In this document: positions 1 through 64,000 of the stretch, one piece after another
Position numbering within the stretch: the stretch's first letter is position 1
How the letters are laid out: each line of letters starts with the position of its first letter
IMG/VR virus record: IMGVR_UViG_2651869695_000003
Strand: one strand, 5' to 3'
Length of the DNA: 64,000 bases
Source: a virus
Taxonomy: Duplodnaviria > Heunggongvirae > Uroviricota > Caudoviricetes
Translations under genes and position numbers: made by a program
Notes under the pieces: model-generated
What the model saw: the letters and a program-made list of their open reading frames with translations, nothing else
The model's database searches: none
What the model was told of the DNA's origin: nothing

Positions 1-591
1 TCAATGGCAACGGATAACTGTGCCCGCTGGGTGTTGTCTGTTGTGCGTCGGGATCTCGGTTTTGATGATAGTCACGTTGTGACAATACCGGAACTGTGCT
101 GGTGGCTGATTCGTAATGACCTGGCGGATGCCTTACCGGAAAGTGCAGCCCGTAAGGCACTGAGATTACCGAAGCCTGTTGTGCAGGCGGTCACCCGGGA
201 AAGTGACCTTGTGCCTTCGGTTCCTGCCACCAGCATTATCCAGGATAAAGCGAAAAAGGTGCTGGCGCTGAAAGTGGATCCGGAGTCGCTGGAGTCTTTT
301 ATGTTACGCCCAAAACGCCGCCGCTGGGTTAATGAAAAGTACACGCGCTGGGTTAAGACACAGCCGTGTGCATGTTGTGGAAAGCCTGCTGATGATCCCC
401 ACCACCTGATAGGTCACGGTCAGGGTGGAATGGGTACAAAAGCGCATGACCTCTTTGTGTTGCCTTTGTGCAGAAAGCATCACGACGAGCTGCATGCGGA
501 TACCGTGGCATTTGAAGAGAAGTATGGCTCCCAACTGGAGCTGATATTTCGTTTTATCGATCGCGCGCTGGCGATTGGGGTGTTGGCCTGA
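1..591 (+). CDS. DUF968/YdfU-like prophage early-region protein, C-terminal part (5' end left of window)
   Basis: ORF open to window edge; identical to C-terminal ~196 aa of the full 331-aa copy at 46175..47170; Cys/His-rich C-terminus (CxxC...HH...H). Confidence 0.5.
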   Translation, partial: SMATDNCARWVLSVVRRDLGFDDSHVVTIPELCWWLIRNDLADALPESAARKALRLPKPVVQAVTRESDLVPSVPATSIIQDKAKKVLALKVDPESLESFMLRPKRRRWVNEKYTRWVKTQPCACCGKPADDPHHLIGHGQGGMGTKAHDLFVLPLCRKHHDELHADTVAFEEKYGSQLELIFRFIDRALAIGVLA

Positions 592-605
592 TTTGGTGGA
601 GAAAG

Positions 606-974
606 TTGATGCGTGATATTCAGATGGTTCTGGAGCGTTGGGGAGCATGGGCGGCGAGTGATAGTTCTGGAGTAGACTATTCGCCTATAGCTGCTGGGTT
701 TAAGGGGCTTCTTCCCTACACAAGCAAAACACGTCAGGCTTGTTCAGATAGTGATGCATTAATTATTGAAGGTTGTCTTGCTCGTCTAAAGCAAAAAAAG
801 CCAGATGAGCACTCGCTGCTTGTGGCACATTATTTATACAGAATATCCAAGCGTAAGATTGCAAAGGTGCGTGGAAAGGATGAAAAATTGGTACGCATAG
901 AAATACAACTAGCCGAAGGATTTATTGATGGTTGCCTTTCAATGTTGGATTTTAACCTTGAAATGGACGCTTAG
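606..974 (+). CDS. Late-gene antitermination protein Q (QuuD-like)
   Basis: N-terminus MRDIQMVLERWGAWAA... and C-terminal ...EGxxDGxLxMLDxxLEMD match my recollection of E. coli prophage Q antiterminators; position upstream of lysis genes. Confidence 0.7.
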   Translation: MMRDIQMVLERWGAWAASDSSGVDYSPIAAGFKGLLPYTSKTRQACSDSDALIIEGCLARLKQKKPDEHSLLVAHYLYRISKRKIAKVRGKDEKLVRIEIQLAEGFIDGCLSMLDFNLEMDA

Positions 975-980
975 GGTTGC

Positions 981-1010
981 ACAGGTTGGCCCCATATGAG
1001 GCCAACCTGT
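981..1010. other. 11-bp-stem hairpin between convergent Q and cassette membrane gene (possible bidirectional terminator)
   Basis: ACAGGTTGGCC-N8-GGCCAACCTGT read directly; no clear T-run. Confidence 0.3.
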
Positions 1011-1471
1011 CACAAGTGGGGGAAGATTTTTCGTAACACTAACCAACACCTTCCGAAGGTATATAGCGAAATTATAAGGGAGGATAAGCCTAACAGTATG
1101 AACAGGAAATCAATAGGTTTGCCCGCAACAATAACATCATCAGGTAGAAACATCGCTATCAATGGAAATATACATGCGACGATGAGAGTTAACCCTGTTG
1201 AAAGTAATCTATTTACCAGAGTTGGTAACACGTTGTTTTGCTTAAGGGCATTAATTGCTCCTTCCTTATCGCTGTTTGCACTACTAAATATAGATATTGC
1301 AGCCAGAACAAAACCAAACAGGATGCCTGATATAGTCGAGAGCACCCCCGCTGTTGTGAGTACGTCAGCATGCTTCATCGGTTTAAACAGTTTTGTCGCT
1401 GCATAGGTCAACAGAATCCAGAGGACGCATTTCCAGAGAAAAGTGGCTAATTCTCTCATTGTGTCCTCCAT
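1010..1471 (-). CDS. Four-TM small membrane protein (cassette gene 2), function unknown
   Basis: 153-aa ORF with four hydrophobic helices; AT-rich; directly downstream of 313-aa ORF on same strand, antisense to phage late operon. Confidence 0.55.
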   Translation of the reverse strand: MEDTMRELATFLWKCVLWILLTYAATKLFKPMKHADVLTTAGVLSTISGILFGFVLAAISIFSSANSDKEGAINALKQNNVLPTLVNRLLSTGLTLIVACIFPLIAMFLPDDVIVAGKPIDFLFILLGLSSLIISLYTFGRCWLVLRKIFPHL

Positions 1472-1480
1472 GCTTGGTTA

Positions 1481-2422
1481 TTAGTCTCTGCTAGCGAGCT
1501 CATACTGTGCAAGATAGTTCGCGTTATCAATTTTAGCAGATATCATCGCCGTTCTGATATCAGAATCGGATGGATAACCGCTTTTGACAATGATTGTCTT
1601 TGTACTGACCAATACTTGGTCAAGTAGACTTTTGGGCGTTCTATTGGATGGCTCTGTTACATCAATTTTTTTAATTTTTAGACCTCCAGAACCTTTTGGA
1701 AAAAGTTCAAGTAGTTCCTTAATAGCATCGGTGACAGAAGTTTTTAGATAGTTAAACCCTTGTTTTTTCGGGCGAATCCGACCTCGCATATTTAATCTTA
1801 GATGCGACCCGCCCATACCAACAACCATGTCAATAATTTCATTAGCTAAAGGGTTTTTAATCTTATAATTAGCTTTGTTAAAGTTTCTTGGAGCAGCAAC
1901 TATAAGATCGAAACTACGTAGGATATTTCCGTCCTCAAGCAGTTCCTTCATGCTCTCTTGTTTCCAAATGGCTTCAAAAGTGACGCTTTTTAAATCAGTT
2001 TTGTTATACAAAATGAATGCCAGATCATTTACTTTGGGCCCTATATGGTTGAGGGTCATAGCTAATAAGTCCGTTTCGTAGTAATAGATAAAATATGTTC
2101 TTTCAACTACAGAATCTTTATCATTTAAAGGAATTGTTCTCTCACTACCTGTAGCATCCTCGATGAACGGTAGTAGGCATTCCCTTCTCCACGATACGTA
2201 ACCAAAGTAACATTGCAGTGTGGTATCTTTTTGAAGAATAACTAACTTTAACCCTCGACTTGGGGTGTCTGTTGTGTAAGTTATTGGAAAAGTTACAGTA
2301 TCTGCTGTGGTCATTTGCTCAAAGGCTAGTTTTGCAGCAGATGTGCCATATTTTTTGCTTCCATTACCAGTGAAAAAACCAACTCTCACTCGCCTGGTTT
2401 TATTCTTATTTTCTGTACTCAT
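1481..2422 (-). CDS. Hypothetical 313-aa cytoplasmic protein (cassette gene 1), candidate defence/exclusion factor
   Basis: Long AT-rich ORF, no recognised motif by eye; located in Q-to-lysis moron hotspot. Confidence 0.55.
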   Translation of the reverse strand: MSTENKNKTRRVRVGFFTGNGSKKYGTSAAKLAFEQMTTADTVTFPITYTTDTPSRGLKLVILQKDTTLQCYFGYVSWRRECLLPFIEDATGSERTIPLNDKDSVVERTYFIYYYETDLLAMTLNHIGPKVNDLAFILYNKTDLKSVTFEAIWKQESMKELLEDGNILRSFDLIVAAPRNFNKANYKIKNPLANEIIDMVVGMGGSHLRLNMRGRIRPKKQGFNYLKTSVTDAIKELLELFPKGSGGLKIKKIDVTEPSNRTPKSLLDQVLVSTKTIIVKSGYPSDSDIRTAMISAKIDNANYLAQYELASRD

Positions 2423-2544
2423 TATCGATCCGAAATAATTTTAGCAACCGTGTGAAAAATACAACAAAAAAAAGAGGAAATCATTAGCGCGGTCCGCAAA
2501 AAACATTGTAATCTGTTAAGAGTGGTTACTTCGCCACACAGCTT

Positions 2545-2575
2545 AAACCCGCCGTCGAGCGGGTTTTGTCGTTTC
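2545..2575 (+). terminator. Rho-independent terminator (tR'-like) upstream of holin
   Basis: AAACCCGC-CGTCGA-GCGGGTTT hairpin followed by TGTCGTTTCT. Confidence 0.5.
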
Positions 2576-2718
2576 TGTGGCTGGGGATTCGTTGGTCCTG
2601 GCCTATTCCGCAGTTCTCCATCGGTTCGGCTTCTTTGATGTTTCCGCTTCTGATTTGCGGTACATGATGTTCCCTCAATTTGCACCTGCTGTATCAGCGA
2701 GGTGAGAGATAACTACAA

Positions 2719-3045
2719 ATGCCTCATAACCCAAATACCTGGCTGGAGTTGGTCCAGAGCTGGTGGCGTGGAGACACACCGCTGGGCGCAGTGATTATGT
2801 CGATCGTTATGGCTGGCTTGCGCATTGCCTATTTTGGCGGTGGTGGTGGCTGGAAACGAAAAACGCTCGAGATTTTGCTCTGTGGTGCTCTGACGCTGAC
2901 TTTTGCATCCGCTCTTGAGTATGTCGGATGGCCTAAATCTCTTTCTGTTGCCATTGGTGGCGGCGTTGGGCTGATCGGGGTCGATGCTATTCGTGGGGCT
3001 GCAATGAGAGTAATCGGTAATAAGTTTGGTGGCTCTAAGGAGTAA
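2719..3045 (+). CDS. Holin, lambda S-like
   Basis: 108 aa, hydrophobic helices, charged C-terminus, immediately upstream of endolysin; pattern resembles lambda S. Confidence 0.7.
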   Translation: MPHNPNTWLELVQSWWRGDTPLGAVIMSIVMAGLRIAYFGGGGGWKRKTLEILLCGALTLTFASALEYVGWPKSLSVAIGGGVGLIGVDAIRGAAMRVIGNKFGGSKE

Positions 3046-3048
3046 TTT

Positions 3049-3531
3049 ATGCAGGTACTAAATTCCCAGCGTAAAGCTTTCCTCGATATGGTGGCATGGT
3101 CAGAAGGAACGGATAACGGGCGACAACCGACACGTAACCACGGTTATGACGTTATTGTCGGAGGTGAACTGTTCACTGATTACTCCGATCACCCTCGCAA
3201 ACTTGTCACGCTAAACCCGAAACTTAAATCAACAGCCGCAGGACGTTATCAGCTTCTTTCACGCTGGTGGGATGCTTACCGTAAGCAGCTTGGGCTGAAA
3301 GACTTCTCTCCAAAAAGCCAGGATGCTGTGGCATTGCAGCAGATTAAAGAGCGTGGTGCTTTACCGATGATTGATCGCGGCGATATCCGTCAGGCTATTG
3401 ATCGTTGCAGCAATATCTGGGCGTCATTGCCGGGCGCTGGTTATGGTCAGTTCGAACATAAGGTTGACAGCCTGATTGAAAAATTCAAAGAATCGGGCGG
3501 AACGGTCAGAGAAATTCAGCTATATGAGTAG
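3049..3531 (+). CDS. R: Endolysin, lambda R-type lytic transglycosylase
   Basis: Translation near-identical to lambda R as I recall it ([21 protein letters not shown]...[24 protein letters not shown]...). Confidence 0.85.
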
Positions 3532-3988
3532 AGTAACTGCGATTCTGTCCTCTCTGGTTATCTGCACCATCGTCTGCCTATCATGGGCTGTTAATCATTA
3601 TCGTGATAACGCCATCGCCTACAAAGAACAGCGCGATAAAGCGAAGGAAAAACTCAGCCAGGCGAACGCCACCATTACTGAGATGCAGCAGCGCCAGCGT
3701 GATGTTTCTGCGCTCGATGCGAAATACACCGGAGAACTTGCAAATGCTAAAGCAACTATTGAACAGCTTCAGCGTGATGTTGCTGTTGGCACTAAGCGGC
3801 TGTTCCTCGCCGCTAGTTGCCCGAGAGTGCAATCAACGACCATTACCACCAGCCTGGATGATGCTACCGCCCCCCGACTTACTGACACCGCTCAACGGGA
3901 TTATTTCACCCTCAGAGAGAGAATTGAAATCAGTTATAAACAGATAAGAGCATTGCAGGACTATATCTCTAGTCAGTGTGAAAAATAA
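3524..3988 (+). CDS. Rz: i-spanin Rz
   Basis: Start ATG overlaps R stop (ATGAGTAG); MSRVTAI...[15 protein letters not shown] matches lambda Rz N-terminus; ORF track start 3476 is an upstream extension. Confidence 0.8.
3744..3947 (+). CDS. Rz1: o-spanin Rz1 lipoprotein, embedded in Rz in +1 frame
   Basis: Signal peptide ending ...LLALSGC then [27 protein letters not shown], matching lambda Rz1 proline-rich motif; taken from internal Met of 114-aa ORF. Confidence 0.75.
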
Positions 3989-4069
3989 AATTGCTTTCGA
4001 TGTATGGATCTGGACATCTTTTTTTTCTACTATGCTGACTGAGAATTGAAACGTATATGGATATTCTAT

Positions 4070-4828
4070 ATGAAAAGAAAAAAATTAGAAGGTCCCGGGT
4101 GTGAATCATATGAAGGGTTAGATGTTGAATATTATATTGATTCCGAAACGGGGGAATTTAAAGCGGTTTATACATTCAATAATGAAATTGTAGATCGCAT
4201 AAAATTGAGTGGGCGTATTGCCGATAGAGCATCTTCACTGTCCCTAATTCATAGGGACTTAAAAAGTGCTAAAGAGTGGTACCAAATAGCTAATGAACTG
4301 GCAGGGAGAAACGAATTAAGGACAGATGGCAAGTTATACGGGAATATACTTGATCTAGATTTATCAAGTGAAATTAGAGCGTTATTTGTGGCAAGCCTAA
4401 CGTTTTATGGTAAAGCTTTCTCTGAAGCTAAAGGGAGAAAGTTAAAGATGGAGCGTGATTGGCTTGATTCTGAATATTTTGGGTTGCATGACTGTATTAT
4501 TAACTACAGGCATAATTTTGCAGCACATAGCGGCAACCAAGACTATGAGTCAGCAGAAACTTCATTGTTACTAATAAGGAAAAATGGGAAAACATTTTAT
4601 CAAGCAGTGACAGATAGAAAACAACTGAGCATGATTGGTGTCGAGGACGAGCATGTTGATATGATTAATTTATTTGAACATGCGATACAGGTTGTTGAGA
4701 AAAAATATAATGAAACATTAGAGAGAATTAGAACCTATGTCATGCAAAAGAGTTATTCTTTTTGGTGTTTAGCTGCCACAGGGAAAGATCCCGTCAATTT
4801 AGATAAGTTAAATAAGAAGAAAAAATAA
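4070..4828 (+). CDS. Hypothetical AT-rich moron protein between Rz and HNH
   Basis: 252-aa ORF from first ATG (ORF track starts at TTG 4046); low GC versus neighbours; no recognisable domain. Confidence 0.45.
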   Translation: MKRKKLEGPGCESYEGLDVEYYIDSETGEFKAVYTFNNEIVDRIKLSGRIADRASSLSLIHRDLKSAKEWYQIANELAGRNELRTDGKLYGNILDLDLSSEIRALFVASLTFYGKAFSEAKGRKLKMERDWLDSEYFGLHDCIINYRHNFAAHSGNQDYESAETSLLLIRKNGKTFYQAVTDRKQLSMIGVEDEHVDMINLFEHAIQVVEKKYNETLERIRTYVMQKSYSFWCLAATGKDPVNLDKLNKKKK

Positions 4829-4907
4829 ACCTACTCTTCACATTAGTAACATTAGTAGATGCTAAGCCACTAGCAATCGATGGTGGCTTTTTTATTGGAG
4901 CTTACCA

Positions 4908-5258
4908 ATGCCACCACGAACCCCAAAAGCCTGCCGTGTTCGCGGCTGCCGCTCTACAACCACAGACCCGTCAGGCTACTGCGAAAGCCACAAAAGCGAA
5001 GGCTGGAAGCAATACAAGCCAGGTCAGTCCCGTCATCAGCGCGGTTATGGTTCGAAGTGGGACGCTATCCGCGCGCGTGTGCTGAAGCGTGACAAAGGTT
5101 TATGTCAGTTATGTCTGCGTGCCGGTGTGGTGCGTGAGGCGAAAACCGTTGACCACATCATCCCTAAAGCGCATGGCGGCACTGATGCCGACTGTAATCT
5201 GCAGAGTCTGTGTTGGCCGTGTCATAAGGCGAAGACGGCCCGTGAACGGTTAAAGTGA
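4908..5258 (+). CDS. HNH endonuclease (terminase-associated)
   Basis: CxxC ... DHIIPKAHGGTD ... CWPCH motifs; position immediately upstream of terminase small subunit as in HK97-like phages. Confidence 0.75.
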   Translation: MPPRTPKACRVRGCRSTTTDPSGYCESHKSEGWKQYKPGQSRHQRGYGSKWDAIRARVLKRDKGLCQLCLRAGVVREAKTVDHIIPKAHGGTDADCNLQSLCWPCHKAKTARERLK

Positions 5259-5284
5259 TAATAACTCTCAACTGTCTGAGGGGA

Positions 5285-5344
5285 GGGGCGGGTCACATCC
5301 CTGTGACCTGACGTCTTCCGGACTGCCCGCCCCATCGTTTTTTT
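5285..5344. other. GC-rich nested palindrome plus T-run between HNH and terS (candidate cos/packaging region or terminator)
   Basis: GGGGCGGG...GGTCACA-TCCC-TGTGACC...CCCGCCCC then TTTTTTT. Confidence 0.3.
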
Positions 5345-5374
5345 ATACCCGCGAAAAATGAAATTTAACCAGGA

Positions 5375-5878
5375 GTGCCGCATATGGCTGGAACGACGGG
5401 GCGTTCCGGGCGTCGCCCCAAGCCAACGGCGCGCAAGGCGCTGGCCGGAAATCCCGGCAAGCGAGCCCTGAACAAAGATGAACCTGTTTTTACGCCCATC
5501 AAAGGTGTTGAGCCACCGGAGTGGTTCGCTGAAGAAGATCTCCCTCTCGCCACGATCATGTGGCAACTGACAACCAAAGAACTCTGCGGTCAGGGCCTGC
5601 TGTGCGTGACTGACCTCGCGGTGCTTGAGCGGTGGTGCGTGGCCTACGAGTTCTGGCGACGTGCCGTGAAAAATATTGCCAGACAGGGCAACACCATCAC
5701 CGGTGCAATGGGCGGTATGGTCAAAAATCCGGAGCTGACCGCCAAAAAAGAACAGGAGTCCGAGATGAGCAGTACGGGGGCAATGCTCGGACTCGACCCC
5801 AGCAGCCGCCAGCGTCTGATTGGCCTGGCGGGGAAGAAGAAAGCCACTAACCCGTTTCTGAAAATCATCGAATCATGA
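5375..5878 (+). CDS. Terminase small subunit
   Basis: 167-aa basic ORF between HNH and large terminase, translationally coupled to next gene. Confidence 0.7.
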
Positions 5879-7608
5879 GCCGGAAATCTTACCCCAACGT
5901 AAATGCTGCCAATCAGTATGCCCGGGATGTCGTGCGCGGAAAGATTGTGGCCTGCCAGTTTGTGATTCAGGCCTGCCAGCGCCATCTTGATGACCTGATG
6001 GCGGAAAAAAGTAAGTCGTTTCGTTACCGCTTCGACAAGGACCTGGCTGAACGGGCCGCCAAATTTATTCAGCTGTTGCCGCACACCAAGGGTGAGTGGG
6101 CATTCAAGAGGATGCCCATCACGCTGGAGCCGTGGCAGCTCTTTGTGATCTGCTGCGCGTTTGGCTGGGTCAATAAAGGCTCCCGGCTGCGCCGCTTCAG
6201 GGAGGTGTATACCGAAATCCCCCGTAAGAACGGCAAATCGGCAATCTCTGCCGGTGTCGCTCTGTATTGTTTTGCCTGTGATAACGAGTTCGGCGCGGAA
6301 GTGTATTCCGGTGCCACGACGGAGAAACAGGCATGGGAAGTCTTTCGCCCGGCGCGACTGATGTGTAAACGCACACCAATGCTGACGGAAGCGTTCGGGA
6401 TTGAGGTTAACGCCTCAAACATGAACCGTCCGGAGGATGGCGCGCGGTTTGAACCGCTGATCGGTAACCCCGGTGATGGTTCATCACCCCACTGTGCGGT
6501 GGTGGATGAATATCACGAGCACGCCACCGATGCGCTTTACACCACGATGCTTACCGGGATGGGGGCGCGACGTCAGCCACTGATGTGGGCCATTACTACT
6601 GCCGGGTACAACATTGAGGGGCCGTGCTACGACAAGCGGCGGGAAGTTATCGAGATGCTCAACGGGTCGGTGCCTAACGATGAACTGTTCGGGATCATCT
6701 ATACCGTTGATGAAGGTGACGACTGGACCGACCCGCAGGTGCTGGAAAAAGCCAATCCAAATATTGGCGTGTCGGTTTATCGCGAATTTTTGTTAAGTCA
6801 GCAACAGCGTGCGAAAAATAACGCCCGTCTGGCAAACGTCTTTAAAACAAAACACCTCAATATCTGGGTGTCGGCGCGTTCGGCGTATTTCAACCTGGTG
6901 AGCTGGCAGAGCTGCGAGGATAAATCACTGACCCTTGAGCAGTTCGAGGGGCAGCCGTGCATTCTGGCCTTTGACTTGGCGCGTAAACTGGATATGAACA
7001 GCATGGCGCGACTTTATACCCGCGAGATTGACGGTAAAACGCATTACTACAGTGTGGCCCCGCGTTTCTGGGTACCGTATGACACGGTGTACAGCGTCGA
7101 GAAAAATGAAGATCGACGGACAGCCGAACGCTTTCAGAAATGGGTGGAAATGGGCGTTCTGACCGTTACCGATGGTGCGGAAGTGGATTATCGCTACATC
7201 CTCGAGGAGGCCAAAGCGGCGAACAAAATCAGCCCGGTCAGTGAGTCACCCATCGACCCCTTCGGGGCGACCGGGCTGTCACATGACCTTGCTGATGAAG
7301 ACCTGAACCCCATCACTATCATTCAGAACTACACCAACATGTCCGATCCGATGAAAGAGCTGGAAGCGGCAATTGAATCGGGGCGCTTTCATCATGATGG
7401 CAATCCCATCATGACCTGGTGTATCGGCAACGTGGTCGGCAAAACCATTCCGGGTAACGATGATGTGGTGAAGCCCGTCAAAGAGCAGGCGGAAAACAAA
7501 ATCGATGGTGCAGTTGCGCTGATTATGGCGGTTGGCAGAGCCATGCTGTACGAGAAAGAAGACACGCTGTCTGACCACATTGAGTCCTATGGGATCCGCT
7601 CGCTTTAA
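5875..7608 (+). CDS. Terminase large subunit
   Basis: 577 aa; ATPase and nuclease regions typical of TerL (VVDEYHE ... [10 protein letters not shown]). Confidence 0.9.
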
Positions 7609-7619
7609 CTGAGGTAATT

Positions 7620-7802
7620 ATGATCATGCTGATTCTCGCGCCTCTGGTGGGCGTGCTGGGGGCGCTTTTGCTGGCGTATGGTGCCTGGCTGATTTATCCC
7701 CCGGCGGGGTTTGTTGTTGCCGGGGCGTTGTGTCTGTTCTGGTCGTGGCTGGTGGCGCGATATCTCGACCGTACACAGTCGTCTGTCGGCGGAGGTAAAT
7801 AG
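7620..7802 (+). CDS. Small hydrophobic protein
   Basis: 60-aa ORF with two predicted TM helices between terL and portal. Confidence 0.35.
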
Positions 7803-9043
7803 TGTTCTTTTCGGGATTATTTCAACGAAAAAGTGACGCACCAGTGACCACGCCAGCAGAGCTGGCGGATGCTATCGGGTTGTCCTACGACACCTATATC
7901 GGAAAGCAGATCAGCAGCCAGCGGGCCATGCGACTGACGGCGGTTTTTTCCTGCGTCAGGGTGCTGGCAGAGTCGGTCGGGATGTTGCCCTGCAATCTGT
8001 ATCACCTGAACGGCAGCCTGAAAAAGAGAGCCACCGGCGAGCGTCTGCATAAGCTGATCTCCACGCATCCCAATGGCTATATGACGCCGCAGGAGTTCTG
8101 GGAGCTGGTGGTCACCTGTCTGTGCTTGCGGGGAAACTTTTACGCCTACAAAGTGAAAGGATTTGGCGAAGTGGCTGAACTGCTGCCCGTCGATCCCGGC
8201 TGTGTGGTACCGAAGCTTAACAGTAGCTGGGAGCCGGTCTATCAGGTCACATTCCCGGACGGCTCCACGGATGTACTGAGCCAGGAAGATATCTGGCATG
8301 TGCGCACGCTGACGCTGGACGGTCTGGTGGGACTGAATCCCATCGCCTATGCCCGCGAGGCAATATCGCTGGCAGCTGCGACCGAAGAGCACGGGGCCAG
8401 ACTGTTCAGCAATGGTGCGGTGACGTCCGGTGTGTTGCGTACAGAGCAGACGCTGTCGGATCAGGCTTATGAGCGCCTGAAGAAAGATTTTGAGGAGCGT
8501 CACACCGGGCTTGGCAATGCTCACCGCCCGATGATCCTTGAGATGGGGCTGGACTGGAAGTCGATGGCGCTGAACGCCGAGGACAGCCAGTTCCTGGAAA
8601 CCCGCAAGTTTCAGCTTGAAGAAATCTGTCGTCTGTTCCGGGTGCCATTGCACATGGTGCAGAACACCGATCGCGCCACCTTCAACAATATCGAAGAGCT
8701 GGGGCTGGGATTTATCAACTATTCACTGGTGCCGTATCTGACCCGCATTGAGCAGCGGATCAACACCGGACTGGTACGAAAAAGTAAGCAGGGCGTTTAT
8801 TACGCCAAATTTAACGCCGGGGCGTTACTGCGCGGGGATATGAAGTCCCGTTTTGAAGCCTACGCCACCGGTATCAACTGGGGAATTTACTCTCCCAATG
8901 ACTGCCGCGACCTGGAAGATATGAATCCGCGTCCCGGTGGGGATGTCTATCTCACGCCGATGAATATGACCACGAAACCCTCCGATGGCAGTAAAGCCGG
9001 TAAGCAGAAGGATAACGCCAATGCAGACGAAACAACGTCTTGA
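7802..9043 (+). CDS. Portal protein (HK97-like)
   Basis: 413 aa, gene order after TerL. Confidence 0.85.
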   Translation: MFFSGLFQRKSDAPVTTPAELADAIGLSYDTYIGKQISSQRAMRLTAVFSCVRVLAESVGMLPCNLYHLNGSLKKRATGERLHKLISTHPNGYMTPQEFWELVVTCLCLRGNFYAYKVKGFGEVAELLPVDPGCVVPKLNSSWEPVYQVTFPDGSTDVLSQEDIWHVRTLTLDGLVGLNPIAYAREAISLAAATEEHGARLFSNGAVTSGVLRTEQTLSDQAYERLKKDFEERHTGLGNAHRPMILEMGLDWKSMALNAEDSQFLETRKFQLEEICRLFRVPLHMVQNTDRATFNNIEELGLGFINYSLVPYLTRIEQRINTGLVRKSKQGVYYAKFNAGALLRGDMKSRFEAYATGINWGIYSPNDCRDLEDMNPRPGGDVYLTPMNMTTKPSDGSKAGKQKDNANADETTS

Positions 9044-9671
9044 TGTACCGCTGAGTCTGAAATCTGTCAGTGACTCCGGTGAGTTTGAAGGGTATGGCTC
9101 CGTCTTTGGTGTAAAGGACAGCCACGATGATGTGGTGATGTCCGGGGCATTTGCTGCTTCCCTGCGGGCGTGGAGTGACAGAAAAGCGTTACCTGCGCTG
9201 CTCTGGCAGCACCGCATGGATGAGCCCATCGGTGTTTACACCGAAATGAAGGAAGACGATGTCGGGCTTTACGTCAGGGGGCGATTGCTCATTGATGATG
9301 ATCCCCTGGCAAAACGCGCACATGCACACATGAAGGCCGGTTCGTTAACCGGCCTTTCTATTGGGTACGTCCTGAAGGACTGGGAATACGACCGGACGAA
9401 AGAAGCCTTTCTGCTGAAAGAAATCGACCTCTGGGAAGTCAGTCTGGTGACGTTCCCGTCTAACGACGAGGCACGGATCAGCGACGTCAAGAACGCGCTG
9501 GCTCGCGGGGAAATCCCCGAACAGAAAAAAATCGAAAGAGTCCTGCGTGATGTCGGACTCTCCCGTACCCAGGCCAAAGCATTCATGGCCGGGGGCTATA
9601 GCGCACTGTCCCTGCGCGACGCTGAGGATGTGAGCTCTGCACTGAATGCACTGAAAAATCTGAACTTCTAA
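9021..9671 (+). CDS. Prohead protease (HK97-like)
   Basis: Position between portal and capsid; AAGGA 9 nt upstream of ATG 9021; ORF track start 8985 is an upstream extension. Confidence 0.8.
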   Translation: MQTKQRLDVPLSLKSVSDSGEFEGYGSVFGVKDSHDDVVMSGAFAASLRAWSDRKALPALLWQHRMDEPIGVYTEMKEDDVGLYVRGRLLIDDDPLAKRAHAHMKAGSLTGLSIGYVLKDWEYDRTKEAFLLKEIDLWEVSLVTFPSNDEARISDVKNALARGEIPEQKKIERVLRDVGLSRTQAKAFMAGGYSALSLRDAEDVSSALNALKNLNF

Positions 9672-9685
9672 TCAGGAGAAATACG

Positions 9686-10891
9686 ATGGCGGTAGATATT
9701 AAAGATGTCGAACAGGTCGCGCAGGAGCTGCAGCAGAAGTTTGACGACTTCAAAGCAAAGAACGACAAGCGCGTGGATGCGATTGAGCAGGAAAAAGGCA
9801 AGCTTGCCGGACAGGTGGAAACCCTGAACGGGAAACTCAGCGAGCTGGAAAATCTCAAAAGCGACCTTGAAAAAGAGCTGCTTGAGCTGAAACGTCCGGC
9901 AGGTGGATCGCAAAATAAACTGGCCACCGAGCATAAAGAGGCGTTTGTGGGCTTCCTGCGTAAAGGCCGTGAAGACGGTCTGCGCGATCTGGAGCGTAAG
10001 GCATTGCAGGTGGGCACCGATGAAGACGGTGGCTACGCCGTGCCGGAAGAACTGGATCGCAACATTCTTAACCTGCTGAAAGATGAAGTGGTGATGCGTC
10101 AGGAAGCCACGGTGATCACCGTTGGCGGTTCCGACTACAAAAAACTGGTGAATCTGGGCGGTACGGCTTCCGGATGGGTGGGGGAAACGGATACGCGATC
10201 CCAGACTGCCACCTCCAGACTGGAGCTGATTGAACCTCTCATGGGGGAAATCTACGGCAACCCGCAGGCTACCCAGAAAATGCTGGACGATGCCTTCTTC
10301 AACGTGGAGGCCTGGATCAACAGCGAGCTGGCGACCGAATTTGCCGAACAGGAAGAAATTGCCTTTACCACCGGCGATGGTACCAAGAAGCCAAAAGGGT
10401 TCCTGGCGTATGAATCTACTGATGAAACCGATAAGATCCGGGCGTTCGGCAAACTTCAGCATATTGTATCCGGCGAAGCGACCGCGGTGACCGCAGACGC
10501 CATTATCAAACTGATTTACACGCTGCGTAAGGCACACCGCACTGGCGCGAAGTTCATGATGAACAACAACAGCCTGTTTGCCATCCGTCTGCTGAAAGAC
10601 ACCGAGGGTAACTATCTGTGGCGTCCGGGGCTGGAACTGGGGCAGCCGTCCTCTCTGGCGGGTTACGGTATCGCTGAAAACGAACAGATGCCGGATATCG
10701 CCGCTGATGCGAAAGCCATTGCATTTGGTAACTTCAAACGGGGTTACACCATCGTTGACCGTATCGGCACCCGCATTCTGCGTGACCCGTACACCAATAA
10801 ACCGTTTGTCGGTTTTTATACCACCAAGCGCACCGGCGGGATGCTGGTCGATTCGCAGGCCATCAAACTGCTGAAGATTGCAGCGGCGTAA
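9686..10891 (+). CDS. Major capsid protein (HK97 fold family)
   Basis: 401 aa with N-terminal coiled-coil delta-like region followed by capsid domain; follows protease. Confidence 0.85.
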   Translation: MAVDIKDVEQVAQELQQKFDDFKAKNDKRVDAIEQEKGKLAGQVETLNGKLSELENLKSDLEKELLELKRPAGGSQNKLATEHKEAFVGFLRKGREDGLRDLERKALQVGTDEDGGYAVPEELDRNILNLLKDEVVMRQEATVITVGGSDYKKLVNLGGTASGWVGETDTRSQTATSRLELIEPLMGEIYGNPQATQKMLDDAFFNVEAWINSELATEFAEQEEIAFTTGDGTKKPKGFLAYESTDETDKIRAFGKLQHIVSGEATAVTADAIIKLIYTLRKAHRTGAKFMMNNNSLFAIRLLKDTEGNYLWRPGLELGQPSSLAGYGIAENEQMPDIAADAKAIAFGNFKRGYTIVDRIGTRILRDPYTNKPFVGFYTTKRTGGMLVDSQAIKLLKIAAA

Positions 10892-10898
10892 TCACTCA

Positions 10899-10918
10899 GG
10901 GGCGCGGAACCGCGCCCC
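10899..10918 (+). terminator. Stable hairpin downstream of capsid gene
   Basis: GGGGCGCG-GAAC-CGCGCCCC; weak T tract. Confidence 0.35.
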
Positions 10919-10940
10919 CTGTTCTGACGGGTGAAGAATC

Positions 10941-11141
10941 ATGATCCTGAAACAAGATCTGAAATGGTCACCGGACGGTATGCGTGTTGAGGTCATTCGG
11001 GCCGGTGAGTATGACGACGGGGCGCTTCCTGCCCGGGTGCAGGAGATTGCACTTCAGGCCGGGTTAGCAGAGCGCGGAATCAGTGCAAAAAGCAGTAAAG
11101 CGGCAAAAGAGAAAAAAGCCACGACCAGTAAAGAGGGCTGA
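10941..11141 (+). CDS. Small hypothetical head-module protein
   Basis: 66-aa ORF in operon context. Confidence 0.4.
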   Translation: MILKQDLKWSPDGMRVEVIRAGEYDDGALPARVQEIALQAGLAERGISAKSSKAAKEKKATTSKEG

Positions 11142-11143
11142 GT

Positions 11144-11467
11144 ATGCTTCTGACAATGGAAGAGATTAAAGCCCAACTCCGGCTGGATGAGGATTTCGAT
11201 GCTGATGACCGCCATCTGCAACTGCTGGCCTGTGCGGCACAAAAGCGGACGGAAACGTATCTGAACCGGAAGCTCTATGCACCGGATGAAACCATTCCGG
11301 ACAGCGATCCGGACGGGCTGCACCTGCCGGATGATATTCGTCTGGGGATGCTGATGCTTATCAGCCATTTTTACGAAAACCGCTCGTCGGTTACGGAAGT
11401 GGAGAAACTCGACATGCCGCAGAGTTTTGGCTGGCTTGTCGGCCCGTACAGGTACTTTCCGCAATGA
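11144..11467 (+). CDS. Head-tail connector (gp6-like)
   Basis: 107 aa; N-terminus MLLTMEEIKAQLRLDEDFDADD typical of this family; synteny. Confidence 0.6.
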   Translation: MLLTMEEIKAQLRLDEDFDADDRHLQLLACAAQKRTETYLNRKLYAPDETIPDSDPDGLHLPDDIRLGMLMLISHFYENRSSVTEVEKLDMPQSFGWLVGPYRYFPQ

Positions 11468-11874
11468 AAATTCGTCAGGCGCAGACCAGCGCAACCTACA
11501 TTCTGCCGGACCCCGGTGAACTGAATAAACGCGTCCTGATCCGCCAGCGGGTGGATATGCCCGCGGATAACTTTGGCGTGGAGCCTCAATACCCGGTTAC
11601 GTTCCGGACATGGGCGAAGGTTATCCAGACCAGTGCCACCACCTGGCAGGAAACCGCGCAGACCGGGGACGCCATCACCCATTACATCACCATTCGTTAC
11701 CGCCGGGGGATCACCGCTGATTATGAGGTGGTCTGCGGTGACAGTGTGTACCGGGTGAAACGTCAGCGCGATCTGAACGGGGCGCGGCGCTTTCTGCTGC
11801 TGGAGTGTACGGAGCTGGGCGAATGTGGGCAGAGTCACGGAGGCAACAATGACGACTTCCTTTTTGCACGTTGA
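11464..11874 (+). CDS. Head closure / head-tail adaptor protein
   Basis: 136 aa, synteny after connector. Confidence 0.55.
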   Translation: MKIRQAQTSATYILPDPGELNKRVLIRQRVDMPADNFGVEPQYPVTFRTWAKVIQTSATTWQETAQTGDAITHYITIRYRRGITADYEVVCGDSVYRVKRQRDLNGARRFLLLECTELGECGQSHGGNNDDFLFAR

Positions 11875-12355
11875 TTTTCAGCAGCCCGCGGAGATGCGCT
11901 TTAACCGCGCCCGTGTCCGGCGGGCGTTTGTCACGATTGGTCAGCGTCATATGCGTGATGCCCGTCGGCTGGTGATGCGCCGTGCGCGGTCGGCACCGGG
12001 TGAAAACCCCGGTTATCAGACCGGACGCCTGGCTCGTTCGATTGGTTACATGGTACCCAGAGCCAGTAAACATCGCCCTGGTTTTATGGCACGTATAGCC
12101 CCTAACCAGCGTAATGGAGAGGGAAACCGCCGTATCACCGGTGATTTTTATCCGGCTTTTTTGTTCTATGGCGTGAGGCGAGGGGCAAAGCGTCGTCGCA
12201 GCCATCATCGTGGTGCATCCGGTGGCAGCGGCTGGCGACTGGCTCCACGTAATAACTTCATGGTGGAAACGCTTGAAAAGAACCGCAGCTGGACACGCTA
12301 TTTTCTGGCGCGGGAATTGCGTAAATCACTGAAGCCGGAGCGACGACACAGATGA
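11825..12355 (+). CDS. Virion morphogenesis protein (HK97 gp10-like), start uncertain
   Basis: 176-aa basic ORF, synteny. Confidence 0.5.
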   Translation: MGRVTEATMTTSFLHVDFQQPAEMRFNRARVRRAFVTIGQRHMRDARRLVMRRARSAPGENPGYQTGRLARSIGYMVPRASKHRPGFMARIAPNQRNGEGNRRITGDFYPAFLFYGVRRGAKRRRSHHRGASGGSGWRLAPRNNFMVETLEKNRSWTRYFLARELRKSLKPERRHR

Positions 12356-12912
12356 AACTGACGCCTGTTATTGCTGCACTGCGTGCCCGCTGTCCATATT
12401 TTGAAAACCGGGTTGCAGGCGCGGCCCAGTTCAAAAATCTGCCGGAGGTCGGAAAGCTGAAACTCCCGGCGGCATATGTTGTACCGGGTGATGATTCTCC
12501 GGGAGAAAACAAAAGCCAGACCGACTACTGGCAGGAGCTGAAAGAGGGCTTCTCCGTGGTTGTCATACTGAGTAACGGGCGTGATGAGCGCGGTCAGTTT
12601 GCTTCGTATGATGTGGTGGACGATGTCCGGCAGATGCTCTTTAAGGCCCTGCTGGGCTGGAACCCGGAAGCGTGCGGTAACCCGATTAACTATGACGGCG
12701 GCACGCTGCTGGATCTGAATCGTCATGAGCTGATTTATCAGTTCGATTTTTCGATCATCAGCGAGCTGACCGAAGACGATACCCGCCAGCAGGATGACCT
12801 GAACAGTCTGGATGAACTGCGAACGCTGGCGATTGATGTTGATTATCTCGATCCCGGTAACGGGCCTGACGGCGATATCGAACATCACACCGAAATAACC
12901 CTTCCTTCCTGA
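12352..12912 (+). CDS. Tail completion / neck protein (putative)
   Basis: 186 aa, translationally coupled, precedes sheath. Confidence 0.5.
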   Translation: MKLTPVIAALRARCPYFENRVAGAAQFKNLPEVGKLKLPAAYVVPGDDSPGENKSQTDYWQELKEGFSVVVILSNGRDERGQFASYDVVDDVRQMLFKALLGWNPEACGNPINYDGGTLLDLNRHELIYQFDFSIISELTEDDTRQQDDLNSLDELRTLAIDVDYLDPGNGPDGDIEHHTEITLPS

Positions 12913-12920
12913 GAATCTTC

Positions 12921-13091
12921 ATGTTTGTGAAACCTGTTAAAGGGCGGTCAGTGCCTGACCCTGCCCGCGGTGACCTTTTGCCCGCCGAAGGGCGAAATGT
13001 TGACGAGAACAACTACTGGCTGCGCCGTGAAGCAGCGGGTGATATCCGGCGCGTGAATAAAAAGGTGAACACCGATGACGATAAGCTTTAA
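12921..13091 (+). CDS. Small protein upstream of tail sheath (56 aa)
   Basis: ORF below the track's 60-aa cutoff, read manually; overlaps sheath start. Confidence 0.35.
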   Translation: MFVKPVKGRSVPDPARGDLLPAEGRNVDENNYWLRREAAGDIRRVNKKVNTDDDKL

Positions 13092-14571
13092 CACCATTCC
13101 GTCGAATACGCTGGTTCCGCTGTTTTATGCGGAAATGGATAACCAGGCGGCGAATACTGCACAGGACAACGGAGCATCGCTGCTGATTGGTCATGCCAAT
13201 AACGGTGCAGAGATTGTTGCCAACAGTCTGGTGCTGATGCCGTCGGCAGACTATGCACGCCAGATTTGTGGTGCGGGAAGTCAGCTGGCGCGTATGGTCG
13301 AGGCTTATCGCCAGACCGACCCGTTTGGTGAGCTGTATGTGATTGCCGTTCCGGAAGCCACAGGCGCGGCGGCAACGGTTACGCTGACGGTGACCGGGGA
13401 AGCAACCGAAAGCGGCACGGTGAATGTCTATGTGGGACGTACCCGCGTGCAGGCTCCGGTGACCAACGGCGATAACGTCACGACGATTGCCAGCAGTATC
13501 AAAGATGCCATCAATGCCGTTCCGACTCTGCCGTTTACAGCTTCATCTTCGGCTGGCGTGGTCACACTGACCGCGCGTCATAAGGGGCTTTGCGGGAATG
13601 AAATTCCTGTCAGCCTCAATTACTACGGCTTCGGTGGGGGCGAAGTGCTGCCAGCGGGCGTACAGATTGCCGTGGCGACGGGGAACGCCGGAACGGGCGC
13701 TCCTGTTCTCACCGGCGCGGTGGCTGCAATGGCGGATGAGCCGTTTGATTATATCGGCCTGCCGTTCAACGACACGGCCTCCGTTAACACGCTGGTGACC
13801 GAGATGAACGATACCAGCGGTCGCTGGAGCTATGCGCGTCAGCTGTATGGTCATGTGTATACGGCAAAGATCGGCACGCTGTCAGAACTGGTGACCGCAG
13901 GTGACCAGTTTAACCAGCAGCACATTACCCTAGCGGGGTACGAAAAAGACACCCAGACGCCTGCCGACGAGCTGGCGGCAAGCCGTACCGCCCGCGCAGC
14001 GGTGTTTATCCGCAACGATCCGGCACGTCCCACGCAGACCGGTGAGCTGGTGGGTATGCTGCCTGCGCCGAAGGGGAAACGGTTCACGATGACCGAGCAG
14101 CAGACCCTGCTGTCTCATGGCGTGGCAACGGCGTATGTCGAAAGCGGGGTGCTGCGCATTCAGCGTGATGTCACCACGTACAGGAAAAATGCTTACGGGG
14201 TTGCGGATAACAGCTACCTCGACAGCGAGACGCTGCATACCAGTGCGTATGTACTGCGCAAACTGAAATCCGTCATTACCAGTAAGTACGGGCGTCACAA
14301 GCTTGCCAGCGACGGTACCCGCTTTGGTCCCGGTCAGGCGATTGTCACCCCGGCGGTAATCAAAGGGGAACTGCTGGCAACCTACCGTCAGCTTGAGCGT
14401 GCGGGGATCGTGGAAAACTACGAACTGTTTAAGCAGTACCTGGTTGTGGAGCGTGATGCCAGCGATCCGAACCGCCTGAACACGCTGTTCCCGCCTGACT
14501 ATGTTAACCAGTTGCGTGTTTTTGCCGTGGTTAACCAGTTCCGTCTTCAGTATTCAGAGGAGTCTGCATAA
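13075..14571 (+). CDS. Tail sheath protein (Mu L-like)
   Basis: 498 aa, followed by 118-aa tube gene; contractile-tail synteny. Confidence 0.85.
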   Translation: MTISFNTIPSNTLVPLFYAEMDNQAANTAQDNGASLLIGHANNGAEIVANSLVLMPSADYARQICGAGSQLARMVEAYRQTDPFGELYVIAVPEATGAAATVTLTVTGEATESGTVNVYVGRTRVQAPVTNGDNVTTIASSIKDAINAVPTLPFTASSSAGVVTLTARHKGLCGNEIPVSLNYYGFGGGEVLPAGVQIAVATGNAGTGAPVLTGAVAAMADEPFDYIGLPFNDTASVNTLVTEMNDTSGRWSYARQLYGHVYTAKIGTLSELVTAGDQFNQQHITLAGYEKDTQTPADELAASRTARAAVFIRNDPARPTQTGELVGMLPAPKGKRFTMTEQQTLLSHGVATAYVESGVLRIQRDVTTYRKNAYGVADNSYLDSETLHTSAYVLRKLKSVITSKYGRHKLASDGTRFGPGQAIVTPAVIKGELLATYRQLERAGIVENYELFKQYLVVERDASDPNRLNTLFPPDYVNQLRVFAVVNQFRLQYSEESA

Positions 14572-14927
14572 TGGCCCGTATCGGGGGAACCTGTTATTTC
14601 AAAATTGACGGTCAGCAGCTATCGCTGACCGGCGGCATTGAGGTGCCCATGAACAGGACGGTCAATGATGACATCATCGGCCTGGACGGTTCAGTGGACC
14701 GCAAGGAAACTCACCGTGCGCCTTATGTCAAAGGGACCTTCAAGGTGCCGAAGAATTTTCCGGTGAGCAAAATCACCTCGTCTGATGAGATGACCATCAC
14801 TGCCGAGCTGGCGAACGGTCAGGTCTATGTATTGTCGTCCGCCTGGCTGCACGGAGAAGCGAACCATAATGCCGAAGAAGGCACGGTTGATCTTGAGTTC
14901 CACGGTGAAGAAGGGGATTACCAGTAA
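14571..14927 (+). CDS. Tail tube protein (Mu M-like)
   Basis: 118 aa, directly after sheath. Confidence 0.75.
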   Translation: MARIGGTCYFKIDGQQLSLTGGIEVPMNRTVNDDIIGLDGSVDRKETHRAPYVKGTFKVPKNFPVSKITSSDEMTITAELANGQVYVLSSAWLHGEANHNAEEGTVDLEFHGEEGDYQ

Positions 14928-15196
14928 TGAAAGAGCTTGAGTTAAAGAAACCGATTATCGCTCATGGTGAGACACTCTCCGTACTGGAGTTTGATGAACC
15001 CACCGGGAAGGATGTCCGCGAGCTGGGGTATCCCTACCAGATGAATCAGGATGAGTCCGTCAGACTTCTGGCGCATGTGGTGTCGAAATACATTGTGCGG
15101 CTGGCGAAAGTGCCGCAAAGCTCTGTCGACCAGATGTCTCCGGCAGACCTGAATGCAGCGGCGTGGCTTGTGGCTGGTTTTTTCCTCCAGGCCTGA
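14927..15196 (+). CDS. Tail assembly chaperone (short form)
   Basis: 89 aa immediately upstream of tape measure gene. Confidence 0.6.
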   Translation: MKELELKKPIIAHGETLSVLEFDEPTGKDVRELGYPYQMNQDESVRLLAHVVSKYIVRLAKVPQSSVDQMSPADLNAAAWLVAGFFLQA

Positions 15197-15345
15197 CGGC
15201 TGAATACCTCACTGATCGCTTCTTTGACTGCGCCAGTTACTGGCGCATTAATCCCTTCGAATTGCTGAATATGCCGATCAGTGAAATTCCCTTGCTGGTC
15301 AGTCAGGCAAACAGGATAGAGCAGGAGAAACGCACACATGGCTGA
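14927..15345 (+). CDS. Tail assembly chaperone, -1 frameshift fusion product (long form)
   Basis: Overlapping -1 frame ORF 15163..15345; slippery heptamer T TTT TTC at 15178..15184. Confidence 0.5.
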
Positions 15346-17173
15346 ATTTGAGCTTAAGGCGTTGATCACCGGTGTCGACAGGCTTTCTCCCGCGCTGTCG
15401 AAAATGCAAAAGAAAATCCGGGGATTTAAACGCCAGGCGGAAGAAGCGTCACAGGGTGGGCTGGCGCTTGGTGGCGGACTGGCAGCGGGTCTGACGCTTT
15501 CCCTGAAATCTTATGCCGATCAGGAAAACGCCGCCACCGGGCTGAAAGTCGCCATGATGGATGCGAACGGCGAGGTTGGAAAGAGCTTTCAGGACATCAA
15601 TAAACTGGCTATTGGCCTGGGTAACCAGCTACCCGGTACAACGGCTGATTTCCAGAACATGATGCAGATGCTGGTGCGTCAGGGGATCCCGGCAGAAAAC
15701 ATTCTTGGTGGTGTGGGTAAAGCGACAGCTTATCTTGCGGTACAACTGAAAAAAACACCGGAAGCGGCTGCTGAGTTTGCTGCAAAGATGCAGGATGCTA
15801 CCGGAACGGCGTCAGAAGACATGATGGGGCTGTTCGACACTATCCAGAAGGCGTTTTATCTGGGCGTTGATGATACCAACATGTTGTCCTTCTTCACTAA
15901 AACCAGTTCTGTTCTGAAAATGGTGAATAAGGACGGTCTTCAGGCTGCACAGAGTCTTGCCCCCATCAGTGTCATGATGGATCAGATGGGGATGAACGGG
16001 GAGTCGGCAGGTAATGCCCTGCGAAAAGTTATCCAGTCCGGATTAAGCGTTAAGAAAATCAGGGACGTCAATAAAATCATGGCCCGCCAGAAACTCGGGG
16101 TACAGCTCGATTTTACTGATGGCAAAGGGAGTTTTGGCGGTCTTGATAACATGTTCAGGCAACTGGCAAAGCTGCGAAAACTGACCGACGTTAAGCGAAC
16201 CGGTGTACTTAAGGCAATATTTGGTGATGATGCCGAAACCCTTCAGGTGGTCAATGCGCTGATCGATAAAGGAAAGGATGGCTACGATCAGATCCAGCAG
16301 AAGATGAATAAACAGGCCAGCCTGAATAAACGTGTTCAGGCTCAGCTTGGTACGCTGTCCAACCTGTGGGAGGCAATGACGGGGACCGCAACTAACGGCC
16401 TTGCGGCTATTGGCGGCGCATTTTCTGGTGACGCTAAAAATATCACGCAATGGCTGGGGGAGTTAGGGGAAAAATTCACGAAGTTTGCGGATGAAAATCC
16501 CCGGGTTATTCGCGGCGTCGTCGGGCTTGCTGCCGGTCTTGCGATTCTGAAACTGGGATTGATGGGCGTTGGCGGTGCCATCAGTATTGTCAGCAGGATC
16601 ATGTCGATGACGCCGATTGGCATGATTGCGACGGCGATAGCCCTGGCTGCGGGATTAATTATCACTAACTGGGATGTTGTCGGACCTTATTTTAAGAAAC
16701 TCTGGGAAACCATTGGTCCTTATTTTGAGACTGGCTGGGAACTTCTTAAGAAGGTTTTTGCCTGGTCGCCGCTGGGGATGGTGATCAATAACTGGGGACC
16801 GGTTGTTAAGTGGTTTCAGGATATGTGGGACAAGCTGAAGCCAATTATTGAGTGGTTTACCGACAGTTCCGGTGACACGGTCGATGCCATTAACTCTGCG
16901 CAGTGGGGCGCGGGTGCTTATGATGCTTATGGGACGGGAATACCGGCGCGGGGATACACACCTTATCCGGCGGTAGATCCGGCTCAGTCAAACAACGCCT
17001 CCGATGCCACAGGCCTGAATCCCTTCATGATTAACAAAGCTTCTGCGCCAAAAGTTGATGGTGAGATCAAGGTCTCTTTTGTGAATTCGCCTCCGGGTAT
17101 GCGGGTTATGGAAACGCGATCCAGCGGTTTTGATGTCAGCCATGATGTTGGCTATACGCGCTTTGGCAGGTAA
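15338..17173 (+). CDS. Tail tape measure protein
   Basis: 611 aa, Ala/Gly-rich helical, hydrophobic C-terminal segment. Confidence 0.85.
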   Translation: MAEFELKALITGVDRLSPALSKMQKKIRGFKRQAEEASQGGLALGGGLAAGLTLSLKSYADQENAATGLKVAMMDANGEVGKSFQDINKLAIGLGNQLPGTTADFQNMMQMLVRQGIPAENILGGVGKATAYLAVQLKKTPEAAAEFAAKMQDATGTASEDMMGLFDTIQKAFYLGVDDTNMLSFFTKTSSVLKMVNKDGLQAAQSLAPISVMMDQMGMNGESAGNALRKVIQSGLSVKKIRDVNKIMARQKLGVQLDFTDGKGSFGGLDNMFRQLAKLRKLTDVKRTGVLKAIFGDDAETLQVVNALIDKGKDGYDQIQQKMNKQASLNKRVQAQLGTLSNLWEAMTGTATNGLAAIGGAFSGDAKNITQWLGELGEKFTKFADENPRVIRGVVGLAAGLAILKLGLMGVGGAISIVSRIMSMTPIGMIATAIALAAGLIITNWDVVGPYFKKLWETIGPYFETGWELLKKVFAWSPLGMVINNWGPVVKWFQDMWDKLKPIIEWFTDSSGDTVDAINSAQWGAGAYDAYGTGIPARGYTPYPAVDPAQSNNASDATGLNPFMINKASAPKVDGEIKVSFVNSPPGMRVMETRSSGFDVSHDVGYTRFGR

Positions 17174-17233
17174 TGAAAAATTAATCTGTTAATGAGTCCC
17201 ACTCCGGTGGGATTTTTTATGTACGGAGTTTAT

Positions 17234-18562
17234 ATGACGTGGAAAGACAGACTTCAGGACGCGTCATTTCGCGGTGTGCCGTTTAAGGTTGAAGAAGAAA
17301 GTGCGGGAACCGGTCGTCGTGTGGAAACGCACGAATACCCGAACCGCGACAAACCCTATACCGAAGACCTGGGGAAAATCACTTTCCGCCCGTCCATCAC
17401 GGCTTATGTGGTGGGAGATGACTGCTTTGACCAGCGCGATCGCCTGATTGACGCGCTGAATAAACCCGGTCCCGGCACGCTTGTCCATCCGACTTACGGT
17501 GAGCTGAAAGTCTGTGTTGACGGAGAGGTTCGGGTCAGCACATCGAAGAGTGAAGGGCGTATTGTCCGCTTTGACCTGAAGTTTGTCGAAGCGGGAGAAC
17601 TCTCTTACCCCACATCAGGTGCGGCGACGGCGCAGACGCTGATGTCATCCTGTTCTGCACTGGATGACTGCATCAGTGACAGTTTCAGTAGTTTCAGTAT
17701 CGATGGCGTGGCAGATTTTGTGCAGAACGACGTCGTCGGTAATGCCAGCACAATGCTTGGGTATGTTTCTGATGCGATGAAAGTGGTGGATTCTGCCGTA
17801 TCGGATGCCGCCAGGCTGTTGCAGGGGGATATCTCGGTACTTCTGCCGCCGCCATCGTCAGGCAAAAATTTCGTTGAGCAGGTGCAGAAAATGTGGCGTA
17901 CCGGGAAACGCCTTTATGGTAACGCCAGCGACCTGGTCACCATGATCAAAACGCTTTCCGGTGTCAGCCTCGGCAGCGATCTGCAACCGCGCGGCGTCTG
18001 GAAAACGGACAGTAAAACCACCGCCACGGCTACGCAGCAGCGTAACGTGGTTGCCAGCACCCTTCGTACGACCGCAATCAGCGAAGCGGCGTATGCCGTC
18101 ACCCGATTGCCTGCGCCAACAACTTCCGCGGTGATGCAGAATGCCGCAGTGGGGCAGGCAACAACACCTGCGCAGAGCACTGGCTGGCCTTCCGTCACGC
18201 ATCCGGCACTGAACAATGCACCGGCGGTGAAAAACACAGTTGACCTGCCGACGTGGGAAGAACTGACTGACATTCGCGACACACTGAATACGGCAATTGA
18301 TAAGGAGTTGTCCCGTACAACCAGTGATGCGCTGTTTCTGGCGCTGCGCCGGGTGAAAGCAGATCTGAATGCGGATATCAACACGCGCCTTGAACAGTCT
18401 GCACGGATCATTCAGCGCACGCCGGATGAGGTTTTACCCGCGCTGGTGCTGGCGGCGACCTGGTTTGATAACGCGGCGCGTGACGCGGACATTATCCGGC
18501 GTAATGCCATTACGCATCCCGGCTTTGTGCCGGTGATCCCTCTGAAGGTGCCAGTGCAATGA
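17234..18562 (+). CDS. DNA circularisation protein N-like (Mu gpN family)
   Basis: Motif WKDRLQDASFRGVPF at N-terminus; GGAG 6 nt upstream of ATG 17234; ORF track start 17192 is an upstream extension. Confidence 0.7.
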   Translation: MTWKDRLQDASFRGVPFKVEEESAGTGRRVETHEYPNRDKPYTEDLGKITFRPSITAYVVGDDCFDQRDRLIDALNKPGPGTLVHPTYGELKVCVDGEVRVSTSKSEGRIVRFDLKFVEAGELSYPTSGAATAQTLMSSCSALDDCISDSFSSFSIDGVADFVQNDVVGNASTMLGYVSDAMKVVDSAVSDAARLLQGDISVLLPPPSSGKNFVEQVQKMWRTGKRLYGNASDLVTMIKTLSGVSLGSDLQPRGVWKTDSKTTATATQQRNVVASTLRTTAISEAAYAVTRLPAPTTSAVMQNAAVGQATTPAQSTGWPSVTHPALNNAPAVKNTVDLPTWEELTDIRDTLNTAIDKELSRTTSDALFLALRRVKADLNADINTRLEQSARIIQRTPDEVLPALVLAATWFDNAARDADIIRRNAITHPGFVPVIPLKVPVQ

Positions 18563-19638
18563 ACGATAACGTCACGCTACGGGTAAATGGCCGGGAGTGG
18601 AATGGCTGGACATCGGTGCGCATCGGTGCCGGTATTGAACGGCTGGCGCGGGATTTCAGTGTGGAGATCACTCGCCAGTGGCCGGGAGATGAGGGTATCA
18701 CCACGCTTCAGCCGCGCATTAAAAACGGTTCAAAAGTGGAAGTGCTGATTGGTGATGAGCTGGTGATCACCGGCTGGGTGGAGGCGACGCCCGTTCGGTA
18801 CGATGCCCGTTCGGTCAGCACCGGTATTGCCGGACGTAGTCTGACGGCTGACCTGATTGACTGTGCAGCCGAACCGACACAGTTTAACGGACGCTCGCTG
18901 GTGCAGATTGCGCAGGCGCTTGCTGCGCCTTTCGGCATTGAGGTGGTGAACAGCGGTGCGCCGTCGGGTGTTATTCCTGATGTTCAGCCTGATCACGGTG
19001 AAACGGTGATTGAGGTAATCAACAAAATACTCGGTCAGCAGCAGGCGCTGGCTTACGACGACCCGCACGGCAGGCTGGTGATTGGCGGTATTGGCTCAAC
19101 GCGGGCACATACCGCGCTGGTACTTGGGGAAAACATCCTTTCCTGTGATACGGAGAAGAGTATCCGGGACCGGTTTTCTGTTTACCAGGTGGCGGGGCAG
19201 CGTGCCGGAAACGACGATGATTTCGGTGAGGCCACCACCACCGCGCTGCGGGCCCGCACAGAGGACGCATTTATTGCCCGTTACCGTCCGATGTATATCA
19301 GGCAGACAGGGCAGGCTACGGGGGCAGGCTGTATTGCGCGTGCTGACTTTGAAGCCCGGCAACGGGCGGCGCGGACGGATGAAACCACCTATGTGGTGCA
19401 GGGCTGGCGACAGGGTAACGGTACGCTGTGGCAACCCAACCAGCGGGTGATTGTCTTTGATCCGGTCTGTGGTTTTGACAATACCGAACTGCTTGTTTCG
19501 GAAGTCACGTTTACTCAGGACCAGAACGGCACCCTGACGGAAATCCGTGTCGGCCCGCCTGATGCTTATCTGCCTGAACCTGAAGCCCCCGGCGCGCGGA
19601 AAAAGAAAAAAGCCAGAGTACAGGAGGACCCGTTCTGA
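18559..19638 (+). CDS. Baseplate/tail protein (Mu gpP-like)
   Basis: 359 aa, synteny. Confidence 0.7.
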   Translation: MNDNVTLRVNGREWNGWTSVRIGAGIERLARDFSVEITRQWPGDEGITTLQPRIKNGSKVEVLIGDELVITGWVEATPVRYDARSVSTGIAGRSLTADLIDCAAEPTQFNGRSLVQIAQALAAPFGIEVVNSGAPSGVIPDVQPDHGETVIEVINKILGQQQALAYDDPHGRLVIGGIGSTRAHTALVLGENILSCDTEKSIRDRFSVYQVAGQRAGNDDDFGEATTTALRARTEDAFIARYRPMYIRQTGQATGAGCIARADFEARQRAARTDETTYVVQGWRQGNGTLWQPNQRVIVFDPVCGFDNTELLVSEVTFTQDQNGTLTEIRVGPPDAYLPEPEAPGARKKKKARVQEDPF

Positions 19639-20186
19639 TGAGGACGATTGAAGCCATGCAGCGACAACTTCTCGGCCTGATTGGGCGGGCAGTGGTGAAA
19701 AGCATCAGTGCCGCCACGAAATGTCAGACCGTGGATGTGTCCCTGATTGCCGGTGAACCCAAAGCCGGGGTTGAACATCTTGAACCCTACGGTTTTACCG
19801 CAAGGGCAAACAGCGGTGCGGAAGCGGTGGTGTTGTTTCCGGATGGCGACCGTTCTCATGCGGTGGTTGTTACGGTGTCGGACCGGCGCTACCGCCTGAA
19901 AGGGCTGCAGACGGGTGAGGTGGCTGTCTATGACGATCAGGGGCAGTCTGTGACGCTGACCCGGGAGGGGATCGTGGTGGACGGTGCAGGTAAAACGATC
20001 ACGTTTCGCAATGCGCCCAGAGCACGTTTTGAAATGGACCTGGAAGTGACCGGACAGGTGAAAGACCTGTGCGACTCCGGCGGCACCACCATGTCAGCGA
20101 TGCGGCTTGCCTATAACGGCCATTGTCACAGAGAGAACGGTCAGGGCAGTAACACCGACAAACCGGATAAAGCGATGGAGGCATGA
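19638..20186 (+). CDS. Baseplate assembly protein V (spike)
   Basis: 182 aa, synteny. Confidence 0.7.
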   Translation: MRTIEAMQRQLLGLIGRAVVKSISAATKCQTVDVSLIAGEPKAGVEHLEPYGFTARANSGAEAVVLFPDGDRSHAVVVTVSDRRYRLKGLQTGEVAVYDDQGQSVTLTREGIVVDGAGKTITFRNAPRARFEMDLEVTGQVKDLCDSGGTTMSAMRLAYNGHCHRENGQGSNTDKPDKAMEA

Positions 20187-20611
20187 TGGAACTGTGGCTG
20201 ACGGTGAACGGTAAACGCACCTGCGCCAGCGCACCGCTGGATCCGCTGACCCGCGCCGTGGTGATTTCCCTGTTTACCTGGCGGCGGGCGGAGCCTGATG
20301 ACAATGCCGACGTCCCGATGGGATGGTGGGGGGATACCTGGCCTGCGGTACAGAATGACCGTTACGGCTCCCGGCTGTGGCTGCTTCAGCGCGGCAAACT
20401 GACCAATCAGCTGGTGCAGACGGTAAGGGGGTATATCCGCGAATGCCTGCAATGGATGATTGATGACGGTGTGGTGTCCCGTATTGATCTGGATATCCGC
20501 CGCACCGGGATTAATGAACTGGGTAACAGTATCACTCTCTGGCGTCGTGACGGACCGGTAATGATTTCTTTTGATGATCTGTGGAGTGCGATAACGCATG
20601 GCGGACAGTGA
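20183..20611 (+). CDS. Baseplate protein gp25/GPW-like
   Basis: 142 aa, synteny. Confidence 0.7.
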   Translation: MMELWLTVNGKRTCASAPLDPLTRAVVISLFTWRRAEPDDNADVPMGWWGDTWPAVQNDRYGSRLWLLQRGKLTNQLVQTVRGYIRECLQWMIDDGVVSRIDLDIRRTGINELGNSITLWRRDGPVMISFDDLWSAITHGGQ

Positions 20612-21656
20612 ATTTCAGCGCCCGACGCTGGCAGAAAATATCAGTATGCTCCGTAACGATTTATTCGCCAGGCTGGACGTCAGCGACACGCTCCGGCGCA
20701 TGGATGAAGACGTGCGGGCAAAGGTGTATGCGGCGGCGCTGCATACGGTTTACGGTTACATCGATTATCTGGCAATGAACATGCTGCCTGACCTGTGCGA
20801 TGAGTCCTGGCTGGCGAGACATGCTGCGATGAAACGGTGTCCGCGCAAGGGGGCCACGTCTGCCAGCGGGTATATGCGCTGGGAAGGTGTCAGCGATGGC
20901 CTGAAGGTGACCGCCGGGAGTGTTATTCAGCGCGATGATCTGGTTCAGTACACGGCAACTTCTGATGCAACCAGCTCAGGTGGAGTCCTGCGCGTGCCGA
21001 TCGCCTGCTCAACTGCAGGCGCGGTCGGTAACGCTGACGACGGTACGGCATTAATCCTGGTCACGCCGGTGAATGGTCTGCCGTCTTCCGGTGTGGCAGA
21101 TACCCTGACTGGCGGATTCGATACTGAAGATCTGGAAACGTGGCGCGCCCGCGTCATTGAGCGGTATTACTGGACGCCGCAGGGCGGGGCTGACGGGGAC
21201 TATGTCGTCTGGGCTAAAGAAGTGCCCGGCATTACCCGCGCATGGACATACCGTCACTGGATGGGAACGGGGACTGTCGGTGTGATGATTGCCGGCAGTG
21301 ACCTGATTAATCCCATTCCGGAAGAATCAACGGAAACGGCGGCAAGACAACATATCGGGCCACTGGCCCCGGTGGCAGGCTCTGATTTGTATGTGTTCAG
21401 GCCGGCGGCGCATACGGTGGATTTTCATATCCGCGTGACGCCGGACACACCAGAAATACGGGCTGCCATTACCGCGGAGTTGCGTTCGTTCCTGCTGCGT
21501 GATGGTTATCCGCAGGGAGAACTGAAGGTATCGCGTATCAGTGAGGCGATTTCCGGTGCGAACGGGGAATACAGCCATCAATTGCTTGCACCGGCGGACA
21601 ATATCTCCATTGCAAAAAATGAACTGGCGGTTCTGGGGACGATTTCATGGACGTGA
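20598..21656 (+). CDS. Baseplate J-like protein
   Basis: 352 aa, synteny. Confidence 0.8.
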
Positions 21657-22231
21657 CAAACGATGATTACATCCGTCTGTTGTCGGCACTGCTGCCGCCC
21701 GGTCCGGCGTGGTCAGCCAGCGATCCGGCGATTGCCGGTACGGCACCGTCATTAACCCGTGTTCATCAGCGTGCGGATGCCCTGATGCGGGAGCTGGATC
21801 CGCGCACCACCACCGAACTGATAAACCGCTGGGAGCGTCTGTGCGGCCTGCCGGATGAATGTATTCCTACAGGGACACAGACCCTTCGCCAGCGCCAGCA
21901 ACGGCTGGATGCGAAGGTTAACCTGTCGGGTGGCATCAACGAGGATTTTTATCTTGCACAGCTTGCTGCCCTGGGCAGACCAGATGCTACCATCACGCGA
22001 TACGACAAAAGCACGTTCACCTGCTCATCGGCCTGTACTGACGCGGTGAATGCGCCGGAATGGCGGTATTACTGGCAGATCAACATGCCAGCCGCCACCA
22101 ACACCACCTGGATGACATGTGGCGATCCCTGTGATTCCGCACTGCGTATCTGGGGCGACACCGTTGTCGAATGTGTGCTTAACAAACTCTGCCCGTCGCA
22201 TACCTACGTAATTTTTAAATATCCGGAGTAA
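21647..22231 (+). CDS. Tail protein, YmfQ/Mu gp48-like (DUF2313)
   Basis: 194 aa; immediately upstream of tail fibre. Confidence 0.65.
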
Positions 22232-22234
22232 TCC

Positions 22235-23218
22235 ATGCATCGTATAGACACGAAAACCGCGCAGAAGGATAAGTTCGGCGCGGGTAAGAACGGTTTTACC
22301 CGTGGTAACCCCCAGACCGGCACACCTGCCACCGATCTTGATGATGACTACTTTGATATGTTGCAGGAAGAACTCTGCAGCGTGGTGGAGGCATCCGGTG
22401 CCAGCCTGGAGAAGGGGCGGCATGACCAGCTGCTTACCGCGCTTCGTGCGCTGCTGTTAAGCCGCAAGAATCCGTTTAGCGATATCAAATCGGATGGCAC
22501 GGTGAAAACGGCTCTCGAAAACCTTGGTTTGGGAGAAGCCAGATTCTCTGGTCGTTTGTTAAACACGAATATTTTTAAAAGCTCTGGAAAATATATCCCA
22601 ACACTAGGGACAAAAAAGATAAGGGTCATTGCCTCTGGTGGCGGTGGCGGCGGCGGTGGGGTTCCTGAAACAACAGAAAATCAGCAGGCAACAGCCGGAG
22701 CTGGATTGAGCGGTGCATTTATTGAAGCATTTTTCGAGGTTGATAATGATTTCGAAGTCAACGTTATTATCGGTGCTGCAGGTAAAGGGGGGGGAGCCGG
22801 AAGAAATTCAGGTAGTGAAGGTGGCACAACTTATTTCGGTTCCCTGATAACTGCACCGGGTGGTACAGGCGGTGGCGCGGGGGGAGCATCTGCAAACACA
22901 TCATATATTCAGGGTATTTCATGGGGTGCCAGTCCGACATCGTCCGGTACTGTACTAAGAGCATTTCGCTGTAGTGCAAAAACACCAGGAGCAATGGTTA
23001 TCTCTGTTAAAGCTGTTGCAGGTGGTACCGGGGGGGATACACCACTAGGTTCAGGCGGTATAGGTGGTGCAAGTTCTTCATCATTCAGCGGACGTGGTGG
23101 TGGTAAAGCTGAGGGCTTTGGTGCTGGCGGAGGCGGAGCCTGCGCACCTGCCGGAAGTGAGGCTCAATCGGGAGGTGACGGTGCCCCGGGAATAGTTATT
23201 GTTGAGGAGTATGCCTGA
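22235..23218 (+). CDS. Tail fibre protein, variant A (constant N-terminus 102 aa + Gly-rich variable C-terminus)
   Basis: First 102 aa identical to the fibre at 23869..24531; C-terminus rich in GGxGG repeats. Confidence 0.8.
22512..22537. other. Candidate Din-family invertase crossover site (left)
   Basis: CTCTCGAAAACC-TT-GGTTTGGGAGAA fits the hix/gix/cix-type pattern (TTnTCnnAAACC-NN-GGTTTnnGAnAA, from memory); lies at the constant/variable junction. Confidence 0.55.
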
Positions 23219-23481
23219 TGAGTAATTTTGCTCTGATTGAACATGGCGTGGTGAAAAATATTATTATCTGGGATGGAGAGGGTGATTTATTCTCTAACTG
23301 CGAAATTATAAATATTGATCATATAGATGCAGGCGTCGGTTGGTTCTATTCTGACGGAGAGTTTATAGCACCACCGGAACCGGAAATGACTGAATATGAT
23401 GTTGGTAATATCGACGCGGTGATGGAATCAGATACCAGCACCGCGCCGGACGTCATCTGGCCTGAACTGCCGGAGGCGTAG
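23218..23481 (+). CDS. Tail fibre assembly protein for variant A
   Basis: 87 aa; start overlaps fibre A stop (TGATG); C-terminus ...[12 protein letters not shown] resembles Tfa C-termini. Confidence 0.55.
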   Translation: MSNFALIEHGVVKNIIIWDGEGDLFSNCEIINIDHIDAGVGWFYSDGEFIAPPEPEMTEYDVGNIDAVMESDTSTAPDVIWPELPEA

Positions 23482-23872
23482 GCCATTCAATATCTGGCGC
23501 ACCGGAAGTATCGACCAGTTCCAGTGCGTCCAGGTAATCCAGCCACAAATTATATTGCGCCAGTTCCTCACCTTTCAGACGACCAATAGCGGCTTTACCA
23601 GGCCATTGCTTACTGTTCATGTATTCGTTGGCCTGTTCAATAAGTATACTTTTCATTCCCTCCGCTTCAGCTATTTCCTGTTCCTGTGTCTTCGCTGGAT
23701 ATTCAGTAAGTACAGGGTAGTTATCCGGATTATTGATAATAATTTTCCCCGTACTCTGACCATTCATAAGTTCATAATAAAGAGCATCTTCAATATCGAA
23801 AGCATCATCGGGAATATCGCTGTTATTTTCAGAGAAAAATCCCTGAACAGATGGGGACCATTTCATTTTCAT
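23453..23872 (-). CDS. Tail fibre assembly protein for variant B
   Basis: 139 aa; coupled to fibre B; C-terminus ...[15 protein letters not shown]; 3' end overlaps convergent tfa A by 29 nt. Confidence 0.7.
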
Positions 23873-24531
23873 AATTTCCCAATTCCTAAAATGTGGACAT
23901 CATCAGCCTTACGGGCATTCCAGGTGACAATTACATCGGTAGAGTGACGATTAACTGAGATTGCATATGCTTCGTTAGTCGAGCCAGAAACTTTTGTAGC
24001 AAACACAGCAAACAGGACACCAAATGACTGGGGCCATTTATAGCCTGACAGCTGATAATTACCATTATTCAGTGTTACAGCTTTGGCTGCTGCACTTGAT
24101 GGAATCGTCAGCCACTGAAGTATCAACCCTCCTGGCAAAAGTTGTTTTCCGTAATAATCCCTCACCCCACTAAATGAAGCCATGTCCGGTATCTGATTTT
24201 CCCCTGTTCCCACATTTCGTTTTGCCGCTTCTCCCAAACCAAGGTTTTCGAGAGCCGTTTTCACCGTGCCATCCGATTTGATATCGCTAAACGGATTCTT
24301 GCGGCTTAACAGCAGCGCACGAAGCGCGGTAAGCAGCTGGTCATGCCGCCCCTTCTCCAGGCTGGCACCGGATGCCTCCACCACGCTGCAGAGTTCTTCC
24401 TGCAACATATCAAAGTAGTCATCATCAAGATCGGTGGCAGGTGTGCCGGTCTGGGGGTTACCACGGGTAAAACCGTTCTTACCCGCGCCGAACTTATCCT
24501 TCTGCGCGGTTTTCGTGTCTATACGATGCAT
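23869..24531 (-). CDS. Tail fibre protein, variant B (same constant N-terminus, different C-terminal receptor-binding region)
   Basis: N-terminal 102 aa identical to variant A, then unrelated C-terminus. Confidence 0.8.
24229..24254. other. Candidate Din-family invertase crossover site (right, inverted)
   Basis: TTCTCCCAAACC-AA-GGTTTTCGAGAG, reverse complement of left site. Confidence 0.55.
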
Positions 24532-24534
24532 GGA

Positions 24535-25119
24535 TTACTCCGGATATTTAAAAATTACGTAGGTATGCGACGGGCAGAGTTTGTTAAGCACACATTCGAC
24601 AACGGTGTCGCCCCAGATACGCAGTGCGGAATCACAGGGATCGCCACATGTCATCCAGGTGGTGTTGGTGGCGGCTGGCATGTTGATCTGCCAGTAATAC
24701 CGCCATTCCGGCGCATTCACCGCGTCAGTACAGGCCGATGAGCAGGTGAACGTGCTTTTGTCGTATCGCGTGATGGTAGCATCTGGTCTGCCCAGGGCAG
24801 CAAGCTGTGCAAGATAAAAATCCTCGTTGATGCCACCCGACAGGTTAACCTTCGCATCCAGCCGTTGCTGGCGCTGGCGAAGGGTCTGTGTCCCTGTAGG
24901 AATACATTCATCCGGCAGGCCGCACAGACGCTCCCAGCGGTTTATCAGTTCGGTGGTGGTGCGCGGATCCAGCTCCCGCATCAGGGCATCCGCACGCTGA
25001 TGAACACGGGTTAATGACGGTGCCGTACCGGCAATCGCCGGATCGCTGGCTGACCACGCCGGACCGGGCGGCAGCAGTGCCGACAACAGACGGATGTAAT
25101 CATCGTTTGTCACGTCCAT
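24535..25119 (-). CDS. Tail protein YmfQ/gp48-like (copy 2)
   Basis: Reverse-complement identical copy of 21647..22231. Confidence 0.65.
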
Positions 25120-26168
25120 GAAATCGTCCCCAGAACCGCCAGTTCATTTTTTGCAATGGAGATATTGTCCGCCGGTGCAAGCAATTGATGGCTGTATTCC
25201 CCGTTCGCACCGGAAATCGCCTCACTGATACGCGATACCTTCAGTTCTCCCTGCGGATAACCATCACGCAGCAGGAACGAACGCAACTCCGCGGTAATGG
25301 CAGCCCGTATTTCTGGTGTGTCCGGCGTCACGCGGATATGAAAATCCACCGTATGCGCCGCCGGCCTGAACACATACAAATCAGAGCCTGCCACCGGGGC
25401 CAGTGGCCCGATATGTTGTCTTGCCGCCGTTTCCGTTGATTCTTCCGGAATGGGATTAATCAGGTCACTGCCGGCAATCATCACACCGACAGTCCCCGTT
25501 CCCATCCAGTGACGGTATGTCCATGCGCGGGTAATGCCGGGCACTTCTTTAGCCCAGACGACATAGTCCCCGTCAGCCCCGCCCTGCGGCGTCCAGTAAT
25601 ACCGCTCAATGACGCGGGCGCGCCACGTTTCCAGATCTTCAGTATCGAATCCGCCAGTCAGGGTATCTGCCACACCGGAAGACGGCAGACCATTCACCGG
25701 CGTGACCAGGATTAATGCCGTACCGTCGTCAGCGTTACCGACCGCGCCTGCAGTTGAGCAGGCGATCGGCACGCGCAGGACTCCACCTGAGCTGGTTGCA
25801 TCAGAAGTTGCCGTGTACTGAACCAGATCATCGCGCTGAATAACACTCCCGGCGGTCACCTTCAGGCCATCGCTGACACCTTCCCAGCGCATATACCCGC
25901 TGGCAGACGTGGCCCCCTTGCGCGGACACCGTTTCATCGCAGCATGTCTCGCCAGCCAGGACTCATCGCACAGGTCAGGCAGCATGTTCATTGCCAGATA
26001 ATCGATGTAACCGTAAACCGTATGCAGCGCCGCCGCATACACCTTTGCCCGCACGTCTTCATCCATGCGCCGGAGCGTGTCGCTGACGTCCAGCCTGGCG
26101 AATAAATCGTTACGGAGCATACTGATATTTTCTGCCAGCGTCGGGCGCTGAAATTCACTGTCCGCCAT
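25110..26168 (-). CDS. Baseplate J-like protein (copy 2)
   Basis: Identical inverted copy of 20598..21656. Confidence 0.8.
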
Positions 26169-26583
26169 GCGTTATCGCACTCCACAGATCATCAAAAGAA
26201 ATCATTACCGGTCCGTCACGACGCCAGAGAGTGATACTGTTACCCAGTTCATTAATCCCGGTGCGGCGGATATCCAGATCAATACGGGACACCACACCGT
26301 CATCAATCATCCATTGCAGGCATTCGCGGATATACCCCCTTACCGTCTGCACCAGCTGATTGGTCAGTTTGCCGCGCTGAAGCAGCCACAGCCGGGAGCC
26401 GTAACGGTCATTCTGTACCGCAGGCCAGGTATCCCCCCACCATCCCATCGGGACGTCGGCATTGTCATCAGGCTCCGCCCGCCGCCAGGTAAACAGGGAA
26501 ATCACCACGGCGCGGGTCAGCGGATCCAGCGGTGCGCTGGCGCAGGTGCGTTTACCGTTCACCGTCAGCCACAGTTCCATCAT
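26155..26583 (-). CDS. Baseplate gp25/GPW-like (copy 2)
   Basis: Identical inverted copy of 20183..20611. Confidence 0.7.
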   Translation of the reverse strand: MMELWLTVNGKRTCASAPLDPLTRAVVISLFTWRRAEPDDNADVPMGWWGDTWPAVQNDRYGSRLWLLQRGKLTNQLVQTVRGYIRECLQWMIDDGVVSRIDLDIRRTGINELGNSITLWRRDGPVMISFDDLWSAITHGGQ

Positions 26584-27128
26584 GCCTCCATCGCTTTATC
26601 CGGTTTGTCGGTGTTACTGCCCTGACCGTTCTCTCTGTGACAATGGCCGTTATAGGCAAGCCGCATCGCTGACATGGTGGTGCCGCCGGAGTCGCACAGG
26701 TCTTTCACCTGTCCGGTCACTTCCAGGTCCATTTCAAAACGTGCTCTGGGCGCATTGCGAAACGTGATCGTTTTACCTGCACCGTCCACCACGATCCCCT
26801 CCCGGGTCAGCGTCACAGACTGCCCCTGATCGTCATAGACAGCCACCTCACCCGTCTGCAGCCCTTTCAGGCGGTAGCGCCGGTCCGACACCGTAACAAC
26901 CACCGCATGAGAACGGTCGCCATCCGGAAACAACACCACCGCTTCCGCACCGCTGTTTGCCCTTGCGGTAAAACCGTAGGGTTCAAGATGTTCAACCCCG
27001 GCTTTGGGTTCACCGGCAATCAGGGACACATCCACGGTCTGACATTTCGTGGCGGCACTGATGCTTTTCACCACTGCCCGCCCAATCAGGCCGAGAAGTT
27101 GTCGCTGCATGGCTTCAATCGTCCTCAT
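26580..27128 (-). CDS. Baseplate assembly protein V (copy 2)
   Basis: Identical inverted copy of 19638..20186. Confidence 0.7.
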   Translation of the reverse strand: MRTIEAMQRQLLGLIGRAVVKSISAATKCQTVDVSLIAGEPKAGVEHLEPYGFTARANSGAEAVVLFPDGDRSHAVVVTVSDRRYRLKGLQTGEVAVYDDQGQSVTLTREGIVVDGAGKTITFRNAPRARFEMDLEVTGQVKDLCDSGGTTMSAMRLAYNGHCHRENGQGSNTDKPDKAMEA

Positions 27129-28207
27129 CAGAACGGGTCCTCCTGTACTCTGGCTTTTTTCTTTTTCCGCGCGCCGGGGGCTTCAGGTTCAGGCAGATAA
27201 GCATCAGGCGGGCCGACACGGATTTCCGTCAGGGTGCCGTTCTGGTCCTGAGTAAACGTGACTTCCGAAACAAGCAGTTCGGTATTGTCAAAACCACAGA
27301 CCGGATCAAAGACAATCACCCGCTGGTTGGGTTGCCACAGCGTACCGTTACCCTGTCGCCAGCCCTGCACCACATAGGTGGTTTCATCCGTCCGCGCCGC
27401 CCGTTGCCGGGCTTCAAAGTCAGCACGCGCAATACAGCCTGCCCCCGTAGCCTGCCCTGTCTGCCTGATATACATCGGACGGTAACGGGCAATAAATGCG
27501 TCCTCTGTGCGGGCCCGCAGCGCGGTGGTGGTGGCCTCACCGAAATCATCGTCGTTTCCGGCACGCTGCCCCGCCACCTGGTAAACAGAAAACCGGTCCC
27601 GGATACTCTTCTCCGTATCACAGGAAAGGATGTTTTCCCCAAGTACCAGCGCGGTATGTGCCCGCGTTGAGCCAATACCGCCAATCACCAGCCTGCCGTG
27701 CGGGTCGTCGTAAGCCAGCGCCTGCTGCTGACCGAGTATTTTGTTGATTACCTCAATCACCGTTTCACCGTGATCAGGCTGAACATCAGGAATAACACCC
27801 GACGGCGCACCGCTGTTCACCACCTCAATGCCGAAAGGCGCAGCAAGCGCCTGCGCAATCTGCACCAGCGAGCGTCCGTTAAACTGTGTCGGTTCGGCTG
27901 CACAGTCAATCAGGTCAGCCGTCAGACTACGTCCGGCAATACCGGTGCTGACCGAACGGGCATCGTACCGAACGGGCGTCGCCTCCACCCAGCCGGTGAT
28001 CACCAGCTCATCACCAATCAGCACTTCCACTTTTGAACCGTTTTTAATGCGCGGCTGAAGCGTGGTGATACCCTCATCTCCCGGCCACTGGCGAGTGATC
28101 TCCACACTGAAATCCCGCGCCAGCCGTTCAATACCGGCACCGATGCGCACCGATGTCCAGCCATTCCACTCCCGGCCATTTACCCGTAGCGTGACGTTAT
28201 CGTTCAT
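27128..28207 (-). CDS. Baseplate/tail protein gpP-like (copy 2)
   Basis: Identical inverted copy of 18559..19638. Confidence 0.7.
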   Translation of the reverse strand: MNDNVTLRVNGREWNGWTSVRIGAGIERLARDFSVEITRQWPGDEGITTLQPRIKNGSKVEVLIGDELVITGWVEATPVRYDARSVSTGIAGRSLTADLIDCAAEPTQFNGRSLVQIAQALAAPFGIEVVNSGAPSGVIPDVQPDHGETVIEVINKILGQQQALAYDDPHGRLVIGGIGSTRAHTALVLGENILSCDTEKSIRDRFSVYQVAGQRAGNDDDFGEATTTALRARTEDAFIARYRPMYIRQTGQATGAGCIARADFEARQRAARTDETTYVVQGWRQGNGTLWQPNQRVIVFDPVCGFDNTELLVSEVTFTQDQNGTLTEIRVGPPDAYLPEPEAPGARKKKKARVQEDPF

Positions 28208-29532
28208 TGCACTGGCACCTTCAGAGGGATCACCGGCACAAAGCCGGGATGCGTAATGGCATTACGCCGGATAATGTCCGCGTCACGCGCCGCGTTATCA
28301 AACCAGGTCGCCGCCAGCACCAGCGCGGGTAAAACCTCATCCGGCGTGCGCTGAATGATCCGTGCAGACTGTTCAAGGCGCGTGTTGATATCCGCATTCA
28401 GATCTGCTTTCACCCGGCGCAGCGCCAGAAACAGCGCATCACTGGTTGTACGGGACAACTCCTTATCAATTGCCGTATTCAGTGTGTCGCGAATGTCAGT
28501 CAGTTCTTCCCACGTCGGCAGGTCAACTGTGTTTTTCACCGCCGGTGCATTGTTCAGTGCCGGATGCGTGACGGAAGGCCAGCCAGTGCTCTGCGCAGGT
28601 GTTGTTGCCTGCCCCACTGCGGCATTCTGCATCACCGCGGAAGTTGTTGGCGCAGGCAATCGGGTGACGGCATACGCCGCTTCGCTGATTGCGGTCGTAC
28701 GAAGGGTGCTGGCAACCACGTTACGCTGCTGCGTAGCCGTGGCGGTGGTTTTACTGTCCGTTTTCCAGACGCCGCGCGGTTGCAGATCGCTGCCGAGGCT
28801 GACACCGGAAAGCGTTTTGATCATGGTGACCAGGTCGCTGGCGTTACCATAAAGGCGTTTCCCGGTACGCCACATTTTCTGCACCTGCTCAACGAAATTT
28901 TTGCCTGACGATGGCGGCGGCAGAAGTACCGAGATATCCCCCTGCAACAGCCTGGCGGCATCCGATACGGCAGAATCCACCACTTTCATCGCATCAGAAA
29001 CATACCCAAGCATTGTGCTGGCATTACCGACGACGTCGTTCTGCACAAAATCTGCCACGCCATCGATACTGAAACTACTGAAACTGTCACTGATGCAGTC
29101 ATCCAGTGCAGAACAGGATGACATCAGCGTCTGCGCCGTCGCCGCACCTGATGTGGGGTAAGAGAGTTCTCCCGCTTCGACAAACTTCAGGTCAAAGCGG
29201 ACAATACGCCCTTCACTCTTCGATGTGCTGACCCGAACCTCTCCGTCAACACAGACTTTCAGCTCACCGTAAGTCGGATGGACAAGCGTGCCGGGACCGG
29301 GTTTATTCAGCGCGTCAATCAGGCGATCGCGCTGGTCAAAGCAGTCATCTCCCACCACATAAGCCGTGATGGACGGGCGGAAAGTGATTTTCCCCAGGTC
29401 TTCGGTATAGGGTTTGTCGCGGTTCGGGTATTCGTGCGTTTCCACACGACGACCGGTTCCCGCACTTTCTTCTTCAACCTTAAACGGCACACCGCGAAAT
29501 GACGCGTCCTGAAGTCTGTCTTTCCACGTCAT
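28204..29532 (-). CDS. DNA circularisation protein N-like (copy 2)
   Basis: Identical inverted copy of 17234..18562. Confidence 0.7.
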   Translation of the reverse strand: MTWKDRLQDASFRGVPFKVEEESAGTGRRVETHEYPNRDKPYTEDLGKITFRPSITAYVVGDDCFDQRDRLIDALNKPGPGTLVHPTYGELKVCVDGEVRVSTSKSEGRIVRFDLKFVEAGELSYPTSGAATAQTLMSSCSALDDCISDSFSSFSIDGVADFVQNDVVGNASTMLGYVSDAMKVVDSAVSDAARLLQGDISVLLPPPSSGKNFVEQVQKMWRTGKRLYGNASDLVTMIKTLSGVSLGSDLQPRGVWKTDSKTTATATQQRNVVASTLRTTAISEAAYAVTRLPAPTTSAVMQNAAVGQATTPAQSTGWPSVTHPALNNAPAVKNTVDLPTWEELTDIRDTLNTAIDKELSRTTSDALFLALRRVKADLNADINTRLEQSARIIQRTPDEVLPALVLAATWFDNAARDADIIRRNAITHPGFVPVIPLKVPVQ

Positions 29533-29592
29533 ATAAACTCCGTACATAAAAAATCCCACCGGAGTGGGACTCATTAACAGATTAATTTTTCA

Positions 29593-31428
29593 TTACCTGC
29601 CAAAGCGCGTATAGCCAACATCATGGCTGACATCAAAACCGCTGGATCGCGTTTCCATAACCCGCATACCCGGAGGCGAATTCACAAAAGAGACCTTGAT
29701 CTCACCATCAACTTTTGGCGCAGAAGCTTTGTTAATCATGAAGGGATTCAGGCCTGTGGCATCGGAGGCGTTGTTTGACTGAGCCGGATCTACCGCCGGA
29801 TAAGGTGTGTATCCCCGCGCCGGTATTCCCGTCCCATAAGCATCATAAGCACCCGCGCCCCACTGCGCAGAGTTAATGGCATCGACCGTGTCACCGGAAC
29901 TGTCGGTAAACCACTCAATAATTGGCTTCAGCTTGTCCCACATATCCTGAAACCACTTAACAACCGGTCCCCAGTTATTGATCACCATCCCCAGCGGCGA
30001 CCAGGCAAAAACCTTCTTAAGAAGTTCCCAGCCAGTCTCAAAATAAGGACCAATGGTTTCCCAGAGTTTCTTAAAATAAGGTCCGACAACATCCCAGTTA
30101 GTGATAATTAATCCCGCAGCCAGGGCTATCGCCGTCGCAATCATGCCAATCGGCGTCATCGACATGATCCTGCTGACAATACTGATGGCACCGCCAACGC
30201 CCATCAATCCCAGTTTCAGAATCGCAAGACCGGCAGCAAGCCCGACGACGCCGCGAATAACCCGGGGATTTTCATCCGCAAACTTCGTGAATTTTTCCCC
30301 TAACTCCCCCAGCCATTGCGTGATATTTTTAGCGTCACCAGAAAATGCGCCGCCAATAGCCGCAAGGCCGTTAGTTGCGGTCCCCGTCATTGCCTCCCAC
30401 AGGTTGGACAGCGTACCAAGCTGAGCCTGAACACGTTTATTCAGGCTGGCCTGTTTATTCATCTTCTGCTGGATCTGATCGTAGCCATCCTTTCCTTTAT
30501 CGATCAGCGCATTGACCACCTGAAGGGTTTCGGCATCATCACCAAATATTGCCTTAAGTACACCGGTTCGCTTAACGTCGGTCAGTTTTCGCAGCTTTGC
30601 CAGTTGCCTGAACATGTTATCAAGACCGCCAAAACTCCCTTTGCCATCAGTAAAATCGAGCTGTACCCCGAGTTTCTGGCGGGCCATGATTTTATTGACG
30701 TCCCTGATTTTCTTAACGCTTAATCCGGACTGGATAACTTTTCGCAGGGCATTACCTGCCGACTCCCCGTTCATCCCCATCTGATCCATCATGACACTGA
30801 TGGGGGCAAGACTCTGTGCAGCCTGAAGACCGTCCTTATTCACCATTTTCAGAACAGAACTGGTTTTAGTGAAGAAGGACAACATGTTGGTATCATCAAC
30901 GCCCAGATAAAACGCCTTCTGGATAGTGTCGAACAGCCCCATCATGTCTTCTGACGCCGTTCCGGTAGCATCCTGCATCTTTGCAGCAAACTCAGCAGCC
31001 GCTTCCGGTGTTTTTTTCAGTTGTACCGCAAGATAAGCTGTCGCTTTACCCACACCACCAAGAATGTTTTCTGCCGGGATCCCCTGACGCACCAGCATCT
31101 GCATCATGTTCTGGAAATCAGCCGTTGTACCGGGTAGCTGGTTACCCAGGCCAATAGCCAGTTTATTGATGTCCTGAAAGCTCTTTCCAACCTCGCCGTT
31201 CGCATCCATCATGGCGACTTTCAGCCCGGTGGCGGCGTTTTCCTGATCGGCATAAGATTTCAGGGAAAGCGTCAGACCCGCTGCCAGTCCGCCACCAAGC
31301 GCCAGCCCACCCTGTGACGCTTCTTCCGCCTGGCGTTTAAATCCCCGGATTTTCTTTTGCATTTTCGACAGCGCGGGAGAAAGCCTGTCGACACCGGTGA
31401 TCAACGCCTTAAGCTCAAATTCAGCCAT
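29593..31428 (-). CDS. Tail tape measure protein (copy 2)
   Basis: Identical inverted copy of 15338..17173. Confidence 0.85.
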   Translation of the reverse strand: MAEFELKALITGVDRLSPALSKMQKKIRGFKRQAEEASQGGLALGGGLAAGLTLSLKSYADQENAATGLKVAMMDANGEVGKSFQDINKLAIGLGNQLPGTTADFQNMMQMLVRQGIPAENILGGVGKATAYLAVQLKKTPEAAAEFAAKMQDATGTASEDMMGLFDTIQKAFYLGVDDTNMLSFFTKTSSVLKMVNKDGLQAAQSLAPISVMMDQMGMNGESAGNALRKVIQSGLSVKKIRDVNKIMARQKLGVQLDFTDGKGSFGGLDNMFRQLAKLRKLTDVKRTGVLKAIFGDDAETLQVVNALIDKGKDGYDQIQQKMNKQASLNKRVQAQLGTLSNLWEAMTGTATNGLAAIGGAFSGDAKNITQWLGELGEKFTKFADENPRVIRGVVGLAAGLAILKLGLMGVGGAISIVSRIMSMTPIGMIATAIALAAGLIITNWDVVGPYFKKLWETIGPYFETGWELLKKVFAWSPLGMVINNWGPVVKWFQDMWDKLKPIIEWFTDSSGDTVDAINSAQWGAGAYDAYGTGIPARGYTPYPAVDPAQSNNASDATGLNPFMINKASAPKVDGEIKVSFVNSPPGMRVMETRSSGFDVSHDVGYTRFGR

Positions 31429-31839
31429 GTGTGCGTTTCTCCTGCTCTATCCTGTTTGCCTGACTGACCAGCAAGGGAATTTCACTGATCGGCATATTCA
31501 GCAATTCGAAGGGATTAATGCGCCAGTAACTGGCGCAGTCAAAGAAGCGATCAGTGAGGTATTCAGCCGTCAGGCCTGGAGGAAAAAACCAGCCACAAGC
31601 CACGCCGCTGCATTCAGGTCTGCCGGAGACATCTGGTCGACAGAGCTTTGCGGCACTTTCGCCAGCCGCACAATGTATTTCGACACCACATGCGCCAGAA
31701 GTCTGACGGACTCATCCTGATTCATCTGGTAGGGATACCCCAGCTCGCGGACATCCTTCCCGGTGGGTTCATCAAACTCCAGTACGGAGAGTGTCTCACC
31801 ATGAGCGATAATCGGTTTCTTTAACTCAAGCTCTTTCAT
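31421..31839 (-). CDS. Tail assembly chaperone incl. -1 frameshift extension (copy 2)
   Basis: Identical inverted copy of 14927..15345; slippery site at 31582..31588. Confidence 0.5.
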
Positions 31840-32195
31840 TACTGGTAATCCCCTTCTTCACCGTGGAACTCAAGATCAACCGTGCCTTCTTCGGCATTAT
31901 GGTTCGCTTCTCCGTGCAGCCAGGCGGACGACAATACATAGACCTGACCGTTCGCCAGCTCGGCAGTGATGGTCATCTCATCAGACGAGGTGATTTTGCT
32001 CACCGGAAAATTCTTCGGCACCTTGAAGGTCCCTTTGACATAAGGCGCACGGTGAGTTTCCTTGCGGTCCACTGAACCGTCCAGGCCGATGATGTCATCA
32101 TTGACCGTCCTGTTCATGGGCACCTCAATGCCGCCGGTCAGCGATAGCTGCTGACCGTCAATTTTGAAATAACAGGTTCCCCCGATACGGGCCAT
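31839..32195 (-). CDS. Tail tube protein (copy 2)
   Basis: Identical inverted copy of 14571..14927. Confidence 0.75.
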   Translation of the reverse strand: MARIGGTCYFKIDGQQLSLTGGIEVPMNRTVNDDIIGLDGSVDRKETHRAPYVKGTFKVPKNFPVSKITSSDEMTITAELANGQVYVLSSAWLHGEANHNAEEGTVDLEFHGEEGDYQ

Positions 32196-33691
32196 TATGC
32201 AGACTCCTCTGAATACTGAAGACGGAACTGGTTAACCACGGCAAAAACACGCAACTGGTTAACATAGTCAGGCGGGAACAGCGTGTTCAGGCGGTTCGGA
32301 TCGCTGGCATCACGCTCCACAACCAGGTACTGCTTAAACAGTTCGTAGTTTTCCACGATCCCCGCACGCTCAAGCTGACGGTAGGTTGCCAGCAGTTCCC
32401 CTTTGATTACCGCCGGGGTGACAATCGCCTGACCGGGACCAAAGCGGGTACCGTCGCTGGCAAGCTTGTGACGCCCGTACTTACTGGTAATGACGGATTT
32501 CAGTTTGCGCAGTACATACGCACTGGTATGCAGCGTCTCGCTGTCGAGGTAGCTGTTATCCGCAACCCCGTAAGCATTTTTCCTGTACGTGGTGACATCA
32601 CGCTGAATGCGCAGCACCCCGCTTTCGACATACGCCGTTGCCACGCCATGAGACAGCAGGGTCTGCTGCTCGGTCATCGTGAACCGTTTCCCCTTCGGCG
32701 CAGGCAGCATACCCACCAGCTCACCGGTCTGCGTGGGACGTGCCGGATCGTTGCGGATAAACACCGCTGCGCGGGCGGTACGGCTTGCCGCCAGCTCGTC
32801 GGCAGGCGTCTGGGTGTCTTTTTCGTACCCCGCTAGGGTAATGTGCTGCTGGTTAAACTGGTCACCTGCGGTCACCAGTTCTGACAGCGTGCCGATCTTT
32901 GCCGTATACACATGACCATACAGCTGACGCGCATAGCTCCAGCGACCGCTGGTATCGTTCATCTCGGTCACCAGCGTGTTAACGGAGGCCGTGTCGTTGA
33001 ACGGCAGGCCGATATAATCAAACGGCTCATCCGCCATTGCAGCCACCGCGCCGGTGAGAACAGGAGCGCCCGTTCCGGCGTTCCCCGTCGCCACGGCAAT
33101 CTGTACGCCCGCTGGCAGCACTTCGCCCCCACCGAAGCCGTAGTAATTGAGGCTGACAGGAATTTCATTCCCGCAAAGCCCCTTATGACGCGCGGTCAGT
33201 GTGACCACGCCAGCCGAAGATGAAGCTGTAAACGGCAGAGTCGGAACGGCATTGATGGCATCTTTGATACTGCTGGCAATCGTCGTGACGTTATCGCCGT
33301 TGGTCACCGGAGCCTGCACGCGGGTACGTCCCACATAGACATTCACCGTGCCGCTTTCGGTTGCTTCCCCGGTCACCGTCAGCGTAACCGTTGCCGCCGC
33401 GCCTGTGGCTTCCGGAACGGCAATCACATACAGCTCACCAAACGGGTCGGTCTGGCGATAAGCCTCGACCATACGCGCCAGCTGACTTCCCGCACCACAA
33501 ATCTGGCGTGCATAGTCTGCCGACGGCATCAGCACCAGACTGTTGGCAACAATCTCTGCACCGTTATTGGCATGACCAATCAGCAGCGATGCTCCGTTGT
33601 CCTGTGCAGTATTCGCCGCCTGGTTATCCATTTCCGCATAAAACAGCGGAACCAGCGTATTCGACGGAATGGTGTTAAAGCTTATCGTCAT
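32195..33691 (-). CDS. Tail sheath protein (copy 2)
   Basis: Identical inverted copy of 13075..14571. Confidence 0.85.
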   Translation of the reverse strand: MTISFNTIPSNTLVPLFYAEMDNQAANTAQDNGASLLIGHANNGAEIVANSLVLMPSADYARQICGAGSQLARMVEAYRQTDPFGELYVIAVPEATGAAATVTLTVTGEATESGTVNVYVGRTRVQAPVTNGDNVTTIASSIKDAINAVPTLPFTASSSAGVVTLTARHKGLCGNEIPVSLNYYGFGGGEVLPAGVQIAVATGNAGTGAPVLTGAVAAMADEPFDYIGLPFNDTASVNTLVTEMNDTSGRWSYARQLYGHVYTAKIGTLSELVTAGDQFNQQHITLAGYEKDTQTPADELAASRTARAAVFIRNDPARPTQTGELVGMLPAPKGKRFTMTEQQTLLSHGVATAYVESGVLRIQRDVTTYRKNAYGVADNSYLDSETLHTSAYVLRKLKSVITSKYGRHKLASDGTRFGPGQAIVTPAVIKGELLATYRQLERAGIVENYELFKQYLVVERDASDPNRLNTLFPPDYVNQLRVFAVVNQFRLQYSEESA

Positions 33692-33845
33692 CGGTGTTCA
33701 CCTTTTTATTCACGCGCCGGATATCACCCGCTGCTTCACGGCGCAGCCAGTAGTTGTTCTCGTCAACATTTCGCCCTTCGGCGGGCAAAAGGTCACCGCG
33801 GGCAGGGTCAGGCACTGACCGCCCTTTAACAGGTTTCACAAACAT
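33675..33845 (-). CDS. Small protein upstream of sheath (copy 2)
   Basis: Inverted copy of 12921..13091. Confidence 0.35.
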   Translation of the reverse strand: MFVKPVKGRSVPDPARGDLLPAEGRNVDENNYWLRREAAGDIRRVNKKVNTDDDKL

Positions 33846-33853
33846 GAAGATTC

Positions 33854-34414
33854 TCAGGAAGGAAGGGTTATTTCGGTGTGATGTTCGATATCGCCGTCAG
33901 GCCCGTTACCGGGATCGAGATAATCAACATCAATCGCCAGCGTTCGCAGTTCATCCAGACTGTTCAGGTCATCCTGCTGGCGGGTATCGTCTTCGGTCAG
34001 CTCGCTGATGATCGAAAAATCGAACTGATAAATCAGCTCATGACGATTCAGATCCAGCAGCGTGCCGCCGTCATAGTTAATCGGGTTACCGCACGCTTCC
34101 GGGTTCCAGCCCAGCAGGGCCTTAAAGAGCATCTGCCGGACATCGTCCACCACATCATACGAAGCAAACTGACCGCGCTCATCACGCCCGTTACTCAGTA
34201 TGACAACCACGGAGAAGCCCTCTTTCAGCTCCTGCCAGTAGTCGGTCTGGCTTTTGTTTTCTCCCGGAGAATCATCACCCGGTACAACATATGCCGCCGG
34301 GAGTTTCAGCTTTCCGACCTCCGGCAGATTTTTGAACTGGGCCGCGCCTGCAACCCGGTTTTCAAAATATGGACAGCGGGCACGCAGTGCAGCAATAACA
34401 GGCGTCAGTTTCAT
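33854..34414 (-). CDS. Tail completion / neck protein (copy 2)
   Basis: Identical inverted copy of 12352..12912. Confidence 0.5.
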   Translation of the reverse strand: MKLTPVIAALRARCPYFENRVAGAAQFKNLPEVGKLKLPAAYVVPGDDSPGENKSQTDYWQELKEGFSVVVILSNGRDERGQFASYDVVDDVRQMLFKALLGWNPEACGNPINYDGGTLLDLNRHELIYQFDFSIISELTEDDTRQQDDLNSLDELRTLAIDVDYLDPGNGPDGDIEHHTEITLPS

Positions 34415-34941
34415 CTGTGTCGTCGCTCCGGCTTCAGTGATTTACGCAATTCCCGCGCCAGAAAATAGCGTGTCCAGCTGCGGTTCTTTTCAAGCGTTTC
34501 CACCATGAAGTTATTACGTGGAGCCAGTCGCCAGCCGCTGCCACCGGATGCACCACGATGATGGCTGCGACGACGCTTTGCCCCTCGCCTCACGCCATAG
34601 AACAAAAAAGCCGGATAAAAATCACCGGTGATACGGCGGTTTCCCTCTCCATTACGCTGGTTAGGGGCTATACGTGCCATAAAACCAGGGCGATGTTTAC
34701 TGGCTCTGGGTACCATGTAACCAATCGAACGAGCCAGGCGTCCGGTCTGATAACCGGGGTTTTCACCCGGTGCCGACCGCGCACGGCGCATCACCAGCCG
34801 ACGGGCATCACGCATATGACGCTGACCAATCGTGACAAACGCCCGCCGGACACGGGCGCGGTTAAAGCGCATCTCCGCGGGCTGCTGAAAATCAACGTGC
34901 AAAAAGGAAGTCGTCATTGTTGCCTCCGTGACTCTGCCCAC
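34411..34941 (-). CDS. Virion morphogenesis protein gp10-like (copy 2)
   Basis: Identical inverted copy of 11825..12355. Confidence 0.5.
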   Translation of the reverse strand: MGRVTEATMTTSFLHVDFQQPAEMRFNRARVRRAFVTIGQRHMRDARRLVMRRARSAPGENPGYQTGRLARSIGYMVPRASKHRPGFMARIAPNQRNGEGNRRITGDFYPAFLFYGVRRGAKRRRSHHRGASGGSGWRLAPRNNFMVETLEKNRSWTRYFLARELRKSLKPERRHR

Positions 34942-35302
34942 ATTCGCCCAGCTCCGTACACTCCAGCAGCAGAAAGCGCCGCGCCCCGTTCAGATCGCGC
35001 TGACGTTTCACCCGGTACACACTGTCACCGCAGACCACCTCATAATCAGCGGTGATCCCCCGGCGGTAACGAATGGTGATGTAATGGGTGATGGCGTCCC
35101 CGGTCTGCGCGGTTTCCTGCCAGGTGGTGGCACTGGTCTGGATAACCTTCGCCCATGTCCGGAACGTAACCGGGTATTGAGGCTCCACGCCAAAGTTATC
35201 CGCGGGCATATCCACCCGCTGGCGGATCAGGACGCGTTTATTCAGTTCACCGGGGTCCGGCAGAATGTAGGTTGCGCTGGTCTGCGCCTGACGAATTTTC
35301 AT
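34892..35302 (-). CDS. Head closure protein (copy 2)
   Basis: Identical inverted copy of 11464..11874. Confidence 0.55.
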   Translation of the reverse strand: MKIRQAQTSATYILPDPGELNKRVLIRQRVDMPADNFGVEPQYPVTFRTWAKVIQTSATTWQETAQTGDAITHYITIRYRRGITADYEVVCGDSVYRVKRQRDLNGARRFLLLECTELGECGQSHGGNNDDFLFAR

Positions 35303-35622
35303 TGCGGAAAGTACCTGTACGGGCCGACAAGCCAGCCAAAACTCTGCGGCATGTCGAGTTTCTCCACTTCCGTAACCGACGAGCGGTTTTCGTAAAAATG
35401 GCTGATAAGCATCAGCATCCCCAGACGAATATCATCCGGCAGGTGCAGCCCGTCCGGATCGCTGTCCGGAATGGTTTCATCCGGTGCATAGAGCTTCCGG
35501 TTCAGATACGTTTCCGTCCGCTTTTGTGCCGCACAGGCCAGCAGTTGCAGATGGCGGTCATCAGCATCGAAATCCTCATCCAGCCGGAGTTGGGCTTTAA
35601 TCTCTTCCATTGTCAGAAGCAT
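35299..35622 (-). CDS. Head-tail connector gp6-like (copy 2)
   Basis: Identical inverted copy of 11144..11467. Confidence 0.6.
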   Translation of the reverse strand: MLLTMEEIKAQLRLDEDFDADDRHLQLLACAAQKRTETYLNRKLYAPDETIPDSDPDGLHLPDDIRLGMLMLISHFYENRSSVTEVEKLDMPQSFGWLVGPYRYFPQ

Positions 35623-35624
35623 AC

Positions 35625-35825
35625 TCAGCCCTCTTTACTGGTCGTGGCTTTTTTCTCTTTTGCCGCTTTACTGCTTTTTGCACTGATTCCGCGCTCTGCT
35701 AACCCGGCCTGAAGTGCAATCTCCTGCACCCGGGCAGGAAGCGCCCCGTCGTCATACTCACCGGCCCGAATGACCTCAACACGCATACCGTCCGGTGACC
35801 ATTTCAGATCTTGTTTCAGGATCAT
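35625..35825 (-). CDS. Small hypothetical head-module protein (copy 2)
   Basis: Identical inverted copy of 10941..11141. Confidence 0.4.
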   Translation of the reverse strand: MILKQDLKWSPDGMRVEVIRAGEYDDGALPARVQEIALQAGLAERGISAKSSKAAKEKKATTSKEG

Positions 35826-35874
35826 GATTCTTCACCCGTCAGAACAGGGGGCGCGGTTCCGCGCCCCTGAGTGA

Positions 35875-37080
35875 TTACGCCGCTGCAATCTTCAGCAGTT
35901 TGATGGCCTGCGAATCGACCAGCATCCCGCCGGTGCGCTTGGTGGTATAAAAACCGACAAACGGTTTATTGGTGTACGGGTCACGCAGAATGCGGGTGCC
36001 GATACGGTCAACGATGGTGTAACCCCGTTTGAAGTTACCAAATGCAATGGCTTTCGCATCAGCGGCGATATCCGGCATCTGTTCGTTTTCAGCGATACCG
36101 TAACCCGCCAGAGAGGACGGCTGCCCCAGTTCCAGCCCCGGACGCCACAGATAGTTACCCTCGGTGTCTTTCAGCAGACGGATGGCAAACAGGCTGTTGT
36201 TGTTCATCATGAACTTCGCGCCAGTGCGGTGTGCCTTACGCAGCGTGTAAATCAGTTTGATAATGGCGTCTGCGGTCACCGCGGTCGCTTCGCCGGATAC
36301 AATATGCTGAAGTTTGCCGAACGCCCGGATCTTATCGGTTTCATCAGTAGATTCATACGCCAGGAACCCTTTTGGCTTCTTGGTACCATCGCCGGTGGTA
36401 AAGGCAATTTCTTCCTGTTCGGCAAATTCGGTCGCCAGCTCGCTGTTGATCCAGGCCTCCACGTTGAAGAAGGCATCGTCCAGCATTTTCTGGGTAGCCT
36501 GCGGGTTGCCGTAGATTTCCCCCATGAGAGGTTCAATCAGCTCCAGTCTGGAGGTGGCAGTCTGGGATCGCGTATCCGTTTCCCCCACCCATCCGGAAGC
36601 CGTACCGCCCAGATTCACCAGTTTTTTGTAGTCGGAACCGCCAACGGTGATCACCGTGGCTTCCTGACGCATCACCACTTCATCTTTCAGCAGGTTAAGA
36701 ATGTTGCGATCCAGTTCTTCCGGCACGGCGTAGCCACCGTCTTCATCGGTGCCCACCTGCAATGCCTTACGCTCCAGATCGCGCAGACCGTCTTCACGGC
36801 CTTTACGCAGGAAGCCCACAAACGCCTCTTTATGCTCGGTGGCCAGTTTATTTTGCGATCCACCTGCCGGACGTTTCAGCTCAAGCAGCTCTTTTTCAAG
36901 GTCGCTTTTGAGATTTTCCAGCTCGCTGAGTTTCCCGTTCAGGGTTTCCACCTGTCCGGCAAGCTTGCCTTTTTCCTGCTCAATCGCATCCACGCGCTTG
37001 TCGTTCTTTGCTTTGAAGTCGTCAAACTTCTGCTGCAGCTCCTGCGCGACCTGTTCGACATCTTTAATATCTACCGCCAT
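35875..37080 (-). CDS. Major capsid protein (copy 2)
   Basis: Identical inverted copy of 9686..10891. Confidence 0.85.
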   Translation of the reverse strand: MAVDIKDVEQVAQELQQKFDDFKAKNDKRVDAIEQEKGKLAGQVETLNGKLSELENLKSDLEKELLELKRPAGGSQNKLATEHKEAFVGFLRKGREDGLRDLERKALQVGTDEDGGYAVPEELDRNILNLLKDEVVMRQEATVITVGGSDYKKLVNLGGTASGWVGETDTRSQTATSRLELIEPLMGEIYGNPQATQKMLDDAFFNVEAWINSELATEFAEQEEIAFTTGDGTKKPKGFLAYESTDETDKIRAFGKLQHIVSGEATAVTADAIIKLIYTLRKAHRTGAKFMMNNNSLFAIRLLKDTEGNYLWRPGLELGQPSSLAGYGIAENEQMPDIAADAKAIAFGNFKRGYTIVDRIGTRILRDPYTNKPFVGFYTTKRTGGMLVDSQAIKLLKIAAA

Positions 37081-37094
37081 CGTATTTCTCCTGA

Positions 37095-37745
37095 TTAGAA
37101 GTTCAGATTTTTCAGTGCATTCAGTGCAGAGCTCACATCCTCAGCGTCGCGCAGGGACAGTGCGCTATAGCCCCCGGCCATGAATGCTTTGGCCTGGGTA
37201 CGGGAGAGTCCGACATCACGCAGGACTCTTTCGATTTTTTTCTGTTCGGGGATTTCCCCGCGAGCCAGCGCGTTCTTGACGTCGCTGATCCGTGCCTCGT
37301 CGTTAGACGGGAACGTCACCAGACTGACTTCCCAGAGGTCGATTTCTTTCAGCAGAAAGGCTTCTTTCGTCCGGTCGTATTCCCAGTCCTTCAGGACGTA
37401 CCCAATAGAAAGGCCGGTTAACGAACCGGCCTTCATGTGTGCATGTGCGCGTTTTGCCAGGGGATCATCATCAATGAGCAATCGCCCCCTGACGTAAAGC
37501 CCGACATCGTCTTCCTTCATTTCGGTGTAAACACCGATGGGCTCATCCATGCGGTGCTGCCAGAGCAGCGCAGGTAACGCTTTTCTGTCACTCCACGCCC
37601 GCAGGGAAGCAGCAAATGCCCCGGACATCACCACATCATCGTGGCTGTCCTTTACACCAAAGACGGAGCCATACCCTTCAAACTCACCGGAGTCACTGAC
37701 AGATTTCAGACTCAGCGGTACATCAAGACGTTGTTTCGTCTGCAT
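37095..37745 (-). CDS. Prohead protease (copy 2)
   Basis: Identical inverted copy of 9021..9671. Confidence 0.8.
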   Translation of the reverse strand: MQTKQRLDVPLSLKSVSDSGEFEGYGSVFGVKDSHDDVVMSGAFAASLRAWSDRKALPALLWQHRMDEPIGVYTEMKEDDVGLYVRGRLLIDDDPLAKRAHAHMKAGSLTGLSIGYVLKDWEYDRTKEAFLLKEIDLWEVSLVTFPSNDEARISDVKNALARGEIPEQKKIERVLRDVGLSRTQAKAFMAGGYSALSLRDAEDVSSALNALKNLNF

Positions 37746-38964
37746 TGGCGTTATCCTTCTGCTTACCGGCTTTACTGCCATCGGAGGGTTTCGTGGTCAT
37801 ATTCATCGGCGTGAGATAGACATCCCCACCGGGACGCGGATTCATATCTTCCAGGTCGCGGCAGTCATTGGGAGAGTAAATTCCCCAGTTGATACCGGTG
37901 GCGTAGGCTTCAAAACGGGACTTCATATCCCCGCGCAGTAACGCCCCGGCGTTAAATTTGGCGTAATAAACGCCCTGCTTACTTTTTCGTACCAGTCCGG
38001 TGTTGATCCGCTGCTCAATGCGGGTCAGATACGGCACCAGTGAATAGTTGATAAATCCCAGCCCCAGCTCTTCGATATTGTTGAAGGTGGCGCGATCGGT
38101 GTTCTGCACCATGTGCAATGGCACCCGGAACAGACGACAGATTTCTTCAAGCTGAAACTTGCGGGTTTCCAGGAACTGGCTGTCCTCGGCGTTCAGCGCC
38201 ATCGACTTCCAGTCCAGCCCCATCTCAAGGATCATCGGGCGGTGAGCATTGCCAAGCCCGGTGTGACGCTCCTCAAAATCTTTCTTCAGGCGCTCATAAG
38301 CCTGATCCGACAGCGTCTGCTCTGTACGCAACACACCGGACGTCACCGCACCATTGCTGAACAGTCTGGCCCCGTGCTCTTCGGTCGCAGCTGCCAGCGA
38401 TATTGCCTCGCGGGCATAGGCGATGGGATTCAGTCCCACCAGACCGTCCAGCGTCAGCGTGCGCACATGCCAGATATCTTCCTGGCTCAGTACATCCGTG
38501 GAGCCGTCCGGGAATGTGACCTGATAGACCGGCTCCCAGCTACTGTTAAGCTTCGGTACCACACAGCCGGGATCGACGGGCAGCAGTTCAGCCACTTCGC
38601 CAAATCCTTTCACTTTGTAGGCGTAAAAGTTTCCCCGCAAGCACAGACAGGTGACCACCAGCTCCCAGAACTCCTGCGGCGTCATATAGCCATTGGGATG
38701 CGTGGAGATCAGCTTATGCAGACGCTCGCCGGTGGCTCTCTTTTTCAGGCTGCCGTTCAGGTGATACAGATTGCAGGGCAACATCCCGACCGACTCTGCC
38801 AGCACCCTGACGCAGGAAAAAACCGCCGTCAGTCGCATGGCCCGCTGGCTGCTGATCTGCTTTCCGATATAGGTGTCGTAGGACAACCCGATAGCATCCG
38901 CCAGCTCTGCTGGCGTGGTCACTGGTGCGTCACTTTTTCGTTGAAATAATCCCGAAAAGAACAC
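37723..38964 (-). CDS. Portal protein (copy 2)
   Basis: Identical inverted copy of 7802..9043. Confidence 0.85.
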   Translation of the reverse strand: MFFSGLFQRKSDAPVTTPAELADAIGLSYDTYIGKQISSQRAMRLTAVFSCVRVLAESVGMLPCNLYHLNGSLKKRATGERLHKLISTHPNGYMTPQEFWELVVTCLCLRGNFYAYKVKGFGEVAELLPVDPGCVVPKLNSSWEPVYQVTFPDGSTDVLSQEDIWHVRTLTLDGLVGLNPIAYAREAISLAAATEEHGARLFSNGAVTSGVLRTEQTLSDQAYERLKKDFEERHTGLGNAHRPMILEMGLDWKSMALNAEDSQFLETRKFQLEEICRLFRVPLHMVQNTDRATFNNIEELGLGFINYSLVPYLTRIEQRINTGLVRKSKQGVYYAKFNAGALLRGDMKSRFEAYATGINWGIYSPNDCRDLEDMNPRPGGDVYLTPMNMTTKPSDGSKAGKQKDNANADETTS

Positions 38965-39146
38965 TATTTACCTCCGCCGACAGACGACTGTGTACGGTCG
39001 AGATATCGCGCCACCAGCCACGACCAGAACAGACACAACGCCCCGGCAACAACAAACCCCGCCGGGGGATAAATCAGCCAGGCACCATACGCCAGCAAAA
39101 GCGCCCCCAGCACGCCCACCAGAGGCGCGAGAATCAGCATGATCAT
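38964..39146 (-). CDS. Small hydrophobic protein (copy 2)
   Basis: Identical inverted copy of 7620..7802. Confidence 0.35.
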
Positions 39147-39157
39147 AATTACCTCAG

Positions 39158-40891
39158 TTAAAGCGAGCGGATCCCATAGGACTCAATGTGGTCAGACAGC
39201 GTGTCTTCTTTCTCGTACAGCATGGCTCTGCCAACCGCCATAATCAGCGCAACTGCACCATCGATTTTGTTTTCCGCCTGCTCTTTGACGGGCTTCACCA
39301 CATCATCGTTACCCGGAATGGTTTTGCCGACCACGTTGCCGATACACCAGGTCATGATGGGATTGCCATCATGATGAAAGCGCCCCGATTCAATTGCCGC
39401 TTCCAGCTCTTTCATCGGATCGGACATGTTGGTGTAGTTCTGAATGATAGTGATGGGGTTCAGGTCTTCATCAGCAAGGTCATGTGACAGCCCGGTCGCC
39501 CCGAAGGGGTCGATGGGTGACTCACTGACCGGGCTGATTTTGTTCGCCGCTTTGGCCTCCTCGAGGATGTAGCGATAATCCACTTCCGCACCATCGGTAA
39601 CGGTCAGAACGCCCATTTCCACCCATTTCTGAAAGCGTTCGGCTGTCCGTCGATCTTCATTTTTCTCGACGCTGTACACCGTGTCATACGGTACCCAGAA
39701 ACGCGGGGCCACACTGTAGTAATGCGTTTTACCGTCAATCTCGCGGGTATAAAGTCGCGCCATGCTGTTCATATCCAGTTTACGCGCCAAGTCAAAGGCC
39801 AGAATGCACGGCTGCCCCTCGAACTGCTCAAGGGTCAGTGATTTATCCTCGCAGCTCTGCCAGCTCACCAGGTTGAAATACGCCGAACGCGCCGACACCC
39901 AGATATTGAGGTGTTTTGTTTTAAAGACGTTTGCCAGACGGGCGTTATTTTTCGCACGCTGTTGCTGACTTAACAAAAATTCGCGATAAACCGACACGCC
40001 AATATTTGGATTGGCTTTTTCCAGCACCTGCGGGTCGGTCCAGTCGTCACCTTCATCAACGGTATAGATGATCCCGAACAGTTCATCGTTAGGCACCGAC
40101 CCGTTGAGCATCTCGATAACTTCCCGCCGCTTGTCGTAGCACGGCCCCTCAATGTTGTACCCGGCAGTAGTAATGGCCCACATCAGTGGCTGACGTCGCG
40201 CCCCCATCCCGGTAAGCATCGTGGTGTAAAGCGCATCGGTGGCGTGCTCGTGATATTCATCCACCACCGCACAGTGGGGTGATGAACCATCACCGGGGTT
40301 ACCGATCAGCGGTTCAAACCGCGCGCCATCCTCCGGACGGTTCATGTTTGAGGCGTTAACCTCAATCCCGAACGCTTCCGTCAGCATTGGTGTGCGTTTA
40401 CACATCAGTCGCGCCGGGCGAAAGACTTCCCATGCCTGTTTCTCCGTCGTGGCACCGGAATACACTTCCGCGCCGAACTCGTTATCACAGGCAAAACAAT
40501 ACAGAGCGACACCGGCAGAGATTGCCGATTTGCCGTTCTTACGGGGGATTTCGGTATACACCTCCCTGAAGCGGCGCAGCCGGGAGCCTTTATTGACCCA
40601 GCCAAACGCGCAGCAGATCACAAAGAGCTGCCACGGCTCCAGCGTGATGGGCATCCTCTTGAATGCCCACTCACCCTTGGTGTGCGGCAACAGCTGAATA
40701 AATTTGGCGGCCCGTTCAGCCAGGTCCTTGTCGAAGCGGTAACGAAACGACTTACTTTTTTCCGCCATCAGGTCATCAAGATGGCGCTGGCAGGCCTGAA
40801 TCACAAACTGGCAGGCCACAATCTTTCCGCGCACGACATCCCGGGCATACTGATTGGCAGCATTTACGTTGGGGTAAGATTTCCGGCTCAT
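39158..40891 (-). CDS. Terminase large subunit (copy 2)
   Basis: Identical inverted copy of 5875..7608. Confidence 0.9.
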
Positions 40892-41391
40892 GATTCGATG
40901 ATTTTCAGAAACGGGTTAGTGGCTTTCTTCTTCCCCGCCAGGCCAATCAGACGCTGGCGGCTGCTGGGGTCGAGTCCGAGCATTGCCCCCGTACTGCTCA
41001 TCTCGGACTCCTGTTCTTTTTTGGCGGTCAGCTCCGGATTTTTGACCATACCGCCCATTGCACCGGTGATGGTGTTGCCCTGTCTGGCAATATTTTTCAC
41101 GGCACGTCGCCAGAACTCGTAGGCCACGCACCACCGCTCAAGCACCGCGAGGTCAGTCACGCACAGCAGGCCCTGACCGCAGAGTTCTTTGGTTGTCAGT
41201 TGCCACATGATCGTGGCGAGAGGGAGATCTTCTTCAGCGAACCACTCCGGTGGCTCAACACCTTTGATGGGCGTAAAAACAGGTTCATCTTTGTTCAGGG
41301 CTCGCTTGCCGGGATTTCCGGCCAGCGCCTTGCGCGCCGTTGGCTTGGGGCGACGCCCGGAACGCCCCGTCGTTCCAGCCATATGCGGCAC
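40888..41391 (-). CDS. Terminase small subunit (copy 2)
   Basis: Identical inverted copy of 5375..5878. Confidence 0.7.
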
Positions 41392-41421
41392 TCCTGGTTA
41401 AATTTCATTTTTCGCGGGTAT

Positions 41422-41481
41422 AAAAAAACGATGGGGCGGGCAGTCCGGAAGACGTCAGGTCACAGGGATGTGACCCGCCCC
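41422..41481. other. GC-rich nested palindrome / candidate cos region (copy 2)
   Basis: Inverted copy of 5285..5344. Confidence 0.3.
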
Positions 41482-41507
41482 TCCCCTCAGACAGTTGAGA
41501 GTTATTA

Positions 41508-41858
41508 TCACTTTAACCGTTCACGGGCCGTCTTCGCCTTATGACACGGCCAACACAGACTCTGCAGATTACAGTCGGCATCAGTGCCGCCATGCGCTTT
41601 AGGGATGATGTGGTCAACGGTTTTCGCCTCACGCACCACACCGGCACGCAGACATAACTGACATAAACCTTTGTCACGCTTCAGCACACGCGCGCGGATA
41701 GCGTCCCACTTCGAACCATAACCGCGCTGATGACGGGACTGACCTGGCTTGTATTGCTTCCAGCCTTCGCTTTTGTGGCTTTCGCAGTAGCCTGACGGGT
41801 CTGTGGTTGTAGAGCGGCAGCCGCGAACACGGCAGGCTTTTGGGGTTCGTGGTGGCAT
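41508..41858 (-). CDS. HNH endonuclease (copy 2)
   Basis: Identical inverted copy of 4908..5258. Confidence 0.75.
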   Translation of the reverse strand: MPPRTPKACRVRGCRSTTTDPSGYCESHKSEGWKQYKPGQSRHQRGYGSKWDAIRARVLKRDKGLCQLCLRAGVVREAKTVDHIIPKAHGGTDADCNLQSLCWPCHKAKTARERLK

Positions 41859-41937
41859 TGGTAAGCTCCAATAAAAAAGCCACCATCGATTGCTAGTGGC
41901 TTAGCATCTACTAATGTTACTAATGTGAAGAGTAGGT

Positions 41938-42696
41938 TTATTTTTTCTTCTTATTTAACTTATCTAAATTGACGGGATCTTTCCCTGTGGCAGCTAAACA
42001 CCAAAAAGAATAACTCTTTTGCATGACATAGGTTCTAATTCTCTCTAATGTTTCATTATATTTTTTCTCAACAACCTGTATCGCATGTTCAAATAAATTA
42101 ATCATATCAACATGCTCGTCCTCGACACCAATCATGCTCAGTTGTTTTCTATCTGTCACTGCTTGATAAAATGTTTTCCCATTTTTCCTTATTAGTAACA
42201 ATGAAGTTTCTGCTGACTCATAGTCTTGGTTGCCGCTATGTGCTGCAAAATTATGCCTGTAGTTAATAATACAGTCATGCAACCCAAAATATTCAGAATC
42301 AAGCCAATCACGCTCCATCTTTAACTTTCTCCCTTTAGCTTCAGAGAAAGCTTTACCATAAAACGTTAGGCTTGCCACAAATAACGCTCTAATTTCACTT
42401 GATAAATCTAGATCAAGTATATTCCCGTATAACTTGCCATCTGTCCTTAATTCGTTTCTCCCTGCCAGTTCATTAGCTATTTGGTACCACTCTTTAGCAC
42501 TTTTTAAGTCCCTATGAATTAGGGACAGTGAAGATGCTCTATCGGCAATACGCCCACTCAATTTTATGCGATCTACAATTTCATTATTGAATGTATAAAC
42601 CGCTTTAAATTCCCCCGTTTCGGAATCAATATAATATTCAACATCTAACCCTTCATATGATTCACACCCGGGACCTTCTAATTTTTTTCTTTTCAT
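41938..42696 (-). CDS. Hypothetical AT-rich moron protein (copy 2)
   Basis: Identical inverted copy of 4070..4828. Confidence 0.45.
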   Translation of the reverse strand: MKRKKLEGPGCESYEGLDVEYYIDSETGEFKAVYTFNNEIVDRIKLSGRIADRASSLSLIHRDLKSAKEWYQIANELAGRNELRTDGKLYGNILDLDLSSEIRALFVASLTFYGKAFSEAKGRKLKMERDWLDSEYFGLHDCIINYRHNFAAHSGNQDYESAETSLLLIRKNGKTFYQAVTDRKQLSMIGVEDEHVDMINLFEHAIQVVEKKYNETLERIRTYVMQKSYSFWCLAATGKDPVNLDKLNKKKK

Positions 42697-42777
42697 ATAG
42701 AATATCCATATACGTTTCAATTCTCAGTCAGCATAGTAGAAAAAAAAGATGTCCAGATCCATACATCGAAAGCAATT

Positions 42778-43242
42778 TTATTTTTCACACTGACTAGAGA
42801 TATAGTCCTGCAATGCTCTTATCTGTTTATAACTGATTTCAATTCTCTCTCTGAGGGTGAAATAATCCCGTTGAGCGGTGTCAGTAAGTCGGGGGGCGGT
42901 AGCATCATCCAGGCTGGTGGTAATGGTCGTTGATTGCACTCTCGGGCAACTAGCGGCGAGGAACAGCCGCTTAGTGCCAACAGCAACATCACGCTGAAGC
43001 TGTTCAATAGTTGCTTTAGCATTTGCAAGTTCTCCGGTGTATTTCGCATCGAGCGCAGAAACATCACGCTGGCGCTGCTGCATCTCAGTAATGGTGGCGT
43101 TCGCCTGGCTGAGTTTTTCCTTCGCTTTATCGCGCTGTTCTTTGTAGGCGATGGCGTTATCACGATAATGATTAACAGCCCATGATAGGCAGACGATGGT
43201 GCAGATAACCAGAGAGGACAGAATCGCAGTTACTCTACTCAT
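42778..43242 (-). CDS. Rz: i-spanin Rz (copy 2)
   Basis: Identical inverted copy of 3524..3988. Confidence 0.8.
42819..43022 (-). CDS. Rz1: o-spanin Rz1 (copy 2)
   Basis: Identical inverted copy of 3744..3947. Confidence 0.75.
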
Positions 43243-43717
43243 ATAGCTGAATTTCTCTGACCGTTCCGCCCGATTCTTTGAATTTTTCAATCAGGCTGTC
43301 AACCTTATGTTCGAACTGACCATAACCAGCGCCCGGCAATGACGCCCAGATATTGCTGCAACGATCAATAGCCTGACGGATATCGCCGCGATCAATCATC
43401 GGTAAAGCACCACGCTCTTTAATCTGCTGCAATGCCACAGCATCCTGGCTTTTTGGAGAGAAGTCTTTCAGCCCAAGCTGCTTACGGTAAGCATCCCACC
43501 AGCGTGAAAGAAGCTGATAACGTCCTGCGGCTGTTGATTTAAGTTTCGGGTTTAGCGTGACAAGTTTGCGAGGGTGATCGGAGTAATCAGTGAACAGTTC
43601 ACCTCCGACAATAACGTCATAACCGTGGTTACGTGTCGGTTGTCGCCCGTTATCCGTTCCTTCTGACCATGCCACCATATCGAGGAAAGCTTTACGCTGG
43701 GAATTTAGTACCTGCAT
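43235..43717 (-). CDS. R: Endolysin, lambda R-type (copy 2)
   Basis: Identical inverted copy of 3049..3531. Confidence 0.85.
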
Positions 43718-43720
43718 AAA

Positions 43721-44047
43721 TTACTCCTTAGAGCCACCAAACTTATTACCGATTACTCTCATTGCAGCCCCACGAATAGCATCGACCCCGATCAGCCCAA
43801 CGCCGCCACCAATGGCAACAGAAAGAGATTTAGGCCATCCGACATACTCAAGAGCGGATGCAAAAGTCAGCGTCAGAGCACCACAGAGCAAAATCTCGAG
43901 CGTTTTTCGTTTCCAGCCACCACCACCGCCAAAATAGGCAATGCGCAAGCCAGCCATAACGATCGACATAATCACTGCGCCCAGCGGTGTGTCTCCACGC
44001 CACCAGCTCTGGACCAACTCCAGCCAGGTATTTGGGTTATGAGGCAT
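43721..44047 (-). CDS. Holin (copy 2)
   Basis: Identical inverted copy of 2719..3045. Confidence 0.7.
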   Translation of the reverse strand: MPHNPNTWLELVQSWWRGDTPLGAVIMSIVMAGLRIAYFGGGGGWKRKTLEILLCGALTLTFASALEYVGWPKSLSVAIGGGVGLIGVDAIRGAAMRVIGNKFGGSKE

Positions 44048-44190
44048 TTGTAGTTATCTCTCACCTCGCTGATACAGCAGGTGCAAATTGAGGGAACATC
44101 ATGTACCGCAAATCAGAAGCGGAAACATCAAAGAAGCCGAACCGATGGAGAACTGCGGAATAGGCCAGGACCAACGAATCCCCAGCCACA

Positions 44191-44221
44191 GAAACGACAA
44201 AACCCGCTCGACGGCGGGTTT
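44191..44221 (-). terminator. tR'-like rho-independent terminator (copy 2)
   Basis: Inverted copy of 2545..2575. Confidence 0.5.
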
Positions 44222-44343
44222 AAGCTGTGTGGCGAAGTAACCACTCTTAACAGATTACAATGTTTTTTGCGGACCGCGCTAATGATTTCCTCTTTTTTTT
44301 GTTGTATTTTTCACACGGTTGCTAAAATTATTTCGGATCGATA

Positions 44344-45285
44344 ATGAGTACAGAAAATAAGAATAAAACCAGGCGAGTGAGAGTTGGTTTTTTCACTGGT
44401 AATGGAAGCAAAAAATATGGCACATCTGCTGCAAAACTAGCCTTTGAGCAAATGACCACAGCAGATACTGTAACTTTTCCAATAACTTACACAACAGACA
44501 CCCCAAGTCGAGGGTTAAAGTTAGTTATTCTTCAAAAAGATACCACACTGCAATGTTACTTTGGTTACGTATCGTGGAGAAGGGAATGCCTACTACCGTT
44601 CATCGAGGATGCTACAGGTAGTGAGAGAACAATTCCTTTAAATGATAAAGATTCTGTAGTTGAAAGAACATATTTTATCTATTACTACGAAACGGACTTA
44701 TTAGCTATGACCCTCAACCATATAGGGCCCAAAGTAAATGATCTGGCATTCATTTTGTATAACAAAACTGATTTAAAAAGCGTCACTTTTGAAGCCATTT
44801 GGAAACAAGAGAGCATGAAGGAACTGCTTGAGGACGGAAATATCCTACGTAGTTTCGATCTTATAGTTGCTGCTCCAAGAAACTTTAACAAAGCTAATTA
44901 TAAGATTAAAAACCCTTTAGCTAATGAAATTATTGACATGGTTGTTGGTATGGGCGGGTCGCATCTAAGATTAAATATGCGAGGTCGGATTCGCCCGAAA
45001 AAACAAGGGTTTAACTATCTAAAAACTTCTGTCACCGATGCTATTAAGGAACTACTTGAACTTTTTCCAAAAGGTTCTGGAGGTCTAAAAATTAAAAAAA
45101 TTGATGTAACAGAGCCATCCAATAGAACGCCCAAAAGTCTACTTGACCAAGTATTGGTCAGTACAAAGACAATCATTGTCAAAAGCGGTTATCCATCCGA
45201 TTCTGATATCAGAACGGCGATGATATCTGCTAAAATTGATAACGCGAACTATCTTGCACAGTATGAGCTCGCTAGCAGAGACTAA
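44344..45285 (+). CDS. Hypothetical 313-aa cassette protein (copy 2)
   Basis: Identical inverted copy of 1481..2422; here in context of the complete prophage. Confidence 0.55.
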   Translation: MSTENKNKTRRVRVGFFTGNGSKKYGTSAAKLAFEQMTTADTVTFPITYTTDTPSRGLKLVILQKDTTLQCYFGYVSWRRECLLPFIEDATGSERTIPLNDKDSVVERTYFIYYYETDLLAMTLNHIGPKVNDLAFILYNKTDLKSVTFEAIWKQESMKELLEDGNILRSFDLIVAAPRNFNKANYKIKNPLANEIIDMVVGMGGSHLRLNMRGRIRPKKQGFNYLKTSVTDAIKELLELFPKGSGGLKIKKIDVTEPSNRTPKSLLDQVLVSTKTIIVKSGYPSDSDIRTAMISAKIDNANYLAQYELASRD

Positions 45286-45294
45286 TAACCAAGC

Positions 45295-45756
45295 ATGGAG
45301 GACACAATGAGAGAATTAGCCACTTTTCTCTGGAAATGCGTCCTCTGGATTCTGTTGACCTATGCAGCGACAAAACTGTTTAAACCGATGAAGCATGCTG
45401 ACGTACTCACAACAGCGGGGGTGCTCTCGACTATATCAGGCATCCTGTTTGGTTTTGTTCTGGCTGCAATATCTATATTTAGTAGTGCAAACAGCGATAA
45501 GGAAGGAGCAATTAATGCCCTTAAGCAAAACAACGTGTTACCAACTCTGGTAAATAGATTACTTTCAACAGGGTTAACTCTCATCGTCGCATGTATATTT
45601 CCATTGATAGCGATGTTTCTACCTGATGATGTTATTGTTGCGGGCAAACCTATTGATTTCCTGTTCATACTGTTAGGCTTATCCTCCCTTATAATTTCGC
45701 TATATACCTTCGGAAGGTGTTGGTTAGTGTTACGAAAAATCTTCCCCCACTTGTGA
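45295..45756 (+). CDS. Four-TM membrane protein (cassette gene 2, copy 2)
   Basis: Identical inverted copy of 1010..1471. Confidence 0.55.
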   Translation: MEDTMRELATFLWKCVLWILLTYAATKLFKPMKHADVLTTAGVLSTISGILFGFVLAAISIFSSANSDKEGAINALKQNNVLPTLVNRLLSTGLTLIVACIFPLIAMFLPDDVIVAGKPIDFLFILLGLSSLIISLYTFGRCWLVLRKIFPHL

Positions 45757-45791
45757 CAGGTTGGCCTCATATGGGGCCAACCTGTGCAACC

Positions 45792-46160
45792 CTAAGCGTC
45801 CATTTCAAGGTTAAAATCCAACATTGAAAGGCAACCATCAATAAATCCTTCGGCTAGTTGTATTTCTATGCGTACCAATTTTTCATCCTTTCCACGCACC
45901 TTTGCAATCTTACGCTTGGATATTCTGTATAAATAATGTGCCACAAGCAGCGAGTGCTCATCTGGCTTTTTTTGCTTTAGACGAGCAAGACAACCTTCAA
46001 TAATTAATGCATCACTATCTGAACAAGCCTGACGTGTTTTGCTTGTGTAGGGAAGAAGCCCCTTAAACCCAGCAGCTATAGGCGAATAGTCTACTCCAGA
46101 ACTATCACTCGCCGCCCATGCTCCCCAACGCTCCAGAACCATCTGAATATCACGCATCAA
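45792..46160 (-). CDS. Antitermination protein Q (copy 2)
   Basis: Identical inverted copy of 606..974. Confidence 0.7.
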   Translation of the reverse strand: MMRDIQMVLERWGAWAASDSSGVDYSPIAAGFKGLLPYTSKTRQACSDSDALIIEGCLARLKQKKPDEHSLLVAHYLYRISKRKIAKVRGKDEKLVRIEIQLAEGFIDGCLSMLDFNLEMDA

Positions 46161-46174
46161 CTTTCTCCACCAAA

Positions 46175-47170
46175 TCAGGCCAACACCCCAATCGCCAGCG
46201 CGCGATCGATAAAACGAAATATCAGCTCCAGTTGGGAGCCATACTTCTCTTCAAATGCCACGGTATCCGCATGCAGCTCGTCGTGATGCTTTCTGCACAA
46301 AGGCAACACAAAGAGGTCATGCGCTTTTGTACCCATTCCACCCTGACCGTGACCTATCAGGTGGTGGGGATCATCAGCAGGCTTTCCACAACATGCACAC
46401 GGCTGTGTCTTAACCCAGCGCGTGTACTTTTCATTAACCCAGCGGCGGCGTTTTGGGCGTAACATAAAAGACTCCAGCGACTCCGGATCCACTTTCAGCG
46501 CCAGCACCTTTTTCGCTTTATCCTGGATAATGCTGGTGGCAGGAACCGAAGGCACAAGGTCACTTTCCCGGGTGACCGCCTGCACAACAGGCTTCGGTAA
46601 TCTCAGTGCCTTACGGGCTGCACTTTCCGGTAAGGCATCCGCCAGGTCATTACGAATCAGCCACCAGCACAGTTCCGGTATTGTCACAACGTGACTATCA
46701 TCAAAACCGAGATCCCGACGCACAACAGACAACACCCAGCGGGCACAGTTATCCGTTGCCATTGATTCCAGCCGTTCCGTGAACTGATCGCGCAGCTGGT
46801 TATCGCAGTGCCAGCACAAACGGATTGCGCCCGGAGCGTGTCGCATTGTTGTCATGTTCTCGCTGTGCCAGTCGGAATGAGGCCACTGGCAGCCTTTTTC
46901 ACGAAGTAACCAGCTTTCAAGACATTCCACGCCACCAGCACGACGGATCACTGCCTCATTGCGGAATACGGCCCGAACGGCAGGATCATCCGCCAGCGGT
47001 TGTGATGCCGCCGGAACGGCACCACTGGCGAAAGATGAATAACGTTCCGGCTCAGGCTCCAGCAGGACACGCCCCTGCATAAACAGGGGCATCAACTCTG
47101 AACCTGGCCTGAACAATACGATCCCCATACGCGGGGCAATTTCAGGGGTCAGTAGTGCTCTCACGGTCAC
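46175..47170 (-). CDS. DUF968/YdfU-like prophage protein, full length (331 aa)
   Basis: C-terminal 196 aa duplicated at 1..591; Cys/His-rich C-terminus. Confidence 0.5.
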   Translation of the reverse strand: MTVRALLTPEIAPRMGIVLFRPGSELMPLFMQGRVLLEPEPERYSSFASGAVPAASQPLADDPAVRAVFRNEAVIRRAGGVECLESWLLREKGCQWPHSDWHSENMTTMRHAPGAIRLCWHCDNQLRDQFTERLESMATDNCARWVLSVVRRDLGFDDSHVVTIPELCWWLIRNDLADALPESAARKALRLPKPVVQAVTRESDLVPSVPATSIIQDKAKKVLALKVDPESLESFMLRPKRRRWVNEKYTRWVKTQPCACCGKPADDPHHLIGHGQGGMGTKAHDLFVLPLCRKHHDELHADTVAFEEKYGSQLELIFRFIDRALAIGVLA

Positions 47171-47171
47171 C

Positions 47172-47969
47172 TCAATGAACGGTATCGAGCAGCTTTAACA
47201 GCTCAGAGAATCGGGATTCGAAGAAATGCGGCTGCGTCTCGCGCGGATTTGCGGGACTGGTGATGTTCTTGCCGAACATGCAGCCTTTCGCTGTCAGCGA
47301 CCAGAATTTTTTGATGTTGTTAATCGCGGTACGGCTGTATCGTTCGCGCTGCTCGACGATCCCCAGCTTCACCATCTGGTGATATGCCTGATTAGCCGTC
47401 AGGCGGATACCATACTGTTTCAGCAGTGCACTCAGTGACAGCGTAGGGCGACTTGAGCCATCGTGTGCATCAGCAGGAGCATCAATGGCATAGCGCGGTG
47501 CCAGATTCGGTAAGCCAACAGCCTCCTGAAGTTTCTGACAGGCTCCAAGCACTGAAGAGTTAGACAGATTTAACTCCCGGCGCATAAAGTCCAGCAGAAT
47601 CACGCCAGCCTGCATCTTGTCAGCAGCCTGTCCGGATAATTTTTCAGGTGCGCTGGTTACCATGTCGAAAGTACGGATCACCTTCAGATGGAATGACGGG
47701 CTGATCCACATTGCATAGGCATACACCAGTTCTTTGCAGACATACGTCCCCTGGTTATTTCCGCCACGAATAACGTTAACTGGCGCTATATTGACCGAGT
47801 TGCAAATCTGCAACTCGCTTATTAAACGTTCGGTTTGCTCATTGCGGAGCCAGAATGCAGGCTTATGTTTATCCAGAGAACCGGCAGCCCTGTGCAAATC
47901 GTTCAGGCTGTAACGCCCATAAGCATCACGACGAACTTCAATACCATCAATAACCATCAGATTATTCAT
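47172..47969 (-). CDS. KilA-N domain protein (antirepressor-like)
   Basis: N-terminal region (MNNLMVIDGIEVRRDAYGRYSLNDLHRAAG...) resembles KilA-N/Bro-N domains; nin-region position. Confidence 0.6.
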   Translation of the reverse strand: MNNLMVIDGIEVRRDAYGRYSLNDLHRAAGSLDKHKPAFWLRNEQTERLISELQICNSVNIAPVNVIRGGNNQGTYVCKELVYAYAMWISPSFHLKVIRTFDMVTSAPEKLSGQAADKMQAGVILLDFMRRELNLSNSSVLGACQKLQEAVGLPNLAPRYAIDAPADAHDGSSRPTLSLSALLKQYGIRLTANQAYHQMVKLGIVEQRERYSRTAINNIKKFWSLTAKGCMFGKNITSPANPRETQPHFFESRFSELLKLLDTVH

Positions 47970-47988
47970 ACTTCGTTTCTCCTCTTAA

Positions 47989-48378
47989 TCAGGCGGCTGC
48001 ACCCGCCGGTTTCTCGTACTTACTGATAGTGATCTCGACCTTCCCTTCCGGGATAACCGGTCCCCACTCCACCAGCATTCTTTTCACCTGACTGTCGTCT
48101 TCCCACACACCCGCGTGGGTCAGGGCGTCAAACAGCGCCTTGTTATAGTTGTCCAGATCGCGGATCCGGTTATCCGGAGGAAACAACACGATCTCCACTG
48201 AAGCAGGTGCCGACGTTGGTTTTGGCAGACGACGTAACTGCTCAAATATTGCTGCACACGCCGCGCTCTGGAATTTGCGCCCCGCCGCGCTTATCAGGCT
48301 CTTACCAGCAAACGCCCCTTTGTTGGGGTGTCGCCAGTACGTGTTCACGCTGGGCGGAAAAGGCAGGATCAGCTTCAT
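47989..48378 (-). CDS. rusA: Holliday junction resolvase RusA
   Basis: PFPPSVNTYWR ... RDLDNYNKALFDALTHAGVWEDDSQV matches conserved RusA motifs. Confidence 0.8.
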   Translation of the reverse strand: MKLILPFPPSVNTYWRHPNKGAFAGKSLISAAGRKFQSAACAAIFEQLRRLPKPTSAPASVEIVLFPPDNRIRDLDNYNKALFDALTHAGVWEDDSQVKRMLVEWGPVIPEGKVEITISKYEKPAGAAA

Positions 48379-48701
48379 ACTTTCAGGCCCCTCTCATGTA
48401 ACCAGTGGGCTGCACGCAGCCTGGCGTTTTCCTCACCGGCAAGCAGTGAGCGGATAATCCCGACCGCCTCGCTGTCGTCGTCCTTCACCGCGGTATGAAG
48501 CGTTATCCCCCGTGCCACGCCACGCTTTATCGTGATGACGCCTTTTTTCTCCAGTGCGCGAAGATGCTCCACCGCTGCATTCACTGAACGGTATCCCAGC
48601 ATGGTAGCCACCTCCTGATTGGTTGGTGGGAAGCCACGTTCTTTCTGGTAAGAAATCAGCATATCCAGCACCTGCTGCTGGCATTGAGTTAACGTCGTCA
48701 T
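48375..48701 (-). CDS. LexA-like N-terminal DNA-binding domain protein (no peptidase domain)
   Basis: LTQCQQQVLDMLISYQKERGFPPTNQEVATMLGYRSVNAAVEHLRALEKKGVI resembles LexA winged-helix domain; start taken at internal Met coupled to upstream stop (TAATG). Confidence 0.55.
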   Translation of the reverse strand: MTTLTQCQQQVLDMLISYQKERGFPPTNQEVATMLGYRSVNAAVEHLRALEKKGVITIKRGVARGITLHTAVKDDDSEAVGIIRSLLAGEENARLRAAHWLHERGLKV

Positions 48702-49195
48702 TAAGCCCCCACGTAATTCCCTGACAGATACCACTCTTCACCTGATGCAGCCCGCTTACTGCTTTTCCGTAAACACCGTTCACGACGCGCCAGAAAATTG
48801 TTTCGTTCTGGCTGGGAGTGGCTTTCACGGAATGCCGCCATCCACACCGTTGCAGCACGACGGTATAAGCCCCTGGACTCCAGTTCTTCCGCCTGGCGGG
48901 TCAGGCACAAAATCACCCGCGGGTCGTTAGTGCCGACATAGAAATTGCGCACAGGTCTGGTTTCACGAACTGGTTGTGGTTCCGGATCCTGCGCTCTCTC
49001 AGTCAGGCGCGGGAAATGTCTGTGTGTATCTCCTTCACAACGGTGAGCCACACGCCCACTCTGACGTAACTTGCTTGCTGACTGCAGAACGCGCTGCCGT
49101 GAGTAACCTGCAAAAGCATCCGCAATGTCTCCGGAAGTACAGCCCGGATGGGCTTCAATGAATTTCTGAACGTCATTCAAAAGACTCATGCTCAC
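48701..49195 (-). CDS. Hypothetical early-region protein (164 aa)
   Basis: ORF translationally coupled to flanking genes; function not recognised. Confidence 0.4.
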   Translation of the reverse strand: MSMSLLNDVQKFIEAHPGCTSGDIADAFAGYSRQRVLQSASKLRQSGRVAHRCEGDTHRHFPRLTERAQDPEPQPVRETRPVRNFYVGTNDPRVILCLTRQAEELESRGLYRRAATVWMAAFRESHSQPERNNFLARRERCLRKSSKRAASGEEWYLSGNYVGA

Positions 49196-50133
49196 CCCCT
49201 GAATCCTGCCGGGATCTGGCTGTAGTCCACATTGTCGTAACTGGCTTTGAAGTACGGGTCTTCGCGTTTTTCTGTGTACGTGCTGACGGACGGCGATAAG
49301 CGCAGGGAAAGCTCATCCCATTTTTCCCGCAGCTTCGACGGGCTGAGCACGTTACGGCACCAGAACGGATCGCGGCTGACGCGGCTGTACATCTCGCAGA
49401 TTTGTTTGTGAGTACGACCATCCTGCACACACATCAGGCGAATTTCGTTTGCCCAGGCTGTCCAGTTCGGTTCTTTGGGACGAACCACCTCGCCGTCACA
49501 TTCGGCAGCCTGCTCGTACAGGGCGATGATTTTTTTCCAGAGCCACTGTGCGCAGGTCAAATCATCCTGCGTCCCCCACTGGCGCTTTTTAGGGCTGAAT
49601 ACAACCGCATCAGGATGGCGAGTTAAAAAATCCTGTTCAGCCGTCTGCGTGTCCGGTTGCGAAGCGTCCGGACGAGAAGGTTTTTTATCTGACGGATCAT
49701 GTTTTGATTTTACTGACGGATCCCCGCCAGATTCTGACGGGTGAAAACCCGCTTTTTTGCCAGATTTCGACGCATCAAATTTTGACGGGTCAGATTTTGA
49801 TGCGTCAGATTTTGACGGGTCAGAATCTGACAGTTGAGAAAATGCCGCTGCCTGAAGCTTCGCAACGTTAAGCTGATAAACATTCGACGCATTGCGGTTA
49901 CCCTGGCGACGCGCCTTACGCGTTAACCAGCCTTCTGCTTCCAGCCGTGCGATAGCCGTTCTGACGGTACTCATCCCCGCGCCAATCTGACGGGCAATGG
50001 TTTCAATTGATGGCCAGCACACACCTTCGTCATTACTGAAATCAGCCAGGCGGGCCATAATTGCCACGCTGGATAACTTCATGCCTGATGCAGCGCAACC
50101 ATCCCATACATAGCCGGTTAATTTAGTGCTCAT
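49192..50133 (-). CDS. Replication initiation protein (O-like; HTH N-terminus, internal pentapeptide repeats)
   Basis: N-terminal winged-helix-like region; internal tandem 15-bp DNA repeats; position downstream of cro/cII-like genes. Confidence 0.55.
   Translation of the reverse strand: MSTKLTGYVWDGCAASGMKLSSVAIMARLADFSNDEGVCWPSIETIARQIGAGMSTVRTAIARLEAEGWLTRKARRQGNRNASNVYQLNVAKLQAAAFSQLSDSDPSKSDASKSDPSKFDASKSGKKAGFHPSESGGDPSVKSKHDPSDKKPSRPDASQPDTQTAEQDFLTRHPDAVVFSPKKRQWGTQDDLTCAQWLWKKIIALYEQAAECDGEVVRPKEPNWTAWANEIRLMCVQDGRTHKQICEMYSRVSRDPFWCRNVLSPSKLREKWDELSLRLSPSVSTYTEKREDPYFKASYDNVDYSQIPAGFRG
49728..49835. repeat. Iteron-like tandem 15-bp direct repeats inside replication gene (candidate ori)
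   Basis: CAGATTTTGAYGSGT units at 49728, 49761, 49776, 49791, 49806, 49821 read directly. Confidence 0.5.
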
Positions 50134-50142
50134 GACCGACCT

Positions 50143-50481
50143 CTATTTCCCTGAATTTACGACGAAACTGTTCGAGCGGACTGAAGCATTCATGCTCATA
50201 ACCTTCGCGGAGGTAGATAACCCGTTGTGTTTCCGGCTCCCAACGAATGACTCTGACGGGTACTCCGTAGTGATCTTTGAACCAGCGGTTAACTTGTCGC
50301 AAAGGACTGTCTCCTTCTGCCGGTTGAAATCACCCACAGCCCACTCTGCAAAGCTGTGGGTTACAATTTCCCTGTCACCTGGTACATTCACTGCATAGCA
50401 ATATTCCACCTTCGCTTTTCCACCCGGAACAGGAAGCGCAATCAGTTGCGAGCGACGGTAGTGTGTTGTTAAACTGTTCAT
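50143..50481 (-). CDS. Hypothetical early protein (112 aa)
   Basis: Start overlaps upstream stop; otherwise unsupported. Confidence 0.3.
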
Positions 50482-51047
50482 GCGTTAGTTTCTCCACAAC
50501 CAGAAGCAATCGACGCCACGACGCCCGGAGCTGCACACTCGCGGGCGTCATTACTTTCTGAAATGCAAAAAATTTTGTAGACCAGTGCTGCATGCTCCTG
50601 CAGCTTCGAAATTGAGAGATACAGCTCGTCGTTAATTGCTGTCTTCTCATGCGGTTCCACTACACCGTCTTCGATTGCTGAACGAATCTGTTTTGAATAA
50701 CTGCCGATCTGTTCAATGACTTCCAGCAGACGCTGGTTAATATCGGCGTTGTCCACATCCTCGACGTCAGGAAGAGACACAAAGACGCCATTTGCAGACT
50801 GCGCCACAGCATCAGCAATGAAGTGAGTGCCACCAGCACGCTGTAAAACCATTGCCCATCCCAGCGGGAAAATCTGATCGCCATCTGCACGAAGGCGGTT
50901 GAATAAAGCGTTTTCTGTTACATCGAGCCAGTCAGCCGCTTCAGCGTAACCACCCGGCAACGCCGCGATAGTTTTTCTGACAGCTTTCACGTACCACTCA
51001 GGCTGTTTTTCTATTTTCCAGTGATGCTTACCCACAATTAGCCTCAT
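50478..51047 (-). CDS. CII-like phage regulatory protein (putative)
   Basis: 189 aa directly downstream of cro-like gene; weak resemblance to enterobacterial phage CII-type regulators. Confidence 0.4.
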
Positions 51048-51078
51048 CGTTCTGTGGTTAAAAATTGAAAGTGTTCTG

Positions 51079-51279
51079 CTAATCTTTCGGATAGATATCC
51101 GGTCTTAAGTCAGATTTCGTAATTGCACCTGACGTGCATTGCTCAAGTTTTTTAGCCAGCACAAAACTGGCTTTTTTATAGCCATTGAAAACCAGCCGTA
51201 AGTAGCCAGGTGTTGAGCCAACTTTTCCGGCCAACTCGCCCTGCTGTTCTTTGGTTAAAGAGTCCCAATACGCTTTCAT
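51079..51279 (-). CDS. Cro/YdaS-like HTH regulator
   Basis: 66-aa HTH protein divergent from cI-like repressor; start at first ATG of the longer ORF 51079..51582. Confidence 0.6.
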   Translation of the reverse strand: MKAYWDSLTKEQQGELAGKVGSTPGYLRLVFNGYKKASFVLAKKLEQCTSGAITKSDLRPDIYPKD

Positions 51280-51282
51280 ACA

Positions 51283-51354
51283 ATATGTACCTCCGATGTA
51301 CATATTACATGATTGAAATGAACCTTCAAGATACTTGTACCTTAACGGTACAAG
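51283..51354. promoter_or_regulatory. Operator region (OR-like): two TGTAC-N7-GTACA inverted repeats between cro and cI
   Basis: ATATGTAC-N7-GTACATAT at 51283..51305 and CTTGTACC-N5-GGTACAAG at 51334..51354. Confidence 0.45.
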
Positions 51355-51369
51355 GGTTTTAATTTCGTT

Positions 51370-52044
51370 ATGAAAACAATCCATGACATCCGGCGGTCTA
51401 ACGCCAGAAAACTGAGAGATGGTGTTGGCGGGAATTCTTCCTTTGCCACTATGATTGATCGCGAGCCAACCCAGACCAGCAGGTTTATGGGAGATGGTGC
51501 TACTAAAAATATCGGTGACAGCATGGCACGACACATCGAAAAATGTTTCGACCTGCCTGTCGGATGGCTCGATCAAGAACACCAGACAACGAACATCACA
51601 AAAAAACCTGATGTTTCAATCACTAATAAACAAATCACATTAGTCCCTGTCATATCATGGGTACAGGCCGGAGCATGGAAAGAAGTTGGATATTCTGAGG
51701 TTGATTTGAGCACAGCAGAAACGTATCCCTGCCCTGTACCCTGTGGGGAAATGACTTATATCTTGCGGGTGATAGGTGATTCAATGATTGATGAGTACCG
51801 CCCGGGAGACATGATTTTTGTCGATCCTGAAGTACCTGCCTGCCACGGTGACGACGTTATTGCATTGATGCACGATACAGGTGAAACCACCTTCAAAAGG
51901 TTGATAGAAGATGGGACACAGCGTTATCTCAAAGCGTTAAACCCAAACTGGCCTGAGCCTTACATTAAGATCAACGGTAATTGCTCTATAATTGGTACAG
52001 TGATTTTCTCAGGAAAACCAAGAAGATACAAAATCAAAGCCTAA
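51370..52044 (+). CDS. CI-like repressor (HTH + S24 LexA-type peptidase domain)
   Basis: C-terminal ...VIGDSMIDEYRPGDMIFVDP... autocleavage domain motif; divergent from cro; no SD (possibly leaderless like lambda PRM transcript). Confidence 0.8.
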   Translation: MKTIHDIRRSNARKLRDGVGGNSSFATMIDREPTQTSRFMGDGATKNIGDSMARHIEKCFDLPVGWLDQEHQTTNITKKPDVSITNKQITLVPVISWVQAGAWKEVGYSEVDLSTAETYPCPVPCGEMTYILRVIGDSMIDEYRPGDMIFVDPEVPACHGDDVIALMHDTGETTFKRLIEDGTQRYLKALNPNWPEPYIKINGNCSIIGTVIFSGKPRRYKIKA

Positions 52045-52057
52045 TCAATGTTTATGA

Positions 52058-52079
52058 ACCTGCTTCGGCAGGTTTTTTT
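52058..52079 (+). terminator. Rho-independent terminator after repressor gene
   Basis: ACCTGC-TTCG-GCAGGT followed by TTTTTTT. Confidence 0.55.
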
Positions 52080-52083
52080 ATAC

Positions 52084-52115
52084 TTGACAATGTACCTTTG
52101 AGATACATAATGTAC
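52084..52115 (+). promoter_or_regulatory. PL-like promoter with overlapping operator half-sites
   Basis: TTGACA (52084..52089), 16-bp spacer, CATAAT (52106..52111); TGTAC/ATACA half-sites overlap. Confidence 0.45.
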
Positions 52116-52216
52116 CCAAGCGAAACAACGAACAGGCAGGACGCCCACGAAGTAGCCGCCTGGGGCATATGAAGTCCAGGATGATTCGTTGAGTCATGTT
52201 GTGCCACTAGGCACTC

Positions 52217-52513
52217 ATGTTAAAGCAGGTGTATGAAATGAAAGTCCAGATTTTAAACAATAACTGTGAAGTCGTTTGGTCATACGACATAGCCGCCCCT
52301 GTAGATCAGAGCGGCGATAGCTGGACCAATGGGAAACATCAGATTATGGCTGGAGTTGTGTTCTCTTTACGCCGTGCTTTGGAACAGGCTGAAGTATTTC
52401 CATCAGACCCTGAATGGAAATGGCCTTTTTCTATTTGTCCAAATTCGGAGAGCACATTTCAGAAAATTGGTCAGAAAGTCGCACTCGAAGAGCATCAGCC
52501 AACTGTTTCCTGA
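52217..52513 (+). CDS. Hypothetical early-left protein (98 aa)
   Basis: First ORF downstream of PL-like promoter; overlaps a competing minus-strand ORF. Confidence 0.3.
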   Translation: MLKQVYEMKVQILNNNCEVVWSYDIAAPVDQSGDSWTNGKHQIMAGVVFSLRRALEQAEVFPSDPEWKWPFSICPNSESTFQKIGQKVALEEHQPTVS

Positions 52514-52676
52514 TTTTTTCAGGTAACTCGTCGGCATCGCAGAAACAACAACGCTCGATCATGTTGAAAGCCGATTCGTAGAACTGTTTTTGCTGAGTGT
52601 CGCTGAGACAGGAAAAGAGCGACGTTACGATGATTTTATTAATTGCATTATCAAGTTCTTTTTCATCAAAAGTCAT
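52431..52676 (-). CDS. Hypothetical protein (81 aa), alternative to overlapping plus-strand ORF
   Basis: Protein-like composition; only one of the two overlapping ORFs is likely real. Confidence 0.25.
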   Translation of the reverse strand: MTFDEKELDNAINKIIVTSLFSCLSDTQQKQFYESAFNMIERCCFCDADELPEKIRKQLADALRVRLSDQFSEMCSPNLDK

Positions 52677-53095
52677 TTGATTTTCCTTTTATGTATACGG
52701 GCTTAAAAGGATACCACCGAGCCTGAAGTGGTGAAAAGACAGGCACATAACAGCTAAGTATTTTCAACCAGAGAGAATCCTTAGCGTTGTGGTGAATGCG
52801 GCTCAGCGCACGCGGGTTAAGGTTGAGGCTGACAGTCGACCTTCTGTGGATACCCACCCGTCTGGTGTGCAACCTTCGCCAGGCACCGGGAGGCACCCGG
52901 CACCACAACTTTATGCTGTGTGTAGTCCTGGCGGTACCAGTTTGTACCCTTGCTTCCGGCTGGTACCGTCCTTTTTACAAAACAGAGAAGAGCATCACCG
53001 GACGACGGGCTCATAACCCAATCCATCCGGGCGGCTGCCACCGCAGGTGTTCTTCTCTGTTTTGTGGAGAAACTAATCGGCCTTGCAGGGTCGAT

Positions 53096-53476
53096 ATGAT
53101 GAGGAGCAGCAAAATGGCTAGCGAACGCAGTACTGATGTGCAGGCATTTATCGGGGAGCTGGACGGCGGCGTATTTGAAACCAAAATCGGCGCAGTTCTC
53201 AGTGAAGTCGCTTCCGGTGTGATGAACACGAAAACCAAAGGTAAGGTCTCACTCAACCTGGAAATCGAACCATTTGATGAGAACCGTGTGAAAATCAAAC
53301 ACAAACTCTCATATGTTCGCCCGACTAACCGCGGGAAAATTTCTGAAGAAGACACCACCGAAACGCCGATGTATGTCAATCGCGGTGGTCGCCTGACTAT
53401 TCTGCAGGAAGACCAGGGACAATTACTGACTCTTGCCGGTGAACCTGACGGAAAACTCCGCGCAGCAGGTCATTAA
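53096..53476 (+). CDS. Hypothetical early protein (~126 aa)
   Basis: Start taken at internal MMRSSKMASER...; upstream part of ORF 52796..53476 looks non-coding. Confidence 0.4.
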   Translation: MMRSSKMASERSTDVQAFIGELDGGVFETKIGAVLSEVASGVMNTKTKGKVSLNLEIEPFDENRVKIKHKLSYVRPTNRGKISEEDTTETPMYVNRGGRLTILQEDQGQLLTLAGEPDGKLRAAGH

Positions 53477-53541
53477 TATCGTTTTTAATTAACTGATTAT
53501 TTATCTCATCACTGAATATTTTTATATAGTGAGGACTTATT

Positions 53542-54366
53542 ATGTCTCAGAACTTAGACGCAACCGCAATTAATCAAATCCATGCCCTTATTTCTGCTCA
53601 GGGTGTTAATGAAATTATCAGTAAGATTGGTGCCGACGCAGTGGCATTACCTGAAAATTTCCGCATTCATGATCTGGAAAAATTTAATTTAAATCGCTTC
53701 CGTTTCCGTGGTGCGCTTTCCACTGCCAGCATCGATGACTTTACCCGTTATTCTAAAGATCTTGCAGATGAAGGCACCCGCTGCTTTATCGATGCCGATA
53801 ATATGCGAGCCGTCAGTGTGCTTAACCTGGGTACTATTGATGAACCAGGTCACGCAGATAACACTGCCAATCTCAAACTGAAAAAGACAGCACCGTTCTC
53901 TGCCCTGTTGTCTGTTAACGGCGAGCGTAACTCCCAGAAGTCACTGGCAGAATGGATTGAAGACTGGGCCGACTACCTTGTGGGCTTTGATGCTAATGGT
54001 GACGCCATTCAGGCAACCAAAGCGGCTGCGGCGATCCGTAAAATCACAATTGAAGCGAACCAGACCGCTGATTTTGAAGATAATGACTTCAGCAGCAAAC
54101 GCTCCCTGATGGAGTCTGTCGAAGCGAAGACCAAAGACATTATGCCAGTGGCATTTGAATTTAAATGCGTTCCGTTTGAAGGTCTGAAAGAACGTCCGTT
54201 TAAATTACGCCTCAGCATTATCACTGGCGATCGTCCTGTACTGGTTCTGCGCATTATTCAGCTGGAAGCGGTACAGGAAGAAATGACTAACGAATTTCGT
54301 GATCTGCTTGTTGAGAAATTCAAGGACAGCAAAGTAGAAACCTTTATTGGTACTTTCACCGCCTGA
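53542..54366 (+). CDS. YfdQ-like prophage protein (DUF2303)
   Basis: 274 aa; recalled resemblance to E. coli prophage YfdQ family; followed by YfdR-like gene. Confidence 0.5.
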
Positions 54367-54493
54367 TTTCATTACTGCAAATGCCCCTGCGGGGGCATTT
54401 ATGGAAACGTAATTAACTCAATAATCACCGGATGGTGAGGGCTTCCTTTTACCAGAATTCAGCGCGGTGCAGTGCATATACGTGGAGAACAAA

Positions 54494-55018
54494 ATGTCAT
54501 TTATTAGAACTTTTTCCGGGAAGCATTTTTATTATGAAAGGATAAATAAAGACGACATCGATATTAACGATATCGCGGTTTCCCTTTCAAATATCTGTCG
54601 CTTTGCCGGTCATCTTTCGCACTTCTACAGCGTCGCCCAACATGCGGTTCTTTGCAGCCAGCTGGTGCCGCAGGAATTTGCTTTTGAAGCGTTAATGCAT
54701 GATGCAACAGAAGCGTATTGCCAGGACATTCCCGCACCACTGAAACGCCTTCTTCCTGACTATAAACGAATGGAAGAAAAAATAGACGCCGTAATCCGTG
54801 AGAAATACGGGTTACCCCCGGTTATGAGTACGCCCGTGAAATATGCCGATCTCATCATGCTGGCAACCGAACGCCGCGATCTCGGGCTTGATGATGGCTC
54901 TTTCTGGCCCGTACTGGAAGGTATCCCGGCAACAGAGATGTTCAAAGTTATTCCACTGTCGCCAGGCCATACCTATGGGATGTTTATGGAACGCTTTAAA
55001 GAGTTAACTGAGTCGTAA
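54494..55018 (+). CDS. HD-domain phosphohydrolase (YfdR-like 5'-deoxynucleotidase)
   Basis: H...HD...E motifs (HFYSVAQHAV ... MHDATEAY ... D); start at internal Met. Confidence 0.55.
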   Translation: MSFIRTFSGKHFYYERINKDDIDINDIAVSLSNICRFAGHLSHFYSVAQHAVLCSQLVPQEFAFEALMHDATEAYCQDIPAPLKRLLPDYKRMEEKIDAVIREKYGLPPVMSTPVKYADLIMLATERRDLGLDDGSFWPVLEGIPATEMFKVIPLSPGHTYGMFMERFKELTES

Positions 55019-55126
55019 AAATCAGCACGTACGAATTCAAACTCTGCCATAAAAGAACATATAAGTAATTTATTAACATATAGATATAGGTTATATTACA
55101 AATTGAAAAATTATTGGAGAGCAACA

Positions 55127-55993
55127 ATGAATCAAAATCCATTCTCATTCTATGACTTTCTTGGATATTTAATACCAGGTGGTTTTTTTATCCTATTAAT
55201 GTATTTCTGTGGTTTGACATTCGATCTAGATATTGTTATTGACTTAAGTGAATTGCTCAGAGGTCAAAGTCAAATCTTTGGCATTTTGAACTACGCTTCA
55301 ATAGTTATTATATCTTATATAGCTGGACATTTTATTTCTATCACGTCAGCATTTTTTATCGAAAAATACATGAATAAAGAATTAGGATATCCTTCCAAAT
55401 ATCTATTTAAAAAATTGATAGATACCTCAGAAAGCATTTGTAGCCCATCATGCGATGAGAGAAGCGCTGATAAAAAAACAAAAATAAAGAATCGCATAAT
55501 CAAATGCGTATTATGTCCAATAATACTATGGGATTTTATAACACAAAAACTATGTTATTCTCAATCTCTACCATTTCATTTAGCTAATACAACATGGTTA
55601 ATGATCAAAGAAGGTTATGAGAAAAAGTTCATAACAAATCGCCAATTATTACAAGATAAAAACGGACTTGATGATGATCTCTTCAGATTGGCATATCATT
55701 ATGTTTATGAGTTTTCAAAACAACATCAAACAAAAATTCAAAACTATGTTGCATTATATGGTTTTTGCAGAAACATATGTTTAATCTTTATAATTTCATT
55801 TTGGGTATCAGTTCCAACCTTTATTTATCGATTATGTACTCATAGTGATTATCTTTATAGTTTACTTTCAATAATGCTTAGCTTTTTCTTCGTCTATGTC
55901 TTCTATGTTGGTTTTGTTAAATTTTATAGAAGATATACTTTAGAAGTATTAATGGCATTTGCTGTACTTCAAAGTAACGACACTATTCGTTAA
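55127..55993 (+). CDS. AT-rich multi-pass membrane protein (cargo)
   Basis: Several hydrophobic helices; GGAGA 6 nt upstream of ATG 55127; very low GC. Confidence 0.5.
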   Translation: MNQNPFSFYDFLGYLIPGGFFILLMYFCGLTFDLDIVIDLSELLRGQSQIFGILNYASIVIISYIAGHFISITSAFFIEKYMNKELGYPSKYLFKKLIDTSESICSPSCDERSADKKTKIKNRIIKCVLCPIILWDFITQKLCYSQSLPFHLANTTWLMIKEGYEKKFITNRQLLQDKNGLDDDLFRLAYHYVYEFSKQHQTKIQNYVALYGFCRNICLIFIISFWVSVPTFIYRLCTHSDYLYSLLSIMLSFFFVYVFYVGFVKFYRRYTLEVLMAFAVLQSNDTIR

Positions 55994-56034
55994 TAATGTT
56001 GCTCCCGTGTGCAGACGGGATAATGGAGAAACGT

Positions 56035-56241
56035 ATGCTGAACCTCGATTGTGTTCCTATCTCAACTTATTGCAAAGAAACTGGCGAAACTCCTGAAGCA
56101 ATAAACAAACGTGTACAGCGCGGTGTTTGGCGTGAAGGTGTTCAGGTTTTAAAGGTTGAAGGCGTTAAGGAGAGGTGGATTGATCTTAGTGAGGTTGCAA
56201 AATGGGCCAGACAAAACTGCTCAAACTACCGCGCGGCGTAA
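56035..56241 (+). CDS. Excisionase-like DNA-binding protein
   Basis: Small basic protein immediately upstream of and overlapping integrase. Confidence 0.55.
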   Translation: MLNLDCVPISTYCKETGETPEAINKRVQRGVWREGVQVLKVEGVKERWIDLSEVAKWARQNCSNYRAA

Positions 56242-57377
56242 CAATCAGGAAACACCGCCAGGGAGAAACGATCAATATAACTTTCACCTACAAAGGAGTT
56301 AGATGTCGTGAGCCACTTTCCAATCTGGAAGTAACACCAAAGAACATTAAATACGCCGAGCGTACACTCGGCGAAATCCATAATAAGATCGAAAGGGGAA
56401 CATTCATTTATGCAGAATATTTTCCCCGTTCTGCTCGTTTGAAAATTTTTGGTAATGCTGCCACTGGCAAAACGGTAAAAATGTACCTGGACGAATATCT
56501 TGAAATCTGCGAAACGAGGAAACTATCACCATCCACGATTGGTGGTTATAAAAAATGCCGGAGTGCGTTAGCCTCGCTTCACATTTGCCCTGCAAGTGAA
56601 TTAACACCAGCAACCCTGAAAGCGTGGATTCAAAGCCAAAAAACGACCTTAAAAACCATTCGCAACCAGTTATCTTTCCTGCGGTCAGCACTTGATGAAG
56701 CCGTAACCGATGGGGTACTTCAAATTAATCCCGTATCGTTAGTAACTGCTTCGCGCTACCAAAGTGATAAGTCAGAAGCAGAAAGCAGCTACGTGGTTGA
56801 TCCGCTATCACCAGCAGAAGTTGATGCATTACTAGCAGCAGCCGGAAACAAACAATGGGAGAATCTGTTCCGGTTCGCTATACATACAGGTCTGCGTAGT
56901 TCTGAATTATGTGCCCTTCGATGGCGTGATATTGACTTTGTAGGGATGACTGCCCACGTCCAGAGCGCCAGTGTTGTTGGTGTAATCAAAGGTACCAAAA
57001 CAAAAGCAGGTACTCGAAAAGTTGAACTGACAGATGAAGCAATGTCTGCACTAATAAATCAGAAACCGTTCACTTTCATGAAGGACGCGACTGTCTTTGA
57101 AGATCCAAAAACCAATAAACCTTGGGCCAGCGCAGACGCCATAAGAAAGAAGGCATGGGTGCCAACTTTACGTAAAGCCGGAGTCCGTTACCGTAATCCT
57201 TATCAAACTAGACATACATTTGCTACAAAACACATTAGTCAAGGTGTTAATTTGTTTTGGTTAGCCGCTCAAATGGGGCATAAAGGACCAGAAATGCTAT
57301 TTAGGCATTACGGCCGTTATCTTAAAGATTATGATAACAATAGCACACACAATCATTTGATAAATTGTACTAATTAA
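56202..57377 (+). CDS. Tyrosine integrase (phage integrase family)
   Basis: C-terminal catalytic region with R...HxxR...Y pattern (TRHTFATKHI ... LFRHYGRY). Confidence 0.9.
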   Translation: MGQTKLLKLPRGVTIRKHRQGETINITFTYKGVRCREPLSNLEVTPKNIKYAERTLGEIHNKIERGTFIYAEYFPRSARLKIFGNAATGKTVKMYLDEYLEICETRKLSPSTIGGYKKCRSALASLHICPASELTPATLKAWIQSQKTTLKTIRNQLSFLRSALDEAVTDGVLQINPVSLVTASRYQSDKSEAESSYVVDPLSPAEVDALLAAAGNKQWENLFRFAIHTGLRSSELCALRWRDIDFVGMTAHVQSASVVGVIKGTKTKAGTRKVELTDEAMSALINQKPFTFMKDATVFEDPKTNKPWASADAIRKKAWVPTLRKAGVRYRNPYQTRHTFATKHISQGVNLFWLAAQMGHKGPEMLFRHYGRYLKDYDNNSTHNHLINCTN

Positions 57378-57416
57378 ATGATAATCTCTACTTCTGATTG
57401 GAAGTAGAGATTTCAC

Positions 57417-58235
57417 ATGAATAACACAGATTTAATAAAAATGTTAGGTTACTCAATTACCACTACCGACTTCATAGCCATAATAAGTGTCATAATTGCA
57501 TTTTTTGCAATGTACCAAACATGGCAGCAAAGAATAATTTCAAACAAACCTCAAATCTTACCTAAGAATATAAAATTCACATGGATGCACAGAGATAACT
57601 TGAAATTATTTAAGAACATAGAAATATCACCAACCACTTTGAATATAGAGCTTCTCAACATAGGTCTTGGCCCAGCTATAAAAATAAACCACTACTGGTC
57701 TGAAGAGTATGAGAAATATATTAAGATAAACAAATTCAAAATAGATAATAACAACACACAAAAATCACATGAGATATTTTTGCAAAATGAAGAGTTTTTT
57801 ACAATCAAAGACAACAATAACTTCTTGAATGTTGATATTTTTGGTAGAGGTCCGCAAAAACATAATAGCTTTCAAAAAAAAGGAACTTTGATAGAATTTA
57901 TAACTCCGAATATTAAAGACAAAGAGAAAACAACCATACCATTTCCCCCATTGGTGCCGGAATTAATTGGTAATTATCTTGTAACCACCTCCATCTCATC
58001 GTTTATAGGGCCGGACCTTATCCTTGAATATAGAGATGTAAACAATAAGAAAAGAAAGAAAATTTTCACAACAGAATTTAAGAGCGTATCTTTTTACGGA
58101 AATGGCTTAGATCTAATTTTAGACATAGATATTCTTTTCACATCCAAACAGTGTTGGACACAGGTTGTCCTAGAAAGGATACGCAAAAGCTACGCAGATT
58201 TTATGGATGAGCATGATTTTAATAAAAACAGATAG
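57417..58235 (+). CDS. AT-rich hypothetical protein with N-terminal TM anchor (cargo between int and att)
   Basis: 272-aa ORF, Asn/Lys/Ile-rich, very low GC. Confidence 0.5.
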   Translation: MNNTDLIKMLGYSITTTDFIAIISVIIAFFAMYQTWQQRIISNKPQILPKNIKFTWMHRDNLKLFKNIEISPTTLNIELLNIGLGPAIKINHYWSEEYEKYIKINKFKIDNNNTQKSHEIFLQNEEFFTIKDNNNFLNVDIFGRGPQKHNSFQKKGTLIEFITPNIKDKEKTTIPFPPLVPELIGNYLVTTSISSFIGPDLILEYRDVNNKKRKKIFTTEFKSVSFYGNGLDLILDIDILFTSKQCWTQVVLERIRKSYADFMDEHDFNKNR

Positions 58236-58242
58236 TTAAAAA

Positions 58243-58279
58243 AATTCGGACTCGGGTTCAACTCCCGCCAGCTCCACCA
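58243..58279 (+). other. Partial tmRNA (ssrA) 3' end = prophage att core / junction
   Basis: TTCGGACTCGGGTTCAACTCCCGCCAGCTCCACCA matches my recollection of the E. coli tmRNA 3' end; no tmRNA body upstream. Confidence 0.6.
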
Positions 58280-58326
58280 AAATTCTCCATCGGTGATTAC
58301 CAGAGTCATCCGATGAAGTCCTAAGA

Positions 58327-58358
58327 GCCCGCACGGCGCAAGCCCTGCGGGCTTTTTT
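58327..58358 (+). terminator. Rho-independent terminator (native ssrA-downstream terminator)
   Basis: GCCCGCA...TGCGGGC hairpin followed by TTTTTT. Confidence 0.5.
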
Positions 58359-58412
58359 GTGCCTTGAATTTGTCCCGCGAAGTCTGATGCCAACTAATTA
58401 AATCCGAACCTT

Positions 58413-58465
58413 TTAGGCACCTTGTTAGGCACCTCATAAAGCTTTATTGTTTTTGAGGTGCCTAA
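58413..58465. repeat. Three copies of 9-mer TTAGGCACC (two direct, one inverted) upstream of integrase pseudogene
   Basis: 58413..58421, 58425..58433, inverted at 58457..58465. Confidence 0.5.
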
Positions 58466-58540
58466 AACTATGGAAACCCGGCAATGGCAAGACAAACCAA
58501 ACCTCTATCCGTTAAAGAAATCGAATCTGCTAAACCCAAG

Positions 58541-60485
<1,945 letters not shown>

Positions 60486-61721
60486 AGTGACACCAAGGAA
60501 GCGGACTACGTTCTCTATGATGGCGATGGCCTTGAGCTACTTATCAAATCCAGCGGGAGTAAAATCTGGCAGTTTCGCTACATTCGCCCTGTCACCAAGA
60601 AACGTGCGAAGAAGAGCATAGGCCCCTACCCGTCAGTTACGCTTGCCGATGCCAGAAACTACCGGGCAGAGTCACGCTCTCTCCTGGCGAAACAAATCGA
60701 TCCACAGGAACATCAGCAAGAACAACTTCGCAGTTCGCTTGAAGCTAAAACCAATACTTTCCAACTCGTGGCTGAACGATGATGGAATGTGAAGAAAGCC
60801 AGCGTGACAGAGGACTATGCCGACGATATCTGGCGCTCTATTGAAGAGATGTCTTTCCTGCAATTGGCGACGTTAGCGTTACAGATATTAAAGCTCACAC
60901 ACTGGTTCAGGCCGTCCAACCGGTTCAGGCCAGAGGAGCAAAACCGTTTGTCGCCTGTGCCAGCGCATTAATGAGGTCATGACCTATGCCCAAAACACAT
61001 GGCTGATTGATGCTGTTCCCAGCGTTAATATTGGTAAAGCCTTCGAGAAGCCTCAGTAAAAGAACATGCCCAGCATTCGACCGGATCAGCTACCTCAACT
61101 GATGCAGACAATGCGAACAGCCAGCATTAGCCTTTCCACACGCTGCCTGTTCATGTGGCAACTTCTTACTATTACCCGCCCTGCCGAAGCGGCTGAAGCT
61201 CGCTGGGAAGAGATAGACATAGAAGCACAAGAGTGGAAGATTCCTGCAGCACGCATGAAAACGAACCGCGACCATACTGTTCCATTGTCAGATGAAGCAA
61301 TTGCGATACTGGAGATGATGAAGCCGTTAAGTGGAAATCGAGAATTTATCTTTCCCAGCCGCATCAAGCCAAACCAGCCGATGAACAGTCAGACCGTAAA
61401 CGCATAGCTAAAACGCGCAGGTTTTGGTGGGGTGCTCGTTTCACACGGCCTGCGATCTATCGCCAGTACAGCCCTTAATGAACAAGGCTTTCCGCCTGAT
61501 GCCATTGAGGCAGCACTTGCCCATGTAGACAAGAATGAAGTTCGTCGCTCTTATAACCGCAGCGATTACCTGGAGCAGCGTCGTCCAATGATGCAGTGGT
61601 GGACGAATTTTGTTCAAGCGGCAGATCGTGGAAGTATTATTGAAGGTGGGATGAAAGGAATGCGATTGGTTGGATAACGATTCACTCTGCCTACGTTATT
61701 ACAAATAGCGTCCGATTAGAG

Positions 61722-62641
61722 GTGTGATTCATAGACATCGTTTCAATTTTCTCAGTTCAAGTTCAAGCTTGTAATTCTGTTCCTGTATATGCTCTTCATT
61801 GGGCTGATACTTTGCATGAACGGCATCGGAGTATGGTGTTTTCTCAGCAAGTTCAAAGTAGCGCTCCATCGGAGTTTTACCGTTGTGAGCGCTATGAGGA
61901 CGTTCCCAGTTATAGTAATGCTGCCATTCTGCCTGCAGTTCCTTCAGGTCATCAGCAGAAAGATCTACGGTAGCGTAAGACTCTGCTTTGTCTGTCTTTT
62001 GGGAACGTTCAACCTTTCCGTTAAGATGAGGTGACGCTGGCTTATTTGGACGAAACTTGATGCCGTATTATTTTAATCTTTCCTGCACTTTAACGGCAAA
62101 AAATTCTCTTCTCCGGTCTGTCTGAGAGCGCTATATCGGGAAAGGCATTTCTTCAATAACACAATCAATAAAATCCAGTGAGTTTACCGCCGTGCGACGA
62201 GAGTAGAGCCTCAGGACTCTGTAGCGAGTGCAATCATCAACAGATGTGTACTGATATAAGCCGGGGCCAATTTTACAGGTATCCATCTGAACCCGATCAC
62301 CGGGAACAGGGCGTTCGTAGCGAATGAAATCAACTTCACGCCGAAATTTAACAACAGGTTTAACCTGATTCTGGCAAAGGACTTTGTGGATTGTTGCTAT
62401 TGCCAGTGAGTCGTTTTAACTCGCTTTGAATACGTCTTGCACCCAGATTTCGCTGAGAACGTAACTCCAGAATCAGAGCGACTTCGCAAGTACCGGTTTT
62501 CGTTGATGGTGAACGCTTGAGGCGACGGCATATAAATCCCGCATCACCGGACGTTTCATAGAATTTTACCCACTGTAGCCGCTGCTGAATTTCCCTGTAC
62601 ATAGTGAGGTATTATAGTGAAACGATGTCTATGAATCACAC
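61722..62641. mobile_element. Degenerate IS (rve/DDE transposase fragments, IS481/IS3-like) with perfect 24-bp terminal inverted repeats
   Basis: GTGTGATTCATAGACATCGTTTCA at both ends in inverted orientation; minus-strand translation contains ...YNWERPHSAHNGKTPMERY (transposase C-terminus) but frame is broken. Confidence 0.55.
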
Positions 62642-62781
62642 AATTCAAAAATGACGATCAAACAATTCTGTGAACAGGAACATATTCTGGTGTCCACAGA
62701 AGGTCATTTTACTGGTGTAACGGATGAGGTACTGGCTGAGTTAAATCTCAAGCGACGTGTCGGTATTCTGTTAACAGCTTT

Positions 62782-63003
62782 TTGGTGATACCAGACATAT
62801 TACGATTAACTGACATGATTGCTGTTGTACCCAGCCGTATGGTCCCGAACAACAGTGACCTTACTATCATTCCCTTACCGATTAAAATTCCAGGCTTCAC
62901 TAAAAGCATGGCGTGGCACGAGCGTACTCATCATGATCCAGCCCATCAATGGATTCGCGCTTTGTGCTTTGAGATAAACCAGCACTCCACAACGGTGATA
63001 TAA
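62782..63003 (+). pseudogene. LysR-family regulator 3' fragment (putative)
   Basis: C-terminal-domain-like sequence in two frames, beginning right after the IS. Confidence 0.35.
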
Positions 63004-63138
63004 GTTTTCTTATTCAGATCATAAAGAATAACGATTGGCATTATAACACAATAATCTCAATAATTGTTGCTGCCACATTGAATACGGCTTCTGAAGCAAC
63101 ATGCTCAGCACAATTAATTACCGTAACTGGAGAAATTT

Positions 63139-63635
63139 ATGAACGAGATTAACTGGCCTGAAGGTTTTGTTCCTGGTTTTACTGATAACTTTGTTTCCAA
63201 TGAAATGATTATCTCTGGTCTTAATGTTAAAGATATCTGGCCGCTTCTGAGTCAGCCATTCCTGTGGCCAAAAATTGTGCTGATATTCGCTTTTACGATA
63301 ACAAAAAGCCAGAACTGGAAAATGGGGTGCGTTTCTATTTCAAAACCTTTGGTTTTCCTGTTGAAGCTCAGGTTGTGGAGTTTGTCCCACCGATGGAAGG
63401 CAAACCTGCTCGTCTGGCCTGGCACGGATGGTCCGGTGAAGAAAATACTACTCAACGTCTCGATGTACATCATGCATGGTTACTGGAGGATCTTTCCAGT
63501 AACCGGGTACGTATCCTGACGCAGGAAACACAGAACGGAGTTCCGGCAAAAGAACTGGCAAATACTCGCCCGAACCCAATGCTGAATGGTCACCAGGCAT
63601 GGCTTGATGGCCTAGTTGAAGCAGCAACGAAATAA
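63139..63635 (+). pseudogene. Frameshifted small protein (SRPBCC-like?)
   Basis: Two overlapping ORFs (63139..63519 and 63264..63635) that together give one ~165-aa protein. Confidence 0.35.
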
Positions 63636-63662
63636 TGACTGACTTTCTACTGTCATATCACT

Positions 63663-63685
63663 AAGGTTGCGCTTAATCGCAACCT
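63663..63685 (+). terminator. Hairpin followed by A/T tract downstream of frameshifted gene
   Basis: AGGTTGCG-CTTA-ATCGCAACCT then TCAAAAATTTTT. Confidence 0.35.
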
Positions 63686-63928
63686 CAAAAATTTTTATCA
63701 CTTTTTTACTCTTACTATTAGCCACGGGTAAAAAGTGGCGTTTTCGCAACCAGTGAACGGTCACCTAAAAAATCACCGAAATTCTTATCAGTAGCTGAAG
63801 TAATGGTATTGCCGAGGACCATGTAAATCGTCTGAAAATGATGAAACTACAGATGTATGGTTGTTCTGGATTCGAATTACTGAGGCGAAGGGAAATGAGT
63901 CCACTGGCATGAAAATCTCCCCTAAGTT

Positions 63929-63961
63929 CTGTCTCTTGATCAGATCTCCTGATCAAGAGAC
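63929..63961. repeat. Palindromic IS-terminus-like sequence
   Basis: CTGTCTCTTGATCAGATCT followed by inverted CTGATCAAGAGAC; the first 19 bp match my recollection of the IS50 inside end. Confidence 0.3.
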
Positions 63962-64000
63962 TTCATCACCAGGTAACCCTCAACCATATCCTGAAGTCTG

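Follow-up and report, generated by a model that had tools for sequence, protein, structure and literature searches.

Does the inverted duplication that fills most of this locus belong to the chromosome of the strain, or was it made when the reads were assembled? The window, that is the whole stretch of 64,000 nucleotides analysed, is 1..64000 of a 64,025-bp E. coli draft contig (JHST01000046.1, from the assembly GCA_001266115.1 of at least 46 contigs), and 46.8 of its 64 kb are palindromic. The sequence-only reading had described a perfect inverted duplication with arms that diverge at 22540/24226, and this is borne out by a comparison of base i with base 46766−i at every i: the arms are exact reverse complements over 22,539 bp with 0 mismatches, and identity is lost at just those two positions, between which stands a 1687-bp centre that is not self-complementary. 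The sign of the GC skew reverses at the centre, as expected for inverted arms, and a perfect inverted repeat of 22.5 kb cannot have a chance origin. The left arm had also been said to be cut by the edge of the window; cut it is, but not by the window alone, as base 1 of JHST01000046.1 is also the first base of the arm and the source contig itself ends there. The outer limit of the palindrome at 46765 falls within a DUF968 gene (46175..47164), and since this limit lies inside a gene and the left arm is cut by a contig terminus, the outer "end" of the duplication is not a biological boundary.

The centre is of the type of the e14 P segment, the target of Pin. Both arm/centre junctions lie 2 bp inside two inverted 26-bp sites (Table 1), each with the imperfect dyad symmetry of dix-type sites (half-sites equal at 9 of 12 positions) and a central AA, where the Din family has AA or GA, and both sites read TTCTCCCAAACC AA GGTTTTCGAGAG, which is the published pixL (PMC3241671, Table 3). 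In the sister assembly L132 the pin-proximal end of the segment carries pixR, TTCTCCCAAACC AA CGTTTATGAAAA (as a whole, TTCTCCCAAACCAACGTTTATGAAAA), the inner half-site and core of which are identical to those of pixL. pixR is absent from the window, where no further crossover site was found at up to 6 mismatches. The two fibre reading frames, of 327 and 220 aa, have their first ~101 aa in common, encoded outside the segment, and diverge at the pix site, while the alternative C-termini and their chaperones lie on opposite strands, an arrangement shared with the Din family of inversion systems. The Din-family relatives of Pin are found in the G/Gin system of Mu, C/Cin of P1, H/Hin of Salmonella and Min of p15B. 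The exact 327-aa protein of the A state is carried by one further contig, and the exact 220-aa protein of the B state is found in the sister assemblies L132 and L133. The 87-aa frame, which always travels with the cassette, is possibly a small assembly chaperone, a role suggested by weak matches of its C-terminus. What the Din family has beside its segments and the deposited contig does not is a serine invertase: a tblastn search of the window with PinE found no homologue (best E = 4.7), and taken literally the contig is an inversion system without its own enzyme.

Table 1. Features of the window, with strand and assignment
Feature	Position	Strand	Description
Left arm	1..22539	+	Reverse-complement copy of 24227..46765, from base 1 of the contig; Q, cargo, lysis, head, tail, baseplate, fibre constant part
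Crossover site 1	22512..22537	-	26 bp; identical to published pixL
Fibre gene, A state	22235..23218	+	327 aa; constant N-terminus and glycine-rich C-terminus; PF21722 above curated cut-off, tail-fibre PHROGs
Centre, e14-type P segment	22540..24226		1687 bp; two alternative fibre C-termini
ORF after glycine-rich fibre end	23218..23481	+	87 aa; weak Caudo_TAP and phrog_3792 matches at C-terminus
Tail-fibre assembly protein for gp53-like fibre end	23453..23872	-	139 aa; Caudo_TAP PF02413, E = 2.6e-23; phrog_188
Fibre gene, B state	23869..24531	-	220 aa; constant N-terminus and gp53-like C-terminus
Crossover site 2	24229..24254	+	26 bp; exact pixL, at the place of pixR in the natural phage
Right arm	24227..46765	-	Late region of an SfV/SfII-like temperate myovirus; runs on into the early region
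Single-copy remainder of prophage	46766..58280	-	DUF968, KilA-N, RusA, repressor/cro region, integrase, 272-aa ORF, att core
Integrase	56202..57377	+	Within the single-copy remainder
att core	58245..58280		Copy of the ssrA 3' end

Likeness to e14 goes beyond pixL, which is joined in the sister strains by pixR. At the natural locus the 1.7-kb segment is flanked by a 16-bp exact inverted repeat, GCTTCTCCCAAACCAA, equal to that of e14 at 15 of 16 positions, and the segment is of comparable length (~1.7 kb here, 1797 bp in e14). As in the e14 P segment, opposed fibre C-termini and tfa-type genes are joined by inversion to an N-terminus that lies outside, and RefSeq names the homologous genes stfP, tfaE, ymfQ and pinE. 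The differences are that one fibre end here is a glycine-rich domain, that the prophage here is complete, SfV-like, ~40 kb long and inserted in ssrA whereas e14 is defective and resides in icd, and that the contig lacks the invertase gene and pixR and has a second pixL and a second copy of the phage in their place. Switches of the Pin type that act on the fibre of an SfV-like prophage are well known already and do not amount to new biology.

Over about 17 kb the arm's head, tail and baseplate genes share 97-98% identity with those of SfII, SfI and SfV, and in the Pfam map an HK97-type head module is combined with a contractile, Mu-like tail. As matches to the Sf phages (SfV, SfII, SfI and SfIV) stopped ~17.2 kb into the arm query, the part with lysis, cargo and Q is not common to them. 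vB_EcoM-689R6 (ON470584.1) was considered as an isolated-phage reference and rejected, since its record includes icd and other host genes, which makes it only a relative among prophages at the e14 site. Identity to L132, the match to SfII, SfI and SfV and the gene map together identify the right arm, as judged from sequence comparison, as the authentic copy of the late region.

How the same prophage is laid out elsewhere bears directly on the left arm. Over 12,008 bp L132 (GCA_021537415.1) shows no difference from window 34531..22524, and after the segment it continues with pixR, a Resolvase/HTH_7 protein, a GIY-YIG protein, a Dcm-like methylase, an EcoRII-like enzyme, tmRNA, smpB and recN. 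L133 (GCA_050992835.1) has the layout of L132, with 3 mismatches over 12 kb, and in both the Resolvase/HTH_7 protein, of 184 aa, begins ~60 bp past the pin-proximal site; pin and the genes that follow it thus occupy in these sister strains the place where the left arm stands in the contig. L132, L133 and L157 all show the normal single-copy layout. A 70.7-kb contig, ABZJVI010000018.1, contains the whole ~40.5-kb prophage in one copy and is collinear with window 47417..58279 (5 mismatches in 10,863 bp). A serine invertase adjoins the segment in all ten of the other loci (10/10). The resolvase lies beside the glycine-rich end in 6 places and beside the other end in 4, and between loci H1 and H3 the segment is in opposite orientations relative to the fibre gene and pinE; occurrence of a segment in both orientations across genomes is again as in the Din family. 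Among 5,426 complete E. coli genomes scanned, 2,636 match the fibre region, in 6,241 places, and the arm-centre-arm structure at 80% query cover or more was found in none of these 2,636; nor were both arms spanned at any of the top-ranked places in the complete genomes.

With high probability, the palindrome is an assembly fold-back, in which a culture of mixed orientation led to the A-state path being joined to the reversed B-state path. The strain would have a single ~40.5-kb SfV-like prophage in ssrA with the natural order fibre constant part, pixL, P-type segment, pixR and pin. Pin would flip the segment and both orientations would come to be present in the culture, as is the case for the e14 P segment, of which both orientations coexist in single-colony cultures (PMC4272514); for the culture behind JHST01000046.1 we infer the mixture, and with it the behaviour of the assembler. 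Some reads would then run from the fibre constant part into one end of the segment and others into its other end. Taking X as the block from int to the fibre and Y as the pin-side end, state A is X-segment-Y and state B read backwards is Y'-segment-X', and the assembler, or a later merging of contigs, may have passed from X' into the segment, left by the wrong branch and gone back into X, with X'-pixL-segment-pixL-X as the outcome. The returning arm would stop at the contig end inside a DUF968 module common to many lambdoid prophages, and ~4.8 kb would be left off the contig, comprising pixR, pin, GIY-YIG, dcm, ecoRII and the ssrA-side att. Exact-match look-ups of the EcoRII-like protein of the sister strain, and of the DUF968 and 87-aa proteins, gave hits in assemblies other than GCA_001266115.1 alone.

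Several observations agree with an assembly fold-back. Both boundaries of the centre are exact pixL sites, which ties the fold-back to the inversion system and not to a random chimera. The duplicated arm reaches the contig end with zero divergence from its partner, the turn is at a branch point of the assembly graph (the invertible segment), and independent assemblies and finished genomes are without the structure. That such segments disturb assembly is also indicated by the 87-aa protein of the centre, which occurs in 1,040 index blocks: in 554 of these the longest carrying contig is below 2 kb, from which it follows that the segment usually assembles on its own, with very frequent breaks at the two pix sites, and that it is a recurrent knot in assembly graphs. 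Errors of the palindromic kind are documented for short-read assemblers, one SPAdes study having found 81 such contigs (PMC9455707). Like those hairpin contigs the present one has identical reverse-complementary halves, with the duplicated half stopping at a contig terminus, and its structure is missing from independent assemblies and finished genomes; unlike them only a part of the contig is palindromic and the turn is a real invertible segment, which accounts for the place of the error. The earlier proposal, in which the contig folds back on passing an invertible segment that the population has in both orientations, thereby gains support from the exact pixL bounds, the contig terminus and the lack of any case among the finished genomes. 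Its further claim, that the fold-back skips the invertase and an att site, agrees with a window lacking an invertase and with sister assemblies that have pixR, pin, GIY-YIG, dcm/ecoRII and ssrA where the left arm begins. The left arm is most likely a spurious copy.

Next in standing, and improbable, is a real palindromic dimer of the prophage, which Pin would have made from the two tandem copies of a double lysogen at ssrA. One inversion between pixR of the first copy and pixL of the second, which are inverted and ~39 kb apart with the pin gene between them, would turn one whole phage-length interval and yield X-pixL-segment-pixL-X'; another palindrome, Y'-pixR-segment-pixR-Y, would arise along with it, and the chromosome would be viable. 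Din-family invertase genes carry a Fis-dependent recombinational enhancer in their 5' part, which would also lie between the two sites, and the mechanism would appear to require only known properties of the family. The junctions are exactly as Pin exchange at the central AA would leave them, each flank keeping its own outer half-site, and the zero divergence of the arms fits a very recent event. These junctions would look the same either way, because the inner half-sites and core of pixL equal those of pixR and junction sequence therefore cannot separate a real Pin exchange from an assembler walk. Viability is likewise no bar to a real structure, since a 1.7-kb spacer would make an inverted repeat of this kind tolerable in vivo, as understood from SbcCD and palindrome biology. 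It speaks against the dimer that arm-centre-arm occurs in none of the 2,636 complete E. coli genomes that have the fibre region, and that the prophage is normal and single-copy in two sister assemblies. In the contig itself the second arm ends at the terminus with no display of chromosomal embedding, the window has neither an attP junction nor a second palindrome nor a pin gene, and a draft assembler without long reads would be unable to resolve identical 22.5-kb arms. Were the dimer true, it would be a head-to-head prophage dimer with both fibre variants expressed simultaneously from two arms, and it would mean that in a natural isolate a Din invertase can rearrange stretches of DNA as long as a whole prophage.

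An artefact unrelated to inversion is a good deal less probable again. Chimeric hairpin reads or library molecules, formed through a missing SMRTbell adapter, MDA or ligation fold-back, are a known source of palindromic contigs, and such contigs have been reported as assembly errors (PMC9455707). Fold-backs of this origin have a single point of symmetry, which falls at random, whereas the arms here are separated by a 1687-bp asymmetric centre with both ends on pixL sites to the base, a coincidence that chance would not be expected to give, and on this ground a random chimeric or hairpin read was rejected as the cause. Least probable of the graded alternatives, with only a very slight chance of being right, is an inverted duplication by replication snap-back or template switching at the 16-bp repeat, which would have left the opening junction of a rearrangement of tandem-inversion-duplication (TID) type. 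At the natural locus the exact 16-bp inverted repeat does stand around the segment, and by what is known of TID formation a hairpin primed there would copy back along the fibre gene to give the junction observed; but a stem of 16 bp closing a loop of 1.7 kb lends itself badly to snap-back, a second junction does not appear before the contig ends, the base rate in finished genomes is zero and the sister strains are normal. Pin recombination between sister chromosomes was rejected, as its product would be an inverted whole-chromosome dimer and presumably non-heritable.

For users of the record, JHST01000046.1 very probably contains a 22.5-kb spurious inverted duplication, and the true end of the prophage is missing from it. 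Counts of genes, prophages or accessory functions made from the contig would have ~30 phage genes doubled and the invertase missed. A rule for genome scans is suggested by the case: a perfect inverted repeat with its inner ends on invertase crossover sites and its outer end at the contig end points to a culture of mixed orientation and not to a rearrangement. As to the contig end itself, an exact 60-mer scan of viral contigs with window 1..60 gave more than 120 matches, which marks the sequence there as a lambdoid module of very wide occurrence. In a Shigella flexneri chromosome the same exact 60-mer is present as two same-strand copies, which differ from each other just downstream.

A base-by-base test bears out the sequence-only reading's claim of a perfect inverted duplication: reverse-complemented, 24227..46765 reproduces 1..22539 exactly, with no mismatch in 22,539 bp, and the identity breaks off sharply at 22540/24226, enclosing a centre of 1687 bp which is not self-complementary and at which the GC skew reverses sign. 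The outer limit at 46765 does not hold as a boundary, as it falls within a DUF968 gene, in the early region of the prophage. Gene coordinates of the E. coli contig JHST01000046.1 (64,025 bp; GCA_001266115.1), matched through the exact protein of the cargo gene at 44344..45285, are those of the window, and the two start with the same bases, so that the left arm begins at a physical contig end, some 580 bp into the DUF968 module; the source assembly is a multi-contig draft in which the arm-bearing contig is numbered 46. Judged from sequence comparison, the inverted duplication belongs to the record and is very probably absent from the bacterium.

The centre is a fibre switch of Pin/P-segment type, like the Mu G, P1 C and e14 P segments, and the first ~101 codons of the fibre gene lie outside it with the remainder inside. 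Both of its edges carry a 26-bp site letter-identical to the pixL published for the Pin system, for which pixR is given as TTCTCCCAAACC AA CGTTTATGAAAA (PMC3241671, Table 3), and a site scan found no pixR within the window. The 16-bp repeat of the e14 P segment, CCTTCTCCCAAACCAA, is one base off the window's version (PMC12529663). Homologous genes in RefSeq relatives are annotated ymfQ, stfP, tfaE and pinE. In the E. coli records NZ_LR882050 and NZ_CP060083 the centre is 97.9% identical; pinE comes right after it, then a GIY-YIG gene, and the orientation of the centre in the one is opposite to that in the other. For the e14 segment both orientations are present together in single-colony cultures (PMC4272514).

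Features of the fibre switch, the prophage and its surroundings (window positions unless a sister-strain locus is named)
Feature	Location	Strand	Details
Fibre, state A		+	327 aa, glycine-rich C-terminus, PF21722; then 87-aa ORF
Fibre, state B	from other arm	-	220 aa, gp53-like C-terminus; then Caudo_TAP assembly protein, 139 aa
26-bp site, left edge of centre	22512..22537	-	TTCTCCCAAACC AA GGTTTTCGAGAG
26-bp site, right edge of centre	24229..24254	+	TTCTCCCAAACC AA GGTTTTCGAGAG
Gene order in L132	after pixR		184-aa Resolvase/HTH_7 protein (Pin), LEM-3-type GIY-YIG, Dcm-like methylase, EcoRII-like endonuclease
Gene order in L132, continued	after EcoRII-like gene		tmRNA gene, smpB, ratA, rnfH, bamE, recN
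Cargo locus	44344..45756; mirror copy 1010..2422		two genes
Cargo gene	44344..45285		313-aa protein, no Pfam match; phrog_7651, unknown function
Second cargo gene			153-aa protein, weak DUF4064 match; phrog_8552, unknown function
IS21 element	58607..61677 (region)		IstB 58607..59341; IstA 59342..60406
Island integrase	60465..60782, 61066..61407, 61432..61677		three fragments
HNH endonuclease gene	41508..41858; mirror copy 4908..5258

By exact-protein look-up the 220-aa fibre protein is on only six contigs, and among these two independent assemblies were read, giving the sister-strain loci L132 (GCA_021537415.1) and L133 (GCA_050992835.1). L132 is identical to window 34531..22524 over 12,008 bp, a run spanning part of the right arm, the entire centre and, of the left pix site, the inner half; divergence starts in the outer half-site, where the L132 site is an exact pixR. 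The layout of L133 is the same, with 3 mismatches. Window 58245..58280, just past the integrase (56202..57377) and a 272-aa ORF, repeats the last 36 bp of ssrA, and this repeat together with the sister layout indicates that the natural element is a ~40.5-kb prophage inserted in ssrA. A sister contig, ABZJVI010000018.1 (70.7 kb), carries the entire prophage in one copy and is collinear with window 47417..58279 (5 mismatches in 10,863 bp), which makes both the right arm and the sequence that continues it authentic. The left arm stands where the ~4.8-kb pin-side end belongs. In its late region the prophage shares 97-98% identity with the Shigella phages SfII, SfI, SfIV and SfV.

At that pin-side end of L132 (12687..16549) the LEM-3-like GIY-YIG nuclease, Dcm-like methylase and EcoRII-like restriction enzyme adjoin ssrA. 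The same three-gene module lies beside ssrA/smpB at another locus (L145), where the tail genes are lambda-like (gpJ, Stf, Lom) and quite different, and the module seems to remain at the ssrA-proximal end as phage bodies are swapped.

Fold-back of the contig through an invertible segment present in both orientations, one of two origins proposed from the sequence, is the favoured one, given the two pixL edges, the normal single-copy sister prophages and an arm ending at the contig end. The invertase was proposed to have been skipped, and indeed tblastn with PinE finds none within the window, and sister strains have Pin at the left arm's place. With the prophage written as X-pixL-S-pixR-Y, where X runs from int to the fibre constant part, S is the invertible segment and Y runs from pin to ecoRII, the other state would be X-pixL-S'-pixR-Y (prime, reversed), or read backwards Y'-pixR-S-pixL-X'. 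The two kinds of molecule would share S in the same orientation, with X to the left in one and X' to the right in the other, and an assembler or contig merger entering S from X could exit on the other molecule's branch to give X-pixL-S-pixL-X'. The contig matches this order, its left junction being state A (327-aa fibre) and its right junction state B (220-aa fibre). The returning arm would stop once the walk met the next ambiguity. The DUF968 module at the contig end is common to very many lambdoid prophages, the first 60 bases of the window have more than 120 IMG/VR matches, and other short-read assemblies of the cargo region (L128 to L130) break nearby, at window 46223..46516. The structural facts are observed; the mixture of orientations in the source culture and the assembler's path we infer.

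Since pixL and pixR have a common inner half-site and core, the junction sequence is the same for the artefact and for all routes to a real palindrome, and sequence alone cannot separate them. The likeliest of these routes, in which Pin acts on a tandem double lysogen and inverts the stretch from the pixR of one copy to the pixL of the next, would be viable and would yield the observed junction along with a Y'-S-Y palindrome. It is nonetheless disfavoured, as is snap-back replication at the natural 16-bp inverted repeat, because every such route has a zero base rate in finished genomes, the same prophage is normal and single-copy in sister strains, and the arm terminates at the contig end. Inter-sister Pin recombination, also disfavoured on these grounds, would produce an inverted chromosome dimer, which is not heritable. 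A random chimeric hairpin read is rejected as the source, since the 1687-bp centre is asymmetric and has pixL at both ends.

When 5,426 complete E. coli genomes were searched with a 4.8-kb query spanning arm-centre-arm, 2,636 matched in 6,241 places, none with coverage of at least 80%, and none of the best-ranked places spanned both arms; a palindrome with another centre would have placed within the first five ranks. In the public assembly collection the centre's 87-aa gene occurs in 1,040 index blocks, and the longest contig carrying it is under 2 kb in 554 of these, so that the ~1.7-kb segment very often comes out of assembly as a separate contig, a pattern that marks branching at both pix sites. 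Assemblers are known to produce palindromic contigs in error, and one SPAdes study found 81 (PMC9455707). Beneath the inverted duplication, which is most likely not real, lies an SfV-like prophage at ssrA with an ordinary invertible fibre segment of Pin type, and the result is of use in flagging the deposited contig and in giving other genome scans a diagnostic pattern.

All ten long contigs listed have a resolvase gene on one side of the cassette and fibre and baseplate on the other, and among them both orientations and three different baseplate types are seen. The identical cassette (87-aa ORF and 139-aa Tfa, with resolvase; L159..L168) occurs in Mu Gp48, P2 Tail_P2_I / Phage_tail_fib and Phage_Wedge1 architectures, which shows that the whole switch is exchanged horizontally between myovirus lineages.

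Flanked by the Q antiterminator and the holin, the cargo locus runs on the opposite strand, has a GC of ~0.41 vs ~0.55 for the phage, and is kept in many relatives of the prophage. The HNH endonuclease gene directly precedes the gene for the small terminase subunit, a pairing usual for HK97-like packaging modules. Most relatives (L135..L144) encode a Dam methylase (PF05869, 217 aa) between PerC-like and LexA_DNA_bind-like genes; at window 48375..49195 and in the sister strains the LexA-like gene comes straight after the PerC-like one. The IS21 element is just past the prophage att core, and the island integrase beside it, here in fragments, is intact at 409 aa in sister strains. The record ON470584.1 ('Escherichia phage vB_EcoM-689R6, partial genome'; L147, L148) includes icd, mnmA, hflD and further host genes, and so represents a region of prophage DNA from the attachment site of e14 and not a virion genome.

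Follow-up and report, generated by a model that had tools for sequence, protein, structure and literature searches.

Organization of the locus

The analysed window comprises 64,000 nt of a tailed-phage record (IMG/VR IMGVR_UViG_2651869695_000003). It carries a two-gene cassette on the minus strand between the antiterminator gene Q (606..974, plus strand; PF06530, E=4e-51) and the lambda-type holin gene S (2719..3045, plus strand; PF05106, E=6e-25), the first late gene downstream of this slot. In line with the initial annotation, the list of open reading frames holds two minus-strand ORFs of 313 aa (1481..2422, gene A) and 153 aa (1010..1471) with a spacing of 9 nt. The cassette is indeed AT-rich, with a GC content of 0.36-0.43 versus 0.50-0.54 in the flanks. 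At 37% GC and ~6.8% stops among random codons, the chance of a 313-codon open run is calculated as ~3e-10. The observation of the cassette is confirmed.

The 153-aa length and 9-nt spacing first given for the second gene hold for the ORF, which opens with an ATG at 1471, but most likely not for the protein. A GGAGG motif read from the sequence (1465..1469, minus strand) is located as a strong predicted Shine-Dalgarno element 5 nt upstream of a second ATG at 1459, homologues are mostly 145-149 aa long and the RefSeq annotation gives 149 aa. Hence the ATG at 1459 is the most likely start codon, resulting in a protein of 149 aa (gene B, 1010..1459, minus strand) and a gap of 21 nt to A.

Gene B is convergent with Q, which forms the left edge of the slot. 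Their stop codons (974 and 1010) are separated by a 35 nt spacer with a strong stem-loop (982..1009, assigned to neither strand) comprising a 10-bp core stem (CAGGTTGGCC/GGCCAACCTG) without a U-tract. Calculated folding is stronger on the B strand (-27.1 kcal/mol, z=-6.1) than on the Q strand (-21.4 kcal/mol, z=-4.1). On the other side, a cargo-specific region upstream of A (2423..2467, minus strand) presumably contains the cassette's own promoter and a short leader. The consensus scan of the region upstream of A returned no sigma-70 site; a weak promoter candidate (TTGTTG-18 nt-TAAAAT) can be read from the sequence. Conservation of this region is restricted to the allele-1 group, and the alleles differ there. 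The cassette is prophage-borne, with an S24-type repressor ~6 kb away.

A second copy of the cassette had been noted at 44344..45756 (plus strand). It is the exact reverse complement of 1010-2422, whereby position x corresponds to 46766-x, and proved to be no independent copy but the mirror image of this locus within a perfect 22.5-kb palindrome with 100% reverse-complementary arms (1-22539 and 24227-46765). This palindrome is probably an assembly fold-back.

A cargo slot upstream of the putative late promoter

The holin-side edge of the slot is a backbone segment (2468..2576, plus strand) that resembles a pR'/qut region, with a short leader and an intrinsic terminator-like site (hairpin 2545-2566 followed by a T-run). 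Homologues of this segment are located directly 3' of Q in phage PhiR5_1 (Q 76% identical) and upstream of S in phage SfII, and among 80 related loci 63 have a pR'-like segment downstream of Q. We infer that it represents the Q-dependent late promoter region pR'. The stx genes are located downstream of pR'. If our assignment is right, the cassette is flanked by the Q stop codon and pR' and therefore does not occupy the stx position, where the initial annotation had placed it.

The distance between the Q stop and the pR'-like core indicates a site of variable content. It amounts to 55-60 nt in 13 loci, where the slot is empty, and to 0.85-1.7 kb in 50 loci, in each of which the longest ORFs are antisense to Q. 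Most of the inserts that were scanned match PADLOC models for defence or candidate defence genes, most of these (PDC) being candidates themselves: PDC-S20 (a KAP NTPase), TIR-TM, a PDC-M68A-like HNH protein, PDC-S42 with a small partner, and PDC-M53A/B in SfII. The view of the cassette as independently expressed lysogen cargo with a defence function thus gains support from context, as sister phages carry candidate defence genes recognised by PADLOC in the same slot. This hotspot argument is guilt by association only.

Gene A is predicted to adopt a RexA fold

Gene A encodes a soluble, basic protein with a net charge of +10 (45 K+R versus 35 D+E). Family assignment was indirect. The window protein itself does not match PF20505 (DUF6731) at E<=0.1; its homologue P0035 (47% identity, E=8e-81) reaches 45.4 bits, with the cut-off at 27, PF20505 is matched by 26 of the 44 aligned family members, and the RefSeq name of allele 2 is 'DUF6731 family protein'. 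Judged by sequence, A is clearly homologous to proteins above the PF20505 threshold. Neither A nor B yielded a match above threshold in Pfam, NCBIfam or PADLOC, PADLOC-DB 2.0 holding no family for either at E<=1, and in PHROGs both fall into families of unknown function alone. A literature search for DUF6731, PF20505, the RefSeq protein ids and the PHROG ids returned nothing.

The structure of A was predicted using AlphaFold (pLDDT 83.1, pTM 0.82). Among PDB entries, Foldseek ranked RdgC best with a probability of 0.99 and an alignment spanning the whole length; lambda RexA is the closest structure to the model, ahead of any solved Kiwa chain. The order of secondary structure elements fits an arrangement known from RexA and RdgC, where a globular domain is split by a beta-alpha insertion. 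The predicted structure agrees with the RexA fold, in which an RdgC-like split globular domain holds an inserted dimerisation domain. We conclude that A is predicted to fold like lambda RexA.

At the level of sequence, such a relation is hardly visible. Pfam RexA (PF15969) is matched neither by A at E<=0.1 nor by the 44 family members at E<=10, and a profile search of PDB sequences with A came back empty. Aligning A with RexA or a four-sequence RexA profile using hhalign gave a sub-significant probability of 0.8-1.3% (E=0.04-0.07), confined to one motif. The aligned stretch (A 111-154 versus RexA 93-139) is the top-conserved motif of both families and pairs D118, G128-P129 and D133-L134 of A with D99, G109-P110 and D114-L115 of RexA.

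Gene B encodes a predicted membrane protein with a conserved central loop

B is predicted to be an integral membrane protein with four long helices (residues 2-24, 30-60, 77-104 and 116-145; AlphaFold, pLDDT 78.7). Of the four transmembrane helices previously proposed, helices 2-4 are strongly hydrophobic (KD19 >2.0); helix 1 is weaker (1.54), yet modelled as a long helix. In the family alignment helix 2 is near-invariant, and the motif G67..A71-L72-K73 is conserved in the central loop. Judged by ORFs, predicted helices and hydropathy, A is directly followed by a co-oriented four-TM partner in the range of ~140-165 aa.

B has no Pfam match above the curated cut-off, holin families included, with DUF4064 and MusI remaining sub-threshold. 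Comparison with RexB was negative in Pfam (PF15968), and hhalign against the RexB sequence and a four-sequence profile was non-significant. When the B model was searched against BFVD, lambda RexB was not among the top 50 and no match reached E<=1e-3; the second-best match (probability 0.98, E=0.039; small helical bundles match promiscuously) was a 165-aa protein of phage Sbash, which has the length of Sbash gp31. Homology of B to RexB is unproven. The B family is small: among 1.84 billion proteins (searched as representatives) 55 matches were obtained at E<=1e-3, nearly all of 100-180 aa, and RexB-like proteins were not reached. A match of B to a lipid phosphatase (PDB sequence search, E=0.001) was weak, covered a transmembrane stretch and was treated as compositional.

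The pair is conserved and found in several cargo slots

The proposed survey of homologous cassettes and their neighbourhoods revealed a tight linkage of both genes across several unrelated cargo slots. Counting the second allele, the pair occurs in 91 of 5,426 complete genomes, and a separate scan of genome contigs recovered only 3 loci. At 90% identity the homologues form about 60 and 82 clusters for the two genes. B follows A in 89 of the 91 loci, and the identities of A and B to the window proteins correlate across loci with r=0.99. Compared with homologues of 75-84% identity, dN/dS is 0.03-0.11 for A and B where dS was computable (it was saturated in half of the comparisons), which points to strong purifying selection on both genes.

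In 81 of the 91 loci the pair is a neighbour of Q and points away from the putative pR'. Across 36 loci, identity is <50% for A while it is >80% for Q. Altogether the pair occupies at least four different cargo slots: besides the one beside Q, it was found in the gap between tail chaperone and tape-measure genes of Proteus prophages, in the SopE moron region of a P2-like prophage, in the P2-like tail region in Xenorhabdus, and adjoining the integrase of a Vinavirales (PM2-like) element of Vibrio. The architecture is unchanged even in remote pairs (locus L008 and the Vibrio PM2-like element). The pair is mobile among the cargo slots of temperate viruses that are not related to each other.

Comparison with known two-gene systems

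To our knowledge, the trigger and mechanism of lambda RexAB are still unclear after 70 years. Neither A nor B shows significant sequence similarity to the lambda proteins (PF15969/PF15968; RexA structure 8TWQ), and A is 34 residues longer than RexA. Moreover, the rex genes are located in the immunity region by cI, whereas the cassette is placed antisense between Q and the putative pR', presumably with its own promoter, and is not adjacent to a repressor gene. The Rex-like pairs of phages Sbash and Butters are likewise found away from the repressor (PMC11077077). Hence repressor adjacency is not a universal feature. RexABpp of the Pseudomonas putida prophage P1 (PP_5643/PP_5644) is set apart by description, belonging to another host and sequence family, and in contrast to the cassette lies downstream of a CI-like repressor (PMC12894663).

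Similar in layout are Sbash gp30/gp31 and CarolAnn gp44/gp43, which like the cassette combine a soluble sensor with a four-helix membrane partner (PMC6426596). The Sbash genes directly follow the lysis cassette, displaced from the repressor. B and Sbash gp31 have a conserved central loop in common, and central-loop mutants of gp31 lose defence (PMC6426596). Both phages infect actinobacterial hosts, Sbash gp30 measures 372 aa, and hhalign detected no sequence relation of A and B to gp30 and gp31.

Escherichia coli RdgC (PDB 2OWL) resembles A in fold alone; none of the 44 A family members matches the Pfam RdgC family. Unlike the stand-alone chromosomal RdgC, A invariably belongs to prophage cargo and has a membrane partner. 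A link between KwaB and RdgC was not found in the literature. PDC-M53 of the sister Shigella phage SfII (genes 50 and 49), itself a candidate system, occupies exactly the same antisense Q/pR' slot, its first gene encoding 340 aa and the next one a protein of 194 aa that contains several hydrophobic segments. Here, too, hhalign gave no sequence relation to A and B. The DefensePredictor paper does not mention Rex-like systems.

A putative RexAB-type exclusion module

We consider it fairly probable that this piece of prophage cargo encodes a RexAB-type two-component system for phage exclusion by abortive infection. The predicted fold of A and a slot with PADLOC-matching inserts in related phages support this on structural and contextual grounds, in keeping with the sensor and membrane effector initially suggested. 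Of the comparison with RexA/RexB by fold search and hhalign, the part on the fold of A holds, while B did not retrieve RexB among the top 50 and sequence similarity is absent or sub-significant for both.

A possible mechanism can be modelled on lambda RexAB, Sbash gp30/31, CarolAnn gp44/43 and P. putida RexABpp. Expression in the lysogen would start from the pair's own promoter. A would act as a dimeric cytoplasmic sensor, probably DNA-binding, that may respond to a component of the superinfecting phage or to a replication or recombination intermediate, and would then engage the conserved cytoplasmic loop of B. In turn B might oligomerise into a channel or otherwise damage the membrane, and the ensuing depolarisation, ATP loss and growth arrest would abort the infection. 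[quoted passage not shown] The two Rex-like proteins of phage Butters have swapped roles (PMC12894663). Thus the direction of signalling between A and B should not be assumed.

The Butters pair also suggests a different division of labour, in which A would carry the toxic or antiviral activity and B would be a mere membrane anchor sequestering A until infection. There the effector role falls to the RexA-like gp30, and defence does not require the membrane protein gp31 (PMC12894663), and A is larger and more information-rich than B. However, B is as conserved as A with a similarly low dN/dS, and the membrane protein is the effector in three of the four other described systems (PMC12894663), so we regard such an arrangement as rather improbable. 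Similarly doubtful is a role within the own prophage, whereby A would bind DNA near Q/pR' and tune the commitment to lysis, with B modulating A. Lambda RexA biases the CI-Cro switch, a non-defence role independent of RexB (PMC11077077), and the prevalent position beside Q and divergent from the putative pR' would fit. Against this, the pair is also located far from any Q (tail-gene slots, SopE region, PM2-like integrase) and 89 of 91 loci keep B; the Q/pR' slot of otherwise similar phages is empty or filled with unrelated defence-type genes, hence the pair is not needed for late control.

Non-abortive superinfection exclusion appears unlikely, though less so than these two. Here B would mark or block the site of DNA entry and A would capture the incoming DNA in a Kiwa- or Sie-like manner, and membrane depolarisation and growth arrest would be absent. 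A membrane protein paired with a protein of predicted DNA-binding fold, the net positive charge of A and the prophage cargo context are consistent with it. In contrast, A and B have no PADLOC match although KwaA, KwaB and Sie-type models would be among those searched, and A is structurally closest to RexA, not to any solved Kiwa chain. The gene order of Kiwa is opposite to that of the cassette, which also counts against a Kiwa-like function. Very improbable is a function in lysis or addiction, with B being holin- or antiholin-like or the pair forming a toxin-antitoxin module that stabilises the prophage. While holin, endolysin and spanin genes are nearby and B is a small multi-helix membrane protein, the cassette lies on the opposite strand upstream of the putative late promoter, the gene at 2719-3045 already supplies a canonical holin, B lacks a holin-family match, and the pair also occurs in tail, SopE and integrase-adjacent slots.

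If the RexAB-type reading is true, the Rex-like systems, of which only five are described so far (PMC12894663), would gain a sequence-unrelated member native to E. coli. Owing to this host and its occurrence in 91 of 5,426 genomes, the cassette is directly testable with standard coliphage panels and genetics. It moreover suggests which structure and function Pfam DUF6731 and two uncharacterised PHROG families may have. The antisense slot bounded by Q and the putative late promoter may also be mined for further defence genes, since two of the scanned inserts match no PADLOC model.

Coding potential and family assignment of the cassette

The two antisense ORFs of the cassette are found in the ORF listing exactly as in the initial annotation: A, encoding the 313 aa soluble protein, at 1481..2422 (minus strand) and B, encoding the membrane protein, at 1010..1471 in its longest form (minus strand, 153 aa). 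They are flanked by plus-strand genes, namely a DUF968/HNH gene and the antiterminator gene Q (606..974, PF06530, E=4e-51) on one side and a lambda-type holin gene (2719..3045, PF05106) together with endolysin-like and Rz-like ORFs on the other. The low GC content described earlier likewise holds (0.36-0.43 vs. 0.50-0.54 in the flanks). At this composition stop codons are expected at a share of ~6.8% and the chance of a 313-codon open frame is ~3e-10 by our own arithmetic, so that ORF A is not random. Homologues of both A and B are numerous. Where dS is computable, dN/dS ranges from 0.03 to 0.11 for A and B, dS being saturated in half of the comparisons.

The proposed length of 153 aa for B has to be revised. 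A GGAGG motif is located 5 nt upstream of the second ATG (1459), and the first ATG overlaps the same ribosome site. Moreover, B homologues are mostly 145-149 aa long and the RefSeq annotation gives 149 aa. Hence the second ATG is almost certainly the true start.

No significant model for A or B of the window is found in Pfam, NCBIfam or PADLOC, and the cassette is absent from PADLOC-DB 2.0 as well as from the literature searched. PHROGs assigns the proteins to phrog_7651 and phrog_8552, two families without known function. Many A homologues already carry the annotation PF20505 (DUF6731), a model matched by 26 of the 44 aligned A members but not by A of the window itself. Neither DUF6731, PF20505 nor the RefSeq and PHROG identifiers are mentioned in the literature searched. 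In the Escherichia phages vB_EcoS-733R5 and vB_EcoS-716R3 (ON470608.1, ON470622.1) a feature matching A with 44.8% identity is labelled ‘portal (connector) protein’, which looks like a misannotation.

Predicted structures and comparison with Rex systems

The structure of A was predicted using AlphaFold based on a 44-sequence alignment. The model is confident (pLDDT 83.1, pTM 0.82). It consists of seven N-terminal strands plus helices, a beta-alpha middle domain and a C-terminal strand and helix, which is the order of secondary structure elements in the published RexA topology. A Foldseek search against the PDB yields E. coli RdgC as the sole notable match (E=1.2e-3, probability 0.99), whereby the alignment spans the whole length, yet with a TM of only 0.34. 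Using hhalign, A and RexA align in a single stretch, the most conserved motif of either family, comprising residues 111-154 of A (FIYYYETDLL..NHIGPKVNDLAFIL..FEAIWK) and 93-139 of RexA (FLFVEGDTIGFARTVFGPTTSDLTDFL..IEPLMR). The match hints at a relation but is non-significant (E 0.04-0.07, probability ~1%).

The model of B (pLDDT 78.7) shows four long helices and an additional short helix within the central loop. Of the four transmembrane helices assumed initially, the first one is weaker, being less hydrophobic than helices 2-4. The B family is near-invariant in helix 2 (AGVLST.SGILFGFVLAAISIFSS) and in the loop motif G67..ALK. No similarity of B to RexB is detected by Pfam or hhalign. A fold search against BFVD returns nothing at E<=1e-3, and lambda RexB is absent from the top 50 matches. 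The second-best match (probability 0.98, E=0.039) is a mycobacteriophage Sbash protein of 165 aa, tied to Sbash gp31 by its identical length only. Gp31 is the RexB-like partner in Sbash defence, and mutants of its central loop lose defence (PMC6426596).

With respect to RexAB membership, the predicted fold of A and the operon structure of A-B agree with such a system, while the families PF15969 and PF15968 are not matched and the cassette is not located next to a repressor gene. Sbash gp30/31 does not match any Pfam family in our scan either. Published Rex-like systems diverge from each other as much as the cassette does from them, and we hence count the cassette as a putative Rex-like system rather than as a separate kind. 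DUF6731 would gain a testable function, and a poorly understood classic system a member native to E. coli.

Linkage and mobility of the A-B pair

A B relative is located immediately downstream of A on the same strand in 89 of 91 loci encoding an A relative. One of the exceptions has a truncated A, the other is a remote pair (23% identity) whose 147-aa partner still matches the profile of B (hhalign E=1.4e-3). In the IMG/VR prophage L055 the A relative (8001-8630, 72% identity) covers residues 1-209 only and no B relative is detected; this cassette hence looks disrupted. The identities of A and B to the respective window proteins are correlated (r=0.99), implying that the two genes are passed on together.

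A Q of the window type converges with the pair in 81 of 91 loci. Identity falls below 50% for A but exceeds 80% for Q in 36 loci, which indicates an exchange of cassette alleles within a conserved phage backbone. Other slots are the gap between tail chaperone and tape-measure genes (Proteus prophages), a site next to tail-fibre genes and the gene for the SopE effector (P2-like prophage), a P2-like tail region (Xenorhabdus) and, in a temperate PM2-like element (Vinavirales) from Vibrio cyclitrophicus, the position directly after the integrase. The pair of this element, the 14.6-kb Vibrio phage 10N.286.54.F4_PE001 (L100, PQ189356), spans 1389-2896 (351 aa + 150 aa) and aligns with E=6e-50 (A) and E=3e-22 (B) by hhalign. 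Judging from this clear A-B pair, the module has passed between lineages of tailed and non-tailed viruses. In the published phage cdtI, orf54/orf53 form such a pair in the Q slot, with 44.5% identity. Of 5,426 complete E. coli genomes, 73 carry allele 1 and 18 carry allele 2.

The slot downstream of Q

The region 2468-2567 has a homologous counterpart in phage PhiR5_1 that directly follows Q on its 3’ side, the two Q being 76% identical. The region is closed by an intrinsic-terminator-like hairpin (2545-2566). We infer that it represents the Q-dependent late promoter pR’ with a short terminated leader. The cassette would then lie between Q and pR’ and divergent from the latter. The stx genes of Stx phages sit inside the late transcript. 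Hence, if the pR’ assignment is right, the cassette does not occupy the ‘stx slot’ as initially annotated but the Q side of pR’, outside the late transcript.

A strong stem-loop (-27 kcal/mol, z=-6.1) lies where Q and B converge. The holin-side junction carries a short palindromic element, GCGGACCGC/GCGGTCCGC, with GCGGTCCGC at 2490-2500 on the plus strand. It is near-invariant in all cassette alleles aligned (one allele is short by one base), and the DNA from there to the start of A varies by allele. The element may be part of the late promoter/Q-binding region or a recombination boundary of the slot.

The slot (975-2576 in the window) was surveyed in 80 loci anchored on Q (L102-L181), along with Shigella phage SfII (L019). 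A pR’-like core is found downstream of Q in 63 of the 80. Its distance to the Q stop is 55-60 nt in 13 loci (empty slots) and 0.85-1.7 kb in 50, and in all of these filled slots the longest ORFs run opposite to Q. The alternative inserts scanned comprise a KAP NTPase matched by PADLOC PDC-S20 (E=1e-177), a TIR protein matched by TIR-TM (E=2e-57) and an HNH protein matched by PDC-M68A as well as by endonuclease effectors of the CBASS type (E=7e-27). Further inserts are a PDC-S42 match (E=4e-32) together with a partner of 140 aa, a ClpP-like protease of the SDH type without PADLOC match, and a 339-aa protein without any match. In SfII the slot is occupied by genes 49 and 50 (834-2448, PDC-M53A/B). 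Based on the inserts scanned in these sister loci, SfII included, the slot from Q to the putative pR’ is an antisense cargo hotspot holding mostly candidate defence genes. This context supports an anti-phage role of the A-B pair by association only. In SfII, the 340-aa PDC-M53A is followed by the 194-aa PDC-M53B with several hydrophobic segments, resembling A-B in layout and slot; a sequence relation to A/B is not seen by hhalign.

Proposed mechanism

Established for the cassette are its predicted fold, architecture, linkage, selection, mobility and context. Our best guess is that it works like a RexAB-type module, modelled on lambda RexAB, Sbash gp30/31, CarolAnn gp44/43 and P. putida RexABpp. 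The pair would be expressed in the lysogen, with A as a cytoplasmic sensor that presumably dimerises and binds DNA, and B as a membrane effector interacting with A; the trigger sensed and the membrane output would follow Rex-type models. In P. putida the RexA-like protein is DNA-binding and, when overexpressed, leads to growth arrest and membrane permeabilisation depending on the membrane partner (PMC12894663).

Alternatively the pair might steer the lysis-lysogeny control of its own prophage, as lambda RexA does, or serve a lysis or addiction function. Both explanations are opposed by the wide range of slots the pair occupies and by the Q/pR’ insert being dispensable. Further competitors of the RexAB-type reading are a non-abortive exclusion acting at DNA entry and a Butters-type reversal of the roles of A and B.

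Palindromic arrangement and a further AT-rich ORF

The arms 1-22539 and 24227-46765 are 100% complementary and form a perfect 22.5-kb palindrome. The presumed second copy of the cassette (44344..45756) is consequently the same DNA as the first, mirrored in the other arm. The 1.7-kb turn (22540-24226) is located in the tail-fibre/tail-fibre-assembly region with stfP and ymfQ as neighbours. Tail-fibre regions of this type are known to be invertible. None of the complete E. coli genomes covers at least 80% of the turn, each matching one arm plus the centre, and the palindrome is therefore likely an assembly fold-back at the turn. The true prophage context is a single arm running on to 64000.

A second AT-rich ORF (4046-4828, plus strand, 260 aa, GC ~0.33-0.38; mirrored at 41938-42720, minus strand) lies between the Rz gene and HNH/terminase genes in the orientation of the late genes and corresponds to a 252-aa hypothetical protein in RefSeq. 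As it belongs to phrog_8440 (function unknown) and has no Pfam or PADLOC match, it may be another cargo gene.

Follow-up and report, generated by a model that had tools for sequence, protein, structure and literature searches.

A probable Q-dependent late promoter module beyond an antisense cassette in a Caudoviricetes prophage sequence

Where does late transcription start when an antisense cassette stands between the antiterminator gene Q and the lysis genes? We addressed this question in a 64,000-nucleotide stretch of Caudoviricetes DNA (IMG/VR virus record IMGVR_UViG_2651869695_000003; hereafter the window), in which two minus-strand genes lie between Q and the holin gene. A preliminary description, made from the letters alone, had placed the Q-utilisation promoter within 2430–2540, past the cassette, with 2545–2575 as the tR' terminator of that promoter. 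Our analysis makes it very likely that window 2475–2575 is the phage's Q-dependent late promoter module (pR'-tR').

Gene layout and the cassette

The features of the region are collected in Table 1. Q, of the PF06530 family, lies upstream of the module on the same strand, but 1.5 kb off rather than adjacent. Its product is 75–87% identical to the Qs of PhiR49_2 (75%) and cdtI, about 50% to those of SfII and DLP12, 48–50% to that of 933W and 27% to that of phage 21. The S and R genes share 93–96% DNA identity with those of SfII and SfIV, and the gap between cassette gene 1 and the holin is 296 bp. The ORF list, the Pfam matches and the terminator scan agree with the preliminary description that Q ends at 974 and that an antisense cassette precedes the best pre-holin terminator. 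Based on gene layout and terminator scan, its account of the sequence was therefore correct, while the promoter had been pure inference.

Table 1. Features at the window start and of the second, inverted copy (window coordinates; footprint positions relative to the predicted start)
Feature	Position	Strand	Basis or remark
DUF968/HNH gene	4–591	+	ORF list; Pfam
Antiterminator Q gene, 122 aa, Q21/933W family	606–974	+	PF06530, E 4e-51 over entire model; phrog_79
Hairpin with 11–13-bp perfect stem, between convergent Q gene and cassette 3' end	981–1009		insert left edge
Cassette gene 2, 153-aa hydrophobic protein	1010–1471	-	ORF list; phrog_8552 (unknown function)
Cassette gene 1, 313-aa protein	1481–2422	-	ORF list; phrog_7651 (unknown function)
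Candidate cassette promoter: -35 TTGTTG (2467–2462), 18-bp spacer, -10 TAAAAT (2443–2438)	2438–2467	-	read from sequence
UP-like A-tract position of predicted pR' (-46..-38); upstream limit of conserved module, right edge of insert	2475–2483	+	footprint
CGCGGTCCGCA containing palindrome GCGGTCCGC (about -32..-24); candidate Q-binding element	2488–2498	+	footprint
Predicted pR' -10 hexamer TAATCT	2509–2514	+	footprint; aligns with 933W TATCAT
Near-invariant block TAAGAGTGGTTACTTCGCCAC: predicted start (about 2521) and first 17 transcribed bases	2517–2537	+	footprint
tR' intrinsic terminator: AAACCCGC-CGTCGA-GCGGGTTT then TGTCGTTTCT	2545–2575	+	top of terminator scan; minimum-energy fold
First late-gene block: holin, endolysin, Rz-like spanin region	2719–3988	+
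Holin S, lambda-type	2719–3045	+	PF05106, E 6e-25
Endolysin R	3049–3531	+	first late genes
Second identical copy of 2423–2718 region	44048–44343	-	self-BLAST; module motif match 44241–44277

The insert of about 1.5 kb spans 975, just past the Q stop, to about 2474, immediately before the position of the UP-like tract, and carries two genes at a GC content of 0.36–0.43 versus about 0.53 in the flanks. The hairpin at its left edge folds at -27.3 kcal/mol (z -4.8, minus strand) and has no T-run on either strand. Different hairpins stand at this place in the cdtI and SfII loci: every cargo type comes with one of its own between the convergent Q gene and its 3' end (cdtI 2923–2948 and SfII 1322–1345 in locus-sequence coordinates, window 981–1009), and that of cdtI is a textbook bidirectional terminator, AAAAAAGGGCA-TTTC-TGCCCTTTTT.

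The product of cassette gene 2 is probably a membrane protein. Searches of both cassette proteins against Pfam, PADLOC and NCBIfam gave no match and placed the cassette in no known anti-phage defence family of these collections; the only matches were PHROGs without known function. Homologues of cassette gene 1 occupy the equivalent position in cdtI and in 14 IMG/VR loci. The candidate cassette promoter, read from the letters of the window, would fit into the 52 bp at its disposal, but it was missed by the consensus scan and is not conserved among homologous cassettes. Any cassette promoter must fit into about 50 bp, between 2422 and about 2475, and would therefore stand back to back with pR'. 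The preliminary description had proposed a 300-bp region shared with a divergent cassette promoter; the sharing is upheld, with only these roughly 50 bp left for the predicted cassette promoter. The cassette has the marks of a moron, namely deviant GC, a 3' hairpin, variable presence (absent from 19 loci, with other cargo in its place in further ones) and a predicted promoter. It is a self-contained insert with its putative promoter region at 2423–2474 and its 3' hairpin at 981–1009.

Two further observations concern the late genes. A 252-aa ORF at 4070–4828 on the plus strand, of low GC (0.33–0.38), separates the spanin genes from the HNH/terminase genes. Its only match was phrog_8440 (unknown function), with Pfam, PADLOC and NCBIfam searches blank, and it looks like a second cargo gene, sense-oriented within the late operon. 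Directly 5' of the holin start (window 2660–2718), the stretch TTCCCTCAATTTGCACCTGCTGTATCAGCGAGGTG is also present in DLP12 (4355–4398 of the DLP12 locus sequence), and so precedes both the lambda-S-type holin here and the S21-type holin of DLP12/434B, which is unrelated to it. Its retention before unrelated holins suggests shared translational control or a leader element.

Self-BLAST showed that window 1–22539 is 100% identical to the reverse complement of 24227–46765 (22,539 bp). The 1,687-bp centre between the duplicates is an invertible tail-fibre segment with two alternative fibre C-termini, one common N-terminus and assembly genes. The complete genome of E. coli R12 (NZ_CP066740.1), which matches window 550–3100 with 100% identity, holds the same prophage in one copy, with pinE and the ssrA attachment region behind it. 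Given this single copy, the duplication looks like a fold-back assembly artefact at Pin-invertible repeats.

Position of the late promoter and its terminator

A consensus sigma-70 scan of the plus strand from 975 to 2718, including 2423–2540, returned zero promoters. For 2423–2540 this is explained by the poor -35 of the predicted promoter, as GCGCGG stands at that position and no -35 is recognisable. The promoter was found, after this generic scan, by homology and phylogenetic footprinting. In a phage-genome BLAST, homology past the cassette picks up again at about 2478–2485, and the module core is present in 361 phage records, most Stx phages among them. In the cassette-free PhiR49_2, with its 75%-identical Q, the same ~90 bp starts 11 bp past the Q stop, and among cassette-free relatives as a whole (PhiR49_2 and 19 IMG/VR loci) the module begins 0–11 bp past it. 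Beyond an antisense insert, the module is found in the window, cdtI, SfII, Stx2a_WGPS2, 434B and K-12 DLP12. These alignments show that the module travels with the late genes and is conserved whatever the cargo. In the window it stands physically apart from Q, and the lysis genes come directly after it.

The module aligns base for base with the 933W region annotated as pR', 'qut' and first terminator, where pR' is given as TTTACG, 16 bp, TATCAT. For Sakai Sp5 and Sp15, the PR' start was determined by dRNA-seq and the 3' end by Term-seq, 258 nt apart (Sy et al., 2020; PMC7547250), and Sp5 is identical to 933W in the pR' region. Measured 258 nt back from the T-tract in which the second 933W terminator ends, the start falls inside TAAGAG, 5–7 nt after TATCAT. 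In 933W coordinates, this position depends on the RNA being 258 nt long and on its 3' end lying in the T-tract, the coordinates in the Sakai paper being those of an older genome version. When the 258-nt StxS-long RNA was compared with the window by BLAST, its nt 1–46 aligned with 2521–2567. By homology, the -10 of the window would be TAATCT and the start about 2521; this start is carried over from 933W/Sakai, where Q shares only 48% identity with that of the window, and the exact site is a prediction. An RNA ended at the hairpin would be roughly 47–55 nt long.

The likeness to 933W and Sakai Sp5 covers homologous DNA from the -10 to the first hairpin (TA...T, 2 nt, TAAGAGTGGTTAC..., GC hairpin and T-tract), a palindrome equally far upstream and a Q of the same Pfam family. 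Unlike in the window, the 933W module adjoins Q and has a usable -35 (TTTACG). The 933W RNA extends as far as a second terminator, at +258, and StxS arises from it by processing, whereas the window has one terminator, with no second one between its hairpin and the holin start 144 bp on. A pR'-qut-tR' region of H-19B has reportedly been described by Neely and Friedman in 1998.

The footprint drew on 80 IMG/VR loci with a Q 73–99% identical to that of the window, on the other fetched loci and on the window itself. The motif, CGCGGTCCGCA, 18 nt and TAAGAGT, occurred in 77 loci in 45 distinct variants. An A-tract occupies the position of a proximal UP subsite, with A at 87–93% at -44..-41, 78% at -45 and 60% at -46; the window bases there, AGGAAATCA, match it poorly. 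The consensus for this subsite is said to be AAAAAARNR, from Estrem et al. in 1999. Further downstream, T at -36 was found in 100% and C at -33 in 91% of variants, GCGGTCCGCA at -32..-23 in 98–100%, and -22..-13 were variable. The -10 followed with T at -12 (84%), A at -11 (100%), T at -9 (84%) and T at -7 (100%), and positions -6..+6, +9, +10, +13 and +15..+17 were conserved at 91–100%, except 82% at -5. Such a footprint is what a real -10 leaves when its -35 is poor and an UP-like tract aids it.

Two other -10 candidates were rejected. CATTGT at 2504–2509, which has a phage-21-like spacing to TAAGAG, carries the key A in just 53% of variants, and no -10-like hexamer stands there in 434B/DLP12 or 933W. 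The extended -10 TGTTAAGAG, with a start at about 2529, is without T-7 and would place the mapped Sakai 3' end 8–9 nt past the T-tract.

The block TAAGAGTGGTTACTTCGCCAC is probably the Q-loading and pause region. TAAGAGT is conserved and resembles TAAGCTG of phage 21, but overlaps the start instead of lying at +2..+8. In TGGTTACTT (+3..+11) a TGn is present, with the key A missing and differences among the variants. Across the 45 variants, no candidate for a sigma-dependent pause element in the initial transcribed region fits the TAnnnT rule consistently.

The same conservation could reflect an RNA rather than a promoter, with the block being mainly a StxS-like small regulatory RNA gene and the lysis genes driven from elsewhere. 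In Stx phages, the short PR'-tR' RNA functions as an sRNA that binds Hfq (PMC7547250), the transcribed block from +1 to +26 is highly conserved across Q clades, and a 5' stem GUGGU/GCCAC can be drawn at +2..+17. However, the homology covers only nt 1–46 of the 258-nt StxS precursor; our initial equation of the shared core with the 74-nt StxS was rejected, as the core matches the 5' end of the precursor and nothing in the window corresponds to the functional 74-nt StxS. An Rfam search of 900–2800 returned nothing, and the 53 leader variants contain no compensatory changes in the 5' stem. Nor would an RNA function account for the promoter footprint further upstream or for the sequence changes that go with the Q clade. 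We therefore consider this explanation improbable, while noting that sRNA and promoter roles are compatible with each other.

In the consensus terminator scan, 2545–2566 with the tail TGTCGTTTCT ranked first, with a stem of 8 bp including 5 G-C pairs. The remaining plus-strand matches between Q and the holin have 5-bp stems and lie within the cassette (1246–1260, 2251–2266). As 5 terminator-like sites were observed in the region versus 2.3 expected, the site count alone is weak evidence and the case is carried by conservation. A hairpin with T-tract stands at the equivalent place in 48 of the 53 distinct leader variants of related phages. The stems are of 20 different kinds and end at a median distance of 46.5 nt from the start. 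The fold of RNA 2521–2580 includes the terminator hairpin (-19.6 kcal/mol, z -2.1). Thus fold and leader variants both favour the proposal that this hairpin is the tR' of the late promoter. An intrinsic terminator shortly 3' of the promoter and before the late genes, as a pR'-qut-tR' module has it, is present here.

The U-tract of the window hairpin is interrupted (UUUUGUCGUUUCU). In 933W 2227–2249, equal to Sakai 867–889 (locus-sequence coordinates), a hairpin with 7 T is homologous to window 2545–2575. Within the PR' transcript it covers +27..+49, but the RNA that was mapped has 258 nt and ends at the second terminator. Since this RNA exists, the first hairpin must be read through there at some frequency, a hairpin that goes undiscussed in Sy et al. 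(2020; PMC7547250). The window hairpin may accordingly be leaky too, and the holin would be exposed if it were as leaky as that of Sakai.

Finally, the late promoter might lie immediately 3' of Q, at about 975–1010, so that Q-modified polymerase would run antisense through the cassette and 2545–2575 would be merely a distal terminator. In lambda, phage 21 and 933W pR' does adjoin Q, and Q-modified polymerase is able to cross hairpins like 981–1009. Against this, the consensus scan found no promoter-like site in 975–1010, which is occupied by a cassette-specific hairpin that differs between cassette types. The conserved promoter footprint and the element specific to the Q clade are always on the far side of the insert. 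A motif search of the window detected no module copy adjoining Q, the sole other one being at 44241–44277 on the minus strand. We regard a promoter next to Q as highly improbable. Homology and footprint place the promoter of the 2475–2575 module at about 2475–2521, within the interval that the preliminary description had proposed.

A clade-specific palindrome and the proposed action of Q

To the left of the -10, the module differs between Q clades. CGCGGTCCGCA gives way to CGCGTACGC in the SfII-Q clade (72 of 75 loci) and to TTTACGTACGT in the QuuD clade (75 of 76), with the same core downstream. The palindrome itself is GCGGTCCGC in the window clade, GCGTACGC in the SfII-Q clade (72/75) and ACGTACGT, within TTTACGTACGTAAA, in the QuuD clade (75/76); 933W has ACGATCGT in contrast to that of the window. 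The palindrome thus covaries with the Q clade over three clades and about 200 loci, whereas the sequence from the -10 onward is unchanged. Because it tracks the Q clade, the palindrome is a candidate Q-binding site, and it may be the Q-binding element (QBE) or part of one.

The phage 21 record OL657228, citing Guo et al. (1991), gives a -35, QBE, -10, start, pause element and terminator at +3..+50, and the QBE lies between -35 and -10 (PMC6606751). It consists of two direct TGAGCA repeats (Shi et al., 2019), and the late region is also treated in Yin 2019. Phage 21 resembles the window in Q family (27% identity), compact layout, a terminator end ~50 nt downstream and TAAG at the start region. 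It differs in having a consensus -35, the direct repeats ATTGAGCA and AATGAGCA as QBE, a defined pause element TAAGCTG at +2..+8 and no insert between Q and pR'; the sequences of its elements are not conserved in the window. The compact layout annotated in phage 21 indicates that a tR' within ~50 nt of the start is normal for this Q family. The palindrome overlaps in position with the phage 21 QBE (given as about -27..-12 in that record), and no direct repeats like those of that QBE were found. Since the phage 21 QBE is a direct repeat and not a palindrome, assigning a QBE here relies on position and covariation.

By analogy with the established mechanism of Q in lambda and phage 21, pR' would fire constitutively and, without Q, the polymerase would halt at tR' after an RNA of roughly 50 nt. 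Q would act through a DNA site, probably the palindrome, and would engage a polymerase that is predicted to pause near the start. The modified polymerase would then pass tR' into the holin, endolysin, spanin, packaging and virion genes. If Q works through a DNA site, the 1.5 kb between the gene and its site is immaterial.

As the cassette sits between the Q stop and the upstream edge of pR', late transcription from this promoter would never cross it. Early rightward transcription leaving Q would oppose the cassette. The preliminary description had explained the arrangement by the avoidance of a collision, which is valid for late transcription but not for early transcription through Q, which would meet the cassette head-on. 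We speculate that this opposition explains the orientation bias of the cargo described below.

The proximity of the two promoters bears on the suggestion of the preliminary description that cassette and late expression could be coupled. Via the shared 2423–2520, this might happen by the UP/A-tract, by supercoiling or by Q or another protein at the palindrome that would also control the cassette promoter. Between the candidate -35 positions of the cassette promoter and pR' there are about 20 bp, including an A/T tract. In some cargo types the first ATG is just 35–40 bp away from the palindrome, and the cargo promoter of those types must overlap pR'. On the other hand, pR' is unchanged in 19 cassette-free loci and alongside about 30 unrelated cargo architectures, upstream sequences are unrelated even between homologous cassettes, and the module contains no conserved minus-strand promoter. 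That pR' is the same with no cassette or with dozens of unrelated ones argues against a specific coupling element. Coupling is, moreover, a regulatory claim beyond the reach of sequence alone. Generic divergent-promoter effects between cassette and pR' are possible, but we consider coupling as such rather unlikely.

Cargo at the Q/pR' junction

The preliminary description had treated the late promoter as displaced, i.e. as an exception. This view did not hold, since an insert lies between the Q stop and the module in 184 of 203 related loci from three Q clades (the other 19 are without a cassette), and K-12 DLP12 (quuD-nmpC-essD), cdtI, SfII and an Stx2a phage have this layout in common with the window. 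The cargo comprises 47 protein clusters and shows about 30 architectures. Among its 276 ORFs with a length of 80 aa or more, 274 are antisense. A late promoter far from Q is normal here because the Q-pR' gap is a common landing site for antisense cargo. Of 5,426 complete E. coli genomes, 39 carry the Q-cassette-pR'-holin arrangement of the window (550–3100, at least 80% coverage). One of these 39 is a 100-kb plasmid record, NZ_CP104632.1, and parts of 550–3100 match 4,000 genomes.

Elsewhere, the cargo at the junction includes candidate defence systems, with a KAP NTPase (PDC-S20), PDC-S42, TIR-TM, a PDC-M68A-like HNH protein, NYN and an SDH-type protease. SfII gp49-gp50 (1334–2948 of the SfII locus sequence) correspond to PDC-M53A/B, and the DLP12 cargo is the porin nmpC. 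Many cargo clusters are without annotation and several are defence-like.

DLP12, and 434B, which took up a DLP12 segment, have the same architecture as the window, with Q, an antisense cargo gene (there the porin nmpC), the module (TTTACGTACGTAAAAAATTGGTTATGCTGTTAAGAGTGGTTAC..., hairpin) and a holin in this order. DLP12 differs in Q clade (50% identity), palindrome, its IS5-disrupted porin cargo and an S21-like holin. The genome paper of SfIV names a 'moron' between Q and the lysis cassette (PMC3851460). This moron and the P2/P4 hotspots (PMC9122126) are like the window in that a low-GC autonomous insert, equipped with a promoter and a terminator and bearing diverse, partly defence-like cargo, occupies a fixed junction with conserved phage genes on either side. 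Compared with morons and P2/P4 hotspots, the junction described here is base-defined, between the Q stop and the pR' upstream edge, and the orientation is nearly always antisense. A literature search, of incomplete coverage, for a Q/pR' hotspot or a palindromic QBE returned only the SfIV 'moron' remark.

The architecture as such is already known from K-12 DLP12, 933W-type promoters and SfII/SfIV. What may be new is the antisense-only, base-precise cargo hotspot together with the clade-specific palindromic candidate QBE. We tentatively propose that the Q-stop/pR'-edge junction is an undescribed, base-precise hotspot, in lambdoid phages with a PF06530-type Q, for largely defence-like cargo, linked to a clade-specific palindrome read by Q, although this proposal has somewhat less than an even chance of being right. 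If true, the cargo would be expressed in the lysogen from its own promoter, and no late transcript would ever cross it. After prophage induction, early rightward transcription would run head-on against it. Recognition of a short palindrome by Q would then contrast with the direct-repeat QBE of phage 21.

For the annotation of the window, these results place the late start and the leader end and put the cassette outside the late operon. The clade palindrome is a testable candidate DNA site for the Qs of these clades. The Q/pR' junction provides a sharply bounded place to harvest prophage cargo, with candidate defence genes that include the cassette of the window.

Follow-up and report, generated by a model that had tools for sequence, protein, structure and literature searches.

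The AT-rich open reading frame between the lysis genes and the packaging genes of an e14/SfV-like Escherichia coli prophage (with the genes ymfL and ymfR, a head of the HK97 type and a contractile tail like that of Mu) is a single-gene mobile cassette, or moron, in a lysis-to-packaging hotspot, and its product is a predicted cytoplasmic, stand-alone, HEPN-like protein. We give roughly even odds (a probability of about 0.5) to the reading that this cargo gene encodes a solo HEPN-like abortive-infection RNase acting on rival phages. The prophage lies in a stretch of 64,000 nucleotides (virus record IMGVR_UViG_2651869695_000003), which is referred to here as the window.

The cassette and its place in the prophage

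The cargo gene and its flanks comprise the following features:
3476..3988, + strand: Rz i-spanin gene, the left flank and end of the lysis cassette (PF03245, E 2e-40; PGAP start 3524, 'lysis protein')
3603-3947: Rz1-like lipoprotein frame embedded in Rz (from the ORF list)
3989..4069, + strand: AT-rich spacer of 81 bp from the Rz stop to the cargo start, the left end of the cassette
4070..4828, + strand: cargo CDS with an ATG start (252 aa plus stop), identical to RefSeq WP_001407090.1
4864..4897, + strand: intrinsic-terminator-like hairpin (4864-4889) followed by UUUUUUAUU, the right end of the cassette
4908..5258, + strand: HNH endonuclease gene, the right flank, which opens the packaging module (PF01844, E 5e-15; PGAP)
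5375-5878 and 5875-7608, downstream of HNH: P27-type TerS and TerL, respectively (PGAP)

The maximal ORF runs on the + strand from a TTG at 4046 to 4828 (260 aa). PGAP annotates the identical gene of E. coli R12 (WP_001407090.1) as a 'hypothetical protein' and starts it at the ATG at 4070, and homologues begin at this position with M-K/P-R-K-K-L. The ORF has a GC content of 0.354 (GC3 0.31), compared with 0.494 for the region from holin to Rz, 0.567 for the HNH gene and 0.552 for the terminase genes, in keeping with an earlier sequence-only reading that had described an AT-rich ORF of about 252 aa between the spanins and the HNH/terminase module. Because dN/dS is 0.17 relative to the copy in an 89%-identical relative (L023) and the gene belongs to a large family, the ORF is a real gene under purifying selection. 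That reading had likewise seen no transmembrane segment, and none is present (the maximum Kyte-Doolittle mean over 19 residues is 1.08); a signal peptide and a lipobox are also absent from the protein.

The whole cassette extends over positions 3989-4907 and consists of the spacer, the ORF and the terminator-like hairpin. In alignments with relatives that are cargo-free or carry other cargo, homology stops at the Rz stop codon, which marks the left breakpoint, and the right breakpoint falls within ~10 bp of the HNH start. The terminator-like element, whose hairpin has a stem of 9 bp and a loop of 8 nt, folds with an energy of -12.8 kcal/mol (z -2.67) and lies 10 bp before the HNH start codon. 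The spacer, which contains a weak Shine-Dalgarno sequence (TGGA), is kept only in the 89% relative L023; the terminator, too, accompanies the cassette in L023 and is missing from L020 and L021, the relatives at 60% identity.

The cargo gene is present in only 23 of 5,426 complete E. coli genomes (all at >=98.8% identity), and the flanking lysis or packaging genes are found in thousands of them. The contents of the Rz-to-HNH slot vary among related prophages: it is empty in one (L017, with LysC and HNH 26 bp apart), holds the bor homologue iss on the opposite strand in another (L016), and is filled with two small hypothetical genes in a third (L018) and with another such pair in a fourth (L019). 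The other cargos bring a different sequence at the right end, with L019 having a hairpin of its own. A moron in the Juhala/Hendrix sense is an extra gene of deviant base composition between otherwise adjacent genes, with its own terminator and its own promoter, from which it can be expressed while the prophage is repressed. The cargo gene sits between genes that adjoin each other in L017, deviates in GC content (0.35 versus 0.49 and 0.57) and is followed in this prophage by its own terminator, i.e., the hairpin at 4864-4889 with its U-run. As for a promoter, a consensus scan of the 81-bp spacer gave no sigma-70 site scoring >=9/12, and the best matches of a relaxed scan overlap the start codon or fall downstream of the ATG, a geometry that is unworkable for an upstream promoter.

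Two further features of the window concern a second island and a second copy of the cargo gene:
1010-2422, - strand: second AT-rich island, in the Q-to-holin slot
41938..42696, - strand: exact second copy of the cargo CDS, with an identical translation and a mirror terminator at ~41877-41902

The second island encodes a 313-aa protein and a 153-aa, apparently membrane-spanning protein, which belong to phrog_7651 and phrog_8552 (no known family) and have no Pfam or PADLOC match; they are another candidate defence pair. The same Q-to-holin slot carries Kiwa in the relative L021 and an NA37/YejK-like gene in L023, the NA37/YejK domain having been newly linked to defence in the DefensePredictor paper (PMC13092281), and this context is consistent with defence.

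The cargo gene is present twice because the window is a perfect 22.5-kb inverted repeat, with positions 1-22539 forming the exact reverse complement of 24227-46765 (self-BLAST, 100% identity, no mismatch or gap). The 1,687-bp centre between the arms contains two opposed alternative tail-fibre C-termini with their assembly genes, for which there is one shared constant N-terminus, and looks like an invertible segment of the Mu-G/e14-P type. The whole upstream prophage is mirrored and, unlike in strain R12, no pin gene follows; the palindrome is most likely a fold-back misassembly across the invertible segment.

Homologues and their genomic contexts

The gene had been described as an orphan, a label that does not hold. 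A word-indexed search returned 197 homologues, and an exhaustive search with the family profile at E <= 0.001 matched 885 sequences, each representing a cluster formed at 50% identity; of these, 446 reach E <= 1e-10. With few exceptions the homologues are single-domain proteins of 220-260 aa, and the hosts of the family include Enterobacteria, Pseudomonas, Vibrio and Burkholderia. The genomic contexts are the following:
Four enterobacterial HK97-like prophage lineages (60-89% identity): between Rz and HNH
Citrobacter lambda-like prophage (50% identity): between the spanin and Nu1/GpA, the position of bor in lambda
Pseudomonas prophages: early-left region, on the strand opposite to the neighbours
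Phage 2H10 and 13 IMG/VR contigs: directly beside the integrase
Vibrio filamentous prophage (inovirus): after zot (CTXphi carries ctxAB at its end after zot)
Burkholderia chromosomal islet: beside a Tlde1 effector

Family members are thus found at four or more accessory positions, in prophages of both tailed and filamentous phages. The sequence-only reading had placed the gene at the position of lambda bor, as is typical of cargo, and two contexts bear out a horizontally acquired cargo gene in this slot: iss of close relatives lies in exactly the slot of the cargo gene, and the Citrobacter lambda-like prophage carries its 50%-identical homologue between the spanin and Nu1/terminase. In all nine of the loci checked, the family gene is more AT-rich than its surroundings (e.g., 0.40 versus 0.58 in Pseudomonas), and the contexts compared have no conserved partner gene in common. 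Together, the AT-richness and the partner-free contexts are the mark of a self-sufficient module of one gene that is passed on horizontally. The Pseudomonas gene is antisense to its neighbours and therefore needs its own promoter there, and neither the Pseudomonas nor the 2H10 homologues can belong to the neighbouring operons.

Two candidate associations were rejected. A functional link to the HNH and terminase genes, which are adjacent in the four enterobacterial lineages, was discarded in view of the lambda-like, Pseudomonas, 2H10 and inovirus contexts, all of which lack HNH. A conserved partner or antitoxin was likewise rejected, as the neighbours differ in every context.

Conserved motif and predicted HEPN-type fold

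Two of the conserved elements are encoded as follows:
4487-4489, + strand: codon of H140, invariant
4508..4528, + strand: codons of the Rx5H motif, R147-H-N-F-A-A-H153, the proposed RNase active site, invariant in the alignments

The sequence-only reading had recognised no catalytic motif, and the family alignments change this picture: R147-x5-H153 is invariant across the family. The blocks FVAsLTFYGKxF, GR, HD and YRHNFAAHSG show little or no variation in an alignment of 53 sequences, and among 62 divergent members (down to about 20% identity) only Y113, R123, H140, R147 and H153 are invariant. Position 148 is H in >=90% of the 53-sequence alignment and N in others (e.g., 'RNNFAAH' in P0005 and P0107).

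The AF2 model calculated from the family alignment (pLDDT 85.8, pTM 0.82) consists of an N-terminal beta-hairpin (17-36) and four long helices (49-80, 96-115, 134-151 and 198-224). Helices 2 and 3 are separated by an insert of 18 residues, and the motif is immediately followed by a long beta-hairpin (160-185). R147 is placed in the last turn of helix 3 (134-151), and H153 opens the following loop. In HEPN domains, the Rx4-6H motif lies at the end of helix 3 or the start of the following loop, the motif arginine is as a rule followed by N, D or H, helices 2 and 3 are characteristically separated by inserts, and a beta-hairpin follows the motif in Csx1; some families have a second conserved histidine N-terminal to the motif, and many families, though not all, also have a further conserved acidic residue, usually as part of an Ex3[KR] motif (PMC3710099). 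The RNase activity of the superfamily is metal-independent, relies on the histidine and arginine of the motif and uses composite sites formed by dimers. In the cargo family, D63 (in helix 1) and E160 are highly conserved, neither of them in an Ex3[KR] context. The model reproduces the four-helix up-down bundle of two alpha-hairpins expected of a HEPN domain, and the Rx4-6H motif is found at its canonical position with a polar residue after the arginine. Profile similarity to an established HEPN family was not detected.

The database searches were consistent in this respect. The cargo protein has no match in Pfam, NCBIfam or PADLOC-DB v2, and its PHROGs match (phrog_8440, E 3e-117) is annotated as 'unknown function'. 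None of the 115 family members submitted to Pfam (53 plus 62) matched any model, those of the Abi HEPN families included, and neither the HMM consensus nor the motif core gave a Pfam match at E <= 10. PADLOC returned only a spurious match to Dsr1 (E 0.015) for the 62 members. Searches of the PDB sequences with two family profiles at E <= 10 produced noise only and no HEPN chain, Foldseek comparison of the AF2 model with the PDB and BFVD gave nothing below E 0.03 and poor TM-scores, and a comparison of the family profile by hhalign with RnlA of E. coli, which is a bona fide HEPN RNase, yielded a probability of 0.1%.

In the AF2 model, a four-helix bundle of the HEPN type makes up the protein core, and we consider it fairly probable that the family has a HEPN-type active site. 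A metal-binding site of the form H-D...H...H was also considered and was down-weighted, as D141 and H148 vary in the divergent alignment. The same five invariant residues (Y113, R123, H140, R147 and H153) could instead serve a different chemistry (e.g., a metal site, or the processing of nucleotides or DNA) or the blocking of a phage component, in which case the gene would still be anti-phage or conflict cargo and its product would not be a HEPN RNase. We regard this as unlikely, given that two of the five residues form an Rx5H at the canonical end of helix 3 with a polar residue after the arginine, that a fixed metal triad is hard to square with the variation at D141 and H148, and that accepted HEPN families can themselves have a second conserved histidine N-terminal to the motif.

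Proposed action and comparison with known systems

For the HEPN-like abortive-infection reading, we infer an RNase activity and an anti-phage role, together with the trigger, the oligomeric state, and the expression in the lysogen and its timing that the following scheme entails. The protein would rest in the lysogen as an inactive oligomer, without an antitoxin, until a component of an infecting phage activated it; the two beta-hairpins would perhaps sense the phage product. RNA (tRNA, rRNA or mRNA) would then be cleaved independently of metal by means of H153 and R147, upon which translation would halt and the infection would be aborted. The scheme is modelled on the solo prophage HEPN proteins HepS (Gifsy-1) and Tha (S. 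aureus phages), which provide strong mechanistic precedent.

An anti-phage role has also been predicted by machine learning. Table S10 of the DefensePredictor study lists 1,041 uncharacterised predicted-defence clusters from the E. coli pangenome, one of which includes WP_001407090.1 (PMC13092281). Its row (representative WP_073313554.1, 252 aa, 'Putative novel defense gene') gives a mean log-odds of 8.2 and a minimum of 6.0, the strict cutoff being 4, and reports no link to known defence from HHblits or Foldseek, both columns being blank; the cluster is listed in Table S10 alone and is not one of the cloned units, and ~45% of the cloned predictions protected (PMC13092281). The accession WP_001407090.1 is absent from main texts in the literature and occurs only in one supplementary table. 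Of the suggestion of the sequence-only reading, 'lysogenic-conversion or anti-phage cargo', the second half agrees with the HEPN-like motif and with the DefensePredictor call.

The gene shares its strand with the late operon, there is no terminator between Rz and the cargo gene, and no usable promoter was found upstream. In the 60%-identity relatives L020 and L021 the gene is packed 10-20 bp from HNH with no terminator between them, and the called start of the L021 homologue overlaps the Rz stop. Because of this orientation, this packing and the promoter scans, expression may be late-lytic rather than lysogenic. The gene could accordingly be a late-operon accessory that serves the lytic growth of its carrier (e.g., through host RNA turnover, the late exclusion of co-infecting phages or counter-defence) and not a defence gene expressed by the lysogen. 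However, such a function fits less well with a gene that is dispensable, being limited to 23 of the 5,426 genomes with its slot empty or otherwise filled in close relatives; that must have its own promoter in the early-left region of the Pseudomonas prophages, where it lies on the opposite strand; that is found beside the integrase in 2H10 and also in an inovirus; and that DefensePredictor scores as defensive. On balance we consider the late-operon role an improbable but live rival. In the lysogen-expressed reading, the terminator would insulate the packaging genes from lysogenic transcription and would be overridden by Q.

It is very unlikely that the gene only helps the prophage to persist, as a selfish RNase toxin or addiction module with no anti-phage role, to which a small RNA or protein that escaped recognition, or a host factor, would be the antidote. 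The contexts have no antitoxin-like partner in common (the copies of E. coli, Citrobacter and 2H10 stand alone), no MNT gene is found nearby, and solo HEPN proteins, HepS among them, do not become toxic before they are triggered. Closest to refuted is a Bor/Iss-type lysogenic-conversion or virulence factor, or else a virion or packaging protein: although the slot is shared with iss and bor and the gene adjoins HNH and terminase in four enterobacterial lineages, the product is without signal peptide, lipobox or transmembrane segment, its presence within a lineage is variable, the gene is elsewhere unlinked to HNH or terminase, and similarity to Bor/Iss or to virion and packaging families, the latter named by the sequence-only reading as the homology that would speak against cargo, was found in neither Pfam nor PHROGs.

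A more far-reaching version of the HEPN-like reading can be put forward as speculation that will probably not hold in full. In it, the family would be an undescribed, self-contained immune protein, encoded by a one-gene cassette that moves among contractile-tail, lambda-like and filamentous temperate phages. Its catalytic centre would be a non-classical variant of the HEPN site (Rx5H with H140, R123 and Y113), a new kind of phage trigger would be sensed within the protein itself by the two beta-hairpins, and the protein might act not from the lysogen but from the late operon during the lytic cycle of the carrier, excluding co-infecting phages.

If the HEPN-like abortive-infection reading is true, a new and widespread family would join the few partner-less prophage HEPN nucleases (HepS, Tha), and an anonymous DefensePredictor prediction would gain a concrete, testable hypothesis. 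The question of self-immunity would be sharpened as well, since the gene shares the strand of the late operon and immediately precedes the packaging genes, so that the carrier, when induced, must either tolerate the nuclease or make use of it. In P27/HK97-type prophages, the Rz-to-HNH junction is a second cargo hotspot beside the Q-to-holin slot, and is worth mining. The result would bring no conceptual surprise, as HEPN abortive-infection proteins from prophage morons are by now an established theme.

The nearest putative counterpart is HepS (STM14_3211; PDB 9OIJ/9OIK) of the Salmonella prophage Gifsy-1, a partner-less HEPN protein that is an inactive tetramer at rest, is opened by the tail-tip protein of an incoming phage (siphovirus J) and then cuts tRNA anticodon loops, with Gifsy-1 itself escaping by means of a non-triggering tail tip of its own (PMC13043305). 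The HepS family, which was defined by PSI-BLAST, comprises proteins of <250 aa with an Rx4H motif (PMC13043305). The spacing of the motif sets the two apart (R100-H105 in HepS, compared with the Rx5H of R147-H153 in the cargo family), and the profile searches of PDB sequences at E <= 10 returned no HEPN or HepS chain. In addition, the cargo protein is predicted by the model to have an N-terminal beta-hairpin and a beta-hairpin insertion after the motif, unlike HepS, and the two genes occupy different slots (replication/antirepressor for HepS, lysis/packaging for the cargo gene). The HepS trigger cannot simply be assumed here, because the carrier is a contractile-tail phage.

Tha, a HEPN RNase of Staphylococcus aureus prophages, is activated by minor tail proteins and kept in check by a prophage-borne inhibitor (PMC11087260). 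Tha-1 and Tha-2 have 301 aa, an unstructured N-terminal half and an Rx4H motif at R265-H270 (PMC11087260), unlike the 252-aa Rx5H cargo protein, and show no sequence similarity to the cargo family. Tha also has its cognate inhibitor Ith in a non-contiguous operon, whereas no such partner is seen for the cargo gene. The HepT toxins of HEPN-MNT toxin-antitoxin systems (PDB 5yep, 8xdj) are among the closest known proteins and are not detectably related by sequence. AbiV, Abi2/AbiD/AbiF, AbiJ and AbiU2 are stand-alone or single-gene HEPN abortive-infection proteins on mobile elements (PMC3710099), as the cargo protein is proposed to be, and AbiV-type proteins resemble it in having a second conserved histidine N-terminal to the motif, like H140. 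However, the Pfam models of these families match 0 of the 115 members and do not match the consensus, so that membership in them is not supported. Lambda bor and E. coli iss share the lysis-to-packaging hotspot, with iss in exactly this Rz-to-HNH slot of relatives, but they encode outer-membrane lipoproteins of ~97 aa antisense to the late operon, in contrast to a 252-aa cytoplasmic protein encoded on the late-operon strand.

The DefensePredictor cluster of WP_001407090.1 is the same protein cluster, already flagged in a 2026 supplementary table by a machine-learning score only, with no fold or mechanism assigned. The kind of system, a prophage moron with a solo HEPN abortive-infection nuclease, is known, and the family is new. 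Pfam, PADLOC and NCBIfam do not contain it, and no relationship to HepS, Tha, HepT, RnlA or the Abi HEPN families could be detected. The family is distinguished by its Rx5H spacing, by three more invariant residues, by two beta-hairpin elaborations, and by an unusually promiscuous range of carriers that includes an inovirus.

Palindromic layout of the window

Self-BLAST of the window revealed two arms that are exact reverse complements of one another (1-22539 and 24227-46765; 22,539 bp each, 100.000% identity, 0 gaps), separated by a centre of 1,687 bp (22540-24226), with the window edge forming the outer limit of the left arm. Because the window is palindromic, it contains two head-to-head copies of the prophage's whole late region, which runs from the DUF968-like and Q genes as far as the tail fibre. 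Most likely the assembly folded back on itself at the invertible tail-fibre segment (a fold-back misassembly); a real head-to-head duplication is a less likely possibility.

Further cargo sites in the prophage and its relatives

A second AT-rich island occupies the slot between the Q antiterminator and the holin genes, and the right end of the window carries the integrase and an insertion element:

1010-2422, minus strand: low-GC island (GC 0.39), mirrored again in the right arm
56202-57377: prophage integrase (Arm-DNA-bind_2 and Phage_integrase)
58607-59341, minus strand: IstB of an IS21-family element just past the integrase
59342-60406, minus strand: IstA-like protein of the same element

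The island encodes two proteins antisense to the late operon: first phrog_7651 (313 aa), then phrog_8552 (153 aa), the second of which appears to be membrane-spanning. Neither protein had a match in Pfam, PADLOC or NCBIfam. In relatives the same slot holds Kiwa (KwaA/KwaB; locus L021) or an NA37/YejK-like gene (locus L023). The island is likely an uncharacterised two-gene defence system, and we regard it as a candidate of this kind. At the place corresponding to the right end of the window, the related genome GN4143 carries additional cargo (an AAA ATPase, a DNA adenine methylase and a second integrase). The prophage of E. coli strain R12, which is 98.5% identical to the window prophage and is integrated at ssrA, encodes a cytosine methyltransferase and a type II restriction endonuclease adjoining pinE at its far end (locus L025, 13849-16525, outside the window); this is a third defence cargo site in the phage lineage of the window prophage.

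Possible transcription and neighbours of the cargo gene family

The top promoter-like match in the area of the AT-rich 252-aa cargo gene (TTGACA-18-AAGAAT, 10/12; 3464-3493, plus strand) lies at the endolysin/Rz junction, in a region where the count of such matches is at chance level. If active in the lysogen, this site would produce a transcript covering Rz/Rz1 and the cargo gene and ending at the terminator-like hairpin at 4864-4889. In Pseudomonas prophages (L002, L028-L030), genes for NA37 (YejK-like nucleoid-associated) proteins repeatedly lie beside or near homologues of the cargo gene, and this may be a co-occurrence of accessory genes; the DefensePredictor study (PMC13092281) reports new validation of the YejK domain in defence. 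Behind the Pseudomonas copies, on the strand of the family gene, there are also small ORFs of 63-89 aa, one or two per copy:

L003-L007, ~8770-9260, same strand: small ORFs 3' of the family gene
L002, 8766-9288, same strand: small ORFs 3' of the family gene

These ORFs, for which no known family was found, are absent at the enterobacterial copies and could be lineage-specific partners or regulators.

A probable invertible tail-fibre segment

Two tail-fibre genes face each other at the centre of the palindrome:

22235-23218, plus strand: tail-fibre gene, 327 aa, Gly-rich C-terminus
24531-23869, minus strand: tail-fibre gene, 220 aa

They are alternatives in opposed orientation whose N-terminal ~101 aa are identical. 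Behind each of the two lies a separate tail-fibre assembly gene. The pair looks like a host-range switch of the Mu G/e14 P type. No pin/gin invertase gene adjoins it in the window, whereas the R12 prophage has pinE at the corresponding site.

Follow-up and report, generated by a model that had tools for sequence, protein, structure and literature searches.

The tail assembly chaperone gene in the window, by which we mean the whole 64,000-nt stretch of phage DNA analyzed here, very probably contains a programmed −1 ribosomal frameshift site of the P2 type, that is, of the gpE/gpE+E′ class, as judged from the sequence and its relatives. An earlier note on the same DNA had proposed such a frameshift in this gene. 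The proposal is supported by the position of the gene, the register of the slippery heptamer, the conservation of the heptamer, the pattern of selection on the two reading frames, the lack of a start of its own for the −1 frame, and the homology to P2. This kind of frameshift is already known biology. The arrangement is a textbook one, and nothing about it is new in kind.

The chaperone locus and its overlapping reading frames

The chaperone gene lies on the plus strand within a run of tail genes. A tail sheath protein gene (13075..14571; PF04984, PF17482, and PF17481; phrog_165, E=2.7e-231) is followed by a tail tube protein gene (14571..14927; PF10618, E=2.4e-33), the stop codon of which overlaps the ATG of the chaperone gene (14927..15196). 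The zero-frame product of the latter is a gpE/G-like protein of 89 aa with the C-terminus ...AAAWLVAGFFLQA (ending in AGFFLQA). It matched the tail protein family phrog_166 as well as PF10109 (Phage_TAC_7), which is described as "Phage tail assembly chaperone proteins, E, or 41 or 14". The latter match had an E-value of 6.8e-15 and a score of 55.3 bits, with a gathering cutoff of 25 bits, and covered profile positions 2–78 of 79. Downstream follows the tape measure protein gene (15338..17173; PF10145, E=1.3e-26; phrog_28 and phrog_17727, both tape measure), and Mu-like DNA-circularization and baseplate genes lie 3′ of it. Flanked by the tube gene and the tape measure gene, the chaperone gene thus occupies the expected chaperone position. 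No relative turned up when the PDB was searched with a profile, and Rfam, promoter, and terminator scans of 14800..15500 were all negative.

The chaperone ORF is overlapped by a −1 frame ORF that runs to 15345 and reaches the start of the tape measure gene, exactly at the coordinates given in the earlier note. The −1 frame is free of stop codons from 15055 up to the TGA at 15343..15345, and its first start codon is a GTG at 15163. The tape measure ATG at 15338 overlaps the end of this ORF by 8 nt (ATGGCTGA), and an AGGAG at 15323..15327 is likely the ribosome-binding site of the tape measure gene. The slippery heptamer T TTT TTC (15178..15184) is located within the overlap of the two frames, 9 nt upstream of the zero-frame stop. 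It is surrounded by the zero-frame codons GCT GGT TTT TTC CTC, and the division GGT|TTT|TTC places it in the X XXY YYZ register that is correct for a −1 shift, as had been claimed. The predicted fusion product is composed of 14927..15184 and 15184..15345, with C15184 read twice, and comprises 139 aa. Its predicted sequence is ...AGFF-PPGLTAEYLTDRFFDCASYWRINPFELLNMPISEIPLLVSQANRIEQEKRTHG (AGFF-PPGLTAEY...), and the predicted junction peptide is ...WLVAGFFPPGLTAEYLTDR. The −1 frame extension, corresponding to an E′/T segment of 53 codons plus stop (15184..15345), matched phrog_32181 with an E-value of 4e-40; no Pfam model covered it in the profile search of the locus proteins.

Taken by itself, the heptamer is only suggestive and constitutes weak evidence; its significance comes from its conservation. 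The string TTTTTTC was observed 31 times on both strands of the window, with about 15 occurrences expected. In the plus-strand genes of the phage, 18 in-register X XXY YYZ heptamers were counted per 6642 codon positions. From this background, a probability of about 0.12 results for at least one in-register heptamer in the 46-codon overlap, and the chance probability for the last six codons of the chaperone gene is about 0.016. Three further in-register heptamers were found close to the ends of other reading frames, namely TTTAAAC at 1382..1388, 15 nt before the stop of ORF 996..1406, AAAAAAT at 21614..21620, 33 nt before the stop of a baseplate J-like gene, and CCCGGGA at 23185..23191, 24 nt before the stop of a tail-fiber gene. 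At the given background, these are probably due to chance.

Conservation of the heptamer and of the −1 peptide

The window was compared with 18 diverged relatives of the SfV clade, which share 70–98% nucleotide identity and come from more than 10 genera. They were derived from Edwardsiella, Buttiauxella, Citrobacter, Atlantibacter, Scandinavium, Kluyvera, Pantoea, Enterobacter, Cronobacter, Salmonella, Leclercia, Kosakonia, Hamiltonella, and metagenomes. TTTTTTC was kept in register in 19/19 sequences, and the distance between heptamer and stop ranged from 3 to 9 nt across the 18 relatives. Upstream of the heptamer, the numbers of variable columns at the first, second, and third codon positions of frame 0 were 30/18/75. 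Downstream of the zero-frame stop, the corresponding numbers for frame −1 were 24/15/39. This flip in codon-position variability indicates that purifying selection switches from one frame to the other at the heptamer. Up to the heptamer, translation of the −1 frame gave no conserved peptide in the relatives and ran into stop codons at differing positions, whereas the −1 peptide downstream of the heptamer was conserved (FFPPGLTAEYL..DCASYWRINPFELL..QANRIE). Furthermore, 36 chaperone codons specify an invariant amino acid with a degenerate codon. The third base was invariant in only three of them, and the heptamer accounts for two of these three with its TTT and TTC.

Similar sites were found in more distant clades. 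SfIV, ST64B, phiP27, and F1055, with about 40% amino acid identity, carry an in-register T TTT TTT at the homologous Phe-Phe, and Burkholderia phage BgVeeders33 has T TTT TTC at this position. The −1 peptide is conserved in these five phages, with the motif ...A-x-(Y/F)-W-(R/K)-φ-(N/D)-P.... At the level of the wider protein family, a search over 1.84 billion representative proteins retrieved 526 homologues, the alignments of which end at query residues 86–93 and thus at the slip site. Among 125 family representatives, the slip position is occupied by FF in 116 and by FL in 5, at a median distance of 10 residues from the C-terminus.

The best 150 of the 526 homologues included no fusion that is naturally in frame. 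The search for such G-T fusions in two protein databases yielded "fused" candidates that had to be rejected: P0001–P0006 are singletons with scattered indel errors, and the others are tandem G-G duplications instead of G-T fusions. Tandem duplications of the chaperone domain were seen in the distant relatives P0131, P0133, P0144, P0149, P0163, P0212, and P0227 (174–221 aa); the second copy, and in some cases also the first, ends in an ...FF... motif. An alignment-based locus search of viral contigs returned near-identical sequences only. Two isolate-derived prophage sequences, IMGVR_UViG_2585427747_000001 and 2585427730_000011 (L022 and L023), contain one extra G right before the T run (GGGTTTTTTC), at locus positions ~1040–1060. 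The additional base places chaperone and extension in one frame and gives exactly the predicted 139-aa fusion. The extra G may stem from a sequencing error in the homopolymer or mark a mutant that makes the long form only; we did not use it as proof.

Comparison with P2, lambda, and other known systems

The −1 frameshift that gives rise to E and E+E′ of phage P2 is cited as demonstrated (Christie et al., 2002, via PMC3091744), and the RefSeq record of P2 (NC_001895) contains both the E+E′ join and the frameshift site. The P2 case and the general rule of frameshifting in tail chaperone genes are described in PMC5009743, PMC3091744, and PMC2628397. P2 gpE/gpE+E′ and the chaperone of the window belong to the same family, PF10109, and share the operon place right before the tape measure gene. 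The shift direction is −1 in both phages, and the overlap between the −1 stop and the tape measure ATG amounts to 8 nt in both. The product sizes are also similar, with 91 and 142 aa in P2 and 89 and 139 aa in the window. The P2 slip site GGT TTT TTG is located at ...VGFL and that of the window, GGT TTT TTC, at the homologous ...(A/V)GF(F/L). The T run comprises six bases in the window and in P2 and seven in the ST64B clade. In neither P2 nor the window does a stimulatory structure adjoin the slip site.

The two loci differ in the last base of the heptamer, which is G in P2 and C in the window, and in the distance from the heptamer to the zero-frame stop, which is 18 nt in P2 and 9 nt in the window. 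Their overall sequence identity is low. An hhalign comparison spanning both parts of the protein was weak (E=0.013, probability 3%) and placed vagF of the window opposite vvgF of P2. For the −1 extension of the window and P2 E′, a common φ-x-x-φ-(F/Y)-x-W...E-L motif was discernible by eye, while the similarity according to hhalign was marginal. The window phage itself is not P2-like but a mosaic of the SfV type whose tail genes resemble those of Mu.

The earlier note had described the site as a conserved arrangement of the G/GT type. This description holds for the logic and the anatomy of the locus, but the closest family is P2 gpE/gpE+E′ (PF10109, contractile tails) and not lambda G/GT. In lambda, the chaperone gene is likewise located between the major tail gene and the tape measure gene. 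Ribosomes shift by −1 at a low level close to the 3′ end of this gene, which sets a fixed ratio of short to extended protein, and neither of the two is found in the virion (PMC5009743). The domain common to both products has been proposed to bind the tape measure protein and the extension to bind the tube subunit (Levin et al., 1993; Xu et al., 2004, 2013, 2014; summarized in PMC5009743). The lambda proteins, however, constitute a different family without detectable sequence similarity to the window chaperone, the lambda heptamer is G GGA AAG, and the lambda tail is non-contractile.

The neighboring tail genes of phage Mu resemble those of the window, namely sheath L, tube M, DNA circularization N, and baseplate P, and gp41 (Mup41) has the same place before the tape measure gene. 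Mu has been reported to use a −2 shift (PMC5009743, PMC2628397). Its open extension of 55 codons lies in the +1/−2 frame, and a −1 ORF is missing, whereas the window shows the opposite. Since the +1 frame of the window stays open over no more than 16 codons, a Mu-type +1/−2 shift is excluded. The dnaX and IS3/IS911-type sites likewise depend on tandem tRNA slippage on X XXY YYZ with E. coli ribosomes. They reach tens of percent with an upstream Shine–Dalgarno-like element and/or a hairpin or pseudoknot 5–9 nt downstream, and neither kind of element was found at the window site.

Alternative explanations

The fusion protein could also be generated at the level of transcription. If RNA polymerase added an extra U in the U6 run, a minority of the mRNA would have both ORFs in frame. 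The site is indeed a homopolymer, with six T here and seven in the ST64B clade, and one extra base yields the identical fusion protein. The two prophage sequences with the extra G, which encode the exact fusion, show that an mRNA longer by one nucleotide would work. A run of six T is short, however, as efficient transcriptional slippage in the characterized bacterial cases needs ~8–9 or more A/T. Slippage by the polymerase does not require an X XXY YYZ register either, and yet the run is always in register, with C, T, or G as the last base. Moreover, both the annotation of the homologous P2 site and the literature citing it describe a −1 frameshift at the level of translation. We consider transcriptional slippage very unlikely and infer that the slippage is ribosomal.

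Two further explanations would do without a fusion protein. The −1 ORF might be a separate gene that is translated alone from the GTG at 15163 into a 60-aa protein. The GTG is present, a hypothetical protein is entered for the ORF in the record of phage vB_EcoM-689R6, some contigs have it among their called genes, and PHROGs includes it as phrog_32181. Yet no Shine–Dalgarno sequence precedes this GTG, and 17/25 loci have no ATG, GTG, or TTG between the upstream −1 stop and the heptamer. Where start codons do occur, they arise incidentally from the synonymous base that precedes the zero-frame Trp codon, and conservation of the −1 peptide sets in only at the heptamer. Independent translation is thus extremely improbable. 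The other explanation is a coincidence, in which the heptamer merely encodes a needed Phe-Phe, the downstream frame is non-functional, and a second product is irrelevant. An in-register heptamer in the overlap is expected by chance with the probability of about 0.12 given above. Moreover, FF is conserved across the family at the protein level, and part of the nucleotide conservation could therefore reflect a constraint on the protein. However, Phe-Phe could also be written as TTC TTC, TTC TTT, or TTT TTT, and Gly as GGN, whereas the slippery form is invariant. Of the comparable synonymous sites in the gene, 33/36 vary, and two of the three invariant ones belong to the heptamer. Substitutions in the −1 ORF are biased toward third positions, its peptide is conserved across clades with 40% identity, and the 8-nt overlap of stop codon and tape measure start recurs in P2. 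In view of these data, a mere coincidence is hardly credible.

Proposed mechanism

According to the reading as a programmed −1 ribosomal frameshift, most ribosomes would read 14927..15196 and release the 89-aa chaperone. In a minority of ribosomes, a tRNA-Phe on UUU in the P site and a tRNA-Phe on UUC in the A site would both slip back by one base onto UUU UUU (15178..15183). Translation would then continue with CCU CCA GGC... up to the TGA at 15343. The resulting protein of 139 aa would consist of the same N-terminal domain and a 53-residue extension. Functions can be proposed from lambda G/GT and P2 E/E+E′: the N-terminal domain common to both products may bind and coat the tape measure protein, and the extension may bind and recruit the tube protein. 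If so, tail-tube assembly would be guided by the two products being made in a fixed, low ratio. We infer these protein functions, as well as the efficiency of the shift, from the related systems. A low and fixed fraction of fusion protein is expected, as in lambda and P2. The level of fusion protein is approximately 1 in 30 in lambda and 2–3 fold higher in P2 (PMC5009743).

Frameshift efficiency and RNA structure

In their analysis of all heptamers in E. coli, Sharma et al. assigned H_HH.U_UU.Y, including U_UU.U_UU.C and U_UU.U_UU.U, to the efficient class (PMC4066793). UUUUUUC gave 0.12% frameshifting with no stimulator, 0.89% with the IS911 stimulator, and 7.6% with the IS3 pseudoknot. For UUUUUUG, the heptamer of P2, the corresponding values were 0.12%, 0.25%, and 0.77% (PMC4066793 supplement). 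Given the ~0.12% of bare UUUUUUC in the E. coli reporter, either the efficiency at the window site is low or other features of the context raise it. The downstream stimulatory structure that the earlier note had suggested looking for did not appear in the canonical place. No significant structure starts 5–9 nt downstream of the heptamer, and 15185..15228 folds like shuffled sequences (z=−0.1). The sole 4-bp stem within 15185..15228 is unconserved, as are the alifold stems around the heptamer. A conserved upstream Shine–Dalgarno-like (GGAGG-like) element was not found among the related loci. The absence of stimulatory structures has been reported for P2, too (PMC3091744).

A conserved hairpin is located inside the −1 extension on the plus strand, 44 nt past the heptamer, and at this distance it is too far downstream for a canonical stimulator. 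Its stem of 8 bp, UGCGCCAG-NUA-CUGGCGCA (15229..15247), has a dG of −12.7 kcal/mol (z=−4.2). The hairpin is invariant in 18/19 clade members, while the third base of the loop and flanking third bases vary. Without Hamiltonella, 4/4 synonymous sites of the stem are invariant versus 3/15 elsewhere in the −1 ORF (Fisher p=0.009); with Hamiltonella included, the constraint is not significant (p=0.29). In the Hamiltonella sequence, three pairs are broken, and one is kept through a double change.

P2 contains a stable structure ~51 nt downstream (z=−3.1). In 39 distinct P2-like sequences, however, polymorphisms break pairs more often than they preserve them (7 versus 4), and none is compensatory. 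ST64B has no excess structure downstream (z=−0.4). The P2 polymorphisms and the result for ST64B leave a family-wide conserved RNA element unsupported, and we rejected this candidate. A functional RNA element of the SfV-type chaperone mRNA is a speculative and rather unlikely reading of the hairpin. If it were true, the hairpin could shield the 142 nt that are left untranslated by >95% of the ribosomes from Rho-dependent termination or RNase, which would safeguard tape measure expression. Alternatively, the hairpin could modulate the frameshift across an unusually large distance, and this might explain how enough fusion protein is obtained from a heptamer that gives ~0.1% alone.

Occurrence and annotation

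The DNA of the locus is 98–99.7% identical to that of the Shigella phages SfV, SfI, and SfII and of Escherichia phages. The chaperone region, a segment of 930 bp from the tube gene to the start of the tape measure gene, was present in 1086/5426 complete E. coli genomes. A joined chaperone CDS is nevertheless absent from the records of SfV, SfIV, ST64B, phiP27, AH07, F1055, BgVeeders33, and vB_EcoM-689R6 as well as from the RefSeq annotation of E. coli H10407. Where the −1 segment is annotated at all, it is entered as a separate "hypothetical protein", and phrog_32181 is listed in PHROGs with "unknown function". The entry ON470584.1 9199..9381, for instance, corresponds to the −1 extension (window 15163..15345). 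Such separate-gene entries look like annotation artifacts of a missed frameshift.

The practical value of our analysis lies in the correction of the annotation to a joined chaperone CDS. If the −1 segment is taken as an E′/T extension, one protein family of unknown function is removed, and the set of tail-assembly proteins of SfV-like phages becomes complete. These phages are medically relevant because they are the serotype-converting phages of Shigella flexneri.

The mirror copy and the prophage context

A second copy of chaperone and −1 extension is encoded on the minus strand (31421..31839), with the chaperone ORF at 31570..31839 and the extension at 31421..31582. The mirror heptamer at 31582..31588, to which the earlier note had pointed, is indeed the exact reverse complement of 15178..15184, and a mirror hairpin lies at 31519..31537. 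Window positions 1..22539 are an inverted copy of 24227..46765 with 0 mismatches, so that position x maps to 46766−x. The mirror site adds no independent evidence for the frameshift, because the gene there is merely repeated within a perfect inverted copy of 22.5 kb that covers the whole phage late region.

The repeat arms end at the junction between the constant and the variable part of the tail fiber (residue 102/103), within ...CTCGAAAACCTTGGTTTGGGAGAAGC, a sequence that we take to resemble a Pin/Gin/Cin crossover site. The center (22540..24226) contains two alternative fiber C-termini and two fiber-assembly genes in opposite orientation. It thus has the layout of an invertible tail-fiber segment. 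No invertase gene is present between the repeat arms, and the complete junction was absent from all complete E. coli genomes searched. In E. coli G1/2, the corresponding side carries the invertase gene pinE in place of a second phage arm. The palindrome may have arisen by recombination at the crossover site of the invertase, or the assembly may have produced it as a fold-back artifact. The right-hand copy continues into genes for a CI-like repressor (Peptidase_S24; 51370..52044), a tyrosine integrase with an arm-binding domain (56202..57377), and a DDE (rve) transposase (59342..60406). From this order, the prophage should end near 57–58 kb, and the window thus represents a lysogen and not a free phage genome.
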